Shown piece after piece: positions 1-64,000 of a stretch of 64,000 nucleotides of DNA (the stretch's first letter is position 1; each line of letters starts with the position of its first letter). Under the pieces are notes generated by a model that was not told where the DNA came from, made no database searches, and saw only the letters and a list, made by a program, of their open reading frames with translations. The position numbers and the translations under genes are program-made. Origin of the DNA: Actinomycetales bacterium (lineage in GTDB: Bacteria; Actinomycetota; Actinomycetes; Actinomycetales; JBBRBF01); NCBI GenBank assembly GCA_038206105.1, contig JBBRBF010000013.1, positions 4,930 through 68,929 of the forward strand. Direction: 5' to 3'.

Positions 1-222
1 GTGCTCGCGCTCGGCCACGCCCGTCTCGATCACGGCCAGCGAGCTCGTGGGGACCGCGCCGCCGTGCACCCGGTGCACGAGGCCGTGGCGCTCCAGTGCG
101 GCGAGGTCGCGCCGGACGGTCTCGGTGGTGACGCCGAAGCTCACCGCGAGGTCGGCCACCGACGCGCGGCCGTGGTGACCGATCCGGGTGGCGATCGCCT
201 GCTGCCGCTCCTCCGCGTACAC
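1..222 (-). CDS. DeoR/GlpR-family transcriptional regulator (FruR-like), N-terminal part; runs off the window edge
   Basis: Not in the ORF track. Manual minus-strand translation from GTG at 222 gives MYAEERQQAIATRIGHHGRASVADLAVSFGVTTETVRRDLAALERHGLVHRVHGGA, a classic DeoR HTH. RBS GGGAGG upstream; divergent from ptsI. Confidence 0.9.
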   Translation of the reverse strand, partial: MYAEERQQAIATRIGHHGRASVADLAVSFGVTTETVRRDLAALERHGLVHRVHGGAVPTSSLAVIETGVAEREH

Positions 223-266
223 CGTCCCACCTCCCGTTTCTGTGGCTTTACTTGTTGTGATGCTTT

Positions 267-314
267 GTTTTACGCCTGGATCCCTTGACATGTCAAGCCC
301 GTTCACCGTTAAAT
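267..314. promoter_or_regulatory. Divergent promoter region with perfect 14-bp palindrome CTTGACATGTCAAG (284-297)
   Basis: AT-rich island. The palindrome carries TTGACA on both strands, with TAAAAC 18 bp downstream on the minus strand and TTAAAT 18 bp downstream on the plus strand. Confidence 0.6.
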
Positions 315-348
315 GTTCGTGACAGCGACGCATCCCCGAGGAGGACAC

Positions 349-2037
349 GTGAGCGCGACCACCGACCAGGTCCCGACCCAGGGCACCGTCTTCAGGGGGA
401 CTCCTGTCGTCCCCGGCATCGGCGTCGGGCCGGCGGTGCGTCCGTCCCCGCGCCCCGAGGTGCCCGCCGAGGGACCCGAGGTGGCGCCCGGGGACCGGGA
501 CGCCGAGAAGGGCCGGTTCACCGCGGCCGCCAACACCGTCGCCGACCGGCTCACCGCCCGGGCAGCGGGCGCGACCGGTGCGTCCGCCGAGGTGCTCACG
601 GCGACCGCCGGCCTGGCCCGCGACCGCGGTCTGCTGGCCGCCGTCGAGCAGCGGATCGGCTCCGGCACGCCCGCCCCGCAGGCCGTCGCCGGCGCCGCCG
701 AGCAGTTCGCGGCGCTGTTCACCCAGCTCGGCGGCGTGATGGCCGAGCGGGTCACCGACCTGTACGACCTGCGCGACCGCATCGCGGCCGAGGTGCAGGG
801 GCTGCCCGAGCCCGGCGTCCCCCGCCCGGACGTGCCGTCGGTCCTCGTCGCGGACGACCTCGCCCCGGCCGACACCGCCGGCCTCGACCCGGCGCTGGTA
901 GTGGCGCTCGCTACCAGGCTGGGCGGGCCCACGAGCCACACCGCGATCATCGCGCGCCAGCTCGGCATCCCCTGCGTCGTCGCCGTGAGCGGCCTCGACG
1001 CGGTCGCCGCCGGCACCCTCGTGCTCGTCGACGGCGCCGGCGGCCAGGTCGTCACCGACCCCGACCCGGACGTCGCCGGCGAGCTCGCGCGCGCCTCTGC
1101 CGCCGAGCGGGAGGCCGTGGCCCACTGGCGCGGCCCCGGCCGTACCGCGGACGGCCACGAGGTCGCCGTGCTGGCGAACGTGCAGGACGGCGCGGGTGCC
1201 CGCAAGGCCGCGCAGGGCCCGGCCGAGGGGGTCGGCCTGTTCCGCACCGAGCTGTGCTTCCTCGACCGCGACGTCGAGCCGACCGTCGACGAGCAGGCCG
1301 ACATCTACGCGGAGGTGCTCACCGCTTTCGCGGGCAAGAAGGTCGTGCTGCGCACCCTGGACGCCGGGTCCGACAAGCCGCTCGGCTTCGTGGGGATGCC
1401 CGACGAGGCGAACCCTGCCCTGGGGGTCCGCGGCCTGCGGATCGCGCTCGACGCGCCCGGGATCCTGGACCGGCAGCTGGACGCGGTCGCGCTGGCCGCC
1501 GAGCGCACCGGCGAGAAGCCGTGGGTGATGGCGCCGATGGTGGCGACCCCGGCCGAGGCAGAGTTCTTCGCCGTCCGGGTCCGCGAGCGTGGCCTGGTGC
1601 CCGGGGTGATGGTCGAGGTGCCCTCGGCCGCGCTGCGGGCCGCGGCGCTGCTGCGCCACGTCGACTTCCTCTCGCTCGGGACGAACGACCTGACCCAGTA
1701 CGCGATGGCCGCGGACCGGCTCTCGGCCGACCTCGCGGCGCTGTCGGACCCCTGGCAGCCCGCCGTGCTCGACCTCGTGGCGGCCACCGCCGCCGCGGGC
1801 AAGGCGGCCGGCAAGCCGGTCGGGGTCTGCGGCGAGGCAGCGGCCGACCCGCTGCTCGCGTGCGTGCTGACCGGCCTCGGCGTGACGTCGCTGTCGGCCG
1901 CGGCCGCCGCGGTGCCGGGGGTGGGCGCCAAGCTCGGCCAGGTCACCCGCGAGGCGTGCGAGGCGGCGGCGCGTGCAGTGCAATCCTGCGACGACCCGGC
2001 GTCGTCCCGCGACGCCGCCCGGGAGGTCCTTGCCTGA
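349..2037 (+). CDS. ptsI: PTS enzyme I, phosphoenolpyruvate-protein phosphotransferase
   Basis: SHTAIIAR phospho-His motif, GLFRTE, RTLDAGSDK, NPALGVRG, GTNDLTQY and GVCGE. GTG start after GGAGGA. Confidence 0.95.
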   Translation: MSATTDQVPTQGTVFRGTPVVPGIGVGPAVRPSPRPEVPAEGPEVAPGDRDAEKGRFTAAANTVADRLTARAAGATGASAEVLTATAGLARDRGLLAAVEQRIGSGTPAPQAVAGAAEQFAALFTQLGGVMAERVTDLYDLRDRIAAEVQGLPEPGVPRPDVPSVLVADDLAPADTAGLDPALVVALATRLGGPTSHTAIIARQLGIPCVVAVSGLDAVAAGTLVLVDGAGGQVVTDPDPDVAGELARASAAEREAVAHWRGPGRTADGHEVAVLANVQDGAGARKAAQGPAEGVGLFRTELCFLDRDVEPTVDEQADIYAEVLTAFAGKKVVLRTLDAGSDKPLGFVGMPDEANPALGVRGLRIALDAPGILDRQLDAVALAAERTGEKPWVMAPMVATPAEAEFFAVRVRERGLVPGVMVEVPSAALRAAALLRHVDFLSLGTNDLTQYAMAADRLSADLAALSDPWQPAVLDLVAATAAAGKAAGKPVGVCGEAAADPLLACVLTGLGVTSLSAAAAAVPGVGAKLGQVTREACEAAARAVQSCDDPASSRDAAREVLA

Positions 2038-2049
2038 CCCGTGACCCCA

Positions 2050-2102
2050 CGGTGATCACGCATCTCAGGTCCCCCGGCTGTACCTGACGTGCATGATCAC
2101 CG
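2050..2102. repeat. GGTGATCATGCAC-family repeat, inverted pair (imperfect hairpin) between convergent ptsI and folD
   Basis: cGGTGATCACGCATCTCAGGT-N11-ACCTGACGTGCATGATCACCg. Confidence 0.85.
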
Positions 2103-2118
2103 CAGGGGACGCGTCGCC

Positions 2119-3015
2119 TTACCCCGACTCTCGCGCCTCGGCGGCGCGCTCTGCGGCGTCGACGACGTTCGCGAGCAGCATCGCCCGGGTCATCGGGCCG
2201 ATCCCGCCGGGCACCGGCGAGAACCAGCCGGCGACCTCGGCGACGGCCGGGTCGACGTCCCCCACGAGCCGAGACCGCCCGGTCGCGGCGTCGTGCTCCC
2301 GGTTGATGCCGACGTCCACGACGACCGCCCCGGGGCGCACCATGTCGGGCGTCACCATCGCCGGGACGCCGGCCGCCGCCACCACCACGTCCGCGGCGCG
2401 GGTATGCGCGGCCAGGTCGCGCGTGCCGGTGTGGCACGACGTCACCGTGGCGTTGACGGCCTTGCGCGTCAGCAGCAGACCCAGGCTGCGTCCCACGATC
2501 ACGCTGCGGCCGATCACGCACACCTCGGCGCCGGCGAGGTCGACACCGTGGCGCGCCAGGATCTCCACGACCCCGTGCGGCGTGCACGGCAGCGGCGTCG
2601 TCATCGGTCCGCAGACGCGGGCCACCAGCTGGCCGAGGTTGCTCGGGTGCAGCCCGTCGGCGTCCTTGGCCGGGTCGACCAGCTCGAGCACGCGCTGGGA
2701 GTCGAGGCCGCGCGGCAGCGGCAGCTGCACGATGAAGCCCGTGCACGCCGGGTCGGCGTCCAGCTCCCGGACGGCCGCCTCGACCTCGTCCTGGGACGCC
2801 GTCGCCGGCAGGTCGACCCGCAGCGACGCGATCCCGACCTCCTCGCAGTCGCGGTGCTTGCCCCGCACGTACGCCTGGCTCCCCGGGTCGTCCCCGACGA
2901 GCACGGTGCCGAGACCGGGCAGGATGCCCCGCTCCCGCAGTGCGTCGACCCGTTGCCTCAGCTCGAACTTGATCGCGGCGGCGGTGGCCGTGCCGTCGAG
3001 GATGCGGGCGGTCAT
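2119..3015 (-). CDS. folD: Bifunctional methylenetetrahydrofolate dehydrogenase/cyclohydrolase
   Basis: [38 protein letters not shown] and [18 protein letters not shown] before ATG 3015. Confidence 0.95.
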
Positions 3016-3069
3016 CGGGGCGGCTCCTAGGTCGGACTGGGTCGTACACCCATGCGCGTCGGGCGGCGG

Positions 3070-3156
3070 GTACCCGACGTGCATGATCACCGGGGGTGGG
3101 CGTACCCGACGTGCATGATCACCGGGGGGTAGGGGCCCCTGACGTGCATGATCACC
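3070..3156 (-). repeat. Three tandem copies of the GGTGATCATGCAC-family repeat (period 32/33 bp) between glyA and folD
   Basis: gtacccgacgtgcatgatcacc at 3070-3091 and 3102-3123; gcccctgacgtgcatgatcacc at 3135-3156. Confidence 0.9.
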
Positions 3157-3178
3157 ACGAAGGTGGGGCGGGAGCGGG

Positions 3179-4468
3179 TCAGGCCTCCAGGCCGGGGTAC
3201 AGCGGGAACGCGGCGGCGAGCGCCGCCACCCGGCCGCGCAGCGCGGCGAGGTCGGCCTCCGGCTTCAGCGCCGAGGCGATGATGTCGGCGACCTCCCCGA
3301 ACTGCTCGTCACCGAAGCCGCGGGTCGCCAGCGCCGGCGTCCCGATCCGCAGCCCGGAGGTGACCATCGGCGGCCGCGGGTCGAAGGGCACCGCGTTGCG
3401 GTTGACCGTGATCCCGGCCTCGTCGAGCCGGTCCTCGGCCTCCTGGCCGTTGAGCTTCGACTCGCGCAGGTCGACCAGGGTCAGGTGGACGTCGGTGCCG
3501 CCGGTCAGCACCGAGACGCCGTGCTCGGTGACGTCGTCGGCGAGCAGCCGCTCGGCGAGGACCCGTGCCCCGGCCACGGTGCGCTCCTGCCGCTCCCGGA
3601 ACTCCTCCGTCGCCGCGATCTTGAACGCGACCGCCTTGGCAGCGACCGCGTGCATCAGCGGCCCGCCCTGCTGGCCGGGGAACACGGCCGAGTCGATCTT
3701 CTTGGCGTACTCCGGCTTCGCGAGGATCACGCCCGAGCGCGGGCCGGCGAGCGTCTTGTGCACCGTGGAGGTGACGACGTCCGCGTGCGGCACCGGCGAG
3801 GGGTGCAGGCCGGCGGCGACGAGCCCGGCGAAGTGCGCCATGTCGACCATGAGCATGGCCCCGACCTCGTCGGCGATCTGCCGGAACGCCGCGAAGTCGA
3901 GGTGGCGGGAGTAGGCGGACCAGCCGGCGATGATGAGCTTCGGCCGCCGCTCCAGCGCGACCTTGCGGACGGCGTCCATGTCGACGAGGTGGGTCCGCTC
4001 GTCGACGCCGTAGGCGGCGACGTCGTACAGCCGGCCGCTGAAGTTGATCTTCATCCCGTGGGTGAGGTGGCCGCCGTGGGCGAGCTCGAGGCCGAGGATC
4101 GTGTCGCCGGGGCGGATCAGCGCGTGCATCACCGCGGCGTTGGCCTGTGCACCGGAGTGCGGCTGCACGTTGACGTGCAGGTCGGGCACGTCCGCGCCGA
4201 ACAGCGCGCGCGCCCGGTCGCGCGCCAGGTTCTCGGCGACGTCGACGTGCTCGCAGCCGCCGTAGTAGCGCCGGCCGGGGTAGCCCTCGGCGTACTTGTT
4301 GGTCAGCACCGACCCCTGCGCCTGCAGCACCGCCCGCGGCGCGAAGTTCTCGCTGGCGATCATCTCCAGCGTGCCCCGCTGGCGGCCGAGCTCGGCGTCC
4401 AGCACGGCGGCGATCTCGGGGTCGACGTCGGCCAGCGGGCGGTTGGTGACGTCCTCGTGGTGGCTCAC
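3179..4468 (-). CDS. glyA: Serine hydroxymethyltransferase
   Basis: [37 protein letters not shown] (PLP lysine) and GLRIGTPA. Confidence 0.97.
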
Positions 4469-4516
4469 GCGTTCTCTCCTCGGCTCACGGCGGGTGGTCG
4501 TCGGCTCGTGACGCCG

Positions 4517-4596
4517 GGCCCAGGCGGGCGACCCGGCGGCGGAGATCCTGCTCGGCCGCTCCCCGGTGGTGACCCACCCGCGCCAGTCGCGACCGC
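4517..4596 (-). ncRNA. ZMP/ZTP (pfl) riboswitch in the glyA-folD leader
   Basis: Minus strand reads GGUCGCGACUGGCG..GGUGG..CCACCGGGGAGCGGCC...CGCCCGCCUGGGC, matching the pfl consensus. It starts just after a TAGCCT -10 box (4606-4601) and precedes one-carbon/folate genes. Confidence 0.92.
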
Positions 4597-4634
4597 CGCC
4601 AGGCTAGCCGACGTCGCCGGTAGCCTCGCACCCC

Positions 4635-5504
4635 GTGAGCGGGCGGGGGAAGGGTGAGCGCGCGGACCACTGGGTGCTGACGCTGTCGTGCCCGGACCGG
4701 CCCGGCATCGTGCACGCGGTCGCCGGGGTGCTCGCCGGCGCCGACGGCAACATCACCGAGAGCCAGCAGTTCGGCGACCCCGGTACCGGCCGCTTCATGA
4801 TGCGGGTGCAGGTGCGCCTGCCCGCGACGCGCGAGGAGCTGCACGCGGAGTTCGCGTCCGTCGCGCAGCGGTTCGCGATGGACTGGGGCCTGCACGTGCT
4901 CGGTCGGCCGGTCCGCACGCTCGTGCTCGTCAGCCGCGCCGGGCACTGTTTGAACGACCTGCTGTTCCGGTGGCGGTCGGGGCTGCTGCCGGTGGACGTC
5001 GCCGCGATCGTGTCGAACCACGAGGACCTCGCGGGGATGGCCGGGACCTACGACGTGCCGTTCCACCACGTACCGGTCACGCCCGGGACGCGAGCGGCGG
5101 CGGAGCAGCGCCTGCTCGACCTCGTCAGCGACCTCGACGTCGAGCTCGTGGTGCTGGCCCGGTACATGCAGGTGCTCTCCGACCCCGTCTGCACCGCGCT
5201 GGCGGGCCGGGCGATCAACATCCACCACTCTTTCCTGCCCTCGTTCCGCGGTGCGCGCCCCTACGAGCAGGCGTACGAGCGGGGCGTCAAGCTCATCGGC
5301 GCCACGGCGCACTACGTCACCGCGGACCTCGACGAGGGCCCGATCATCGAGCAGGACGTCGAGCGCGTCGACCACGCGATGTCGCCCCGCGAGCTCGTCG
5401 CGATGGGCCGGGACGTCGAGGCCCGGGTGCTCGCGCGGGCGGTGCGCTGGCACGCCGAGCAGCGCGTGCTGCTCGACGGGCACCGCACCGTCGTCTTCCG
5501 GTGA
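4635..5504 (+). CDS. purU: Formyltetrahydrofolate deformylase
   Basis: ACT domain CPDRPGIV, HCLNDLL, LARYMQVLS, INIHHSFLPSF, GATAHYVT and LDEGPIIEQ. TAGCCT -10 at 4621-4626 suggests a leaderless transcript. Confidence 0.96.
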   Translation: MSGRGKGERADHWVLTLSCPDRPGIVHAVAGVLAGADGNITESQQFGDPGTGRFMMRVQVRLPATREELHAEFASVAQRFAMDWGLHVLGRPVRTLVLVSRAGHCLNDLLFRWRSGLLPVDVAAIVSNHEDLAGMAGTYDVPFHHVPVTPGTRAAAEQRLLDLVSDLDVELVVLARYMQVLSDPVCTALAGRAINIHHSFLPSFRGARPYEQAYERGVKLIGATAHYVTADLDEGPIIEQDVERVDHAMSPRELVAMGRDVEARVLARAVRWHAEQRVLLDGHRTVVFR

Positions 5505-5507
5505 GGC

Positions 5508-6222
5508 TCACGGTGGTGCGGGACGCTGCGGGGGTCCGGCCGGGTGGCCCCGGGTCTCGGCGGCGCCCGGGGCGACGAACCCGGTGCGGTAGGCCCACAC
5601 CACCGCCTGCGTGCGGTCCCGGACGCCGAGCTTGCCGAGCACGGCCTTGACGTGGGTCTTGACGGTCTCGGGCGACAGCCACACCCGACCGGCGATCTCG
5701 GCGTTCGAGGGGCCGTCGGCGAGCGCCCGCAGCACGTCCGCCTCCCGGTCGGTGAGGCTCGCGGCCAGCCGGAGCCGCTCGGCGTCCGGCGGCCGGCGGC
5801 CGGCGCTCGGCGTAGGCGGCCAGCAGCCGGCGCGTCACCGCCGGGGCCACCAGCGCGTCCCCGGCGAAGACCGTGCGGATCGCCTCGATCAGCTGCTCCG
5901 GCGTGGCCCGCTTCAGCAGGAAGCCGTCGGCACCGGCGTCCAGCGCGTCGTCGACGACCTCGTCCAGGTCGAACGTGGTCAGCACGAGCACACGGGGTTG
6001 CCGGGACCACGACACGATCTCCCGGGTCGCGCCGACCCCGTCCAGCCTCGGCATCCGGACGTCCATGAGGACGACGTCGGGGCGCAGGTCCCGGGCCCGC
6101 GCGACCGCCTCCCGCCCGTCGGCCGCCTCCCCCACCACGCGGATGTCGGCCTCCGCGTCGAGCAGGGCGCGCAGCCCGCTGCGCACCAGGGCGTCGTCGT
6201 CCGCGAGCAGGACGCCGATCAC
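5508..6222 (-). pseudogene. NarL/LuxR-family response regulator, frameshifted
   Basis: The receiver domain (VLLADDDALVR..LMDVRMP..FLLK) and the HTH (LTDREADVL..SNAEIA..TVKTHV) lie in different frames. The shift is at a 7-bp duplication, 5785-5805. Confidence 0.85.
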
Positions 6223-7267
6223 GCGCCACCCCCGGCCATCACGGGCAGCGCGGCGCGGACGCGGAACCCGCCGTCGACCGGCCCCGCCTCCAGCTCCCCA
6301 CCCTCGAGCCGGGCGCGCTCGGCCATGTTGACCAGCCCGCGCCCCGGCACGGTGTCTTCGACCCGGTCGCACGCGTTGAGGACCTCGAGGCGCACCTGCG
6401 GGCCGCTGCGGACCACCTCGACCCGGATGGGTCCCGGCGACCCGTGGCGGACGGCGTTCGTCAGCGCCTCCTGCACGATCCGGTAGACGGCGCGGGCGCC
6501 GCTCGCAGGCAGGTCGGCCGCGTCGGTGCGCAGCGACACCTGCCGTCCCGTCGCGCGGACCCGGTCCGCGAGCTGCTCCAGGTCGGCCACGGTCGGCGCG
6601 AACGGTTCCTCCAGCGCCTCGCGCCCGTCCGACTGCAGCACGCGCAGCAGCCGGTTGAGCTCGTCGAGCGCGCCGCGCCCGGCGGACTCGATGTGCGTCA
6701 GCGCCTCGCGCGAGTACGCCGGGTTGTCGGCGAAGACGCGTCGCCCGACGCCGGCCTGCAGCACCATCACGTTCACCGTGTGACCCAGCGAGTCGTGCAG
6801 CTCGCGGGCCAGCCGGCCGCGCTCACCGAGCAGCAGCCGCTCCGCCGCCAGCGCCGCCTCGCGGCTCTCCGCCGCTCGGTGAACGTCCGCCGCCGCCGAG
6901 CGGGCCCGTCAGCTGCTGATCTCGCCGGCGACCGTGGCGACGGCGAAGCTCGTCACGATCGACGGCAGCGACCCGACCGGGTCCCCACGGTCGAGCAGCA
7001 GGTACCCGGCGACGGTCACAGCCGTGGTGCTCGCGGCTGCGGACCGCAGCCGTCGGCCGCCGAGGGCGACGCACGTGAAGAGCGCGATCCAGGCCAGTCA
7101 CCCAGCGTCGCGGCGTCCACCGACCGGTAGGGGGCCTCGGTGGGCCAGGCGGCCGCGTAGACCACCGCGAGCACCGCCAGGCCGGCGGCCAGCCACACGT
7201 CGTGCGGCAGGGAGGCGGCAGCAGCGCGTCGCACGGGACGGGCTGCGGCCTGCACCGACGACGACAC
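6219..7267 (-). pseudogene. HisKA_3 membrane sensor histidine kinase, disrupted
   Basis: ARELHDSLGH H-box, QEALTNAVRHG N-box and GRGLVNMAER. In-frame TGA at 6911-6909 (GEISS*RARS) and a frame break near 7097 between TM segments. Confidence 0.8.
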
Positions 7268-7469
7268 GCCCCATCCTGTCGCCGCGCGGCGTCGAAGGCG
7301 ACACCCCGCAGGGGTCGACCCGGTCCCCCGTGCGAGGGAGGTCGCCTCGCCGCGGACCACCCGCGCACGTCGGTCGTCGACCCCTCGCAGGGCTCGTCGA
7401 GCGGCCCCGCGCGGCGGCAGCCTCGGTGGCCTCCCGGTGCACGGCACCGGCCGAGTCCCGGAGGCCCCG

Positions 7470-8213
7470 ATGACCCTGACCGTGTCCCGCCCGCCGCAGC
7501 GGTGCCGTCCCCGGCGGTCCACGGGAGCCGCCTGGTTCCTCGGCCTCACCTGCCTGGCGATCGCCGTCCTGGCACTGGTCCCCTACGCGACGTCGTCGCT
7601 GCAGGAGCTCGGCGCCGACCCGAGCCAGATCGCCGCCACGTACGTGGACCAGCCGCTGCCGGTCCGCGTCGCGCTGTACCTGCACGTCGGCTTCGCGGTG
7701 CTGGCCCTGCTGCTGTCGCCGGTACAGCTGTCGCCAGGGGTCCGGGCACGGGCCCCTCGGCTGCACCGGGTCGTGGGGCGGACGGTGCTCGCCGCGATCG
7801 CCGTCGCCGGCAGCGCCGGGCTGGTGATCGCGCCCTTCACCCGCGCCGGCGTCGCCGGGGCCCTCGGGCTCGCCACCCTCGCGGTGTTGTGGGTGACCTT
7901 CGCCGCCGCCGCGCTGCTCGCGATCCGCCGCCGGGACGTCGCCGCGCACCGGCGCTGGGCGGTCCGAGCGTTCGCGATGACGTACGCCGGCGTCACGCTG
8001 CGGATGTGGCTGCCCACGCTCATCGTGGCGCAGGTGCTGCTGCTCGGCACCGACCCCGAGCTCGCGTTCGACCGCGTCTACCCGGTGGTCGCGTGGCTGG
8101 CGTGGGTCCCCAACCTGCTCGTCGCGGAGCGGTCCCTCGCCGCCGGACGGCGTCGCCCCTCGCTCCGTGCGAGCGGCGCGGACCGGCGTCCCGACGTCGT
8201 TCCCCAGCGGTGA
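7470..8213 (+). CDS. DUF2306-type membrane protein
   Basis: About 6 TM segments with LYLH, PRLHRVVGR, AHRRWAVRAFA and WLAWVPNLLVAE. GGAGG RBS; divergent from the TCS, a common layout. Confidence 0.8.
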   Translation: MTLTVSRPPQRCRPRRSTGAAWFLGLTCLAIAVLALVPYATSSLQELGADPSQIAATYVDQPLPVRVALYLHVGFAVLALLLSPVQLSPGVRARAPRLHRVVGRTVLAAIAVAGSAGLVIAPFTRAGVAGALGLATLAVLWVTFAAAALLAIRRRDVAAHRRWAVRAFAMTYAGVTLRMWLPTLIVAQVLLLGTDPELAFDRVYPVVAWLAWVPNLLVAERSLAAGRRRPSLRASGADRRPDVVPQR

Positions 8214-8261
8214 TCGTGCGACCCGGGCACCTCGGCCCGTACCCGGAGTGCATGATCACCG
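8208..8261. repeat. GGTGATCATGCAC-family repeat, inverted pair between convergent genes
   Basis: cGGTGATCGTGCGACCCGGGCAC-N8-GTACCCGGAGTGCATGATCACCg. The left arm contains the TGA stop of the upstream gene. Confidence 0.85.
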
Positions 8262-8272
8262 AGGGGGTGGGG

Positions 8273-8926
8273 TCAGGCGGGAGCGGGCGCGCCCTGCTCG
8301 AGGGCGACGAGGTCGACGACGCGGCCGGCAGCGTCCCGGAGCCGCTCGCTGAGCGCGTCGGCGCCGGGGCTGAGCACCGTCAGCGGCCCCCAGTCGGCCA
8401 TCCCCGCGAAGATGTTGTCGTTGCTGACGACCACCGCCTGCACCGGGCCGTCGGCGGCCAGGTGGACGGCGTCCGCCGCCGCGAGCAGCACGAAGTCGGC
8501 GAGGTCGCTGCCGTCCGCGACCCCGCGCGCCACGCCGGCGAACTCCGCCAGGTGGGGCCGGGCACGGGCGACAGCAGCCGTCTGACCCGCCATCGCGACG
8601 TGGTCGGCCTCGCGCGCCAGCGCGACGACGGCCGCCATCCGCGCGCGCCACCGGCGGGGCTCCGCGCGCAGGTTGTCCAGGTCGGCGAGCAGCAGCCGGG
8701 TGCCGGCCCCGGTCCGCCACAGCGGGTTCTGCTCGAGCCAGCCGGTCAGGACGTCGTCCAGGCTGGCGGCGTCGTCACCACCGGGGGCAGGTGCCGGCTC
8801 CCCGCCGCCCCGCCGTCCACCGCGCCGCGACCGCTCGGCCGGCTCCGCCGCCCGCGGTGCGGGCAGGTCGGCGAGCCGGAACCACTCGTAGTCGTCCCAC
8901 TCGCTCGGACCGCCACCCAGACCCAC
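8273..8926 (-). CDS. Hypothetical protein with NYN/PIN-like nuclease motifs
   Basis: LLLADLDNL, GSDLADFVLL, VVVSNDNIF and ALSERLRDAA occur in the order typical of NYN/LabA-like PIN folds. Start uncertain. Confidence 0.55.
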   Translation of the reverse strand: MGLGGGPSEWDDYEWFRLADLPAPRAAEPAERSRRGGRRGGGEPAPAPGGDDAASLDDVLTGWLEQNPLWRTGAGTRLLLADLDNLRAEPRRWRARMAAVVALAREADHVAMAGQTAAVARARPHLAEFAGVARGVADGSDLADFVLLAAADAVHLAADGPVQAVVVSNDNIFAGMADWGPLTVLSPGADALSERLRDAAGRVVDLVALEQGAPAPA

Positions 8927-8974
8927 GGCCCGATCATCGCACCCCGGCCGGCGCGACCCCGGCGCTCGACCCGC

Positions 8975-10195
8975 TCAGGAGGCCAGCTTCGCCGCGAGGT
9001 TCTCGTCGAGCGCGGCGAGGAACTCCTCGGTGCTGGCGTACTCCTGGTCCTTCGAGACCAGCAGCGCGAGGTCCTTGGTCATCACGCCGTTCTCGACGGT
9101 CTCGACGCAGACCTGCTCCAGGGCGTGCGCGAACCCCGTGACGTCGGGCGTGCCGTCGAGGTCGCCACGGTGCGCCAGTCCCCGGGTCCACGCGAAGATC
9201 GACGCGATCGGGTTCGTCGACGTCGGCTTGCCCGCCTGGTGCTGGCGGAAGTGCCGGGTCACGGTGCCGTGGGCGGCCTCCGCCTCGACGGTCTTGCCGT
9301 CCGGGCTCATCAGCACCGACGTCATCAGGCCCAGCGAGCCGAAGCCCTGCGCGACGGTGTCGGACTGCACGTCGCCGTCGTAGTTCTTGCACGCCCACAC
9401 GTAGCCGCCCTCCCACTTCAGCGCGGCCGCGACCATGTCGTCGATCAGCCGGTGCTCGTACGTGAGCCCCTTCGCCTCGAAGTCGGCCTTGAACTCCTCC
9501 TCGAAGATCCGGGCGAAGATGTCCTTGAACGCGCCGTCGTAGGCCTTGAGGATCGTGTTCTTCGTCGACAGGTAGACCGGGTACTCACGCTGCAAGCCAT
9601 AGGACAGGGACGCGCGGGCGAAGTCCTCGATCGACCGCGTGAAGTTGTACATGCCCATCACGACGCCGCCGTCGTCGGGCATCTTCACGACCTCGTGCTC
9701 GATCGGCTGCGAGCCGTCGTCGGGGGTGTAGGTGAGGGTCACGGTGCCGGGGCCGGGCACGGTGAAGTTCGTGGCCTTGTACTGGTCGCCGTGGGCGTGA
9801 CGGCCAACGACGATCGGCTTGGTCCAGCCCGGCACGAGCCGCGGGATGTTCGAGATCACGATCGGCTCGCGGAAGATGACGCCGCCGAGGATGTTGCGGA
9901 TGGTCCCGTTCGGGGACAGCCACATCTTCTTCAGGCCGAACTCCTCGACCCGCGCCTCGTCCGGGGTGATCGTCGCGCACTTCACACCGACGCCGTGCTT
10001 CGCGATCGCGTTCGCCGCATCGACGGTCACCTGGTCGTCGGTGGCGTCGCGGTGCTCGATGCCGAGGTCGTAGTACTCGAGGTCGACGTCGAGGTACGGG
10101 TGGATCAGCCGCTCCTTGATGAACGACCAGATGATCCGCGTCATCTCGTCGCCGTCGAGCTCCACGACGGGGTTCTGCACCTTGATCTTGGCCAC
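8975..10195 (-). CDS. icd: NADP-dependent isocitrate dehydrogenase (dimeric, eukaryote-like type)
   Basis: [39 protein letters not shown] and [18 protein letters not shown] -10 near 10238-10243. Confidence 0.97.
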
Positions 10196-10364
10196 GTTGC
10201 GCGCTCCACGGGGGTCGGCGGTGTCGGTCGAGGCGCCAAGTTATCGGACGCCGGCCCGCCGCCCCCACTGCCGGGAGCCGGGGCCGGTGGCTCGCAGGCT
10301 CCGAATCTCGGAGACTGCGCGGTTCGGAGGCCACCTCCGCGCGCCCGACGTCTACCGTGCCCCG

Positions 10365-12452
10365 GTGCGACCCGACGACCTGACCCTGCTGCGCTCGTGC
10401 GGCAGGCCGGCCCTGACCCCCGACGGCGCCACCGCGATCGTGTCCGTCGTCCGGCCCGACCTCGACGCCGACGACGACGTCGGCGGGCTGTGGTCGGCGG
10501 CCACCGACGGCGCGACACCTGTTCGCCGGCTGACCCGCGGTCATCGCGACACCGGACCCGTGGTCAGCCCGGACGGCCGCTGGGTGGCGTTCCTGCGAGC
10601 CGGTCCCGGTGGGCCCGCGCAGCTGCACGTCGTCGAGACCGGCGGCGGGGAGCCGGTGCAGCTGTCCCGCAGCCCGCTCGGTGCCGGAGAACCCGCGTGG
10701 AGCCCCGACTCCCGTCGGCTCGCGTACGTGGCGCGGGTCCCCGAGGCGGGCCGCTACGGCACCCGCCTCGACCCCCGCGGGGAGAAGCTGGCCCCCGAGG
10801 CCGAGCCGCCCCGCCTCGTCACCCACCTGTCCTACCGGGAGGACGGGCTGGGGTACACCCGCGACCGGCGCCCCCACCTGTTCGTGGTCGGCCTCGACGC
10901 CGTTGACACCGGCAGCGGCCTCCCGGACGTCGGCGCGGACCCGGTCGTCGAGGCGGTGCAGGTGACGGACGGCGACCACACCGACTCGGCCGTCGCCTGG
11001 AGCCCGGACGGCCGGCGGCTGGCCTTCTGCTCCGACCGGTACACCGAGCCGCTGGGTCCCTACGGCGAGGACCTGCGCAGCGGCGTGTGGACGTGCGCGC
11101 CGGACGGCAACGACCTGCGCGCGGTGGTGACCGCGTCGCTGACGTGCTCGGACGTGGCCTGGACCCCCGACGGCACCCACCTGGTGCTGCTCGCCGCCGG
11201 TCTGGGCGACGACGGCGTCGACTTCGTCGCACGCACGACCGGGCTGTTCGCCGTCGCGGTCGGTCCCGACGGCGGTCGGCTCGACGGTCCGGCCGGGGAC
11301 CCGCGCCGGCTCACCGACGCCGAGACCGTGGACCTCGGACCAGCGTGCGCGCACCTGGGCGTCTCGGCCACCGGCGTGCTGGCGCAGCACCTGGTGCGCG
11401 GTGCGGTGCGGCTCGTGGAGGTGCCGCTGCCGGCCCGGGGCCGCCCGGTGCCGCAGGCCCTGGCGGCGGACGACCTCGTCGAGGTCGCCGGTGGCCACCG
11501 GGAGGTGCGCTCGCACGCCGTGTCGCCGGACGGCGCCACGGTGGTCGCGACCGTCGCCTCGCCGGACTCGCCCGGCGACCTCCTCGTCGTCCGGCGCACG
11601 GGCGACCTCGTCGCGGGCGGCGGGGACCCGCTGACGGATGTCGCCGCCGACCTGCGCGCCGCCGCCGCCCTCCGGCCGCTGCTGGAGCGCGAGGTCACCG
11701 CGAGCGACGGCTACCCCGTGCACGGCTGGGTCGTGCTGCCCGACCCGGAACGTTTCGGCGAGGGCCCGCACCCGGTGCTGCTGTGCATCCACGGCGGGCC
11801 GTACGCGCACTACGGCTGGGGGCTCTTCGACGAGGCCCAGGTCTACGCGGGCGCCGGGTACGCGGTCGTGCTGGCGAACCCGCGCGGGTCCGCGGGCTAC
11901 GGGCAGGCGCACGGGCGCGTCATCCGCGGCGCGATGGGCGGCCGCGACGCCGCCGACCTGCTGGACGTGCTCGACGGGGTGCTCGGCGATGGCGACCTGC
12001 CGCTGGACGCGGGGCGCGTCGGCGTGATGGGCGGCTCCTACGGCGGCTACATGGCCGCGACCCTGACCACCCGCACCCACCGGTTCGCGGCCGCGGTCGT
12101 GGAGCGCGGCTACCTCGACGGCGTGTCGTTCACCGGGTCCTCCGACATCGGCTGGTTCTTCACCGACGGGTACCACGGCGAGCCCGGCGCAGCCCGGGAG
12201 CAGTCGCCGCTCACGCACGTCGGGGCGGTGCGGACGCCCACCCTGGTGATCCACTCCGAGCAGGACCACCGGACGCCGGTCGAGCAGGGCCAGCGCTGGT
12301 TCACCGCGCTGCGCCGCCAGGGGGTCGAGGCCGAGCTGCTGCTGTTCCCCGGCGAGGGCCACGAGCTCACCCGCTCGGGCCGGCCCCGCCACCGCCGCGC
12401 CCGGTTCGAGCACCTGCTGCGGTGGTGGGCCCAACACCTGCCGGTGGCCTGA
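10365..12452 (+). CDS. S9-family (prolyl oligo/acylaminoacyl) peptidase
   Basis: WSPDG beta-propeller repeats, HGGP, NPRGS, GGSYGG nucleophile, D (EQDHR) and H (GEGH). TACCGT -10 lies 6 nt before GTG 10365. Confidence 0.92.
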
Positions 12453-12535
12453 GAGCGACCGCGCTCCCGGCGTGTACCGTCCAGGGCCAGCATCGCGATC
12501 GACCAGCAGCGCCACCACCCCGAGGGAGTGAAGTC

Positions 12536-13528
<993 letters not shown>

Positions 13529-13538
13529 TCGTCGGCGC

Positions 13539-13850
13539 TCAGCCAGGGGCGTTCTGGGCCAGCACGGCGACCGCGACCGCCATCAGCGCGAGGGTGGTCA
13601 CGTCGACGGCCCGGCTGCGGACCGCCAGGGTGCCCACCCGCTGCACCGGCAGCAGCAGGCGCATCGCGGCCGCCACGGCGAGCGTCAGAGCCAGGGCGGC
13701 ACCGCCGGCCCGGAACGACACCAGCCAGCCGGCGCCCACCGTGGCGAGCACCCCGACCACGACGAGGACGACGGGCAGGCGCGGCCCCCCGGGCAGCGGG
13801 GGCTCGCGACCGGCCGGGTCCGGTCCGGCCGTCCTGCCCGTGCCTGCCAC
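13539..13850 (-). CDS. DUF3017-type small membrane protein
   Basis: Three TM segments ending in RLLLP..GTLAVRSRAVDV; conserved position after purH. Confidence 0.75.
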   Translation of the reverse strand: MAGTGRTAGPDPAGREPPLPGGPRLPVVLVVVGVLATVGAGWLVSFRAGGAALALTLAVAAAMRLLLPVQRVGTLAVRSRAVDVTTLALMAVAVAVLAQNAPG

Positions 13851-13861
13851 CGTCCCGCCGG

Positions 13862-15447
<1,586 letters not shown>

Positions 15448-15451
<4 letters not shown>

Positions 15452-16104
15452 GGCACGGTCACCTTCCTGCCGGTCGTGGTCCAGCCGAGGCGGAGCATCC
15501 GCCCGACGTGCTCGACGAGCATGTCGCGCTCGGCGGCCTTGATGCGCTCGTGCAGGGTGGTCTCGTCGTCCCCGTCGAGCACCGGCACCGCGCGTTGCGC
15601 GACGATCGGGCCGGTGTCGACCCCGGCGTCGACGACGAACAGGGTGGCACCGGTGACCTTGACGCCGTGCGCCAGGGCGTCACGGGGCCCGTGGACGCCC
15701 GGGAACGAGGGCAGCAGGGCCGGGTGCGTGTTGACGTAGCGGCCACCGAACCGCTCCAGGAACGCCGGCCCGGCCAGCTTCATGAACCCCGCGGAGACCA
15801 CCAGGTCCGGGGCGTGGTCGGCGACCGCATCGGCCAGCGAGGCGTCCCACGCGGCGCGTTCACCGACGTCGGCGAGCCGGCGCACGAACGTCGGGACACC
15901 GGCCCGCTGCGCCCGTTCGAGTCCGCCGGTCGCGTCCCGGTCGGACCCCACGGCGACGACGCCCGCCCCGTAGCCGGGGTCGGCGCACGCGTCGAGCAGG
16001 GCCTGCAGCAGCGTCCCGGTGCCGCTCACCAGGACGACGACCCGCCCGGGTGCTCCGCGGTGACGGGGCGCCGCCGGCGGGGGCGGCGTCACGGCGTCCG
16101 GCAC
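15448..16104 (-). CDS. purN: Phosphoribosylglycinamide formyltransferase
   Basis: [30 protein letters not shown] and GVDTGPI. TATGGT -10 just upstream; exact start uncertain. Confidence 0.93.
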
Positions 16105-16176
16105 GGTCGGAGACCATAGCCGCCGCGGAGGACCCGGACGGCGGCGCGTCATCCCCGCGGGACGGAGGCGGAGGTC

Positions 16177-16725
16177 GTGGGCAACCCGTACGCACCGCCA
16201 GGCGCGGGTGACCGCTCCGGCGACGGGAGCGGCGACGCCGGCAACCGTCCCGGGGCGGGTCCGGCGGAGCCTGCCGTCCCCCGCGAGCGCGTGCCCCGCA
16301 CCGACCGCGCGCACCGCCCCGAGCGGCCGCCGCCGGACCCGGCCGGTGCGCGCCGGCTCGCAGGTCTGGTGCTGCGCTTCGCCCTGCTGATGCTCGCGTC
16401 CCTGCTGGTCTCCCGGTTGCCCCTGCCCTGGGGGGCCGCCGCGCCGCTGCTGACCCTTGCGGCGCTCGCGGTGGGTGTCGCGGCCCTCGTCCAGGGGGTG
16501 CGGGCCAGGGTGCGCGCCTCGTCCCACGTGCTCGTCGGCCTCGGTCTCGGCCTGGGCGTCGTCGTGCTGCTGCAGCAGGCACTGGTCGTCGCCCTGTGGC
16601 CGATCACCGTGCAGCTCCAGGAGTGTCGCGACGCCGCTCTGACGATCGCCGCCGATGACGCGTGCCAGGCGGACTACGAGCGCCGGATCCGTGACCTGAC
16701 GCGCCTGCCGACCCCGGCCGGGTGA
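16177..16725 (+). CDS. Hypothetical membrane protein (3 TM, C-terminal Cys pair)
   Basis: GGAGG RBS, NPYAPP start and ECR..AC motif; GC3-rich frame. Confidence 0.65.
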   Translation: MGNPYAPPGAGDRSGDGSGDAGNRPGAGPAEPAVPRERVPRTDRAHRPERPPPDPAGARRLAGLVLRFALLMLASLLVSRLPLPWGAAAPLLTLAALAVGVAALVQGVRARVRASSHVLVGLGLGLGVVVLLQQALVVALWPITVQLQECRDAALTIAADDACQADYERRIRDLTRLPTPAG

Positions 16726-18113
16726 ACCGCGGCCGCTCCCGCACCGATCCGGCGGCGCAGCGGCACCCACCGCCTCACCGCCCACCGGACCACCGGCTGC
16801 CGCGCGAGCAGGTCCGCCCCGGGCAGCCGCGTGCCCGGCTCGTCGACCGTGCCCGGCAGCAGCCCGGCCAGCAGCACGCCGAGCGCGACCAGCGCCCCCA
16901 GGGCAGCACCGACCGCGAGAGCCGGCGGCCCCGTCTCCGCCATCCGGCCGGGGCCCGCGGCACCCGACGCCGCCCACGCCAGCAGCCCGGCCCCGGTCCC
17001 GGTCAGGGCCCCGACACCCAGCGCGTCGAGGAGCCGCCCGGCCCAGCCCCGTCCACCCCAGCCGCTTGCCGCCGCGCCGGCAGCCGAGCGCCGGGCCACC
17101 ACCCCGGCGGCGACACCGAGCAGCACCGGCAGCCCCAGCACCGCGAGCCAGGCGCCGGGCAGGCTGGGGCCCGGCAGCGCCGCGAGCAGCGGGACCGCGG
17201 GAACCGAGCCCAGGTCGGACCCCACGACGGTGACGGTCGTGCCCGTCCCCACCGCGAAGCCCGGCCCGGCCACCCACGCGCCGCCCCAGACCACGGACAC
17301 GGGCAGCACCAGCAGCTGCGTCACCGCCAGGACGGCGCCGCCGACCACGCCGGGCGACAGCGCACGGTGGACGGCAAGCACGTCTGACCAACCGTGCACG
17401 ACAGCGACCGCGACCGCGAGCGCACCCAGCGCCAACCAGCCGGCGAGCGCGACACCCACCGCGGGCAGCACCCGGCGCACGCGCGCGGGCAGCCGCAGCG
17501 CGTCGGCGAGCACCCGCCCGGCGGGTCGGTCGGCGGCGGTGCGCGTGGCCCGCAGCATCCCCGCACCGCACGCGGCGCCTGCCAGCACCGCCGCACCGAC
17601 CAGGGCCTGGCCGCTGACCGGACGGGCGACCGGGCTCGCGGCCAGGAGGCTGAGCAGGGCCGCGCCGAACGCGTAGACGGCGGCATAGGCGGCCAGCGCC
17701 CGGCAGCCGCTGACGCGCCGCGGGTGCGGCCCGGCCGGCAGCAGCGCCGCCATCCGCCGGCCGGCGGCCCAGGACCACGAGGCCATCAGGGCGGTGAGCC
17801 CGAGAGGCACGAGGGAGACCTCACCGCCATCCACGGCGATGGCGCCGCCGTGGGCGAGCAGCCACGCGTCGGTCGCGAACCGGACCGCCTCCAACCACGA
17901 CGCACCGGTGCGCGAGGCCGCGAGCCACGCCACGACGACGGGCGCGACCACGCACAGCAACGAGCCGGCGACCGCCTGCACGGCGGACAACGCCCCCAGG
18001 GCGACCGGGGACCGCAACGGGGCGAGCACCCCGTCGGCCGCCGCGGCGTCGGTGCTGGCGTCGACGGTGGAAGGGCTGGTGGGAGGGCGCGGGGACCGGC
18101 TCAGCAGGCTCAT
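16674..18113 (-). CDS. DUF6350/PerM-like polytopic membrane protein
   Basis: WLLAHG, SLVPLGLT, GPGFAVGTGT, PAVPLLAALP and GPGRM; conserved sucD-purN position. Confidence 0.8.
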   Translation of the reverse strand: MSLLSRSPRPPTSPSTVDASTDAAAADGVLAPLRSPVALGALSAVQAVAGSLLCVVAPVVVAWLAASRTGASWLEAVRFATDAWLLAHGGAIAVDGGEVSLVPLGLTALMASWSWAAGRRMAALLPAGPHPRRVSGCRALAAYAAVYAFGAALLSLLAASPVARPVSGQALVGAAVLAGAACGAGMLRATRTAADRPAGRVLADALRLPARVRRVLPAVGVALAGWLALGALAVAVAVVHGWSDVLAVHRALSPGVVGGAVLAVTQLLVLPVSVVWGGAWVAGPGFAVGTGTTVTVVGSDLGSVPAVPLLAALPGPSLPGAWLAVLGLPVLLGVAAGVVARRSAAGAAASGWGGRGWAGRLLDALGVGALTGTGAGLLAWAASGAAGPGRMAETGPPALAVGAALGALVALGVLLAGLLPGTVDEPGTRLPGADLLARQPVVRWAVRRWVPLRRRIGAGAAAVHPAGVGRRVRSRIRRS

Positions 18114-18179
18114 GACCGGTCCATCGTCGGTCACCGGCCCGCCTGGTCGGCGGACCCGGCCCGGCGCGCCGCGCCGGCG

Positions 18180-19082
18180 TCAGGAAGTGCCCGTGATCAC
18201 CTCGCGCAGCAGGGAGGCGGTCTCCGAGGGCGTCTTGCCGACGCGGACGCCGGCCGCCTCGAGGGCCTCCTTCTTGGCCTCCGCCGTGCCGGAGGACCCC
18301 GACACGATCGCGCCGGCGTGACCCATGGTCTTGCCCTCCGGCGCCGTGAAGCCGGCGACGTAGCCGACGACCGGCTTGGTGAGGTTGGCCGCGATGTACT
18401 CGGCGGCGCGCTCCTCGGCGTCCCCGCCGATCTCACCGATCATCACGACGGCGTCGGTGTCGGGGTCGGCCTCGAACGCGGCCAGGCAGTCGATGTGGGT
18501 CGTCCCCACGACGGGGTCCCCCCCGATGCCCACGCACGTGGAGAAGCCGAGGTCCCGCAGCTCGTACATCATCTGGTAGGTCAGCGTGCCCGACTTCGAC
18601 ACCAGCCCGACCCGGCCGCTGGCGGTGATGTCGGCCGGGATGATCCCCGCGTTGGACTGCCCCGGGCTGATCAGCCCCGGGCAGTTCGGGCCCACGATCC
18701 GGGTCGTCCCGGCGGCCTGCGCGTAGGCGAAGAACTCCGTGGTGTCCTTCACCGGGATGCCCTCGGTGATGACGACCGCGAGCGGCATCCCGGCGTCGAC
18801 CGCCTCGACCACGGCGGCCTTCGCGAACGGCGGCGGGACGAAGAGCACCGAGACGTCGGCGCCGGTCTCCGCCATCGCCTCGGCGACGGACCCGAAGACG
18901 GGGACGGCGACGTCCTCGCCGTCGGGGCCGGAGAAGTCGACCTTCTCACCGGCCTTCTTCGGGTTCACGCCGCCGACCACGTCGGTGCCCGACGTGAGCA
19001 TGCGCTGCGTGTGCTTGCGCCCTTCCGAGCCCGTCATGCCCTGCACGACGACCCGGCTGGAGGCGGTGAGGAAGATCGCCAC
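18180..19082 (-). CDS. sucD: Succinyl-CoA ligase alpha subunit
   Basis: [31 protein letters not shown] and MGHAGA. Confidence 0.97.
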
Positions 19083-19096
19083 GGGTGCCCGTCCCC

Positions 19097-20287
19097 TTAC
19101 TTCGCCGCGTGGGCGAGCTCGGCCGCACGGTCTGCGGCACCGTCCATGGTGTCCACCTGCTCCAGGTGCGGCAGGTCCGCCTCGGTGAGGATGCGGCGTC
19201 CCTCCTCCGCGTTGTTGCCGTCGAGCCGGACGACGAGAGGGTGGGTGATCTCGTCGCCGCGTTCGGAGAGCAGGCCGAACGCCTGCACGATGCCGTTCGC
19301 GACCGCGTCGCAGGCGGTGATGCCGCCGAACACGTTGACGAAGACGCTCTTGACCTGCGGGTCGGACAGGATGATCTCCAGCCCGTTGGCCATCACCTCC
19401 GCGGAGGCGCCGCCGCCGATGTCGAGGAAGTTCGCCGGCTTGACCTCGCCGTGGTCCTCGCCCGCGTAGGCGACGACGTCGAGGGTGCTCATCACGAGTC
19501 CCGCGCCGTTGCCGATGATGCCCACCTGGCCGTCGAGCTTGACGTAGTTGAGGCCCTTCTCCTTCGCGCGCTGCTCCAGCGGGTCGGCCGCGGAGGCGTC
19601 GGCCAGGCCGGCGTGCGCCTCGTGCCGGAAGGCCGCGTTCTCGTCGAGCGTCACCTTGCCGTCCAGGGCGATCACCCGGCCGTCCTCGGTCCGCACGAGG
19701 GGGTTGACCTCGACCAGGGTCGCGTCCTCGTCGCGGTAGACCACCCACAGCGTCTCGAGCACCCGTGCCACGTCGTCGCGGACCGCGTCGGGGAAGCCCG
19801 CCGCCTCGACGATCTCAGCCGCCTTCGCGGCGTCGACGCCGGTGCCGGGGTCGACGGCGACGCGGGCCAGTGCGTCGGGCCGCTCCACGGCCAGCTGCTC
19901 GATCTCGACGCCGCCCTCGACGCTGGCCATCGCCAGGTAGCGCCGGTTCGCGCGGTCCAGCAGCAGCGAGACGTAGTACTCCTCGGCGATGCTGGCGCCC
20001 TCGGCGACCATCACGCGGTGCACGGTGTGACCCTTGATGTCCATCCCGAGGATGCCCCCGGCGACCTCGGCAGCCTCGTCGGCGGACCGGGCGAGCTTCA
20101 CGCCGCCCGCCTTGCCGCGCCCGCCCGTCTTGACCTGTGCCTTGACGACGACGACCCCGCCGTCCGGTGGCAGCAGCCGCTCGGCGGCGGCGCGTGCCTC
20201 GTCGGCGGTCTGCGCGACGACCGCGTCGAGCACGGGGACGCCGTGCTCGGCGAAGAGGTCACGGGCCTGGTACTCGAACAGGTCCAC
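19097..20287 (-). CDS. sucC: Succinyl-CoA ligase beta subunit
   Basis: [30 protein letters not shown] and NFLDIGGGA. Confidence 0.97.
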
Positions 20288-20396
20288 GTCGTCGGGTCCC
20301 TTCTGCGTGCGGCTCGCGCGGTCGGCAGGCACCCTAGTGTGCCCGCCGGCGGCACCTCCCGCCCCACCCCGCCGGCGCCCACCCAGGAACCCACAC

Positions 20397-20418
20397 GGTG
20401 ATCATGCACTTCGGGTAC
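20397..20418 (+). repeat. Single copy of the GGTGATCATGCAC-family repeat
   Basis: GGTGATCATGCACTTCGGGTAC between icmB-like and sucC. Confidence 0.85.
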
Positions 20419-20453
20419 GCGGGTCAGGGTGCCGGGATGGCGCGGGGAACGCC

Positions 20454-20870
20454 TCAGTCGGTTGCGACGTGCTCGCGGACCCAGGTGACGATCTCGGCCG
20501 TGGTCGCGCCGGGCGTGAAGACCTTGGCCACGCCGAGCCGCGAGAGCTCGGGGATGTCGGCCTCGGGGATGATCCCGCCGCCGAACACGACGATGTCGTC
20601 GGCGTCCTTCGAGCGCAGCAGCTCGACGACCTTGGCGAACAGCGTCATGTGGGCCCCGGACAGCACGGACAGGCCGACGGCGTCGGCGTCCTCCTGGATC
20701 GCGGCCTCGACGATCTGTTCGGGGGTCTGGTGCAGGCCGGTGTAGACGACCTCCATGCCGGCGTCCCGCAGGGCACGCGCGACGACCTTGGCTCCCCGGT
20801 CGTGCCCGTCCAGCCCCGGCTTGGCAACGACGACCCGGACCGGCGACCCGGCGGCGGTAGGTGTGCTCAT
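20454..20870 (-). CDS. icmB: Stand-alone cobalamin-binding subunit of an acyl-CoA mutase (IcmB/MutB C-terminal-like)
   Basis: [13 protein letters not shown] (DxHxxG), SVLSGAH and GGGIIP; same neighbourhood as Streptomyces icmB. Confidence 0.85.
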
Positions 20871-21169
20871 GCTGGACCTCCCCCGCTGCCGTCACCGACC
20901 GGGCGGCCGCCGGCACGGCGGCGACCCGGCGGGTCGTCGTCGACCCGGCGCAGCGGAGATCGCAGCGTATCGGAGCCGCAGGCTGTGCGGGACGCCCGTC
21001 CTGGGCCGCCACCGCGGTGGGTGTGCCGGGCTCGCCGCCGGCACGACGCGGGAGGCCGGGCCTGGCGCTCCTGCGGGCGCGCACGGCTGAACCGGGTTAG
21101 CGTCGTCAGCAGGGCACCGGGGCACGCCGGGCCCACCGACGGCGGGTGACGCCAGCGGACGGAGGACCC

Positions 21170-22213
21170 GTGGCCCTCGACCACGCGACCCGCAGCCGGC
21201 CTGGCGCGCGGCTGGCGGCCTCCGTCGTGGCCACGTCGGCGGGCGCCTGCGCCGCGGCGTCCCGGTTCGGGACCGCCGCGGCCCGCCTGGGTCTGGCGTT
21301 CTCCCGTGCGGGTACCGACGCGGCGCGCGCCGTGTGCACGCCCCGGGGTGCTGCCGGCCTCGCCGTCGAGGCGCTCTGGTGCACCGCTCACCTGGCCGTG
21401 TACCCCTCGGGCCTGCCGCGCGAGCGGGCGGACGACGACCCCGCGCTCGGGCTCGAGGGCCTCGCCCCGCTGCAACGCGGTCTGGTGATCGGCGACGTGG
21501 AGGCCGCGGGCACGCCGATCCTGCTCGTGCACGGCATGGTCGACAACCGGTCGGTGTTCACGGTGCTGCGCCGCGGCCTGCGGCGTCGGGGCTTCGGTCG
21601 GGTGCTGACGATGAACTACTCGCCGGTCGCCAACGACGTGCGGGCGACCGCCCGGGTGCTGGCCGAGGAGATCGAGGCCCTCGTCTCCGAGACCGGGTAC
21701 GAGCGCCTGCACGTCGTCGGGCACAGCCTCGGCGGCCTCGTGGCTCGGTACTACGTGCAGCGGCTCGGCGGCGACGAGCGGATCGACACCCTCGTCACCC
21801 TCGGTACCCCGCACGGCGGGACCCTGCCGGCCTACCTGCTGCCCGCCGGGCTGGGGCGCCAGCTGCGGCCGGGCAGCGACCTGCTCACCGAGCTGGCCGA
21901 GCCCGCACCCGGGTGCCGCACGCGGTTCATCTCCTACTGGTCGGACCTCGACCAGATGGTCGTGCCGCAGCGCAACGGGCGCCTGCTGCACCCCGACCTG
22001 ATGGTGCACAACGTGCTCGTCCGCGGCGTCGGGCACATGTCCCTGCCGATCGACGCCCGGATCGGCCGGGAGATCTCCGGAGTCCTGAGCCAGCTCGACC
22101 CGGGCGGTCAGGGCGTCGTCACCGGCATCAGCCGCGGCCGGCAGGGGCGGCAGGCAGGTGGCCGGCGGGTCGAGCGCGGCGACGGCGGCGGGCGGGCGTC
22201 GAAGCCCTCCTGA
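21170..22213 (+). CDS. Alpha/beta-fold lipase/esterase
   Basis: PILLVHG, GHSLGG nucleophile, LGTPHGG, D (DQMVVP) and GH. GGAGG RBS. Confidence 0.88.
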   Translation: MALDHATRSRPGARLAASVVATSAGACAAASRFGTAAARLGLAFSRAGTDAARAVCTPRGAAGLAVEALWCTAHLAVYPSGLPRERADDDPALGLEGLAPLQRGLVIGDVEAAGTPILLVHGMVDNRSVFTVLRRGLRRRGFGRVLTMNYSPVANDVRATARVLAEEIEALVSETGYERLHVVGHSLGGLVARYYVQRLGGDERIDTLVTLGTPHGGTLPAYLLPAGLGRQLRPGSDLLTELAEPAPGCRTRFISYWSDLDQMVVPQRNGRLLHPDLMVHNVLVRGVGHMSLPIDARIGREISGVLSQLDPGGQGVVTGISRGRQGRQAGGRRVERGDGGGRASKPS

Positions 22214-22241
22214 CCAGCGCGTCCCGGTCAGAGCCTCGTGG

Positions 22242-24788
22242 TCAGAGCTTCTCGACCGGGGCATAGCGCAGCAGCAGCCGCTTCGTCCCCTCGTCGCGGA
22301 AGTCGACCTTGGCCACCGACCGCTCCCCGCTGCCCTCCACCTCGACCACGGTCCCCAGGCCGAACGTGTCGTGGGTGACCCGGTCGCCCGGCTCCAGGTG
22401 GACCACCTCACGGTTGCCCGGCGAGCGGACCCCCGGCCGGCCGGCGAGCCGCGCCACCGCGGGCGTGTCCCCCGGCCGGGTCGCGGTGGTCTCGCTGCGC
22501 CGCCAGTCCACGAGCTCGGCGGGCACGTCGTCGAGGAACCGGCTGGGCGGGTTGTACTGCGGCTGCCCGAAGGCGCTGCGCACCGCGGCCCGGGAGGCGT
22601 ACAGCCGCTCCCGGGCCCGGGTCAGGCCGACGTAGGCGAGCCGGCGCTCCTCGGCCAGCTGGTCGGGGTCCCCGAGCGAGCGCATGTGCGGGAACGTGCC
22701 GTCCTCGCAGCCGGTGAGGAAGACGACCGGGAACTCCAGCCCCTTCGCGGTGTGCAGCGTCATCAGCGTGACGACGCCGCCGTCCTCTCCCCCCGCGTCG
22801 TGCGCGCCGTCCGCCTGCTCGGTGGCGGTCTCGCCGTCGGCGACCGCCTGCTCCGGGATCTGGTCGGCGTCCGCGACGAGGGAGACCTGCTCGAGGAAGT
22901 CGGTGAGCGTGCCGCCGGGCGAGGTCGCCTCGAACTCGCCGGCGACGGCCACGAGCTCGGCCAGGTTCTCCACCCGGGACTCGTCCTGCGGGTCGTGGCT
23001 CGCCCTCAGCTCGTCGAGGTAGCCGGTGCGGTCCAGCACGGCCTCCAGCGTCGTTGCCGGGCCGGCGCCGCCGTCGGCCACGGTGCGCAGCTCCGACAGC
23101 AGCAGGGTGAACGCCCGGACGCACGACAGGGAGCGGGTGGCGATGCCCGGCGCGTCCTCGGCGCGCTCGAGGGCCGCGGCGAAAGAGATCCGCTCCCGCT
23201 CGGCGAGGGCGACCACGCAGGCCTCGGCGCGGTCACCGATGCCGCGCTTCGGCACGTTGAGGATGCGTCGCAGGTTGACGGTGTCGGCGGGGTTCGCGAG
23301 CACGCGCAGGTAGGCGAGCGCGTCCTTGACCTCGCGGCGCTCGTAGAACCGGGTGCCGCCGACCACCTTGTACGGCAGCCCGACCCGCACGAGCACCTCC
23401 TCGAGCGCGCGGGACTGGGCGTTCGTCCGGTAGAACACCGCGACGTCGCCGTGGCGCACCCCGTGCTCGTCGTGCAGCCGGTCGATCTCCTCGGCGACGA
23501 AGGCCGCCTCGTCGTGCTCGTCGTCCGCGACGTAGCCGACGATCCGCTCGCCGCCGCCGGCGTCGGTCCACAGGTTCTTGGGACGGCGCTCGGGGTTGCG
23601 CGCGATCACCGCGTTCGCGGCGCCGAGGATGGTCTGTGTCGACCGGTAGTTCTGCTCCAGCAGGATCGTCCGCGCGTCCGGGTAGTCGGTCTCGAACTCG
23701 GCGATGTTGCGGATCGTCGCGCCGCGGAACGCGTAGATCGACTGGTCTGCATCGCCGACGACGGTGAGCTCGGCCGGGGGCACCTCGACCGCCTCCCCGC
23801 CCTCCCGCACCAGGCTCCCGTCGACCGCCCGCAGCTCGGACCTGGCGATCGCCTCGCTCAGGGACCCGCCGACCAGCTCGCGCACCAGCACGTACTGCGC
23901 GTGGTTCGTGTCCTGGTACTCGTCGACGAGCACGTGCCGGAACCGGCGTCGGTAGTGCTCGGCGACGTCCGTGAAGGCCTGGAGGACGTTCACCGTCGTC
24001 ATGATCAGGTCGTCGAAGTCCAGTGCGTTCGCCTGCCGGAGCCTGGCCTGGTACAGGGTGTAGGCGTCGGCGAGGACCCGCTCGGTCCCGCTGCCGTCGG
24101 CCGCTCGGGCCGCGAAGGTCTCGGGGTCGACCAGCTCGTTCTTCAGGTTCGAGACCTGGGCGCTGAAGGCCCGGGGCGGGTGGCGCTTCGGGTCGAGGTC
24201 GAGCTCGCGGCAGACGAGCGCCATCAGCCGCTGCGAGTCGGCGGCGTCGTAGATCGAGAAGCTCGACCGCAGCCCGACCCGGGGGGCCTCGCGCCGCAGG
24301 ATGCGCACGCACGCGGAGTGGAACGTCGACACCCACATCGAGCGGGCGCGGGGACCGACGAGCGCCTCGACACGCTCCTTCATCTCGCCGGCGGCCTTGT
24401 TCGTGAACGTGATCGCGAGCACCTGTCCGGGGCGTACCCCCCGTGCCGCGAGCATGTACGCGATCCGGTGTGCCAGAACCCGCGTCTTGCCCGAGCCGGC
24501 GCCGGCGACGAGCAGCAGCGGGGACCCGGCGTGCAGCACTCCCTCCCGCTGCTGCGGGTTCAGCCCGGCCAGCAGTGCCTCGGCGTCCGGTCGCGTCGCC
24601 GGTCCACCCGGCCGGCCGTCGCCGGTCTCACCGGTCTCGCCGGTCTCGCCGGTCTCGCCGGTCTCGAGCACCCTCGGCAGCGACGGCGCGTGGGGGTGGG
24701 CTGCGAGGTCCCCGGCGTCGGGACGGTCGCCGGACCCGCCGTGGGGTCGATCGGTCGGCAGCGGCAGGTCGTCGAAGAGGGTGCTCAT
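22242..24788 (-). CDS. pcrA: ATP-dependent DNA helicase PcrA/UvrD1
   Basis: AGAGSGKT, TFTNKAA, DEYQDTN, GDADQSIY, HTAKGLEF, EERRLAYV and a C-terminal Tudor domain. Confidence 0.96.
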   Translation of the reverse strand: MSTLFDDLPLPTDRPHGGSGDRPDAGDLAAHPHAPSLPRVLETGETGETGETGETGDGRPGGPATRPDAEALLAGLNPQQREGVLHAGSPLLLVAGAGSGKTRVLAHRIAYMLAARGVRPGQVLAITFTNKAAGEMKERVEALVGPRARSMWVSTFHSACVRILRREAPRVGLRSSFSIYDAADSQRLMALVCRELDLDPKRHPPRAFSAQVSNLKNELVDPETFAARAADGSGTERVLADAYTLYQARLRQANALDFDDLIMTTVNVLQAFTDVAEHYRRRFRHVLVDEYQDTNHAQYVLVRELVGGSLSEAIARSELRAVDGSLVREGGEAVEVPPAELTVVGDADQSIYAFRGATIRNIAEFETDYPDARTILLEQNYRSTQTILGAANAVIARNPERRPKNLWTDAGGGERIVGYVADDEHDEAAFVAEEIDRLHDEHGVRHGDVAVFYRTNAQSRALEEVLVRVGLPYKVVGGTRFYERREVKDALAYLRVLANPADTVNLRRILNVPKRGIGDRAEACVVALAERERISFAAALERAEDAPGIATRSLSCVRAFTLLLSELRTVADGGAGPATTLEAVLDRTGYLDELRASHDPQDESRVENLAELVAVAGEFEATSPGGTLTDFLEQVSLVADADQIPEQAVADGETATEQADGAHDAGGEDGGVVTLMTLHTAKGLEFPVVFLTGCEDGTFPHMRSLGDPDQLAEERRLAYVGLTRARERLYASRAAVRSAFGQPQYNPPSRFLDDVPAELVDWRRSETTATRPGDTPAVARLAGRPGVRSPGNREVVHLEPGDRVTHDTFGLGTVVEVEGSGERSVAKVDFRDEGTKRLLLRYAPVEKL
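24622..24666. repeat. 9-bp tandem repeat (5 copies, encodes ETG) in the pcrA N-terminal extension
   Basis: ccggtctc(a/g) x5. Confidence 0.85.
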
Positions 24789-24798
24789 CGTGGCCGCC

Positions 24799-24820
24799 AG
24801 CCTACGGGGCGGTCCCGACG
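24799..24820 (-). promoter_or_regulatory. RecA-NDp/PafBC-type DNA-damage promoter of pcrA
   Basis: CGTCGG-N10-TAGGCT versus the consensus TGTCGG-N10-TANNNT. Confidence 0.55.
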
Positions 24821-24954
24821 GCGGCCCTCCAGGCGAGGTGCCCCAGTCCGGCGGGTGGACGGGCCCGCGGGCGGCTACGGTCGGGACGCCGCGCCCTGTC
24901 GTCCGGGTCGGTCCCGACGCCCCCGATCGACCCGATCGCCTGCTGGAGAACGCC

Positions 24955-25677
24955 GTGCCCCCACCCGACGTCGACGTCGAGCGCATCCTCGTCGTGGCGG
25001 CGCACCCCGACGACATCGACTTCGGCATGGCCGGGTCGGTGGCGACGTGGACGGCGGCCGGTTCGCACGTCACATACCTGCTGTGCACCTACGGCGACCA
25101 GGGCGGCTTCGACGACACCCCCCGGCACGAGGTGCCCGCCATCCGCGAGCGCGAACAGCGGGCTGCGGCGGAGGCGGTCGGCGTGCACGACGTGCGGTTC
25201 CTCGACGGCTACGCCGACGGCGCCCTGGCCGTGACCGACGACCTCGTACGCGACCTCGTCCGCGTCGTCCGCCGGGTCCGCCCGCAGCGGGTCGTGGCGC
25301 CCAGCCCCGAGCGCACCTGGGACCTCCTCGCGGCAAGCCACCCCGACCACCTCGCGGCCGGCGAGGCCACGGTGCGGGCGGTGTACCCGTTCGCGCGCAA
25401 CCCGTTCGCGTTCCCCGAGCTGCTCGCCGACGAGGGGCTCGAACCCTGGACGACGCCCGAGCTGTGGCTCGTCGCGCACCCCGCGCCCGACCACTGGGTC
25501 GACGTCACCGACGCGCTCGACGCCAAGCTCGCGGCGCTGGCAGCGCACAACAGCCAGACCGGTCACCTGGAGGAGCTGGGGACGATGATCCGCGGTGCCC
25601 TCGCCGGGATCGCCCAGCAGGCGGACCTGTCCGAGGGCAGGCTCGCGGAGGCGTTCAAGGTCGTCGACAGCTCCTGA
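24955..25677 (+). CDS. PIG-L/LmbE-family deacetylase
   Basis: AHPDD, REREQ and HPDH motifs. Start approximate. Confidence 0.9.
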   Translation: MPPPDVDVERILVVAAHPDDIDFGMAGSVATWTAAGSHVTYLLCTYGDQGGFDDTPRHEVPAIREREQRAAAEAVGVHDVRFLDGYADGALAVTDDLVRDLVRVVRRVRPQRVVAPSPERTWDLLAASHPDHLAAGEATVRAVYPFARNPFAFPELLADEGLEPWTTPELWLVAHPAPDHWVDVTDALDAKLAALAAHNSQTGHLEELGTMIRGALAGIAQQADLSEGRLAEAFKVVDSS

Positions 25678-25693
25678 CCGCGTGCGGTGACCT

Positions 25694-25748
25694 GGACCCG
25701 AAGTGCATGATCACCGCTGGGGGGGCGGACCCGAAGTGCATGATCACC
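25694..25748 (-). repeat. Two tandem copies (33-bp period) of the GGTGATCATGCAC-family repeat between convergent genes
   Basis: GGACCCGAAGTGCATGATCACC at 25694-25715 and 25727-25748. Confidence 0.9.
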
Positions 25749-25756
25749 GCGAGGGG

Positions 25757-26095
25757 TCACCAGAGCACGGCGACGAGCACGTTGAGGACGGCGAGCCCGC
25801 CCGCGACGTGCACGAGGCGCACGGGTCCACCCCGGTTGCGGCCCACGGCGACCACGCCGGCGACGACGAGCGCCACGACGAGCTTGACCGCGATCTTCGT
25901 GCGGTCGACGTCGTGGTCGACCGCACCGGACTCGGCCAGCCCCACCAGGGCGATCCCCGTGACCAGCTGGGTCAGCGCCCCGTGCCACATCCCGGGGAGC
26001 CAGCGCGGCTCGCGGACGACCGCCAGCCAGCCGCCGACGATCACAGCCATGCCGAGCAGGTGCAGCACGACCAGCAGGTCGTAGACGAGCTCCAT
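25757..26095 (-). CDS. Small 4-TM integral membrane protein
   Basis: LVVLHLLG, HGALTQLVTG, KIAVKL and NVLVAVLW. TAGCCT -10 lies 7 nt before the ATG. Confidence 0.8.
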   Translation of the reverse strand: MELVYDLLVVLHLLGMAVIVGGWLAVVREPRWLPGMWHGALTQLVTGIALVGLAESGAVDHDVDRTKIAVKLVVALVVAGVVAVGRNRGGPVRLVHVAGGLAVLNVLVAVLW

Positions 26096-26168
26096 GCGGC
26101 GCAGGCTAGCCGCGGGAGCCCTGGGCTGCCGCGGGGTGGGGCGCCGGGCCCGCCCCGCGGCAGCCCGG

Positions 26169-28109
26169 TCAGCCGATCGTGCTCCGGCCCTCGCCGCCGG
26201 CGGGGTAGTCGGCGGCCGTGACGACGCCGCCGAGGTCCTCGGTGAGGAAGGTCACGAGCGCCTCCTCCTGCAGCTGCGGCAGCACGGTGAAGGCGGCGCC
26301 GCCGAGCGAGTCGTACCCGTCGTTGCCGCGCAGCAGGAAGTCGATCGACGCCAGCGAGATGGTCGCCGGTGCATCCGCGGCCAGGGCGCCGTCCTCGACG
26401 ACCACCGTGCCGTCGTCCAACACGAGCGACTGCACGCTCCCGTCGGCGGACGCGGTGTAGGTGAACCCGGCGATCTGCGCGAACGACCCGGCGTCGACGG
26501 TGCTCGCCGCGTGCTCGACGGCCGCGACGAAGTCCTCGATCGGCAGCGCGGGAGCCACCGAGACGAAGTTCGTGAACGGCACGATCCCGTTGACGTCCAG
26601 CGCCGTGAGGTCACCCGGCGGGATCACCGAGTCGTTGCGGATGCCGCCGCCGTTCTGGATCGCCACCACCGGCGCCTCGACGCCGGCCGCCGCGGCACCG
26701 GCGCGCCCCGACGCGAGCAGGGCGTCGGCGACGAGGTTGCCGAGGTTGGTCTCCTCGCCGCGAATGCTGGCGCGGACGCCGTCCAGGGGCACCTCGGTGG
26801 TCGCGACGACGGTCTGGGCGAGCTCCTCGACGAAGTCCTCGACCGGTCGCTGCACCTCCCGCAGCACGCCCCGGTCGGGGCGGACCGCGTCCGGACCGAC
26901 GGACGTCACCGGCACCGGCCGGCTCTTCCGCTCGTCGTAGGACAACACCTCGCCGTCGCGGTCGAAGGTCACGACGAGCCTGCCGACGTACCGGTACAGG
27001 CCCGACGTCGTGACGACCGGCACCCGGGCGCCGTCCGCCGCGGTGCGGACCTCGGGGTACTCGTAGGGCACCGCGGCGGGGTCGACGCTGCGGCTGTCCT
27101 CGGGCAGCAGCCGGTGGTCGGCGTCGGCCATCACCTCGCCGCCGCCGGCGCCGACGACGACGTCGATCCCCTGCAGGTCCGGGACCAGGGCGAGCTCGTT
27201 GTCGATGTCCTGCAGGTGCGAGACGAGCACCACCTTGTCGACGCCGGACCGCTCGAAGGCGCGTGCGGTCGCATTGGCGATCTCGGCGAGCGCCGGGTCC
27301 ACCTCGACCTCTCCCAGGCTCGTGAGCTCGGGCAGGTCCGGCGTGGTCAACCCGATCACGCCGATCCGCTCCCCGCGCTCCTTCACGACGTGCGCCCGCA
27401 CGATCAGGCCGTCGTCGACGAACGCCTGCAGGCCCGGCTCACCGGTGAAGTCGAGGTTCGCCGACGAGAACGTGGTGTCCTCGACCTGACCGAGGAAGTC
27501 GGCGAGGAAGGGCGGCCCGAGGTCGAAGTCGTGGTTGCCGAAGATGCTGGCGTCGTAGTCCAGGGCGTTGAACGCGACCGCGTCGTAGATCGTATGGCCC
27601 TCGGTCTGCCGGCTGGCGGACAGCTGGGCGCTGGGCAGGAAGTTGTCGCCGCCGCTGACCGCGAGCACGCCGCGCTTGCCGCGGTAGGGGTAGCCGCCGC
27701 GCTCGCCGCGCCGCCGCTCGCGCTGCATCGTCGACTCCATCAGTGCCGCGCCGGCGACCTGGGCGCCGTCGCGCTCGATCGGCAGCAGCGCGGACTCGCC
27801 GTCGTTGCCGAACAGCACGGTCAGGGTGAAGTCTGGCCGGTCGCCCCGGCGCCCCTTCCCACGGTCGTCGTCGTCACGGTCGTCGTCGTCACGGTCGTCG
27901 TCGTCACGGTCGTCGTCGTCACGGTCGTCGCCGTCACGGTCATCGCCGTCACGGTCATCGCCGTCACGGTCATCGCCGGGGACGACGGCCTGCCGGTCGC
28001 GGTCCCAGTCGTCGTCGCCGTGCGCGAGCGCCGGGCCGGTGAGGCCGGTGGCGAGCGCGCCGGCGGTGAGTGCGGCGAGCACGCCGCGGCGGAGGGCGGT
28101 GGTCTGCAT
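26169..28109 (-). CDS. Secreted bifunctional metallophosphatase/5'-nucleotidase
   Basis: Signal peptide (LRRGVL..ALA), GGDNF, GNHDFD, ETNLGNLVADA and NGGGIR. Confidence 0.88.
   Translation of the reverse strand: MQTTALRRGVLAALTAGALATGLTGPALAHGDDDWDRDRQAVVPGDDRDGDDRDGDDRDGDDRDDDDRDDDDRDDDDRDDDDRGKGRRGDRPDFTLTVLFGNDGESALLPIERDGAQVAGAALMESTMQRERRRGERGGYPYRGKRGVLAVSGGDNFLPSAQLSASRQTEGHTIYDAVAFNALDYDASIFGNHDFDLGPPFLADFLGQVEDTTFSSANLDFTGEPGLQAFVDDGLIVRAHVVKERGERIGVIGLTTPDLPELTSLGEVEVDPALAEIANATARAFERSGVDKVVLVSHLQDIDNELALVPDLQGIDVVVGAGGGEVMADADHRLLPEDSRSVDPAAVPYEYPEVRTAADGARVPVVTTSGLYRYVGRLVVTFDRDGEVLSYDERKSRPVPVTSVGPDAVRPDRGVLREVQRPVEDFVEELAQTVVATTEVPLDGVRASIRGEETNLGNLVADALLASGRAGAAAAGVEAPVVAIQNGGGIRNDSVIPPGDLTALDVNGIVPFTNFVSVAPALPIEDFVAAVEHAASTVDAGSFAQIAGFTYTASADGSVQSLVLDDGTVVVEDGALAADAPATISLASIDFLLRGNDGYDSLGGAAFTVLPQLQEEALVTFLTEDLGGVVTAADYPAGGEGRSTIG
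27861..27978. repeat. 15-bp tandem repeat (about 8 copies) encoding an acidic (G/D)DDRD linker
   Basis: acggtc(g/a)tcg(t/c)cgtc units. Confidence 0.9.
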
Positions 28110-28226
28110 GGGTCTCCTCGGCTGGGCAGGGAGGGTTCGGCCCGGTTCCAGCCGGACCCTAGACCGGGCGTGTCGGACGCGGTAGCCCCGTCGCGGTCGG
28201 ACGCAGCCCCCTCCCGCGCCGGAGCG

Positions 28227-29213
28227 TCACGAGCCGAGGTGCTCGCGACCGTGCGGGGCGGCCCAGCCGGAGGCGTCCGGTCCCAGCGGCACGATGCCGG
28301 TCGGGTTGATCTGCGCGTGGGTGCCGTAGTAGTGCCGCTTGATCTGGTCGAGGTCGACGGTCTCGCCGAACCCGCTGTGCCCGAACAGGTCCCGGGCGTA
28401 GGCCCACAGCACCGGCATCTCGGTGAGCTTGTACCGGTTGCACTTGAAGTGCCCGTGGTAGGCGGCGTCGAAGCGGACGAGGGTGGTGAAGAGCCGGACG
28501 TCGACCTCGGTGATCTGCGGCCCCATCAGGTACCGGCTGGCACGCAGGCGCTCCGTCAGCGCGTCGAGGCGGGCGAACAGCGCCGTGCAGGCGGCCTCGT
28601 ACGCCTCCTGCGTGGTGGCGAAGCCGCACTTGTAGACCCCGTTGTTCACGTCGTGGAAGATCTCGTCGACCAGCGGCTGCATCGGCTCGCGGAGGTGCTC
28701 GGGGTACAGGTCCGGCGCGCCCTGCCGGTGGTGCTCGACCCACTCCGTCGACAGGTCCAGGGTGATCTGCGGGTAGTCGTTCGTCACCACCCGCCCGGTG
28801 AGCGTGTCGACCACGCAGGGCACGGTGACCCGGCCCTCGTAGCCGGGGTCGCTGCCGAGGTAGGCCTCGGAGAGGTAGGCGATGCCGAGCACCGGATCGC
28901 GGCCGTCCTCGTCGAGGGTGAAGCGCCACCCCTTCTCGTCGCGGATCGGGTCGACCACGGCCAGCGAGATCGCCTCGGTGAGCCCGAGCAGCCGTCGCAC
29001 GATCAACGACCGGTGCGCCCAGGGGCACGCGTTGCTGACGACGAGCCGGTAGCGGCCCGGCTCGACCGGCCAGCGGCCCCGGTCGTCCGGGCCCTCGCCG
29101 GGCGCGGAGGCCGAGTCGCGGGTGATCCGGTCGGTGAATTGGTTGCCCTGGCGGACCCACTCCCCGCGTGCGGAGGTCTCCTGGCCGAACTGGGCGGTCG
29201 CTGCGCCGGTCAT
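28227..29213 (-). CDS. Glutathionyl-hydroquinone reductase-like (Xi/ECM4/YqjG-class GST)
   Basis: GRYRL..CPWAHR, VTVP, NNGVYKCGFA, RFDAAYHGHFKCN and INPTGIVP. Confidence 0.9.
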   Translation of the reverse strand: MTGAATAQFGQETSARGEWVRQGNQFTDRITRDSASAPGEGPDDRGRWPVEPGRYRLVVSNACPWAHRSLIVRRLLGLTEAISLAVVDPIRDEKGWRFTLDEDGRDPVLGIAYLSEAYLGSDPGYEGRVTVPCVVDTLTGRVVTNDYPQITLDLSTEWVEHHRQGAPDLYPEHLREPMQPLVDEIFHDVNNGVYKCGFATTQEAYEAACTALFARLDALTERLRASRYLMGPQITEVDVRLFTTLVRFDAAYHGHFKCNRYKLTEMPVLWAYARDLFGHSGFGETVDLDQIKRHYYGTHAQINPTGIVPLGPDASGWAAPHGREHLGS

Positions 29214-29243
29214 GCCGGCCACGCTAGCCCCGGCGCAGGCCGC

Positions 29244-29768
29244 TCAGGGTGCCGGCAGCTCCCCCGCCCTCGCCAGCGCCGTGCGCACCAACGGCACCAC
29301 CGCGGTGCGGCCGCGCCGCACGTCGTCGAGGGACACCCAGGCGGCCCGGTCGGTGCTCCCACCCACGTCCACCACGCGCGGGGCGCCGCCCCCGATGCTG
29401 GCCGCGGTGTAGACCACACGGACGGCGTGGAAGTCCTCCGGGTCGCCACCGGGTCCCCGCCCGACGCGGTGCACCGAGTCGACGTCGAGCACCGGTCCGG
29501 GCACGACCTCGAGCCCGGTCTCCTCATGGGTCTCACGGACGACCGCGGCGACGGGGTGCTCCCCGTGCTCCACCCCACCGCCGGGCAGGGTCCAGTGCTC
29601 CGGGCGCCCCGTGGTCGACGACAGCCGCGTCAGCAGCACCTCGCGGTCCGCCCCGGCTCCGGCGGCGTCGCGGACCGCGACCACGTACGCGGCGAGCCGC
29701 TGGCGACGGACGGCCGGCCGCACCCCGGTGGCCTCCTCCGGGGCGCCGTCAGACGTCGTCCCGGTCAC
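29244..29768 (-). CDS. NUDIX hydrolase
   Basis: GGGVEHGEHPVAAVVRETHEETGL Nudix box. Confidence 0.9.
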   Translation of the reverse strand: MTGTTSDGAPEEATGVRPAVRRQRLAAYVVAVRDAAGAGADREVLLTRLSSTTGRPEHWTLPGGGVEHGEHPVAAVVRETHEETGLEVVPGPVLDVDSVHRVGRGPGGDPEDFHAVRVVYTAASIGGGAPRVVDVGGSTDRAAWVSLDDVRRGRTAVVPLVRTALARAGELPAP

Positions 29769-29878
29769 GGTCTCGGACGCTAGCAGCGCCGGTCACCGGC
29801 GGCCGCCCGACGGCGACCGGGGGCCGTCGCGCCGCCCGCACGAGCCGCCGAGCGTCCCGCTCGGCCTACGCTGGTGGC

Positions 29879-30418
29879 GTGCTCCCCGACCGGATCCGGC
29901 GACTGGCCCACAGCGTGGTGCTGCGGGTGTTCCGCGTCCTGCCGCCACCGGTACGCCGCGGCCTGGTCCGCGCCGGGACGCCCTCCTACACCGTCGGCGC
30001 GGTCTGCGTGATCGAGCACGAGGGGACCGTGCTCGCCCTGCGCCAACCGCACCGACCGGGGTGGAGCCTGCCCGGCGGCCTGCTCGAGCGGGGCGAGGGC
30101 CCGGGCGAGGGCGTCGAGCGCGAGGTCGCCGAGGAGACCGGCCTGCGGGTTCAGGTCGGCGTGCCCCTGACCGCGAAGGTGAACGCGCGCGTGCACCGCG
30201 TCGACGTGGTCTACCGGGTGGTCGTCGCGCGCCTGCCGTCGGTGCGGCCCGGGGGCGAGGCCCGGGAGGCGCGGTGGATGAGCCCCGAGGAGATGCGCAC
30301 CGACGCGGACGAGCCGACGCGGGAGATCCTCGACCTGCTCGCCGACGTCCTCGACCCCGACGCCCGGACCGGGCACGTGGGCCGGGTCGTCGACGAGTCC
30401 GCCGACCGCTCCCGGTGA
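29879..30418 (+). CDS. NUDIX hydrolase
   Basis: GGLLERGEGPGEGVEREVAEETGL. TACGCT -10 lies 6 nt before the GTG. Confidence 0.88.
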   Translation: MLPDRIRRLAHSVVLRVFRVLPPPVRRGLVRAGTPSYTVGAVCVIEHEGTVLALRQPHRPGWSLPGGLLERGEGPGEGVEREVAEETGLRVQVGVPLTAKVNARVHRVDVVYRVVVARLPSVRPGGEAREARWMSPEEMRTDADEPTREILDLLADVLDPDARTGHVGRVVDESADRSR

Positions 30419-31236
30419 GCACCCGGCCCGCCGCCGCAGGTCTGGCCGGGGTGGTGCTGGCCGCCGGCGCCGGCACCCGGCTGCGACCCCTGACCAACCT
30501 GCGCCCGAAGGCGCTGTGCCCGGTCGCCGGCGTGCCGCTGGTCGACCTGGCGCTGAACCGGCTCGCCGTGCACACCGGCGCGGGCAGCGGGCACCTGGCG
30601 GTGAACGCCCACCACCACGGCGACCGGCTCGCGGCCCACGTCGCGGGCCGCGCGCACGTCTCCCGCGAGGAGGTGGCGCTCGGCACCGCCGGAGCGCTGG
30701 GTGCGCTGCGGGACTGGGTCGACGGCCGCGACGTGCTCCTCACGAACGCCGACGCGTGGCTGCCGCACGGGGTCGAGGCCCTCGTCGACGGCTGGGACGG
30801 CGAACGCTGCCGGCTGCTCACGGTGGCGGCGGCCGACGCCGGCGACTTCCGCGCGCCGGACGGGACCCCGGTGCGCTACGTCGGTGCCTGCCTGCTGCCG
30901 TGGTGGGTGCTGTGCGACCTGACCGCCGAGCCGACCGGGCTGTACGAGGTGGTGTGGCGGGACGAGGCCGCCGCCGGGCGTCTCGACGTCCACGTGACGA
31001 CCGCGCCGGCTGTCGACTGCGGCACGCCGTCGGACTACCTGACCGCGAACCTCGGCGCGACCGGCGGCCGGAGCGTGGTCGGAACCGGGGCGAGGGTGCA
31101 CGGCACGCTGGAGCGGGCGGTGGTGTGGGACGGCGCGTGGGTCGGCCCCGGCGAGCACGTGCGCGACGCGGTGCGCGCAGGGGACCGGCGCCACCCGGTG
31201 ACCGTGCACGCGCGCCCCGGACCGCCGCCGACCTGA
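30415..31236 (+). CDS. NTP-transferase (nucleotidyltransferase, MurU/sugar-phosphate type)
   Basis: LAAGAGTRLRPLT..PKAL, VNAHH, LGTAGAL, NAD and DCGTP. GTGA overlap with the upstream NUDIX gene. Confidence 0.85.
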   Translation: MSTRPAAAGLAGVVLAAGAGTRLRPLTNLRPKALCPVAGVPLVDLALNRLAVHTGAGSGHLAVNAHHHGDRLAAHVAGRAHVSREEVALGTAGALGALRDWVDGRDVLLTNADAWLPHGVEALVDGWDGERCRLLTVAAADAGDFRAPDGTPVRYVGACLLPWWVLCDLTAEPTGLYEVVWRDEAAAGRLDVHVTTAPAVDCGTPSDYLTANLGATGGRSVVGTGARVHGTLERAVVWDGAWVGPGEHVRDAVRAGDRRHPVTVHARPGPPPT

Positions 31237-31273
31237 GGGTCCCCCGCGGCCGAGCGAGCGGGTGGTGCCGGGG

Positions 31274-31735
31274 TCAGCGCCCCAGGGCGAGCAGCCGGTC
31301 GACGAACGCGGTCTGCGCCGGCACGAGGCGGGTCCGAGCGGTAGCGGTGTCGCACCACGCGACCCGGTCGAGCTCGGGGAACTCCGCGGTGCGCCCCGAC
31401 CGCGGCGGCCACGTCATGGTGAACGTGCCGGGCACGACGTCGGCCGGGTCGAGGTCGCCACGCAGGGCCCAGGCGGTGACCACCTTCCCGCCCGCCTGGC
31501 GGACGGCGCCCAGCTCGACCGGCTCCCCGGCGGGCACCGGCAGGCCGAGCTCCTCGGTGAACTCCCGCCGCGCGGCCTCCAGCAACGACTCACCGGGCTC
31601 CGGCTCCCCCTTGGGCACGGTCCACGCGCCGGCGTCGCGGCGCGACCACAGCGGCCCGCCGAGGTGCCCGATGAGCACCTCGGGGGCGTCCGACGCCCCG
31701 CGGTGCAGCAGGATCCCCGCGCTCGTCCGGGCCAC
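31274..31735 (-). CDS. NUDIX-domain protein
   Basis: SAGILL, GHLGGPLW, PKGE..AARREFTEELG and WPPRSG..FPELDR. Confidence 0.88.
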   Translation of the reverse strand: MARTSAGILLHRGASDAPEVLIGHLGGPLWSRRDAGAWTVPKGEPEPGESLLEAARREFTEELGLPVPAGEPVELGAVRQAGGKVVTAWALRGDLDPADVVPGTFTMTWPPRSGRTAEFPELDRVAWCDTATARTRLVPAQTAFVDRLLALGR

Positions 31736-31807
31736 GCCCCAGTCTCCCAGCCCCGTCCCCGGCCCGTGCCGCCCGCGCCGGCGCCTCGGGCGGGGGCCTG
31801 CGCCACG

Positions 31808-34486
31808 TCACCGGACCAGCGGCCCCGACGGCGTCCGCCGGCCGGCGCCGCCGCGGGACGGGGCCGCCGCGACGCTGTCCAACGCCGCGGGCCTGCCGAG
31901 GAAGAAGCCCTGGGCGGTGTCGCACCCCAGCTCCCGGACGGCGGCCAGCTGCTCGGCGGTCTCGACCCCCTCCGCTGTCGTCGACAGGCCGAGGGCGTGC
32001 GCGAGCTGGACCACACCCGCGACGATCCGCTCGTCGGGACCCGAGCGGGTGATGCCTGCCACGAAGCTGCGGTCGATCTTGACGACGTCCACCGGGAAGT
32101 ACCGCAGGTGCGTCAGCGAGGAGAAGCCCGTCCCGAAGTCGTCCAGGGCGATCATGACGCCCTCGGCCCTCAGCTCGTGCAGCGCCGGCACGACGCGGTC
32201 CATCCGCTCGATCAGGGTGTTCTCGGTGATCTCCAAGCAGAGGCGCGCGGGGTCGACGCCCTGGCGCCCGAGCTCGTGCAGCACGGAGGCGGCGTAGCCG
32301 TCCTGCACCAGCTGGCGTGCGGCGACGTTGACGCAGACGCGGTGCCGGCTGCCCTCGGGCGCCAGCCGGTGCGCGGTCCGCAGCGCGGCCGCCAGCGCCT
32401 GGCCGCCGATCTCGACGACGAGACCCGACTCCTCGGCGACGTCGAGGAACGCGCCGGGCAGCATCTCCACGACGGCCTCGCCGCGTTGCCGGCTCCAGCG
32501 CAGCAGGGCCTCGTGACCGACCACCTCGCCGTCGCGGAGGTCGAGGATGGGCTGGTAGGCCAGGTGCAGCGCATCGGCGGCGACCGCCTCGCGCAGGTCG
32601 ATCTCGGTCGCCATCCGCTCGTCGTCGACGCCGCGCATCGCGTCGTCGAAGTGCAGCGCGGTCGCCCGCCCGTGCGCCTTGGCGTGGTACATCGCCACCC
32701 CCGCGTGCTGGAGCAGCGTCTCCACCCCGTCACCGTCCTCGGCGACCGCCACGCCGACGCTCGCCGTCACGCGGGCCTCACCGGCGGCGAGGCGCACGGG
32801 CTCCGCGACGGCGGCGGTCACGGCCGCCGCGACGCGGTCGGCGCGCCGGGCGTCCTCGACGAGGACGGCGAACTCGTCACCCGCGAGTCGCGCGACGAGC
32901 TCGCCCGGCTGGACGACCGCCCTCAGCCGGCGGGCGATCTCGCCGATGAGGGCGTCGCCCGCCTCGTGGCCGAGCGCGCTGTTGACCAGCGCGAACCGGT
33001 CCAGCCCGAGCACGAGCACCGCCACCGGCGGGCGGTCGCCGGTGACGGACAGCGCGGCCTGCACGAGCTGGATGAGGACGGCGCGGGTCGGCAGGCCCGT
33101 GAGCGGGTCGTGCAGCGCCCGCTGGGCCAGCTGCTCGGTGACCATCCGCTGCTCGGTGACGTCCTCGACGTGCAGCACGGCGTACCGGGAGTGCCCGGCG
33201 CCGCCGGGGGTGGCGCCTGCCTCGGCGAGACCCACGCGCGCCCACACCTCGCGGCCGCCGACGGTGGCCAGCTGGCGCTCGGCGGGCAGCACCGCGCGGG
33301 CCTGGCCCGGCCGTCGCTCGAGCAGGTCGAGCAGGCGCAACCCCGTCACGGGGAGGAGGAGGTCGTCGGCGCGCCGGCCGACGAGGTCGCGTCGCGACCG
33401 GCCGGTCATCGCGGCCAGGGACGCGTTCGCCTCCAGCAGCCGGCCCCGGTCGGTGCCGTCGAGCGCGACGAGGGCCATCCCGGTCGCCGTGGCGTCGAAC
33501 GCCGCCCGGAACCTCGCGTCGGCGGCGCGGCGTGCGCGCTCCACCTGCACCCTGGTCTGCAGCTGGACGACGCGGGCGGCGGCCAGGGCCGTGAGGACCA
33601 CCCACGCGACGGCGAGCGCTCCGAGGTCCACCGGGACGCCGGCGACGGCCTGCAGCGCACCGCCGACCGGGGCGAGCAGGCCGGCGGTGACGAGCAGCAG
33701 GAGCCGGGCCAGCGAGAGCCGGGTCCCGACGCCGACCGGCAGCGCGAGCCGACGGACGCTGGGGTGCGTCGCACCGGTCGCGACGGCCGTGTAGCCGGCC
33801 AGGTGCGCGGCGCTGGCGGGGACGCCCAGGTCCGCGCCGGTGGAGCCCGCGAGCAGGTAGAGCACCTCGCCGAGCAGGAGCAGCCCGAGGGCTGTCGAGA
33901 ACGCGCAGAACGCGAACGGGCGCGGACCGGGCTGCAGCAGCCACCGCACCACGAGGCACGCGACGGCAACGTCGGCCAGGCCGTAGGCGACGGCGAGGCC
34001 CTCGGCGACGAGACCGGCCTCGGGGTCCAGGTTCGACACGATCAGCAGCCAGGCCGCGGTGGCCACCGCGGTGCCGACGATGGCGGTGTCGAGCCAGGCA
34101 GCCCGGTCGGTCCGTCGCTGCCGGTACGTCGCCAGCGCGAGCGCGCCCGCGACGACGGGGGGGTAGCCCGCCAGGTGGAACAGGTCCGAGACCGACGGTG
34201 ACGCGGGCAGCGCACCGGTGACCTCACGCACCAGGAGCAGCCACGCGTACCCGACGAGCCAGGTGGCCATCCCGGCCGCCACGAGCAGCCACGGCCAGGC
34301 CGGCCCCGGCCACCGGCGCAGGCCGCCGAAGGCGACGAGCCCGATCGCGGCCGCGGCCACGGCGACGTAGACGACGGCCTGGACGAGCGGCCACGGCATC
34401 ACGAGGACGTAGGCCGTCACGAGCGCAGCGGGGACCACCAGCCACGGCAGGCTGCCGGTCCGTGCAGACGCGACGGCCGGACCCAC
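31808..34486 (-). CDS. Membrane sensor-PAS-GGDEF-EAL protein (probable c-di-GMP phosphodiesterase)
   Basis: About 9 TM segments, PAS, degenerate AGDEF, and intact EALLRW/NV/EITE/DDFGTG/KID/EGVE/QG. Confidence 0.9.
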   Translation of the reverse strand: MGPAVASARTGSLPWLVVPAALVTAYVLVMPWPLVQAVVYVAVAAAAIGLVAFGGLRRWPGPAWPWLLVAAGMATWLVGYAWLLLVREVTGALPASPSVSDLFHLAGYPPVVAGALALATYRQRRTDRAAWLDTAIVGTAVATAAWLLIVSNLDPEAGLVAEGLAVAYGLADVAVACLVVRWLLQPGPRPFAFCAFSTALGLLLLGEVLYLLAGSTGADLGVPASAAHLAGYTAVATGATHPSVRRLALPVGVGTRLSLARLLLLVTAGLLAPVGGALQAVAGVPVDLGALAVAWVVLTALAAARVVQLQTRVQVERARRAADARFRAAFDATATGMALVALDGTDRGRLLEANASLAAMTGRSRRDLVGRRADDLLLPVTGLRLLDLLERRPGQARAVLPAERQLATVGGREVWARVGLAEAGATPGGAGHSRYAVLHVEDVTEQRMVTEQLAQRALHDPLTGLPTRAVLIQLVQAALSVTGDRPPVAVLVLGLDRFALVNSALGHEAGDALIGEIARRLRAVVQPGELVARLAGDEFAVLVEDARRADRVAAAVTAAVAEPVRLAAGEARVTASVGVAVAEDGDGVETLLQHAGVAMYHAKAHGRATALHFDDAMRGVDDERMATEIDLREAVAADALHLAYQPILDLRDGEVVGHEALLRWSRQRGEAVVEMLPGAFLDVAEESGLVVEIGGQALAAALRTAHRLAPEGSRHRVCVNVAARQLVQDGYAASVLHELGRQGVDPARLCLEITENTLIERMDRVVPALHELRAEGVMIALDDFGTGFSSLTHLRYFPVDVVKIDRSFVAGITRSGPDERIVAGVVQLAHALGLSTTAEGVETAEQLAAVRELGCDTAQGFFLGRPAALDSVAAAPSRGGAGRRTPSGPLVR

Positions 34487-34509
34487 GCGCCTCCCCCTGA
34501 CCGCTCACT

Positions 34510-34530
34510 TCTGACAGTGATCACACGGTA
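34510..34530 (-). promoter_or_regulatory. TACCGT -10 box abutting a CRP/GlxR-like site TGTGA-N6-TCAGA
   Basis: Minus strand reads TACCGTGTGATCACTGTCAGA. Confidence 0.4.
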
Positions 34531-34658
34531 GCAGCGTGCGACCACCTCGGTCCACGGGACGACGCAGGCCGGTGGACGTCCGAGGCACCGGGACCCCGAC
34601 GGGAGGGCTGTGGCGGCGGTGCGTCCGGCGTGGCGGGCTCACCCGGGGCGGGCGGCGC

Positions 34659-36413
34659 TCACTCCCACTCGATCGTCCCCGGCGGCTTGCTCGTGACGTC
34701 GAGGACGACCCGGTTGACACCGTCCACCTCGTTGGTGATCCGTGTCGAGATCCGCTGCAGCACGTCACCCGGCAGCCTCGCCCAGTCGGCCGTCATCGCG
34801 TCGTCGCTCGTGACCGGACGCAGCACGACCGGGTGGCCGTACGTTCGACCGTCCCCCTGCACCCCGACGGAGCGGACGTCGGCGAGCAGCACGACGGGGC
34901 ACTGCCAGATCGCCCGATCCAGGTCGGCGGCGGTGAGCTCCTCGCGCACGACGGCGTCGGCGGCGCGCAGCGTGGCCAGCCGCTCCGGGGTCACCTCCCC
35001 GACGATCCGGATCGCGAGCCCCGGGCCCGGGAAGGGCTGGCGCCACACGATCGCCTCGGGCAGACCGAGCTCCTCCCCGACGGCCCGGACCTCGTCCTTG
35101 AACAGCGTGCGCAGCGGCTCGACCAGCTCGAAGGCGAGGTCGTCGGGCAGTCCACCGACGTTGTGGTGGCTCTTGATGTTCGCCGCGCCCTCGCCTCCGC
35201 CGGACTCGACGACGTCGGGGTACAGCGTCCCCTGCACGAGGAACCGGACCTCGCCGCCGCAGGCCACGTCGGCGACCACCTCACGGGCCGCGGCCTCGAA
35301 GACCCGGATGAACTCCCGGCCGATGACCTTGCGCTTCTGCTCCGGGTCGCTGACGCCGGCGAGCGCGGCGGCGAACCGGTCGGCGGCGTCGACGGTCCGC
35401 AGCCGGATCCCGGTAGCGGCGACGTAGTCGCGCTCGACCTGCTCCGCCTCGCCGGCGCGCAGCAGGCCGTGGTCGACGAACACGCACGTCAGGCGGTCCC
35501 CCACGGCCTCGTGCACGAGGGCCGCCGCCACGGCGGAGTCGACCCCGCCGGAGAGACCGCAGATCACGTGCGCGTCACCGACCTGGGCCCGGACCCGCTC
35601 GACCTGCTCGGCGATGACGTTGCCGGTGGTCCAGTCCGGCGTGATCCCTGCGCCGCGGCGCAGGAAGTTCTCGATCACGTGCTGCCCGAAGGTGGAGTGG
35701 CGCACCTCGGGGTGCCACTGCACCCCGAACAGGCGGCGCTCGGCGTCCTCCATGGCGGCGACGGGTGCGGCGGACGACGACGCGGTGACGGAGAAGCCCT
35801 CCGGTGCCGACGTGACCGCGTCGCCGTGGCTCATCCACACGCTCTGGCTGGCCGGCTGGCCGGTCAGCAGGGCGCTGTCGGCGGGCTCGGCGCTCAGCTG
35901 GGTGCCGCCGTACTCGCGCAGCCCGGTGCGGGCGACGTCGCCGCCGAGGGCCGAGGCCATCGCCTGGAAGCCGTAGCAGATCCCCAGCACCGGGACCCCG
36001 GCGTCGAAGACCGCGGGGTCGACGCGCGGGGCGCCCTCGGCGTACACCGACGCCGGCCCGCCGGACAGGATGATCGCCGCCGGGTCGCGGGCGAGCATGG
36101 CCTCCACGTCCGTCGTGTGCGGGACGATCTCGGAGTACACATCCGCCTCGCGGACCCGGCGCGCGATGAGCTGGGCGTACTGGGCGCCGAAGTCGACGAC
36201 GAGGACGGGTCGGTGGCTGTCTGCCGGCGGCCCGGCGTCGCCGGCAGCGGTGACGGCGGCGCTCCCGGGGGTCGCGGGCGCCGGGGCGCCGTCCGCGGTG
36301 ACGTCGCTGATCGGGTCGCCCACGTCGCGGCCACGACGGCCGGGGGCGTCCTCGGGGTCGCCGCCGGGCACGGTGCCGCGTCGCTCACCCGCGGCGCCGG
36401 GGGCGCGGCTCAC
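34659..36413 (-). CDS. guaA: GMP synthase (glutamine-hydrolysing)
   Basis: [31 protein letters not shown] and KPPGTIEWE. Start uncertain: GTG 36413 overlaps the upstream stop, and 36323 is an alternative. Confidence 0.95.
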
Positions 36414-36793
36414 GGCCGGCCACCCGGAGCGGTCCGGGCCCGCACCTCGGCCGTGACCCGGTGCTCGGCGACGAACGACAGCACCGGGACGACCCCGGCG
36501 AGCACGAGCACGACGAGACGCCCCAGCCCCCACCGGAGCTTGGACCACAGGTCCAGCACGGTGAGCAGGTAGAGCACGTAGATCCAGCCGTGGGTGATGG
36601 CGACCCAGGTCCCGAGCCACGGCTCGCCGCCGCGGAACAGGTACTTGGCGACCATCTCGGCGGTGAGGAGCAGCAGGAAGGCGCCGGTCACCCACGCCAT
36701 CACCCGGTACCGCTGCAGGGCTCGCGCCAGCGTGCGCGGGTCGACGCGGCGGGCCGTGGTGGGCTCGGCCGCCCCGGGGGCGTCCCGGGTCAC
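36410..36793 (-). CDS. DUF3817 membrane protein
   Basis: [19 protein letters not shown] and [12 protein letters not shown]. Confidence 0.8.
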
Positions 36794-37701
36794 GGCCGCG
36801 CCCCGGCGTCGGAGGGCTGAGGGGGCCCGCCCTGGTCGGCACCCTGTTCAGCACCGTGGTCGGCGCCAGCGGCAGCCGGGCTCGTGCGGGAGGTCACCGG
36901 GTCATCCTCCCCGGCTGCCCCCGGTCCCGGGACCGGGGGTCGCCGCGCGGACGGGTCGGGCTCGGCATCGCGGCGGGGAGCCTGGGCCTCCCGGCGGTGG
37001 GCCTCGGCCACCACGCGCCACCAGACGAAGACCGCGAAGCCGGCGAAGACCCACCACTGCAGGGCGTAGGACAGGTTCCGCAGCTCCAGGCCACCGCCCC
37101 CCCGGTCGGGCTCGGGCAGCGCGACGAGCGGCGCCGGCGGCACCGGTTCGGTCACCGCCAGGTACGCCGTCCACAGCGGCGTGCCCCAGACGTTGGCGAG
37201 GTCGGCGGGGCTGACCGCGTCGACGCGGGCGACGTCGGCCCCGGGGGCGAGCCCGGTGGGTGCGCTGCCGGCCTCCAGCCGGCCGGTGAGCCGAACGGTC
37301 CCCGTGGGTGCCGGGGGGACGTCGGCGGGTCCGGCGCCCGGCCCCGTCGCCCCGCGGACGACGGGCAGGCGCGCCCGACCGTCCGGGGTGTCAACGAGCA
37401 AGGGGGTCAGCACCCAGGTCGCGTCCCCGGCGTCCACGAGCAGCTGCTCGCCCGGGTCGTAGCGGCCGGTGACGGTGACGGTGCGTCCCACCACGGCCCC
37501 GGTCACGGGTGTCGCCGGGGGCAGGACGGACAGCAGGTCCGTGGCGGGCTGGCCGGCGCGCTGCGACTGGGCGGCGCGGGCGTCCGCCTCGACCCGCGAC
37601 CGCTGCAGCTGCCAGTCCCCGAGCCAGGCGAAGGTCGCCGCCAGGCCGAGCGCGGCCGCGAGCAGGGCCAGGTGGCGGGGCCGGGTCGCGGTGCGGAACA
37701 C
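36790..37701 (-). CDS. SURF1-family protein
   Basis: [19 protein letters not shown] and [15 protein letters not shown]. Confidence 0.85.
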
Positions 37702-37717
37702 ACCAGCACGCTACGTC

Positions 37718-39369
37718 GTGGCGTCGCGGGACCGGCTCCGGACGGGTCGCGACGGCGACGGCGAGCAGCCCGACCGACGTCGGACCCGGGGACGCTTCCT
37801 GCACCAGGTCGCCCGCCGGCAGGCCGCCACCTGGCCTGGGCGCCGCGGCGGGAGCGTTGTGGATGCTCGCCCAGGCCCTCGTGCCCTGGGCGCTGGGACG
37901 AGCCGTGGACGCCGGGCTCACGGCCCGCGACCTTGGCGCCGTGGCGCTGTGGGCCGCCGTCCTGCTGGGGCTGGCTCTGGCCCAGGCGTGCGCCGGGACG
38001 GTCCGGCACCGGCTGGCCGTGAGCTGCTGGCTGCAGGCCGCCCTGGGCACGTGCCGCCTCGTCGGCCATCACGTCGCGGGGACCGGCGGCGCGCTGCCGC
38101 GCCGGCTCCCCACCGGCGAGGTCGTCTCCACGGTGGCGACCGACTCCGTGCGGGTCGGGGAGGCGTTCGACGTCGTGCCGCGCTTCGTCGGGGCCCTGGT
38201 CTCCGCCGTCGTCGTCGCGGCGCTGCTGCTGGACCGGTCCGCCGTCCTGGGACTGGTGGTGCTGGCCGGCGTCCCGGCGACGGCGGCCGTGCTCGCGCTC
38301 GTCGTACGGCCGTTGGAGTCCCGGCAGGCCGCGCAGCGCGCGACCTCCGGCGAGCTGACCGCCCTGGGGGCCGACACCGTCGCGGGCCTGCGCGTGCTGC
38401 ACGGGGTCGGGGATGAGCGGGTCTTCCTGCGTCGGTACGTGCAGCGCTCGCCGGAGGTGCGGCAGGCGGGCGAGCGGGTCGCCGGGGTGCAGGCGACGCT
38501 CGACGCGCTGCAGGTGCTGCTGTCGGGGCTGCTGCTCGCCGCGGTGACGTGGCTCGGCGCGCGGGCGGTCGTCGCTGGGTGGCTGACGCCCGGCGAGCGG
38601 GCTCGTGGTCCGTCCCGGCGGGCTGAGCGTGGTGGCCGCCGAAGGCCCGGACGGCGGCGCCGCGCTGGCCGCCCGGCTCGGCCGGCTGCGCGACGACGCC
38701 GGGCCGCCCGCTGTCCCGGGTGGCGTGCCCCTGACGCAGCTGCCGGTCGCGGCCGTCCGGCGCCGCGTGGTCGTGTGCGGCGGCGACGCCGACCTGTTCA
38801 CCGGCTCGCTGTGGCGGGTGCTGGACCCCTCGGGCCGGCACAGCGACGCGGAGATCCGGGCGGCCTGCGCGACGGCGTGCGCGGACGACGTCCTCGCGGC
38901 CCTCCCGCGCGGGCTCTCGGAGGACATCAGCGAGCGGGGCCGGTCCCTGTCGGGCGGACAGCGCCAGCGACTCGCGCTGGCGCGGGCCCTGCCACCGGCG
39001 CGGAGGTGCTGGTGCTCGTCGAGCCGACCAGTGCGGTCGACGCGCACACGGAGGCGGCGGTGGGCGAGGCGCTGCGCGCCGCGAGGGCGGGACGCACCAC
39101 GGTCGTGCTCACCACCAGCCCGCTGCTGGCGCAGCGGGCCGCGAGGTGGTCCTGCTGCCGAGGGACGGGTCGCGGCGACCGGGATCCACGGCGGGCTCCT
39201 GCGACGCCGGGACGCGGTCGGCCGCCGCTACCGCCGGGTCGTGCTCCGCGACCTCGCCGACGCCGTGGCCGGTGCCGACGCCGTGGCCGGTGCCGACGCC
39301 GAGGAAGGGGTTGACGCCGAGGAAGGGGTTGACGCCGGGGCACGCCTGCAGCACGAGGTGGTCCGGTGA
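37718..39369 (+). pseudogene. ABC exporter TMD-NBD half, with multiple frameshifts and an internal deletion
   Basis: Pieces in different frames: GRFLHQVARRQ / WMLAQALVPWALGRAVD..GLRVLHGVG / GLVVRPGG..SLSGGQRQRLALARAL / VLVEPTSAVDAHTE. Breaks near 37832, 38597, 38995 and 39145. Confidence 0.85.
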
Positions 39370-41130
39370 GCACGACGCTGCCGGTGTCCTCGTCCGCCGC
39401 GGTGAGCGCCGAGACGACGCGGCTGCTGCGCTCGCACCGCGGCCGGCTGGCCGGGGTCGTAGCGCTGCACGCCCTGGCCGCCCTGGCGGCCCTCGGCGCA
39501 CCCTGGCTGCTCGGCGTCCTCGTCGACGCGGTGACCGCGGGCACGACCGAGGCGGTGGTCGACCGCACCGCCCTGCTGCTGCTCGGCTTCGTCGCGGCCG
39601 ACGCTGCGCTCACGCGTTGGCCGCAGCGGTCCGCGCTCGTGCTCGGGGAGGACGTGTTCGCCTCGCTGCGCGAGGAGTTCATGACCCGGGTCACGTCGCT
39701 TCCGCTGTCGACGGTCGAGCGGGCCGGCACCGGTGACCTCGTCTCCCGGACGACGAACGACGTCGAGGCGATCCAGTGGGCGGTCCGCTCGGCGTCCCCA
39801 GCATCCCCAGCGTCCTCGTGCGGCGACGACCGCGACGCTGACCGCCGCGGCTGCCACCGCTCGCGGGGGCCCGGCCGCGCTCGCGCTGCTGGCAGGCCTG
39901 CCACTGCTCGCCGTCTCGACCCGCTGGTACCTGCGCCGGGCGCCTCGGGGGTACCGGCGCGAGCGGGCGACGTACGCGCGCCTCAACGGCGTCATCACCG
40001 AGACCGTCGACGGGGCGGCCACGGTCGACGCGCTCGACCTGGCCGCAGCCCGCCGCCGGGAGGTCGACGACGCGCTGCGCAGCTGCTTCGCCGCGGAGCG
40101 CTACACGCTGGCGCTGCGGACCCGGTGGTACCCGGTGATCGAGACCGGGTACCTGCTGCCCGTGGCGGCGTCGGTGCTGTGGGGCGGCGTCCTCGTCAAC
40201 GGCGGGTACGCCTCCGTGAGCGAGGTGACGACGGTCGCCCTGCTCGCCGTCCGGCTGGTGGACCCGATGAGCGAGCTCGTGGCGTGGCTCGACGAGCTCC
40301 AGGTGGGGGCGGCGTCGCTGGCGCGCATGATCGGGGTCGCCGAGGTGGCACCGGACCGTACGGCCTCGGGGGCGCAGCCCGACGGCACGGACCTGGTGGT
40401 CACGGGCGTGCGCTACGCCTACCGACCCGGCGTCGACGTCCTGCACGGGATCGACCTCGCCGTGGCTCCCGGTGAGCGACTCGCCGTGGTGGGACCGTCG
40501 GGAGCCGGCAAGTCCACCCTCGGGCGGCTGCTGGCGGGCGTGCACCCGCCCCGGGCCGGGTCGGTGCACGTCGGCGGCGTCCCGGTGACGGACCTGCCCC
40601 TGCCGCGTCTGCACCAGGAGGTAGCCCTGATGACCCAGGAGCACCACGTCTTCGTGGGGACGCTCGCCGACAACCTCCGGCTCGCCGACCCGGAGGCGGA
40701 CGACGCGGCCCTCGTGGCAGCACTGACCGCGGTGGACGCGCTCGCCTGGTTCGGCGCCCTCCCGGCTCGGCCTCGGCACCGACGTCGGCTCGGGCGCCCT
40801 GGCGCTCACCCCGCCGCAGGCACAGCAGGTCGCCCTGGCCCGGCTGCTGGCGCGGCCCCACACCCTCGCGCTGGACGAGGCGACGTCGCTGCTGGACCCC
40901 CGGTCGGCGCCCCACCTCGACCGCTCCCTGTCGGCGGCCTCGCGGGCCGCAGCGTCGTCGCCATCGCGCACCGGCTGCACACCGCGCACGACGCGGACCG
41001 GGTCGCCGTCGTCGAGGCCGGCCGGGTCGTGGAGCTCGGCAGCCACGACGAGCTCGCCGCCGCCGGCGGCTCCTACGCCAGCGCTGTGGCGCGCCTGGCA
41101 CGAGCCGGACCGCGGCGGCGCCCGACCTGA
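39366..41130 (+). pseudogene. Partner ABC exporter TMD-NBD half, frameshifted
   Basis: ERAGTGDLVSRTTNDV, GPSGAGKST, QQVALARLL..LDEATSLLDP (shifted frame) and IAHRLHTAHDAD. Breaks near 39790-39830, 40770 and 40935. Confidence 0.85.
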
Positions 41131-41210
41131 CCCCGCCGCGGGGTGACGAACCGCTCGTCCGCCGTCGGTCCCACCCGCGCCGCCGCCCGCGTGGGTAGAC
41201 CTGCACCAAC

Positions 41211-41344
41211 CCCGGTTGGCACAGGGCGCCCCTGTGCCAACCGGGTTGGCATGGGGCGCCCCTGTGCCAACCGGGTTGGCGGGGTTGGCGGGGTTGGCGG
41301 GGTTGGCGGGGTCGGCGGGGTCGGCGGGGTCGGCGGGGTCGGGG
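41211..41344. repeat. Two 30-bp palindromic units followed by a G-rich 9-mer tandem array
   Basis: Perfect 16-bp stem cccggttggcacaggg-cgc-ccctgtgccaaccggg, a second variant unit, then (ggggttggc)3(ggggtcggc)3ggggtcgggg. Confidence 0.9.
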
Positions 41345-41348
41345 CGCG

Positions 41349-42305
41349 TCAGGCGGACGGCGGCGCCAGCGCGGCGTAGTCGACACCGGTGAGCTCGACC
41401 GAGCGCTGCCACAGCCAGGCCGCGGCGCCCGGGTCCGCGGCGCGGGTCGACGGCGTCTCCACCACCGGCAGACCGCGCATCCCGCCGCGGGGTCCGACGA
41501 GCGCGCCACCGGGCAGGTCGTCGACTGCGGCGCGCAGCGTCGGCCACGCCCCGGCCTCGGGGCTCTGGCCGACCGCGCGGCTCGCCAGGGCGCTGAGCCG
41601 AGCCAGCCACGGCATGCCGTCCATCCGGGCACCGACCTGCTGCAGGTTCGTGGCGGCGAAGCCGGGGTGGGCAGCGGTGCTCGTCAACGGTACGCCGGCG
41701 GAGTCGGCACGACGCTGCAGCTCGAGGGTGAAGAGCAGGTTCGCCAGCTTGGACTGCCCGTATGCCGACCAGCGGGCGTACCGGTGCTCGAGCATCAGGT
41801 CGTGGGCGTGCAACCGCCCGATCCGGTGCATCGCGCTGGTCACCGTGACCACCCGGGGCTCCGGCGCGGCGAGCAGCGCGCCGAGCAGCAGCCCGGTGAG
41901 GGCGAAGTGGCCGAGGTGGTTCGTGCCGAGCTGCATCTCGAAGCCGTCCGCGGTGCGCCGGTGCGGGATCGCCATCACGCCGGCGTTGTTCACGAGCACG
42001 TCGAGCCGCCCCTGCGGCAGCTCCGGCGGCAGCGTCGCCGCGAGCTCGCGGACGGACACCAGGTCCGCGAGGTCGAGGCGGCGCACCACGGCGGAGGCGT
42101 GCGGGGCGGCGTCGCGGACCGCCGCGAGCGCCGCCTCCCCTCGCTGGGCGTCGCGGCAAGCGAGGACCACGTGAGCGCCGGCGCCGGCGAGCGCGGTCGC
42201 CGCGGCGAGGCCGATGCCCGAGTTCGCACCCGTGACGAGCGCCGACGTGCCGGTCAGGTCACCGAGGGAGTCGGTGGTCCACGCCGCGGTGGTCTCGTCG
42301 CTCAT
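41349..42305 (-). CDS. SDR oxidoreductase (retinol/protochlorophyllide reductase-like)
   Basis: TGANSGIG, NNAGVM, GTNHLGHF, YGQSK and AHPG. Confidence 0.92.
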   Translation of the reverse strand: MSDETTAAWTTDSLGDLTGTSALVTGANSGIGLAAATALAGAGAHVVLACRDAQRGEAALAAVRDAAPHASAVVRRLDLADLVSVRELAATLPPELPQGRLDVLVNNAGVMAIPHRRTADGFEMQLGTNHLGHFALTGLLLGALLAAPEPRVVTVTSAMHRIGRLHAHDLMLEHRYARWSAYGQSKLANLLFTLELQRRADSAGVPLTSTAAHPGFAATNLQQVGARMDGMPWLARLSALASRAVGQSPEAGAWPTLRAAVDDLPGGALVGPRGGMRGLPVVETPSTRAADPGAAAWLWQRSVELTGVDYAALAPPSA

Positions 42306-42417
42306 CCCCACAGGCTGCACCGATCGCACGCAGGTCACCAGCCGACCCACCCGCGGAGCACGCTGTGGCTGCCGGCGCTGCTGCCGGCGCTGCTGCCGGC
42401 GGCGCCCCGCCGCGCTC

Positions 42418-43542
42418 TCAGGCCGGCTGGTACGGCGAGACGACGACCTCCACGCGCTGGAACTCCTTGAGGTCGGAGTAGCCGGTGGTGGCCATCGCGC
42501 GTCGCAGGGCGCCGACGAGGTTGGTCGTCCCGTCGGCGAGGCGTCCGGGCCCGAACAGGATCTCGCGCATCGACCCGACGGTGCCCACCCGCATCCGCTG
42601 GCCGCGGGGCAGCTCCGGGTGGTGTGCCTCAGGCCCCCAGTGCCAGCCGCGACCCGGTGCCTCGGCGGCGCGGGCCAGGGCGGCGCCCAGCATCACCGCG
42701 TCGGCGCCGCAGGCCACCGCGCGCACGAGGTCACCCGAGCGCCCGACCCCGCCGTCGGCGATGACGTGGACATACCGGCCGCCGGACTCGTCCATGTAGT
42801 CTCGGCGCGCCGCCGCGACGTCAGCCACGGCGGTCGCCATCGGGGCGTGGATGCCGGTCACCAGGCGCGTCGTGTGAGCCGCCCCGCCCCCGAAGCCAAC
42901 GAGCACGCCGGCCGCGCCGGTCCGCATCAGGTGCAGCGCCGCGGTGTACGTCGCGCAGCCGCCGACGACGACCGGCACGTCGAGCTCGTAGATGAAGCGC
43001 TTGAGGTTCAGCGGCTCGGCACGACCCGAGACGTGCTCCGCCGAGACGGTCGTGCCACGGATCACGAAGAGGTCGACGCCGGCGTCCACGACGGTCTTCC
43101 AGAGCTGCTGCGTGCGCTGCGGGGTGAGCGCCCCGGCGACGGTGACCCCCGCCCGACGTACCTCCGCCAGCCGCTCGGCGACGAGGTCGGGCTGGATGTC
43201 GGCGGCGTAGACCTCCTGCATCCGCCGGGTCGCCCCGGCCTCGTCGAGCGAGGCGATCTCGGCGAGAAGCGGCTCCGGGTCGGCATAGCGGGTCCACAGC
43301 CCCTCGAGGTCGAGCACCCCGATCCCGCCCAGGCGGCCGAGCTCGATCGCGGTGGCCGGGGAGACCACCGAGTCCATCGGCGCCGCGAGGACGGGCAGGT
43401 CGACGTGGTAGGCGTCGATCTGCCAGCCGACCGAGACCTCCTCGGGGTCGCGCGTGCGCCGGCTCGGCACCACCGCGACGTCGTCGAAGGAGAACGCGCG
43501 GCGCCCCCGCTTGCCGCGACCGATCTCGATCTCGCTGCTCAC
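42418..43542 (-). CDS. guaB3: GuaB3-family IMPDH-related protein
   Basis: EIGRGKRGRRA, SRRTRDPEEV, LHLMRTGAAGVLVG and ATTGYSDLKEFQRVE. Confidence 0.93.
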   Translation of the reverse strand: MSSEIEIGRGKRGRRAFSFDDVAVVPSRRTRDPEEVSVGWQIDAYHVDLPVLAAPMDSVVSPATAIELGRLGGIGVLDLEGLWTRYADPEPLLAEIASLDEAGATRRMQEVYAADIQPDLVAERLAEVRRAGVTVAGALTPQRTQQLWKTVVDAGVDLFVIRGTTVSAEHVSGRAEPLNLKRFIYELDVPVVVGGCATYTAALHLMRTGAAGVLVGFGGGAAHTTRLVTGIHAPMATAVADVAAARRDYMDESGGRYVHVIADGGVGRSGDLVRAVACGADAVMLGAALARAAEAPGRGWHWGPEAHHPELPRGQRMRVGTVGSMREILFGPGRLADGTTNLVGALRRAMATTGYSDLKEFQRVEVVVSPYQPA

Positions 43543-43594
43543 GGCGAGCAGGCTACCGGCGGCCCCCGACGGCGCCCCGCTCGCCCGCGCCGCG

Positions 43595-45187
<1,593 letters not shown>

Positions 45188-45796
45188 TCAGCGCACGAGC
45201 CCCCAGCGGAAGCCCACGGCGACGGCCTGAGCGCGGTCGGCGGCCTCCAGCTTGCGGAACAGGCGACGGGCGTGGGTCTTCACCGTGTCCTCCGACAGGT
45301 ACAGCTCGCGACCGATCTCGGCGTTGCTGCACCCGCGACTCATGCCGGTCAGCACCTGGGTCTCGCGCTCGGTCAGCGCCGGCACGCGGCCCTCGGGGAC
45401 GTGTCGCCGCAGCCCGGACCCGCCCCTCGGCCCGGCGGCCACCACGGACAGCACCGCCGCCGCGAGCTCCTCGCGGACGGCGTCCTTGACGACGTAGCCC
45501 CGCGCACCGGCGGTGACCGCGCGGGCGACGCCATCGACGTCCTCGGCGACGGTGAGCACGAGGACGGCGGCCTCGGGGTGCCGTGACAGCAGCCGCCGCG
45601 TGGCCTCGACCCCGCCGATGCCCGGCATCCGGACGTCCATCAGCACGAGCGAAGGGCGCTCGGCCGGCCAGCGGGCGAGAACCTCCTCGCCGGAGGACGC
45701 GGTGACGACGCGGGTGACCCCGGCGACCTGCGCGACGGACCTGCGCAGGGTCTCACGCACCAACGGGGAGTCGTCGCACACGAGCACGGTCGACAC
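45188..45796 (-). CDS. bldM: Orphan response regulator, BldM orthologue
   Basis: VLVCDDSPL..GEEVL.RW..LMDVRMPG.GGVE..LTVAED.DGVA.AV.AGARGY..K..SNAEIGREL.LSEDTVKTHARRLF.KL...GFRWGLVR closely follows Streptomyces BldM; whiD-bldM-guaB synteny. Confidence 0.85.
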   Translation of the reverse strand: MSTVLVCDDSPLVRETLRRSVAQVAGVTRVVTASSGEEVLARWPAERPSLVLMDVRMPGIGGVEATRRLLSRHPEAAVLVLTVAEDVDGVARAVTAGARGYVVKDAVREELAAAVLSVVAAGPRGGSGLRRHVPEGRVPALTERETQVLTGMSRGCSNAEIGRELYLSEDTVKTHARRLFRKLEAADRAQAVAVGFRWGLVR

Positions 45797-45871
45797 GGCT
45801 GCACCACCTTCACCCCGGCGGGTCCGACGGGACGCCCGTGCCGGGTCCGTCCCCGGGCATCCGGGATGTCC

Positions 45872-45898
45872 ATCGGCAGGTCCGGCGCCGAACGTGAG
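45872..45898 (-). promoter_or_regulatory. sigma28 (FliA/WhiG)-like promoter upstream of bldM
   Basis: CTCA-N17-GCCGAT. Confidence 0.55.
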
Positions 45899-45942
45899 CG
45901 CCGAGGGGCGGATCATGGCGCGGGCGGACCACCCGCCTGGCC

Positions 45943-46986
45943 TCAGCCGGCGGAGAGGGTGATCTCCCGTACCGCCTCGTCGAGGGACGCGACGTGCAGC
46001 GGCCGCGATGCCGCCCCCTCGGGCAGCTCCAGACCCTGCCACCCCGGCCCACCGAGGACGAGTCGCGGCGCCGGACGGATCCGCGGGACCGCCTCGAGCT
46101 GCGACGGGTCCGCGACCGGCATCGACGCGAACACGAAGACCGCGGCGGGCCCGAGCCGCCGCACCGCCGAGGTCAGCGCCTCCCGGGGGACCCGGGCTCC
46201 CAGCACGCGGACACCGATGCCGCGCTCCGCCAGCGCGGCGCCGAGCACGTGCACCGGCAGGCTGTGCTGCTCGTCCTCCGCGCACGCCAGTAGCGCCACC
46301 GCCCCACTGGCGGGCTCCGGGGTCCGCAGCGAGCGCAGGACCGCCAGGACGCTCTCGGTGAGCAGGTGCTCGACGTCGACGCCGGCGCCGGTGGTCTCCC
46401 ACCGGCGGCCGATCGCGGTCAGCACGGGCAGCACGAGGGCCCCGTACGTCGTGGGCACGTCGGACGCGTAGATCGCGTCGCGCAGGATCGTGACGCACGC
46501 GTCGCCGTCGAGGGCCATCGCTGCCCGGGCCAGGCCACGCTCGGCCGGGCCCGCATCGGGCTGGGCCACGACCCGGCCGCCGCCTGCGGGACCGGCCTCG
46601 GCGAGCGCGCCGGCGACGAGCCCGGACATCGCCTCGGTGTCCGCCGGCTCGACGGGCACCCCGGCCTCGGCCAACGAGGAGACCACCATCGCCAGCACCG
46701 ACGCACCCTCGTCCTGCATCGAGGTGCTCACAGCCACGCGCGACGCCTCTGCCGGCGGCACCCCCTGCAGGGTGAGCCGGCGCATCACGACGAGCCGGCC
46801 GAGGTCGGCCGCGGAGTAGCGCCGGTGCGCACCGGCGGTGTGCTCGCTAGGCCCGAGCTCGTAGCGGCGTGCCCACGTGCGCAGCGTCGCCGGCGCCACG
46901 CCGAGCCGGCGAGCCACCGCAGCGACCGTGAGCATCGGCGAGACGGGGTCGTCCACCGGTTCCTCGTCGGCCGGCGGCGGGGTCAT
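45943..46986 (-). CDS. MerR-family regulator with a cobalamin-binding domain (CarH/LitR-like)
   Basis: MerR HTH (VARRLGVAPATLRTW..HRRYS), W-x9-EH (WETTGAGVDVEH), ExHxxP (EQHSLP), LGARVP and GG. GAGAAT -10 lies 7 nt before the ATG. Confidence 0.85.
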   Translation of the reverse strand: MTPPPADEEPVDDPVSPMLTVAAVARRLGVAPATLRTWARRYELGPSEHTAGAHRRYSAADLGRLVVMRRLTLQGVPPAEASRVAVSTSMQDEGASVLAMVVSSLAEAGVPVEPADTEAMSGLVAGALAEAGPAGGGRVVAQPDAGPAERGLARAAMALDGDACVTILRDAIYASDVPTTYGALVLPVLTAIGRRWETTGAGVDVEHLLTESVLAVLRSLRTPEPASGAVALLACAEDEQHSLPVHVLGAALAERGIGVRVLGARVPREALTSAVRRLGPAAVFVFASMPVADPSQLEAVPRIRPAPRLVLGGPGWQGLELPEGAASRPLHVASLDEAVREITLSAG

Positions 46987-47101
46987 AGCCTTCATTCTCG
47001 GAGCACCCGCCGGGTGCGGCCACCCGACAGCGGCCCACTGCCGGCCAGCCGGGCCTCGACACCGGGGACGCGGACGTGGCAGTGTCGCGTGCGACACAGT
47101 C

Positions 47102-47154
47102 TGAACGACTCATGGCGCGAAGTACTTGAACAACCTCTGGCGCGGTTGTAGGTT
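47102..47154 (+). promoter_or_regulatory. whiD/whiB3 promoter TTGAAC-N17-TAGGTT with two 18-bp direct repeats TGAACRAC-nnn-TGGCGCG
   Basis: Repeats at 47102-47119 and 47127-47144; -35 at 47126-47131; -10 at 47149-47154. Confidence 0.65.
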
Positions 47155-47191
47155 CCTCTCACACGCACCGCACGCAACCTCGGAGGAAGTC

Positions 47192-47494
47192 ATGGCAGAG
47201 ATCTCCCGGCTCCCCGGTCCCGTCGCCGACCTGTGGGACTGGCAGCTCATCGGCGCGTGCCGCGAGGCCGACCCGACGCTGTTCTTCCACCCCGAGGGCG
47301 AGCGCGGCCCGGCCCGGCGCAACCGTGACGCCGCCGCCCAGGCCGTCTGTGGCTCGTGCCCGGTGATGCAGCAGTGCCGCGAGCACGCGCTGGCCGTCCG
47401 GGAGCCGTACGGCGTGTGGGGCGGGCTCACCGAGGACGACCGCGAGCGGGTCTACCTCGACCAGCGCGCTGCCAGGATGCCGGCCGCCAGCTGA
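47192..47494 (+). CDS. whiD: WhiB-family Fe-S regulator, WhiD/WhiB3 class
   Basis: SRLPGP..LWDWQL.GAC, FFHPEGERG, C..CPV..QC and EPYGVWGGLTE. GGAGG RBS. Confidence 0.93.
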   Translation: MAEISRLPGPVADLWDWQLIGACREADPTLFFHPEGERGPARRNRDAAAQAVCGSCPVMQQCREHALAVREPYGVWGGLTEDDRERVYLDQRAARMPAAS

Positions 47495-47524
47495 CGTCGC
47501 GGACCCGACACCCGGGTCACGAGC

Positions 47525-47569
47525 ACGCGCAAGGGCCCGCCCCCCGATCGGGGGCGGGCCCTTGCGCGT
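47525..47569. terminator. Long near-perfect hairpin, bidirectional terminator between whiD and groEL1
   Basis: acgcgcaagggcccgccccc..gggggcgggcccttgcgcgt. Confidence 0.85.
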
Positions 47570-47591
47570 CTCGACGAGCGGGTCCGAGCGG

Positions 47592-49229
<1,638 letters not shown>

Positions 49230-49383
49230 TCACGACGGACGCCCCGGCGACCGGCGGTGCCGGCCCGCCGGGGCGGTCGTCGACCTGGTGTGGTCGTGGT
49301 CCCGGACGGCGTCGCCGTCCAGGGGTGCGGGCGACGGGGCGCCCGCGGTGTGCTGGTCGATCAGGTGCGGCTGTGCTGGTGGA

Positions 49384-49677
49384 TCAGGAGACGACGGCGA
49401 GGACGTCGCGGGCGGAGAGGATCAGCAGATCGTCGCCGCCGTACTTGACCTCGGTGCCGCCGTACTTGGAGTAGATGACCTTGTCGCCGACCTGGACGTC
49501 GACCGGCACGCGCTGGCCGTTGTCGTCGACGCGGCCCGGGCCCACCGACAGGACCTCGCCCTCCTGGGGCTTCTCCTTCGCGGTGTCCGGGATGACGAGG
49601 CCGGAGGCCGTCGTCTGCTCTGCCTCGAGCGGCTTGACGACGATGCGGTCCTCGAGCGGCTTGATGGAGACCGACAC
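49384..49677 (-). CDS. groES: Co-chaperonin GroES
   Basis: [28 protein letters not shown] and YSKYGGTEV. Confidence 0.97.
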
Positions 49678-49778
49678 TGTGCGGACCTCCCCTTCGCTAC
49701 TAGCGGGAAAAGACGGACGTGGGTGCGCTGCGTCTCGCCGCCCGTCGTCGCGGGTGCCGGCCGGCGTGGCCGCAGCGG

Positions 49779-49840
49779 CTGGCACCCTGACGTGCCGAGT
49801 GCCAGCCGCGAAGTTAGCACTCGGTCCGGGCGAGTGCCAA
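49779..49840. promoter_or_regulatory. Two CIRCE (HrcA) operators overlapping the groES promoter
   Basis: TTAGCACTC-N9-GAGTGCCAA (49814-49840) and CTGGCACCC-N9-GAGTGCCAG (49779-49805). Minus-strand promoter TTGGCA-N18-TAACTT. Confidence 0.92.
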
Positions 49841-49857
49841 CCCCCCGCCCCTCTCCT

Positions 49858-49943
49858 GGTGATCATGCGATCCGGGTCCGCCGGCACGCGCGCCACCGGC
49901 CCCGCGCTCCGGTGATCATGCGGTGATCACGCGATCCGGGTCG
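49858..49943 (+). repeat. GGTGATCAYGCG-variant repeats (two full, one truncated) in the divergent groES/methyltransferase gap
   Basis: Copies at 49858-49879, 49911-49921 and 49922-49943. Confidence 0.8.
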
Positions 49944-49979
49944 GCCACGCCGCGGCAGCCGCGTGACAGGATCCCCGCC

Positions 49980-51161
49980 GTGGACCCGGCGGCGATCTCG
50001 GCCCTGCTGACGCCCCGGGGCTGGGCGCTGCTGGAGTCTCTGCCACCGTACGACCAGGCCACCGCGATGGCGCTGGCGGAGCGGGTCCGCGCCGGCGGCG
50101 AGGACCCCGCCCTGGTGGCCGCTGCGCTGACCCAGTCCCGGCTGCGGACGCGTGCCCGCACGAAGTTCGGGCCGTTCGCCGACGGCATGCTCTTCACCCC
50201 CGACGGCCTGGAGCAGGCGACCCGGCTCGAGGTCGCCGCCCACCACGGGCAGCGGTTCGCGGCCGCGGGCACGTCCCGGGTGGCCGACCTCGGGTGCGGC
50301 ATCGGGGGCGACGCGATGGCCCTGGCCGGTCTCGACCTGGGCGTGCTCGCCGTCGAGCGCGACGCTGCAACCGCGGCCGCCGCCACCGTCAACCTGCGCC
50401 ACTTCGCCCAGGCGGAGGTCCGCCACGAGGACCTGCGGGCGACCTCGCTGGACGGCATCGACGGCGTCTTCTGCGACCCGGCGCGCCGTGACGCCGGCGG
50501 CCGCCGCGTGCTCGATCCGCACCGGGCCAGCCCGCCCTGGGACGTCGTGCTCGGCCTCGTCGCACGCGTCCCCGCGGCCGGGGCGAAGGTGGCCCCCGGC
50601 ATCCCCCACGACCTCGTGCCTGCCGGCGCGGAGGCGCAGTGGGTCTCGGTGGACGGCGACGTCGTCGAGGCCGGCGTCTGGTTCGGTGCCGCCGCGCGCC
50701 CGGGCGTGCGCCGCAGCGCGCTGCTGCTGCGGGGCGGACGGGCGCACGCCGTGGACGACCCCGGCATGGCCGCCGCGGAGGTGGGCGCCGTCGGCCGCTA
50801 CCTGTACGAGCCGGACGGCGCTGTCGTGCGGGCGGGGCTGGTCGCCCGCGTCGCGGAGGAGGTCGGCGGGCACCTCGTGGACGCCTCGATCGCATACGTC
50901 ACCTCCGACCGGGCCGTCGTCACGCCCCTGGCCCGGACCCTCGTCGTGGACGAGGCGATGCCCTTCTCGCTGAAGGGCCTGCGCGAGGCGCTGCGCGTGC
51001 GCGGGGTGGGCCGCGTCGAGATCCTCAAACGCGGCTCGGCGGTGGACGTGGAGGACCTGCGCCGCCGGCTCCGGCTGCAGGGCGCCGCCGCCACCAGCGT
51101 CGTGCTGACCCGCGTCGCCGGCCGGCAGAGCGCGCTGCTCTGCCACCCCCTCCCCGGCTGA
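49980..51161 (+). CDS. Class I SAM-dependent methyltransferase with a THUMP-like domain
   Basis: EQATR, DLGCGIGGD, DPARR, AKVAPG, EPDGAVVRAGL and EILKRG; conserved next to groES. Confidence 0.88.
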   Translation: MDPAAISALLTPRGWALLESLPPYDQATAMALAERVRAGGEDPALVAAALTQSRLRTRARTKFGPFADGMLFTPDGLEQATRLEVAAHHGQRFAAAGTSRVADLGCGIGGDAMALAGLDLGVLAVERDAATAAAATVNLRHFAQAEVRHEDLRATSLDGIDGVFCDPARRDAGGRRVLDPHRASPPWDVVLGLVARVPAAGAKVAPGIPHDLVPAGAEAQWVSVDGDVVEAGVWFGAAARPGVRRSALLLRGGRAHAVDDPGMAAAEVGAVGRYLYEPDGAVVRAGLVARVAEEVGGHLVDASIAYVTSDRAVVTPLARTLVVDEAMPFSLKGLREALRVRGVGRVEILKRGSAVDVEDLRRRLRLQGAAATSVVLTRVAGRQSALLCHPLPG

Positions 51162-51178
51162 CGCCACCCCCCCCCCCC

Positions 51179-51263
51179 GGTGATCATGCACTCCGGGTCC
51201 GCCCCCGCCCGGTGATCATGCACTCCGGGTCCGCCCCCGCCGGTGATCATGCACTCCCGGTAC
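51179..51263 (+). repeat. Three tandem copies (32/31-bp period) of the GGTGATCATGCAC repeat, preceded by a C12 tract
   Basis: GGTGATCATGCACTCCGGGTCC at 51179 and 51211; GGTGATCATGCACTCCCGGTAC at 51242. Confidence 0.92.
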
Positions 51264-51271
51264 CCCTCTGC

Positions 51272-52318
51272 TCAGGCGAGCACCCGGTCCACCGGCATCG
51301 AGGAGTCCGCCGGCAGGTCCAGCCCGGACGCCGCCCTGCCGCGGGCCACGAGCTGCGCCCCCAGCGCCGCCACCATCGCCCCGTTGTCGGTGCACAGCCC
51401 CGGCCGCGGCACCCGCAGCGTGATCCCCGCCGCCTCGCACCGCTGCGCCGCCAGCGCCCGCAGCCGCGAGTTCGCCGCCACCCCGCCCCCGACGAGGAGG
51501 TGGTCGACGCCCTGGTGGCGGCAGGCGTCCACCGCCTTGCGGGTCAGGACGTCGACGACGGCCTCGGTGAACGCGGCGGCGACGTCGGCGACGGGCACCG
51601 GCTCCCCGTCCGCCTCGCGCTGCTCCACCCACCGGGCCACGGCGGTCTTCAGCCCCGAGAAGGAGAAGTCGAAGCGGTGCCGCTCGAGGTCACGGGCCGA
51701 GGACAGCCCCCGGGGGAAGGCGATGGCGCCCGGGTCGCCGCCCGCGGAGACCCGGTCGACGTGCGGACCGCCCGGGAACGGCAGGCCGAGCAGCCGCGCG
51801 ACCTTGTCGAACGCCTCCCCGGCGGCGTCGTCGATCGTGGCGCCCAGCGGCCGGACGTCGGCGGTGACGTCGGGCACGAGCAGCAGCGAGGAGTGCCCGC
51901 CGCTGACGAGCAGGGCGCAGGTCGGCTCCGGCAGCGGGCCGTGCTCCAGCACGTCGACGGCGACGTGCGCCGCCAGGTGGTTCACCCCGTACAGCGGCAC
52001 CCCGAGGCCGACCGCGAACGCCTTCGCGGCCGCCACCCCCACGAGCAGTGCGCCGGCGAGCCCCGGGCCGCTCGTCACCGCGACGGCGTCGACGTCGCCC
52101 AGACCCACCCCCGCCTCACGGCAGGCCCGCTCGACGGTGGGCACCATCGCCTCCAGGTGCGCCCGGCTGGCGACCTCGGGGACGACGCCGCCGAAGCGCG
52201 CGTGCTCGTCGACGCTGCTGGCGACGGCGTCCGCGAGCAGGCGTCCGCCGCGCACGAGGCCGATCCCGGTCTCGTCGCAGGAGGTCTCGATCCCGAGGAC
52301 CAGCGGGGCGTCGCTCAC
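51272..52318 (-). CDS. tsaD: tRNA N6-adenosine threonylcarbamoyltransferase
   Basis: [43 protein letters not shown] and CTDNGAM. Confidence 0.96.
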
Positions 52319-52806
52319 GGCGCCAGCGTAGGCAGCGGCCGCAGCCGCATCACGTGCGCGTCGACGTCCCCGGGCTGGTAGTACCGGCGCCGCACCGCGA
52401 TCCGCTCGAAGCCCCGGGACCGGTACAGCGCGGCGGCCGCCCCGCCGTCCGCCCGCACCTCCAGCAGCAGCGACGTGGCGCCCTCGCGGGCCGCGTGCCC
52501 CACCAGGGCGTCCAGCAGCAGCGCGCCCGCGCCGCGGCCCCGCAGGTGGGCCGCGACTGCGAGGGTCTGCACGTCGGCGGTTGCACCGCCGAGCGCCAGG
52601 CCGGCGTAGCCGAGCGGCTCGTCGGGCGCGTCCGGCGCGACGAGCACCCGATACCAGCGACCCGGCGCTGCCAGCTCGGACCAGAACGTCTCCGCGCTCC
52701 ACGCGGTCGCGCCGAAGGCGTCGCGCTCAAGGGCCGCGACGGCGGCGACGTGCCACCAGCGCATCCGAGCGTGCACGAGCCCGGCCGCCGGGGCCGTCGG
52801 GCTCAC
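52315..52806 (-). CDS. rimI: RimI-like GNAT N-acetyltransferase
   Basis: MRWWH, RGRGAG, LLEVR, LY..GF and RRRYYQP. Confidence 0.88.
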
Positions 52807-53507
52807 GACCGCACGCGCTTGGGGGGCCCCGGGGTGGCGACGTCGGGGCGGCGCAGGTACAGCGGGTCCGGGGGCAGCAGTCCCGCGCCTCCGGGCTCGG
52901 CGACCTCACCCGCCGCGAGCCGCCGGGCGACCTCCGCGGCGACGGCGCCGGCCGCCGGGTCCGCCGGCTCGGCGTGCACCGCGGTCGCCCCCGGGGCGAG
53001 GCGGTCGGCGTAGAGCCCGGCCCCCCGGCCGACCACCACGGCGCCGGCGACGTCGACCGCGTCCGCCGGCCCGACCTCCGGGCCGTGCGTGCGGATGGCG
53101 ACCCCGCCGGTGACCCGGTAGCGCGCCGAGTAGACCTCACGCCGTCGAGCGTCGGTGAGGACCACGACGTCCGTCCCGTCCGCGGCGAGGCCCGCGTCGG
53201 CGGCGGCAGCCGCGAGCGCGTCGAGGCTGCACACGGCGTGCACCCCCACGCCGAAAACGTGGCCGAGGGTGCGGGCGGTGACAAGGCCCACGCGCAGCCC
53301 GGTGAACGGGCCCGGACCGGCCCCGACCGCCACGTCGGTGACGTCGCTGCGCCCCGCGCCGGCCGCGGCGAGCACCTCGGTGAGCATCGGCGCGAGCAGC
53401 TCGGCGTGCCGGCGCGGGTCGTGCACCGAGCGCTCGGCGAGCAGGCGCCCGCCGTCGTGGACGGCGGCACCGACCGCGGCGGAGGTGTCGAGGGCGAGCA
53501 GCAGCAC
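52803..53507 (-). CDS. tsaB: t6A biosynthesis protein TsaB
   Basis: LALDTS, HAELLAP, GPGPFTGLRVG, DARRREVY and PLYLRRPD. Confidence 0.93.
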   Translation of the reverse strand: MLLLALDTSAAVGAAVHDGGRLLAERSVHDPRRHAELLAPMLTEVLAAAGAGRSDVTDVAVGAGPGPFTGLRVGLVTARTLGHVFGVGVHAVCSLDALAAAAADAGLAADGTDVVVLTDARRREVYSARYRVTGGVAIRTHGPEVGPADAVDVAGAVVVGRGAGLYADRLAPGATAVHAEPADPAAGAVAAEVARRLAAGEVAEPGGAGLLPPDPLYLRRPDVATPGPPKRVRS

Positions 53508-53518
53508 GACGTCGCAGG

Positions 53519-54046
53519 CTAGACGCCCGGCAACCCGACGCCGTCCCAGCGGGTCCCGACGCCCCGCAGGCGGACCGTGCGGGGGACGGGCGCGTCGCCA
53601 CCGCCGTCGACACCACCGTCGACCGCGGGGCCGACGTCCGTCCCGCCGCGGGGGCGCTGCAGCCGCACCTCCAGCCGGTCCCCGGACAGCGCCTCGACCA
53701 GGCCCTCGCCCCACTCCACGACGGTGACGGAGTCCGCCAGCGAGGCGTCCAGGTCGAGGTCGTCCACCTCGTCGAGCCCCGACAGGCGGTACGCGTCGAC
53801 GTGCACGAGGTCGGGTCCGCCGCTCGTCGACGGGTGCACCCGGGCGATGACGAACGTCGGCGACGTCACCGCGCCGCGCACGCCGAGCCCCTCCCCGAGG
53901 CCCCGGACGAGGGTGGTCTTGCCCGCCCCGAGGCCGCCGGTGAGCAGTACGAGGTCCCCGGCGCGCAGCAGGCCCGCCAGCCGCTCCCCCAGGGCGTGCA
54001 TCTGCTCCGGGGTGGCGACGTGCAGCTCCCCCTCGGGGCCGCTCAC
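53519..54046 (-). CDS. tsaE: t6A biosynthesis ATPase TsaE
   Basis: GGLGAGKT, SPTFVI, HVDAYRL and VEWG. Confidence 0.94.
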   Translation of the reverse strand: MSGPEGELHVATPEQMHALGERLAGLLRAGDLVLLTGGLGAGKTTLVRGLGEGLGVRGAVTSPTFVIARVHPSTSGGPDLVHVDAYRLSGLDEVDDLDLDASLADSVTVVEWGEGLVEALSGDRLEVRLQRPRGGTDVGPAVDGGVDGGGDAPVPRTVRLRGVGTRWDGVGLPGV

Positions 54047-55149
54047 GCCGACGCGCGGCGGGCGCGCACCCGGCGGCGCGGCACGGCCCGCGCGGCCCGG
54101 TCGACCAGCGCTCGCAGGTGGGGGGTGACCACCTCGGGGTGCTCCAGCATCACGAGGTGCCCGCCGTCGCGGACGACGACGTGCTCGGCGTGCGGCAGCC
54201 GGTGCACGATCTCCTCGCTGTGCCGGGCGGGCGTGAGCAGGTCCGAGTCCCCCACGAGCACCAGCGACTCGATCCCGGTGAGGGTGACCAGCGCCTCACG
54301 CTTGTCGTGCTCGTTGAAGGCGGGGAAGAAGTCGCTCACCACGTCGATCCGGGTCTCCGCGATCATCCGGGCGGTGAACTCCACGAGATCCTCGGGCACG
54401 TCGGAGGCGTAGGAGTAGCGCCGCACGAGCAGCTGCTCGAGGTCGCTGCCGAGCTCGCGTCCCCGCTGCACGAGCCGGGGGCTGCGGCTCAGCAGCCGCA
54501 GCGCCGGCCCGCCGAACCGCGGGACGAGCCCGCCGAGCGTCTCCAGCCCGAAGTCGTTGTCCGACAACCCTCCCGCGCTGGTGGCCACCAGTGCCACACC
54601 GACGACGCGGCGCCGGAACTGGTCGGGGTGGTTCGCTGCGAGCGACATCACCGTCATGCCGCCCATCGAGTGCCCGACGAGCACGAGCGGGCCGGTCGGG
54701 GCGACCTGTGTGATGACGGCGGCCAGGTCGCGACCGAGCTGGTCGATGGACGCCGACGCACGGGGTCCGCGCTCGGAGCGGCCGTGGCCGCGCTGGTCCC
54801 ACACCACGACCCGGTGCGTGCGGCGCAGGGCCAGGCGCTGGTGGTGCCACGTCGCGGACGTCAGGCAGTAGCCGTGGCTCATCACGACCGTCGGGGTGCC
54901 CTTCGTGACTTGCTCGGGCTCGTCGACCTCGACGTGCAGCACCGTGCCGTCGTCCGCGGTGACCGTGCGGGGGACACCGTGGACCGCGCCGTACGGCACC
55001 GAGTCGGCGTCGGCGCGGTGCACCGGACGCCGGCCCAGGGGCCGGCCGACGGCGACCCGCTCGGCGGCGAGGCCGAGCGCGGCACCAGCCCCGGCCGCGG
55101 CGAGCCCGACGCCGAGGGAGACCAGCCCGGTCGGACGCGCCCCGGCCAT
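54043..55149 (-). CDS. Alpha/beta hydrolase
   Basis: HGY, DQRGHGRS, GHSMGG, D and GH; conserved alr-tsaE position. Confidence 0.9.
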   Translation of the reverse strand: MAGARPTGLVSLGVGLAAAGAGAALGLAAERVAVGRPLGRRPVHRADADSVPYGAVHGVPRTVTADDGTVLHVEVDEPEQVTKGTPTVVMSHGYCLTSATWHHQRLALRRTHRVVVWDQRGHGRSERGPRASASIDQLGRDLAAVITQVAPTGPLVLVGHSMGGMTVMSLAANHPDQFRRRVVGVALVATSAGGLSDNDFGLETLGGLVPRFGGPALRLLSRSPRLVQRGRELGSDLEQLLVRRYSYASDVPEDLVEFTARMIAETRIDVVSDFFPAFNEHDKREALVTLTGIESLVLVGDSDLLTPARHSEEIVHRLPHAEHVVVRDGGHLVMLEHPEVVTPHLRALVDRAARAVPRRRVRARRASA

Positions 55150-56342
55150 CAGGCCACACCCGCCGTGCCGACGTGGCGCCGCGGCACCCGCGCTCCGAGC
55201 CGGCTGACGATCTCGTAGCCGATGGTGCCGGCCGCCTCGGCCCAGTCCTGCGCGGTCGGCCCACCGTCGGCTCCCGTGCCGAACAGCACGACCTCGTCAC
55301 CGGCCGCGGCCTCGTCGTCGCCGAGGTCCACGACGAGCTGGTCCATGCAGACCCGCCCCGCGACCCGGCGTGTCCGTCCCGCGGCGAGCACCGGGCCCGC
55401 GTTGCCGGCGTGACGCGGCACGCCGTCCGCGTAGCCCAGCGGGACCAACCCCAGGGTCGTCTCCGCGGCGGTCGTGTAGGCGTGCCCGTACGACACGCCC
55501 TGGCCCGCGCCCACCCGCTTCACCAGCGCGAGCCGCGCGGTGAGCGTCATCGCGGGCACGAGACCCAGGTCGGCGGTGGAGGCGATCTCCGGCACCGGGG
55601 ACAGCCCGTACACCGCGATCCCCGGGCGCACGAGGTCGAGGTGGGCACCGGGGTTCGTCAGCGTGGCCGCGGAGTTCGCGAGGTGGCGCAGCTCGAACCG
55701 GGCGCCGAGGCGCTCGGCGGTCGCGACGGCGTCCGCCATCACCTGCTCCTGGGCGCGCACGGTGGGGTGCTCGGGGGCGTCCGCCCACGCGAAGTGCGAC
55801 CACGCGCCGACGAGCTGCACCGTGCCCTCCGCCCGGGCGGCCAGGGCGGCGACCACGAGGTCGTGCCAGTCGTCGGGGGTGGCCCCGCCGCGCCCCAGGC
55901 CGGTGTCGACCTTGAGGTGGACGCGGGCGGGACGGTCGTGCTCGCGGGCCGCCGTCACAGCCTCATCGAGCGCCCAGGGGGCGGCCACGGAGACGTCGAC
56001 GTCGGCGGCGACGGCGTCGGCGAGGTCCCCACCCGGGGTGGCCAGCCAGCAGAGCACCGGCGCGGTGACGCCCCCGGCGCGCAGCGCCAGCGCCTCGGCG
56101 ACCTGGGCGACCCCGAGCCACGTCGCACCGCCGGCCAGCGCGGCCCGGGCGCACGGCAGCAGGCCGTGGCCGTAGGCGTCGGCCTTGACGACCGCCATCA
56201 CGGCGGCCCCCGGGGCCCGCTCGGCGAGCACCCCCACGTTGGCGGCGACGGCGTCGAGGTCGACGACGGCCTCGGCGGCGTACCCGGTGCGGGCAGGCCG
56301 GTCGGCGTCGTGGCTCGGGGGCACGGTCGTGGGCACGGACAT
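55149..56342 (-). CDS. alr: Alanine racemase
   Basis: AVVKADAYGHG, HLKVDTGLGRGG, NSAA, GVSYG, GYADG and GRVCMDQ. Confidence 0.96.
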   Translation of the reverse strand: MSVPTTVPPSHDADRPARTGYAAEAVVDLDAVAANVGVLAERAPGAAVMAVVKADAYGHGLLPCARAALAGGATWLGVAQVAEALALRAGGVTAPVLCWLATPGGDLADAVAADVDVSVAAPWALDEAVTAAREHDRPARVHLKVDTGLGRGGATPDDWHDLVVAALAARAEGTVQLVGAWSHFAWADAPEHPTVRAQEQVMADAVATAERLGARFELRHLANSAATLTNPGAHLDLVRPGIAVYGLSPVPEIASTADLGLVPAMTLTARLALVKRVGAGQGVSYGHAYTTAAETTLGLVPLGYADGVPRHAGNAGPVLAAGRTRRVAGRVCMDQLVVDLGDDEAAAGDEVVLFGTGADGGPTAQDWAEAAGTIGYEIVSRLGARVPRRHVGTAGVA

Positions 56343-56348
56343 CGCGGC

Positions 56349-58028
56349 TCAGTGTCCCAGCGCGGTGCCCCGTCCGCGCAGCAGGCTCGCCACGGCGGCG
56401 GGGACGGCGTCCAGCACCGACCCCGCGGACACCGGCCCGCCGCCGGAGGCGAGGTGCCCCGCGCGGCCGTGGACGACGACGGCGAGGCTGGCGGCGTCCA
56501 GCGGGTCGAGCCGGGCCGCCAGCAGGGTGCCGGCCAGGCCCGCGAGCACGTCCCCGGAGCCGGCGGTCGCCAGCCAGTGCGGACCGTCGCGCTGTGAGCG
56601 CACCCTCCCCTGGGGCTCTCCCGGGCGTGACGGCTCGACGACGAGGGACGTGGCCCCCTTCAGCAGCACCGTCGCGCGGGTCAGGTCGGCGGCCCGTCGG
56701 GCGTGGCGCAGCGGCGCCGCCTCGACGTCGGCCCGGTCCACGGGCTCGCCGTACGCCCCGAGCAGGCGGGCGAGCTCGCCGGCGTGGGGGGTCAGCAGCC
56801 GGACGGCGGGCACACCCGTGCGGTGGTCGGGCGCGAGCAGGCCCAGCGCGCCGGCGTCGACGACGGCCGGCTCGCCGGAGGCGAGCGCGGAGGCGACCCG
56901 GTCGGCCTGCTCGACGTCGTCGGGGTCGACACCTGGCCCCAGCACCCACGCCTGCACACGGCCCGGTCCGACCGTCTCCGGCCACCGCGACCGGACCATC
57001 GCCGCGGCGGCCTCCGGGCCGAGGTAGCGGACCATCCCCGCGCCGGAGCGGACCGCGGCGCCGCACGCGAGCACCGCCGCACCGGTGTAGGTGGCACCGC
57101 CGGCCACGACGCCGACGACACCGCGGGAGTACTTGTCGTCGCGCGGCCCGGGCACCGGCCACAGCGCGGCGGCCTCGCGGTCCCCGAGCCGGGTGGCGGC
57201 GGGGGCGGCGTCCGCCAGGTCGGCGTCGAGCCCGATGTCCACGACCTGGACCCGTCCCGCCGCGGCGTCGCCGGGTGGCAGCAGCAGGGCGGGCTTGCCC
57301 GTGCCGAACGTGACGGTCACGTCGGCGCGTGCGTGCGGCCCGGGTGTCTCCCCGGTGGCCGGGTCGACGCCGCTGGGCAGGTCGACGGCGACGACGGTCG
57401 TGCCGGGAGGCACCGCCGCGACGACAGCGGCCGCCGCCCCGCGCAGCCCGCCGCGACCCCCGATGCCGAGCAGCCCGTCGACGACGACGTCGGCAGCCGC
57501 GATCAGGCCCCGCGCGGCCGCGGCGTCGGCGTCGTCGTCGCCCGAGGCGGTGGCACCGGTGGTGGCGTCGTGGACCCGGCCCCCCGCGGCGAGCAGCGCA
57601 GCCGTCCCGCCGGCGTGGGCGCCGCCGGTGGTGAGGACGGCGTCCACCCGGGCGCCCCGCCGGGCCAGGCGAGCGCCCGCGTACAGCGCGTCGCCGCCGT
57701 TGTTGCCGCCGCCGACCAGCAGGACGACGCGGGCACCGCCCACCCTGCCGCCCCGGTCGCCGTCGACGGCCGGTCCGCTCCTGCCCCCGCTGCGCGGACG
57801 GCCCCGGCCACGCCTCAGCTCGGCTGCGACGGCGGCTGCCAGTCCCGCCGCGGCGCGCTGCATCAGCGCGCCGTCCGGCAGCCGTGCCATCACCGCTGCC
57901 TCTGCCGCCCGCACGTCGTCCGGGGTGTGCGCCACGAGCCCCGTCGCCCCGCCACCGGGCCCGCGCGGACCCCTGGGGGCCGGGCTGCCCCGCCGGTGCC
58001 GGAGCCCGGCCACGCGGGCGCCGGTCAC
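56349..58028 (-). CDS. nnr: Bifunctional NAD(P)HX epimerase/dehydratase
   Basis: [32 protein letters not shown] and [12 protein letters not shown]. Start uncertain. Confidence 0.9.
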
Positions 58029-58402
58029 GACCCGCTCCCCACGGGCGCGACCTCGCCCTCGGCCACCACGACCGCGGAGGCGATGCCGGCGTCGTGCGAC
58101 AGGGACAGGTGGAACGTCGCCACCCCCAGCTCCGCCGCCCGGGCCGCGACGCTGCCGGCGACGTCCAGGCGCGGACGCCCGTTCTCACCCCGGTGCACGG
58201 TGCAGTCCGTCCAGCGCAGCCCGACCGGGGCGCCGAGTGCCTTCGCGACGGCCTCCTTGGCGGCGAAGCGTGCCGCCAGGGAGGCGGGCGGCAGGTGCCG
58301 CTCGGCGTCGGTGAACAGCCGGCGGGCGAGCCGCGGGACGCGCTCGAGCTGGCGCGAGAACCGGTCGACGTCCACGACGTCGATGCCGACGCCGACGATC
58401 AC
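58025..58402 (-). CDS. acpS: Holo-ACP synthase
   Basis: [22 protein letters not shown] and HLSLSHD. Confidence 0.94.
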
Positions 58403-58503
58403 GGGTGCGGTCCCTGGCTCGCCATCCCCCCATCCTGCCCGCCGCCGGCGGGAACGCGCCGCCGGTGCGGCGCGTGGCGCGCCGGCCGGGGTACAACGGG
58501 CAG

Positions 58504-59904
58504 GTGCGCGCCCAACCCACCGTCCTCCACCTGGACATGGACGCCTTCTTCGCGGCCGTCGAGCAGCGCGACAAGCCCTCGCTGCGGGGCAAGCCGGTCG
58601 TGGTCGGGGGCACGGGGTGGCGGGGCGTCGTCGCAACGGCCTCCTACGAGGCCCGGGCGTTCGGGGTCGGCTCGGCGATGCCCACCGCCCAGGCCCGCCG
58701 TCGCTGCCCGCACGCGGCGTACCTGTCCGGACGGTTCGCCGCCTACCAGGCGGCCTCGGCCCGGGTGCTCGAGCTCGCGGCGACGCTCTCGCCGGTGGTC
58801 GAACCGGTCTCCCTCGACGAGGCCTACGTCGACCTCGAGCCGGGCGGCGGGGCCCTGGACGTCGCCGCGGTACGTCAGCGGGCCGCGGCGTTCCGCGGCC
58901 AGGTGCTGGCCGCCACGGGTCTGACGGTGTCGGTCGGCGTGGGCACGAGCAAGCTGGTCGCCAAGATCGCCTCCGACCTGCACAAGCCCGACGCGCTGGT
59001 CGTCGTGGCACCCGGGCAGGAGGCGGAGGTGATGGCCCCGCTGCCCGCGCGCGCCCTGCCCGGAGTCGGCCCGGTCACCGCCGAGCGGCTCGCCCGTCAC
59101 GGCCTGCGCACCGTCGGGGACGTCGCCGCCGCCGGTGCGGACGAGCTGGTCGCCGTCGCGGGGCGCTCGCACGGCACAGCGCTGCGCGCGTACGCGCGGG
59201 GCGAGGACACCCGCCCGGTCGTCGCCGAGCGGGACGCCAAGTCGGTCTCGGCGGAGGAGACGTTCGCCACGGACCTCGTGGACCGGCGCGAGATCGCGCA
59301 CCACGCCACGCGGCTCGCCGACCGGGTCGCCGAGCGCCTGGCCCGGCACGGCACCTGGGCCCGCACCGTCACGGTGAAGGTCCGGCGGTACGACTTCACC
59401 ACGCTGACGCGGGCACGCGCCCTGGACCACCCCGGCGACGACGGCGCCGCGATCGCCGCTGCGGCCCGGCGGCTGCTGGACGACGTCGACGTGTCGGGGG
59501 GCGTCCGGCTCCTCGGCGTGGGCGTCACGGGCTTCACCGGGTTCAGCCAGCAGGACCTGCTCGCCGACCTGCTCGCGCCGCCGCCGGACGCGCTGCCCGC
59601 ACCGCACGGACCCCCCACGCTCGGCGACGACCCCGACGCCGCGGTGGAGGCCGGCGCCGACCCGGAGCCCGACGGACCGGAGCCCGACGGACCGGAGCCC
59701 GACGGACCGCCGCGCCGGTGGCGCCCGGGCCAGGACGTCCACCACGGCGAGCACGGCCCAGGCTGGGTGCAGGGGTCGGGGCTCGGCCGGGTCACGGTGC
59801 GCTTCGAGGGCCCCGGGACGCCGCCGGGCCGCGTCCGCACCCTCGCCGAGGACGATCCCCGGCTGGCTCCCGCCGACCCCCCACCCTTCCCCCCACCCCC
59901 GTGA
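58504..59904 (+). CDS. dinB: DNA polymerase IV (DinB1-type, with a C-terminal extension)
   Basis: [33 protein letters not shown] and LPGVG; clamp-like motif QQDLL. Confidence 0.94.
59662..59709. repeat. 15-bp tandem repeat (PEPDG x3) in the DinB linker
   Basis: ccggagcccgacgga x3. Confidence 0.8.
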
Positions 59905-60033
59905 TCAAGGACGTCGCGCGTCGCCGGCCGCCGTGATCAAGGAACGCGTGGCGCTGCCGGGGCGTGCGAGGCGAACCAGATGCAGGAGTTCCTTGATCAC
60001 CGGGGGTGTGGGTGCGGGAGTTCCTTGATCACC
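59901..60033. repeat. Second subfamily GTGATCAAGGAAC: two forward and two inverted copies, each pair 32 bp apart
   Basis: Forward copies at 59901 and 59933; inverted TGC(A/G)GGAGTTCCTTGATCACC at 59981-60001 and 60013-60033. Confidence 0.88.
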
Positions 60034-60041
60034 GCGGGGGG

Positions 60042-61901
60042 TTACTCGACGGTGACGGACTTGGCGAGGTTGCGGGGCTGGTCGACGTCCAGGCCCTTGG
60101 CGGTCGCGAGCTCGGCCGCGAACACCTGCAGCGGCACCGTCGTCACGAGCGGGGCCAGCAGGGTCGGGGTCTGCGGCACGCGGATCACCTCGTCGGCGTA
60201 GGGCAGCACGTCGTCGTCGCCCTCCTCGGCGATGACGAGGGTGCGCGCCCCGCGGGCGCGGATCTCCTGGATGTTCGACACGACCTTCGAGTGCAGCGAG
60301 TCGCGGCCCCGTGGCGACGGGACGATGACGAAGACCGGCTGCCCGGGCTCGATCAGCGCGATCGGTCCGTGCTTGAGCTCACCGGCGGCGAAGCCCTCGG
60401 CGTGGATGTAGGCGAGCTCCTTGAGCTTCAGCGCCCCCTCCATCGCGACCGGGTACCCGACGTGGCGACCGAGGAACAGCACCGAGGACGTGTCCACCAT
60501 CCAGCGCGCGATCTGGCGCACGTGGTCGAGCCCGTCCAGCACCTTCTGGATCGCCTCGGGCATCTGCTGCAGCTGGCCCAGGATCTCGGTGACCTCGTCG
60601 GCGTACTTGTTGCCCCGCAGCTGCGCCAGGTACAGCCCGAGCAGGTAGCAGGCGGTCACCTGGGCGAGGAACGCCTTCGTCGACGCGACGGCGACCTCGG
60701 GCCCGGCGTGCGTGTAGATCACCGCGTCGGACTCGCGCGGGATCGTCGAGCCGTGGGTGTTGCAGATCGCCACGACGCAGGCACCCTGCTCGCGCGCGTG
60801 GCGCACCGCCATGATGGTGTCCATCGTCTCGCCGGACTGCGAGATGGCCACCACGAGGGTGCGCGCGTTCACGACCGGGTCCCGGTAGCGGAACTCGTGC
60901 GCGAGTTCCACCTCGCACGGGATCCGGCACCAGTGCTCGATGGCGTACTTGGCGACCTGCCCCGCGTAAGCCGCTGTGCCACAGGCGATCACGACGATCT
61001 TGTCGACGGCGCGCAGCGCCGCCTCGGAGACGTTGAGCTCGTCGAGCACGAGCCGACGCTCGGCGTCCATCCGGCCCAGCAGCGTGTCCGCGACCGCCCG
61101 CGGCTGCTCGTTGATCTCCTTGGCCATGAACGACGGGTACCCGCCCTTCTCGGCCGCGGCGGCGTCCCAGTCGACGTGGTACCGGCGGCCCTGGGCCGGC
61201 GCCCCGTCGAAGTCGGTGATCTCCACCGCGTCCGCGGTGATGGTGACGACCTGGTCCTGGCCGAGCTCGATCGCCTCGCGGGAGTGGGCGATGAACGCAG
61301 AGACGTCGCTGCCGAGGTAGTTCTCGCCCTCTCCGAGCCCGACCACGAGCGGCGAGTTGCGGCGTGCCCCCACGACCGTGCCCGGCTCGTCCGCGTGCAC
61401 CGCGAGCAGGGTGAAGGCCCCGTCGAGCCTGCGGCACACGGCCTGCATCGCGGTGGTGAGGTCCCGGGTCTCGGCGTAGGTGGCGGCCAGCAGGTGCGCC
61501 GCGACCTCGGTGTCCGTCTCGCTGGTGAACTCGGCGCCGTCCGCGAGCAGCGACGCCTTGAGCCCCGCGAAGTTCTCGATGATGCCGTTGTGGATCAGGG
61601 CGAGCCGGCCGTCCGCGCCGCCGCGGTGCGGGTGGGCGTTCTCGTCGGTGGGGCCGCCGTGGGTCGCCCAGCGCGTGTGGCCGATCCCCGTGCCGCTGCC
61701 GGGCAGCGGTTCCGCCTCCAGCGCGGCGACGAGGTTCGCGAGCTTGCCGGCGCGCTTGGTCGAGGCGACCCTCGTGCCGTCGACCACCGCCACGCCGGCG
61801 GAGTCGTACCCGCGGTACTCCAGCCGGCGCAGGCCGCCCAGCACGACGTCCACGGCGCGCGCGCCGTCCTGCGGCCCGGCGTAGCCAACGATCCCGCACA
61901 T
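60042..61901 (-). CDS. glmS: Glutamine-fructose-6-phosphate aminotransferase
   Basis: [32 protein letters not shown] and [17 protein letters not shown] -10 lies 7 nt before the ATG. Confidence 0.97.
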
Positions 61902-61974
61902 GCGGCGCAGCCTAGTAGGCGCCCGGCGCGGCTCCCCGCACGCGTCACGGCCGGCGGCTGGCAGGATGCCCGGG

Positions 61975-62952
61975 GTGCCCCTCCCGCAGGCCGCGCCGAC
62001 GACCGGACCCATCGGCACCACCGCCTCGCCGTTCGTGGACCTCGACCGGGCGGAGTGGAGCCGGCTCGCCGCGGCGACGCCGATGTCCCTCACCGAGTCC
62101 GACGTCGACCGCCTCCGCGGCCTCGGGGAGCGGATCGACCTGTCGGAGGTCACCGAGGTCTATTTGCCCCTGTCGCGGTTGCTGAACCTCTACGTCGGTG
62201 GCGTCGAGCGGCTGCACGAGGCGACCACGACGTTCCTCGGTGAGAAGGCGCACCGCACGACCTTCGTGATCGGCGTCGCGGGGTCGGTGGCGGTCGGAAA
62301 GTCGACGACGTCCCGCGTGCTGCGAGAGCTGCTCTCGCGCTGGCCCGAGACCCCGCGCGTCGAGCTCGTGACGACGGACGGCTTCCTGTACCCGAACGCC
62401 GAGCTGGAACGCCGAGGCCTGCTGCAGCGCAAGGGCTTTCCCGAGTCCTACGACCGCCGCGCACTGCTGCGCTTCGTCTCCGCGGTGAAGTCCGGTGTCG
62501 ACGAGGTCCGCGCTCCGCTGTACTCGCACCTCACGTACGACATCGTGCCGAGCGCGGAGATCGTCGTCCGCCGCCCGGACGTGCTCATCGTCGAGGGCCT
62601 CAACGTGCTGCAGCCCGCACGGGTCCACGCCGACGGGCGGCAGGGCCTGGCGGTCAGTGACTTCTTCGACTTCTCGCTGTACGTGGACGCTCGCACCGAG
62701 GACGTCAGCCGGTGGTACGTCGACCGGTTCCTCGAGCTGCGCCGCACGGCGTTCTCGCGTCCGGAGTCGTACTTCCGGCGCTACGCCACGCTGTCGGACG
62801 ACGAGGCCGTGGCGCGCGCTCGGCAGATCTGGCGGGACATCAACGAGCGCAACCTCGTGGCCAACGTGCTCCCCACCCGGAGCCGGGCGACGTGCGTGCT
62901 CTTGAAGGCTCGCGACCACTCCGTGTCGCGCGTGCGGCTCCGCAAGCTGTGA
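61975..62952 (+). CDS. coaA: Type I pantothenate kinase
   Basis: [37 protein letters not shown] and SDFFDFS. Confidence 0.96.
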
Positions 62953-62970
62953 GGCGCGACCGGCACGCGC

Positions 62971-63780
62971 TCAGCCAGACAGGCCGAGCCGCCGGCTGAT
63001 CCGTGCGGCCGCGGCGACGACCTCCGCGGCGACCTCCTCGAAGCGCTCGGGCGACAGCCGGAACGAGGGCCCGCCGACGCAGACGGCCGCGACGACGGTG
63101 CCGTCGGACGCGCAGACGGGGGCCGCGACGGCGTTCAGCCCGACCTCGTACTCCTCCACTGCGCCCGCCCAGCCGCGCTCGCGGGCCGTGTCGAGGTCCC
63201 GGGCGAGCGCCTTGCGGTCGGTGAGGGTGGCGTCCGTCAGCGGCTGCAGCCGGCGGGCGAGCGACTCACGGCGGACGTGGTCCGGCGAGAACGCGAGGAT
63301 CGCCTTGCCGACCGCCGTCGCGTGCACCGGTGAGCGCTGCCCGACCGCGTTCTCGCTCGTGATGGCCGCCGTGCCGCGCACCTCCCCGACGGAGACGACG
63401 ACGTCGCCGTCCAGCACGCCCAGGCTCACGGTCTCGCCGACGTCCTCGGCGAGCTCGGCACAGATCCCGCTGCTGCGCCGCGCGAGGTCGAGCCGGGCCG
63501 TGGTGGCCCCGGCGAGGCGCACGATCGCGTAGCCGAGCCGGTACTTGCCGCGGTCTCCGACCTGCTCGACCATGCCACGGGCCTCCAGCGCCGCCAGCAG
63601 CCGGAACGCGGTCGACTTGTGGACGTCGAGGGTCAGGGCGATCTCGGTGACGCCGGCGTCCCCTCGCTCGGCGAGCACGTCGAGGATCGTCAGCGCCCGG
63701 TCCACCGACTGCACGGTCGGGACGCCGGACGGTCGGCGTCCGGCCCCGGCGGGGTCGGCCTCGTCGGCTGCTGAGGACAT
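62971..63780 (-). CDS. IclR-family transcriptional regulator
   Basis: VQSVDRALTIL, HKSTAFRLL, HATAVGKAILA and AVAAPV. Confidence 0.93.
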   Translation of the reverse strand: MSSAADEADPAGAGRRPSGVPTVQSVDRALTILDVLAERGDAGVTEIALTLDVHKSTAFRLLAALEARGMVEQVGDRGKYRLGYAIVRLAGATTARLDLARRSSGICAELAEDVGETVSLGVLDGDVVVSVGEVRGTAAITSENAVGQRSPVHATAVGKAILAFSPDHVRRESLARRLQPLTDATLTDRKALARDLDTARERGWAGAVEEYEVGLNAVAAPVCASDGTVVAAVCVGGPSFRLSPERFEEVAAEVVAAAARISRRLGLSG

Positions 63781-63875
63781 GTCGTCAGACCATACGGGCC
63801 GCGCCCCCGGTCCGGCAGGGCGCCGCTGGGCGCCCGGCACGGTGGCCGCACGCCCCACCGCCATAGCCTGGGCGG

Positions 63876-64000
63876 GTGAGCGGAGCGTCGGAGCAGGGCG
63901 CGGGCGGCGGCAGCGCTCGGGACCGGGACCCCGAGGGCCGGGCCCGCCAGGCGCGTCCCCGGGACGCGCTGGGCCGCCCGCTGCCCTACGGCGCGGCCGG
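63876..64000 (+). CDS. Start of a probable DUF309-type protein (partial)
   Basis: TAGCCT -10 lies 6 nt before the GTG; translation RDRDPEGRARQARPRDALGRPLPYG. Confidence 0.55.
   Translation, partial: MSGASEQGAGGGSARDRDPEGRARQARPRDALGRPLPYGAA

Follow-up and report, generated by a model that had tools for sequence, protein, structure and literature searches.

A dispersed gene-end repeat and the AbiEi-like nuclease gene that it frames look like a counterpart of the REP/RAYT partnership in an actinobacterium

Introduction

The REP/REPIN-RAYT systems of Proteobacteria are described as the association of high-copy extragenic repeats with a low-copy gene that is flanked by inverted repeats (PMC2817692, PMC3116915). 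A REP is a palindrome of 20-40 bp headed by GT(A/G)G or CGTC, and the associated enzyme is an HUH Y1 transposase. A different kind of extragenic repeat, TRIT, is presented in PMC3152330 as a mostly bidirectional hairpin repeat with roughly 150 copies, found in Mycobacterium only, located at gene ends and centred around position −8 relative to the stop codon; the available part of this source (Gardner 2011) does not describe a partner gene for it. With regard to enzymes, the Vsr/DUF559 clade of PD-(D/E)XK nucleases is reported to include a group I intron homing endonuclease (PMC3424549).

Here we analyze a window of 64 kb (the whole stretch of DNA under study) and the genome to which it belongs. 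The window contains units of a dispersed repeat whose always-framed gene, located elsewhere in the genome, encodes a putative DNA-binding nuclease, so that repeat and nuclease look like an undescribed counterpart of the REP/RAYT partnership. No published description of this nuclease-repeat pairing was found in the literature searched.

Results

Repeat units in the 64-kb window

Reading of the sequence in combination with a profile test revealed 19-20 repeat units at eight loci of the 64-kb window and none at other window loci. A previous sequence-only reading had counted 20 copies at these same loci. Profiles built exclusively with units from other contigs resulted in 11 family-A matches with E <= 2e-6 (2080-2108, 3069-3165 with three, 8238-8269, 20390-20420, 25694-25757 with two, and 51170-51263 with three), four weak family-A matches that correspond to divergent arms or variants (2045-2072, 8202-8215, 49851-49868 and 49909-49921; E 0.015-0.39), and four family-B matches in 59901-60040 (E 2e-3 to 2e-7); no further locus was detected at E < 0.01 in the rest of the window. 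The sequence GGTGATCATGCAC, allowing for up to two mismatches, matched 17 times vs 0.92 expected, the largest value among shuffled sequences being 4; 14 of these matches lie inside the eight loci, and the other three (31197, 44798 and 54202) all carry two mismatches. The heptamer GTGATCA was found 27 times vs 3.1 expected.

According to codon-bias gene calls and Pfam, all units in the window are intergenic, and five of the eight loci correspond to convergent spacers (ptsI/folD, DUF2306/unknown, PIG-L/unknown, THUMP-like/tsaD, and dinB/glmS). The remaining loci are located in the co-directional spacers folD-glyA and sucC-B12-binding gene, and in the divergent groES/THUMP-like spacer. The ptsI/folD spacer is filled by an inverted family-A pair, or hairpin, whose left arm is divergent and whose right arm is canonical (2045..2108; E 0.032 and 4e-9, respectively), and three tandem family-A units with a period of 32-33 are found on the minus strand shortly past the glyA stop, in the region upstream of folD (3069..3165; E 1e-9, 4e-10 and 2e-6). 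Another inverted family-A pair with a divergent left arm extends over 8202..8269 (E 0.39 and 1e-9); the DUF2306 gene (7437-8213) uses the TGA within the left head of this pair as its stop codon. The lone family-A unit between sucC and the B12-binding-domain gene (20390..20420, plus strand; E 2e-9) is antisense to both genes, and two tandem A units on the minus strand of a convergent spacer (25694..25757; E 9e-10 and 4e-10) begin 9 nt past the stop of the minus-strand gene at 25757-26095. The divergent spacer holds three plus-strand units of the variant GGTGATCAYGCGATCCGGGTC, one of them truncated, with weak profile values (49851..49943; E 0.03 and 0.015); these units adjoin a CIRCE-like palindrome. 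Just 7-13 copies of this variant exist genome-wide, and a search for its cognate gene found none. Five nucleotides past the stop of the THUMP-like gene, and convergent with tsaD, begins a C-run followed by three tandem A units on the plus strand with a period of 31-32 (51166..51263; E 1e-8 to 2e-7). Family B is represented in the dinB/glmS spacer by a composite palindrome of two forward and two reverse units with heads outward (59890..60041; E 2e-5, 2e-3, 5e-7 and 2e-7). The TGA of the first of these heads is the dinB stop codon. The hairpins of the window are followed by G-runs, not by T-runs.

A Pfam scan of 36 window proteins detected no transposase, Rfam searches at gathering score gave 0 matches across the 64-kb window, and the units carry neither the GTAG nor the CGTC tag. 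The statements of the sequence-only reading on copy number, intergenic and convergent location, and absence of tags and of a window transposase are in agreement with these data.

Anatomy and genome-wide distribution of the units

In the whole genome (an assembly of 96 contigs, 92.7% complete) there are about 345 units belonging to two subfamilies, A (about 190) and B (about 154). A unit of ~32 bp consists of a C-rich leader, a head and a subfamily-specific tail, with a consensus of C-rich sequence plus CGGTGATCATGCACnTCGGGTAC, or ...CAAGGA(A/C).. The head, (G)GTGATCA followed by TGCAC or AGGA, is strongly conserved at each position and is followed by a free base. Units are found singly, in tandem arrays with a period of 31-33 bp, and as head-outward inverted pairs that constitute palindromes of ~50 bp with the possibility of hairpin folding; a single unit is not self-complementary, and two inverted units are required for a hairpin. 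Exact cores amount to 147 for A and 154 for B in 3.11 Mb, and more than 93% are intergenic (142/147 A, 110/118 B). Among the 163 unit loci, convergent spacers account for 67 (background 455 such spacers), co-directional spacers for 52 (background 1887) and divergent spacers for 18 (background 452), and 23 loci fall within coding sequence. The enrichment and the intergenic and convergent biases anticipated from the window are a property of the genome, and the loci of the family are not conserved in distant relatives. A sense gene end is located upstream of 252 of the 345 strict units, most units lie 4-100 nt beyond the stop codon, and 26/345 provide the TGA stop of the gene.

One explanation for this distribution is that the units are mainly host gene-end signals retained by selection, namely hairpin or C-rich RNA elements that terminate transcription or protect mRNA 3′ ends in the manner of TRIT or of the mRNA-stabilising role of REP, with no spread by a nuclease. 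In addition to the location just beyond stop codons and to the 67 loci in convergent spacers, this explanation is favored by the orientation of the units in co-directional spacers (sense to the flanking genes in 29, antisense in 7), by the identity of the variable position between both arms of the palindromes in 16 of 28 inverted pairs vs 0.34 expected by chance, and by the occupation of the same spacers in several species of genus g9. On the other hand, 94 of 174 family-A units are single, with no partner arm and no hairpin, and those hairpins that do exist are trailed by G-runs. Furthermore, unit number and arrangement in the same spacer differ between congeners, some of which hold nearly no units, indicating that no locus depends on them. 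Gene-end signaling also leaves unexplained the constant framing of one nuclease gene and the shift of unit sequence with that gene (see below), and we consider it an unlikely main function, although it could be a secondary one. The units resemble TRIT, as far as the latter is described in the available part of PMC3152330, in being a gene-end hairpin repeat of a high-GC actinobacterium with some copies overlapping the stop codon; the same description sets them apart by their predominant location 4-100 nt past the stop, with the stop included in few of them. Other differences are that many units here are single or in direct arrays, and that the host is not a Mycobacterium, its best-named relatives being Actinomycetales such as Kineococcus and Quadrisphaera.

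A nuclease gene framed by the repeats

Two paralogous genes encoding AbiEi_1 plus REase_MTES_1575 (DUF559-like, PF18741) proteins were found outside the window, at G000:C15:2234-3154 and C71:2052-2963. Both are framed by inverted arrays with heads outward, consisting of 4+2 A units for the C15 gene and 4+3 B units for the C71 gene. The largest arrays of the genome are located at the partner gene, and its only run of four A units sits at the C15 gene. Comparison of 18 unit-bracketed genes, drawn from the listed gene-sized gaps between units, showed a sole pair with more than 35% identity, C15:2234-2986 vs C71:2052-2963 (59%), and there was no transposase among the 17 bracketed proteins scanned. 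The partner gene occupies the loop position of a head-outward inverted pair. Three distant paralogs are present in the genome beyond the two cognate genes, and no dispersed repeat was found for them in this genome.

The candidate named in the sequence-only reading, a multicopy DUF559/AbiEi-type endonuclease gene flanked by the repeats, exists, with two qualifications: "multicopy" applies to the two cognate paralogs, the other three being distant, and "DUF559" stands for the related model PF18741, since PF04480 itself had no match in this genome at E <= 0.001.

Gene and repeat across the order

Close orthologs of the partner gene (E <= 1e-45) were detected in 39 of the 401 genomes of the order, mostly in repeat-rich ones. 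They are present in 11 of 13 genomes with at least three copies of CGGTGATCATGCAC vs 28 of 388 others. With the probe TGATCWWGSA, at least 100 matches were obtained in 24/39 gene-positive vs 8/362 gene-negative genomes, a threshold that was picked afterwards with counts judged by eye. One of these eight gene-negative genomes carries a broken ortholog, and none was found in the other seven (G129, G374, G286, G043, G326, G075 and G384). Fifteen gene-positive genomes gave fewer than 100 probe matches, two of which (G276 and G345) use units invisible to the probe. At a closer range, the gene is present in four species of genus g9 with 56 to >100 copies and absent from two species with 1 and 5 copies, and genus g39 contains 137 copies with the gene vs 0 without it.

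Inspection of 20 ortholog loci from 18 genomes, which were selected for diversity and not at random and represent non-independent samples where genomes are related, showed that inverted arrays frame the gene in all 20, each built from a unit specific to the genome. The layout is also constant: upstream stop, C-rich tract, direct array, TGTGGAYRA box (~48 nt ahead of the partner-gene start), gene, and inverted array. The framing units vary by genome and by paralog, and protein subclades in genus g9 correspond to unit tails. In G276 and G345 the framing units are unrelated in sequence and lack TGATCA, but these units, too, occur as dispersed copies (33 and 142, respectively) in their own genomes, with 0 copies in unrelated genomes. 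The framing at 20/20 loci and these unrelated yet dispersed units support the REPIN-like interpretation and the candidate enzyme put forward in the sequence-only reading.

In genomes of families f1, f2 and f14 the partner gene is flanked by clpX on one side and valS on the other, and in two f9 genomes it is near clpX and has a GGDEF-EAL gene as its opposite neighbour. The clpX-adjacent position is thus shared by five genomes from four families, though the flanking units differ; in one congener both gene and arrays are absent at the clpX site. This position points to largely vertical inheritance and shows that the gene itself is not mobile, which means that it cannot be a simple insertion sequence.

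The clpX data bear on a second explanation, in which the nuclease gene would be a selfish element of the homing type and would insert into repeat hairpins already in place; the repeats would then serve as its targets instead of being its products. Some insertion sequences target REPs. The position of the gene in the loop of an inverted pair and the genomes that contain repeats with no detectable gene agree with this possibility, as does the homing endonuclease of group I introns in the Vsr/DUF559 clade (PMC3424549; PMC3239194). Homing, however, is at odds with the existence of one gene copy per unit type despite hundreds of potential targets and with the presence of the largest arrays of the genome at the gene, and the clpX-adjacent genes with differing units are better accounted for by a resident gene with co-evolving flanks. 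We therefore regard homing as improbable.

Architecture of the partner protein

The N-terminal half of the protein matches the AbiEi_4/AbiEi_1 and PADLOC AbiEi models and corresponds to an AbiEi-like winged-helix DNA-binding half, followed by a Vsr/DUF559-type PD-(D/E)XK nuclease half (Pfam MTES_1575). Assignment of the latter is based on Pfam and motif conservation: PF18741 matched 17/20 and PF04480 2/20 orthologs, residues D227, E238, D240, H245, D254, R257 and R258 are invariant in 20/20 sequences, and so is the motif ExDGxxxH...D..RR. A family profile found no solved structure among PDB sequences at E <= 1. The nuclease looks active, judging from its invariant catalytic-type residues, which suggest that the enzymatic act is conserved. 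The protein shares with the Vsr/DUF559 group the PF18741/PF04480 matches and the invariant D227, E238, D240 and H245; it differs in the absence of a mismatch-repair, methylase or intron context, in its fusion to the AbiEi-like half, and in being framed by its own repeats.

This architecture could also fit units that are operator or architectural sites of the AbiEi-like protein, i.e., a regulon or a nucleoid-organising array generated by local duplication and selection with no spread by an enzyme. The AbiEi regulator matches, the strong positional conservation of the head followed by a free base, and the 31-33 bp period of the arrays, close to three helical turns, would be in line with this role. 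It is difficult to reconcile with the invariant nuclease residues, with the avoidance of divergent, promoter-side spacers (18/163 loci) despite their holding the largest share of intergenic DNA, and with hundreds of near-identical copies beside unrelated housekeeping genes, unlike a regulon, and we give it little credit. 

Discussion

The repeat and nuclease described here resemble the REP/REPIN-RAYT systems in several respects: high-copy extragenic repeats that cluster as arrays or as inverted doublets, a cognate gene of low copy number always flanked by inverted repeats (another enzyme, at 20/20 loci), co-variation of repeat sequence and gene, and a largely vertical inheritance of the gene that is read here from its clpX position in four families. 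They differ in the enzyme, which is a winged-helix plus Vsr/DUF559-type PD-(D/E)XK nuclease vs an HUH Y1 transposase, in the non-palindromic and untagged unit, in the frequency of direct tandem arrays, whose units of 16-32 bp are separated by C-rich spacers, and in the actinobacterial host. The RAYT/Y1 model PF01797, which matched 6/14 control genomes, had 0 matches in this genome and five repeat-rich relatives (G000; G008, G090, G386, G031 and G052), three of the five being 100% complete.

Anatomy, genome-wide bias and gene framing are direct observations, as is the fact that gene and repeat co-occur and co-vary, and a specific functional pairing of the gene with its repeats is very likely. 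The units are probably the non-coding, dispersed component of a partnership between repeat and enzyme. Whether the nuclease itself drives the spread of the units is close to evenly balanced, perhaps leaning towards a driving role, and we infer binding, cleavage and mobilisation. All testable parts of the earlier interpretation are supported, with mobilisation by the enzyme as its inferred component.

In the proposed mechanism, the DNA-binding half would recognise the unit head and the nuclease would nick or cut at or next to it; repair or recombination at the break could then copy units to fresh sites, where replication slippage would expand them into arrays and selection would retain the copies landing just beyond gene ends. 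The unit population would be kept matched to the gene-flanking "master" arrays, with the result that every genome and every paralog would have a unit of its own. In convergent spacers, hairpin copies may double as 3′-end structures. The origin of the single units and of the C-rich leaders is not covered by this model.

It is very improbable that we are dealing with ordinary MITEs, or with isolated ends of a DDE-type insertion sequence absent from the assembly. The inverted pairs of units do resemble terminal inverted repeats around a short centre, and completeness of the genome is 92.7%, repeats being sequences that often stay unassembled. However, the same layout exists in complete genomes where the framed locus lacks any such element, direct tandem arrays with units of 16-32 bp are unlike MITEs, the nuclease is the sole consistently framed gene, and target duplications, for which orthologous junctions had been suggested as a place to look, were not visible at two filled-vs-empty junctions whose flanks are just 80-89% identical between genomes.

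The partner protein has in common with the AbiE type IV toxin-antitoxin system its AbiEi-like N-terminal half and differs from it in the nuclease domain of its C-terminal half. An AbiEii partner gene was not found beside the gene at seven loci, where the neighbours were clpX, valS, serS, HAD hydrolase, GGDEF-EAL, P450 and Rieske genes. Relatives of the protein are publicly annotated as "AbiEi family antitoxin".

Repeat units in the window

The sequence-only reading had described 20 copies of a short repeat with a TGATCA core at eight intergenic loci of the window (2050-60033), and all eight were checked by reading the sequence. Searching with GGTGATCATGCAC (up to two mismatches) gave 17 matches in the window vs 0.92 expected, and GTGATCA was found 27 times vs 3.1 expected. 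Profiles trained solely on units from the other contigs of the source assembly (G000; 3.11 Mb, 96 contigs, 74.8% G+C) recovered 11 strong family-A units, four weak divergent arms or variants and four family-B units, all at the eight loci, with E <0.01 reached nowhere else in the window. According to codon-bias gene calls (2890 genes, 88% of the genome) and Pfam, the loci are flanked by housekeeping genes (ptsI, folD, glyA, sucC, groES, a THUMP-like methyltransferase gene, tsaD, dinB and glmS), and the spacers are convergent in five cases, co-directional in two and divergent in one. The recovery by independent profiles and the gene context at the eight loci therefore indicate that the count, placement and surroundings of the units had been described correctly. 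The Rfam comparison proposed in the same reading returned no family at threshold in the window.

A third unit variant, GGTGATCAYGCGATCCGGGTC, is located at window 49851-49943 and has only 7-13 copies in the whole of G000; no cognate gene for it was found in this genome, and it may be a relic of an older subfamily. The sequence TTAGCACTC-N9-GAGTGCCAA, which we take to resemble the CIRCE/HrcA operator, adjoins these variant units upstream of groES (window 49813-49842). Elsewhere in the window, the region 37701-41349 (about 78% G+C) contains few confident gene calls and long overlapping ORFs on both strands.

Anatomy and genome-wide placement of the units

The unit consensus consists of a C-rich tract of about 10 nt, followed by CGGTGATCA and by a tail, TGCACnTCGGGTAC in family A and AGGA(A/C)nnCGnGC in family B. 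The head is conserved at >95% per position, and the base right after it is free. In G000 as a whole, exact A cores number 147 and B cores 154, and the 345 strict units cover roughly half of the TGATCA sites, of which the genome has 697. When placed on the first gene set (82% coding), 142/147 exact A cores and 110/118 exact B cores were intergenic. A total of 163 loci with an exact core were classified by context: 67 were convergent (455 background spacers of this type), 52 co-directional (1887 background spacers) and 18 divergent (452 background spacers), 23 fell in called coding sequence and three at contig ends. The genome-wide enrichment of the units and their bias to intergenic and convergent positions, anticipated from the window, were thus confirmed. 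At co-directional loci the units were sense to the genes in 29 cases, antisense in seven and mixed in 16; the nearest upstream feature was the end of a sense gene for 252/345 units, and in 26 units the TGA of the head doubles as the stop codon of the upstream gene.

Of the 174 family-A units, 94 are singles; adjacent direct pairs number 45, with a period of 31-33 bp in 35 of them. Inverted pairs of this family were head-outward in 28 cases vs only four head-inward, the typical one forming a palindrome of about 50 bp. The free position was identical in both arms of 16/28 inverted pairs and between 31/45 direct neighbours, vs 0.34 expected in each comparison, and neighbouring units are therefore either related via local copying or constrained to pair.

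A repeat-framed nuclease gene in the source genome

A search that matched 6/14 control genomes detected no Y1/RAYT gene in G000 or in any of five relatives, three with 100% complete genomes, and RAYT was rejected as the mobilising enzyme; as initially reported, the units carry neither a GTAG nor a CGTC tag. A reverse transcriptase, with the C-rich leaders as untemplated tails, was also rejected, since the distribution of RVT_1 does not follow the repeats: the repeat-rich G008, a complete genome, lacks it, and G001 and the repeat-poor G075 have it.

Gene-sized gaps between units were found in 26 pairs, 13 of them head-outward, and 18 bracketed genes were compared. Only one pair of these genes exceeded 35% identity, C15:2234-2986 with C71:2052-2963 (59%), on two contigs outside the window; each encodes a protein with matches to AbiEi_1 and to the DUF559/Vsr-like nuclease domain REase_MTES_1575. 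Family-A units frame the C15 gene (four on one side, two on the other) and family-B units the C71 gene (four and three), with heads outward in both cases, and the sole 4-unit A run of G000 is that at the C15 gene. A DUF559/AbiEi-type gene flanked by the repeats had been named as a candidate: the two repeat-bracketed AbiEi_1/MTES_1575 paralogs fit this proposal, whereas the DUF559 model itself (PF04480) had no match in G000 at E <= 0.001.

G000 has three further, distant paralogs, with <=35% identity across most of their length, one of them a 65-residue fragment at 48%. No dispersed repeat belonging to those on C16 and C64 was found in this genome. A GTACGAGGACRCAGGGGAAGTGCC-like local tandem repeat of three copies is present downstream of the distant AbiEi/DUF559 paralog at G000:C64:800-1230, with one more copy only elsewhere in G000 (C31).

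The partner protein

Twenty orthologs of the partner gene product could be aligned along their full length, and the catalytic motifs are intact, with ESxGES, RLD, EYDGxxxH and D..RR invariant or nearly so. Among these proteins, Pfam assigned MTES_1575 to 17, AbiEi_1 to 13, AbiEi_4 to five and DUF559 to two; the NCBIfam DUF559 model was matched by one of the 20, and PADLOC recognises the N-terminal half through its AbiEi models. When PDB sequences were searched with a profile of the family, none matched at E <= 1, and no AbiEii toxin gene adjoined the partner gene at the loci examined. Relatives carry the public names 'AbiEi family antitoxin', 'very-short-patch-repair endonuclease', 'DUF559 domain-containing protein' and 'hypothetical protein'. 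Close homologs are present in the named cultured genera Kineococcus, Quadrisphaera and Georgenia.

Co-occurrence of gene and repeat

In an initial set of ten genomes, close orthologs were identified in all seven repeat-rich ones (47-55% identity, E 1e-67 to 1e-90), and the other three (G052, G125 and G075) had distant paralogs only. In G008, G031, G176 and G090 the ortholog occupies exactly the interval between two unit arrays. Across the order, an ortholog at E <= 1e-45 was present in 39/401 genomes, among them 11 of the 13 with at least three copies of the 14-mer CGGTGATCATGCAC vs 28 of the other 388; the two exceptions were G374 and the 68% complete G043. With the generic head probe TGATCWWGSA, at least 100 matches were counted in 24/39 gene-positive vs 8/362 gene-negative genomes, in a table read by eye with a threshold picked post hoc. 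Relatives in these counts do not constitute independent samples, but the contrast between presence and absence recurs within genera g9, g39, g20, g74 and g22. In a phylum-wide sample searched at E <= 1e-40, one match fell outside the order (G734), besides G000 and G001, a genome of the same order.

Five gene-negative outliers were rechecked at E <= 1e-20: four had no ortholog, and G197 had a broken one. At G197:C3:558500-559373 the ortholog lies as two neighbouring fragments (46% and 40% identity), and the genome still has 243 probe matches; the partner gene may have been disrupted recently, leaving its repeat population orphaned. Many metagenome contigs encoding nuclease homologs (P0002-P0120) are only about 1.0-1.4 kb long, about the length of the gene, as would be expected if assemblies break at framing repeats.

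A constant layout with changing units

We compared 20 ortholog loci (L163-L182) from 18 genomes selected for diversity, and a single plan was common to all of them. On the 5′ side, the stop of the upstream gene is followed by a C-rich tract, a direct array of one to five units and a conserved box; on the 3′ side, the gene, ending in ..R.W-stop, is followed within a few bases by an inverted array of one to four units and a G-rich tract. The 9-bp box, (C)TGTGGA(T/C)(A/G)(A/C), was found in 19/20 loci, including G000 C15 and C71, and starts exactly 48 nt upstream of the predicted gene start in 13/19 (47-50 nt in 16/19). It resembles what we take to be the reverse complement of the DnaA box (TTATCCACA).

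The framing units vary with the genome and with the paralog: three paralogs of G035 have three distinct units, the G291 unit is 16 nt, and those of G276 and G345 do not contain TGATCA. The latter two are dispersed in their own genomes (33 and 142 copies, respectively) and have no copies in unrelated genomes, and the G345 unit occurs 10 times in a gene-positive congener. Co-variation is also seen in genus g9, where the protein tree separates G008 and G090 from G031 and G176, paralleling the two unit tails.

The order valS/gene/clpX is found in G000 (C15), G001 and G147. In G090 and G031 the gene has clpX on one side and a GGDEF-EAL gene on the other, with one extra ORF in G031, and in G008 it is located elsewhere; the second G000 paralog is located between serS and a HAD hydrolase gene. 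In G125, which has only five core copies, the GGDEF-EAL/ORF/clpX site has neither gene nor arrays, with about 40 bp left. A rival explanation is that the nuclease gene homes into repeats already there, and the Vsr/DUF559 clade of PD-(D/E)XK nucleases includes a group I intron homing endonuclease (PMC3424549). The fixed place in four families, with flanks that change together with the genome-wide population, is the behaviour expected of a resident enzyme that co-evolves with the repeats. A similar description has been given for RAYTs (PMC5581495).

Distribution and turnover of the repeat

The 14-mer was present in 60/401 genomes of the order, and its reversed control in none. It is abundant in few of them: G386 (137 copies), G000 (136), G090 (70), G008 (52), G035 (14) and G046 (11). 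These values are undercounts, as G031 and G176 of genus g9 contain 104 and 56 copies, respectively, of GTGATCATGCAC with another flanking base and tail; five and one copies were counted in the congeners G125 and G052, respectively. Tails in g9 are genome-specific, GTTCGCCCC in G008 and G090 and GCCAG(C/A).. in G031, G125 and G176.

Two spacers were compared among g9 species. Both were devoid of units in G052, where the flanks are 4 and 14 bp apart, and the remaining species had one to three units in varying arrangements, so that the comparison of orthologous junctions advised in the sequence-only reading revealed both empty and filled states. The varied occupancy and the genome-own tails therefore indicate that the repeat is old in the group, with fast turnover and with copies alike within a genome. 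No target duplication was visible at the two g9 spacers, where flanks are just 80-89% identical.

A search with GGTGATCATGCACNNCGGGT across a wider genome collection gave 27 single matches in unrelated taxa, about the number estimated by chance, and is uninformative because the unit tail is genome-specific. Metagenome relatives of the THUMP-like gene showed <=71% identity, with their GGTGATCA matches in coding sequence, and none of those found was a close relative suitable for a presence/absence comparison in the G000 lineage. One soil DNA run covers the stretch (share 0.90), and three RNA runs contain 5-6% of its words. Four DNA runs compared with the stretch yielded mainly glyA of other organisms and repeat-induced joints, with no usable polymorphism or transcript-end signal. 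Contigs of soil run X1 stop within the 2045-2108 hairpin (window 2084-2089), and repeat-to-repeat joints were seen; these ends and joints are assembly effects of the repeat and no evidence of rearrangement.

A proposed enzyme-repeat partnership

Among short bacterial repeat families associated with a single-copy enzyme of their own, REP/RAYT has been the textbook case, known mainly from Proteobacteria. Our data are best explained by a partnership of the REP/RAYT type with another kind of enzyme, the 20 units of the window being ordinary non-coding members. Three rival explanations, homing of the gene into repeats already there, a pure binding-site regulon and a classical MITE, were judged less likely. 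In the mechanism that we propose, the AbiEi-like half would bind the unit head, the nuclease would cut there, and cutting would drive the copying of units and keep the copies alike. We see about even chances that Actinomycetales harbor a second, independently evolved symbiosis of a domesticated enzyme with a repeat population, in which a resident wHTH-Vsr/DUF559 nuclease by clpX creates, spreads and homogenises genome-specific gene-end repeats. The proposed system would use PD-(D/E)XK chemistry, in contrast with the HUH chemistry of RAYTs.

If this proposal is correct, such partnerships have evolved more than once, here with an unrelated nuclease in high-GC actinobacteria, and a large family now labelled 'AbiEi antitoxin', 'DUF559' or 'hypothetical protein' would acquire a testable function. 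It would also explain the breaks that many actinobacterial intergenic regions and metagenome assemblies show at short, lineage-specific repeats. The homologs in cultured genera make direct testing feasible. Outside subscription journals and supplementary files, we found no literature linking DUF559, MTES_1575 or AbiEi-like genes to dispersed repeats; searches with the motif letters of the unit returned unrelated primers only, and those on repeats of Kineococcus, Quadrisphaera or Georgenia nothing relevant.

The location of the units just past stop codons could reflect targeting, or selection against other sites, and a gene-end role of the hairpins may coexist with the partnership. The unit head carries a TGA stop on both strands, and GGTGATC is followed by ATG in family A and by AAGGA in family B (e.g., window 51179-51191). 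GGTGATC is complementary to the GAUCACC stretch of the 16S rRNA 3′ tail, and a link of the unit head to ribosomes is possible.
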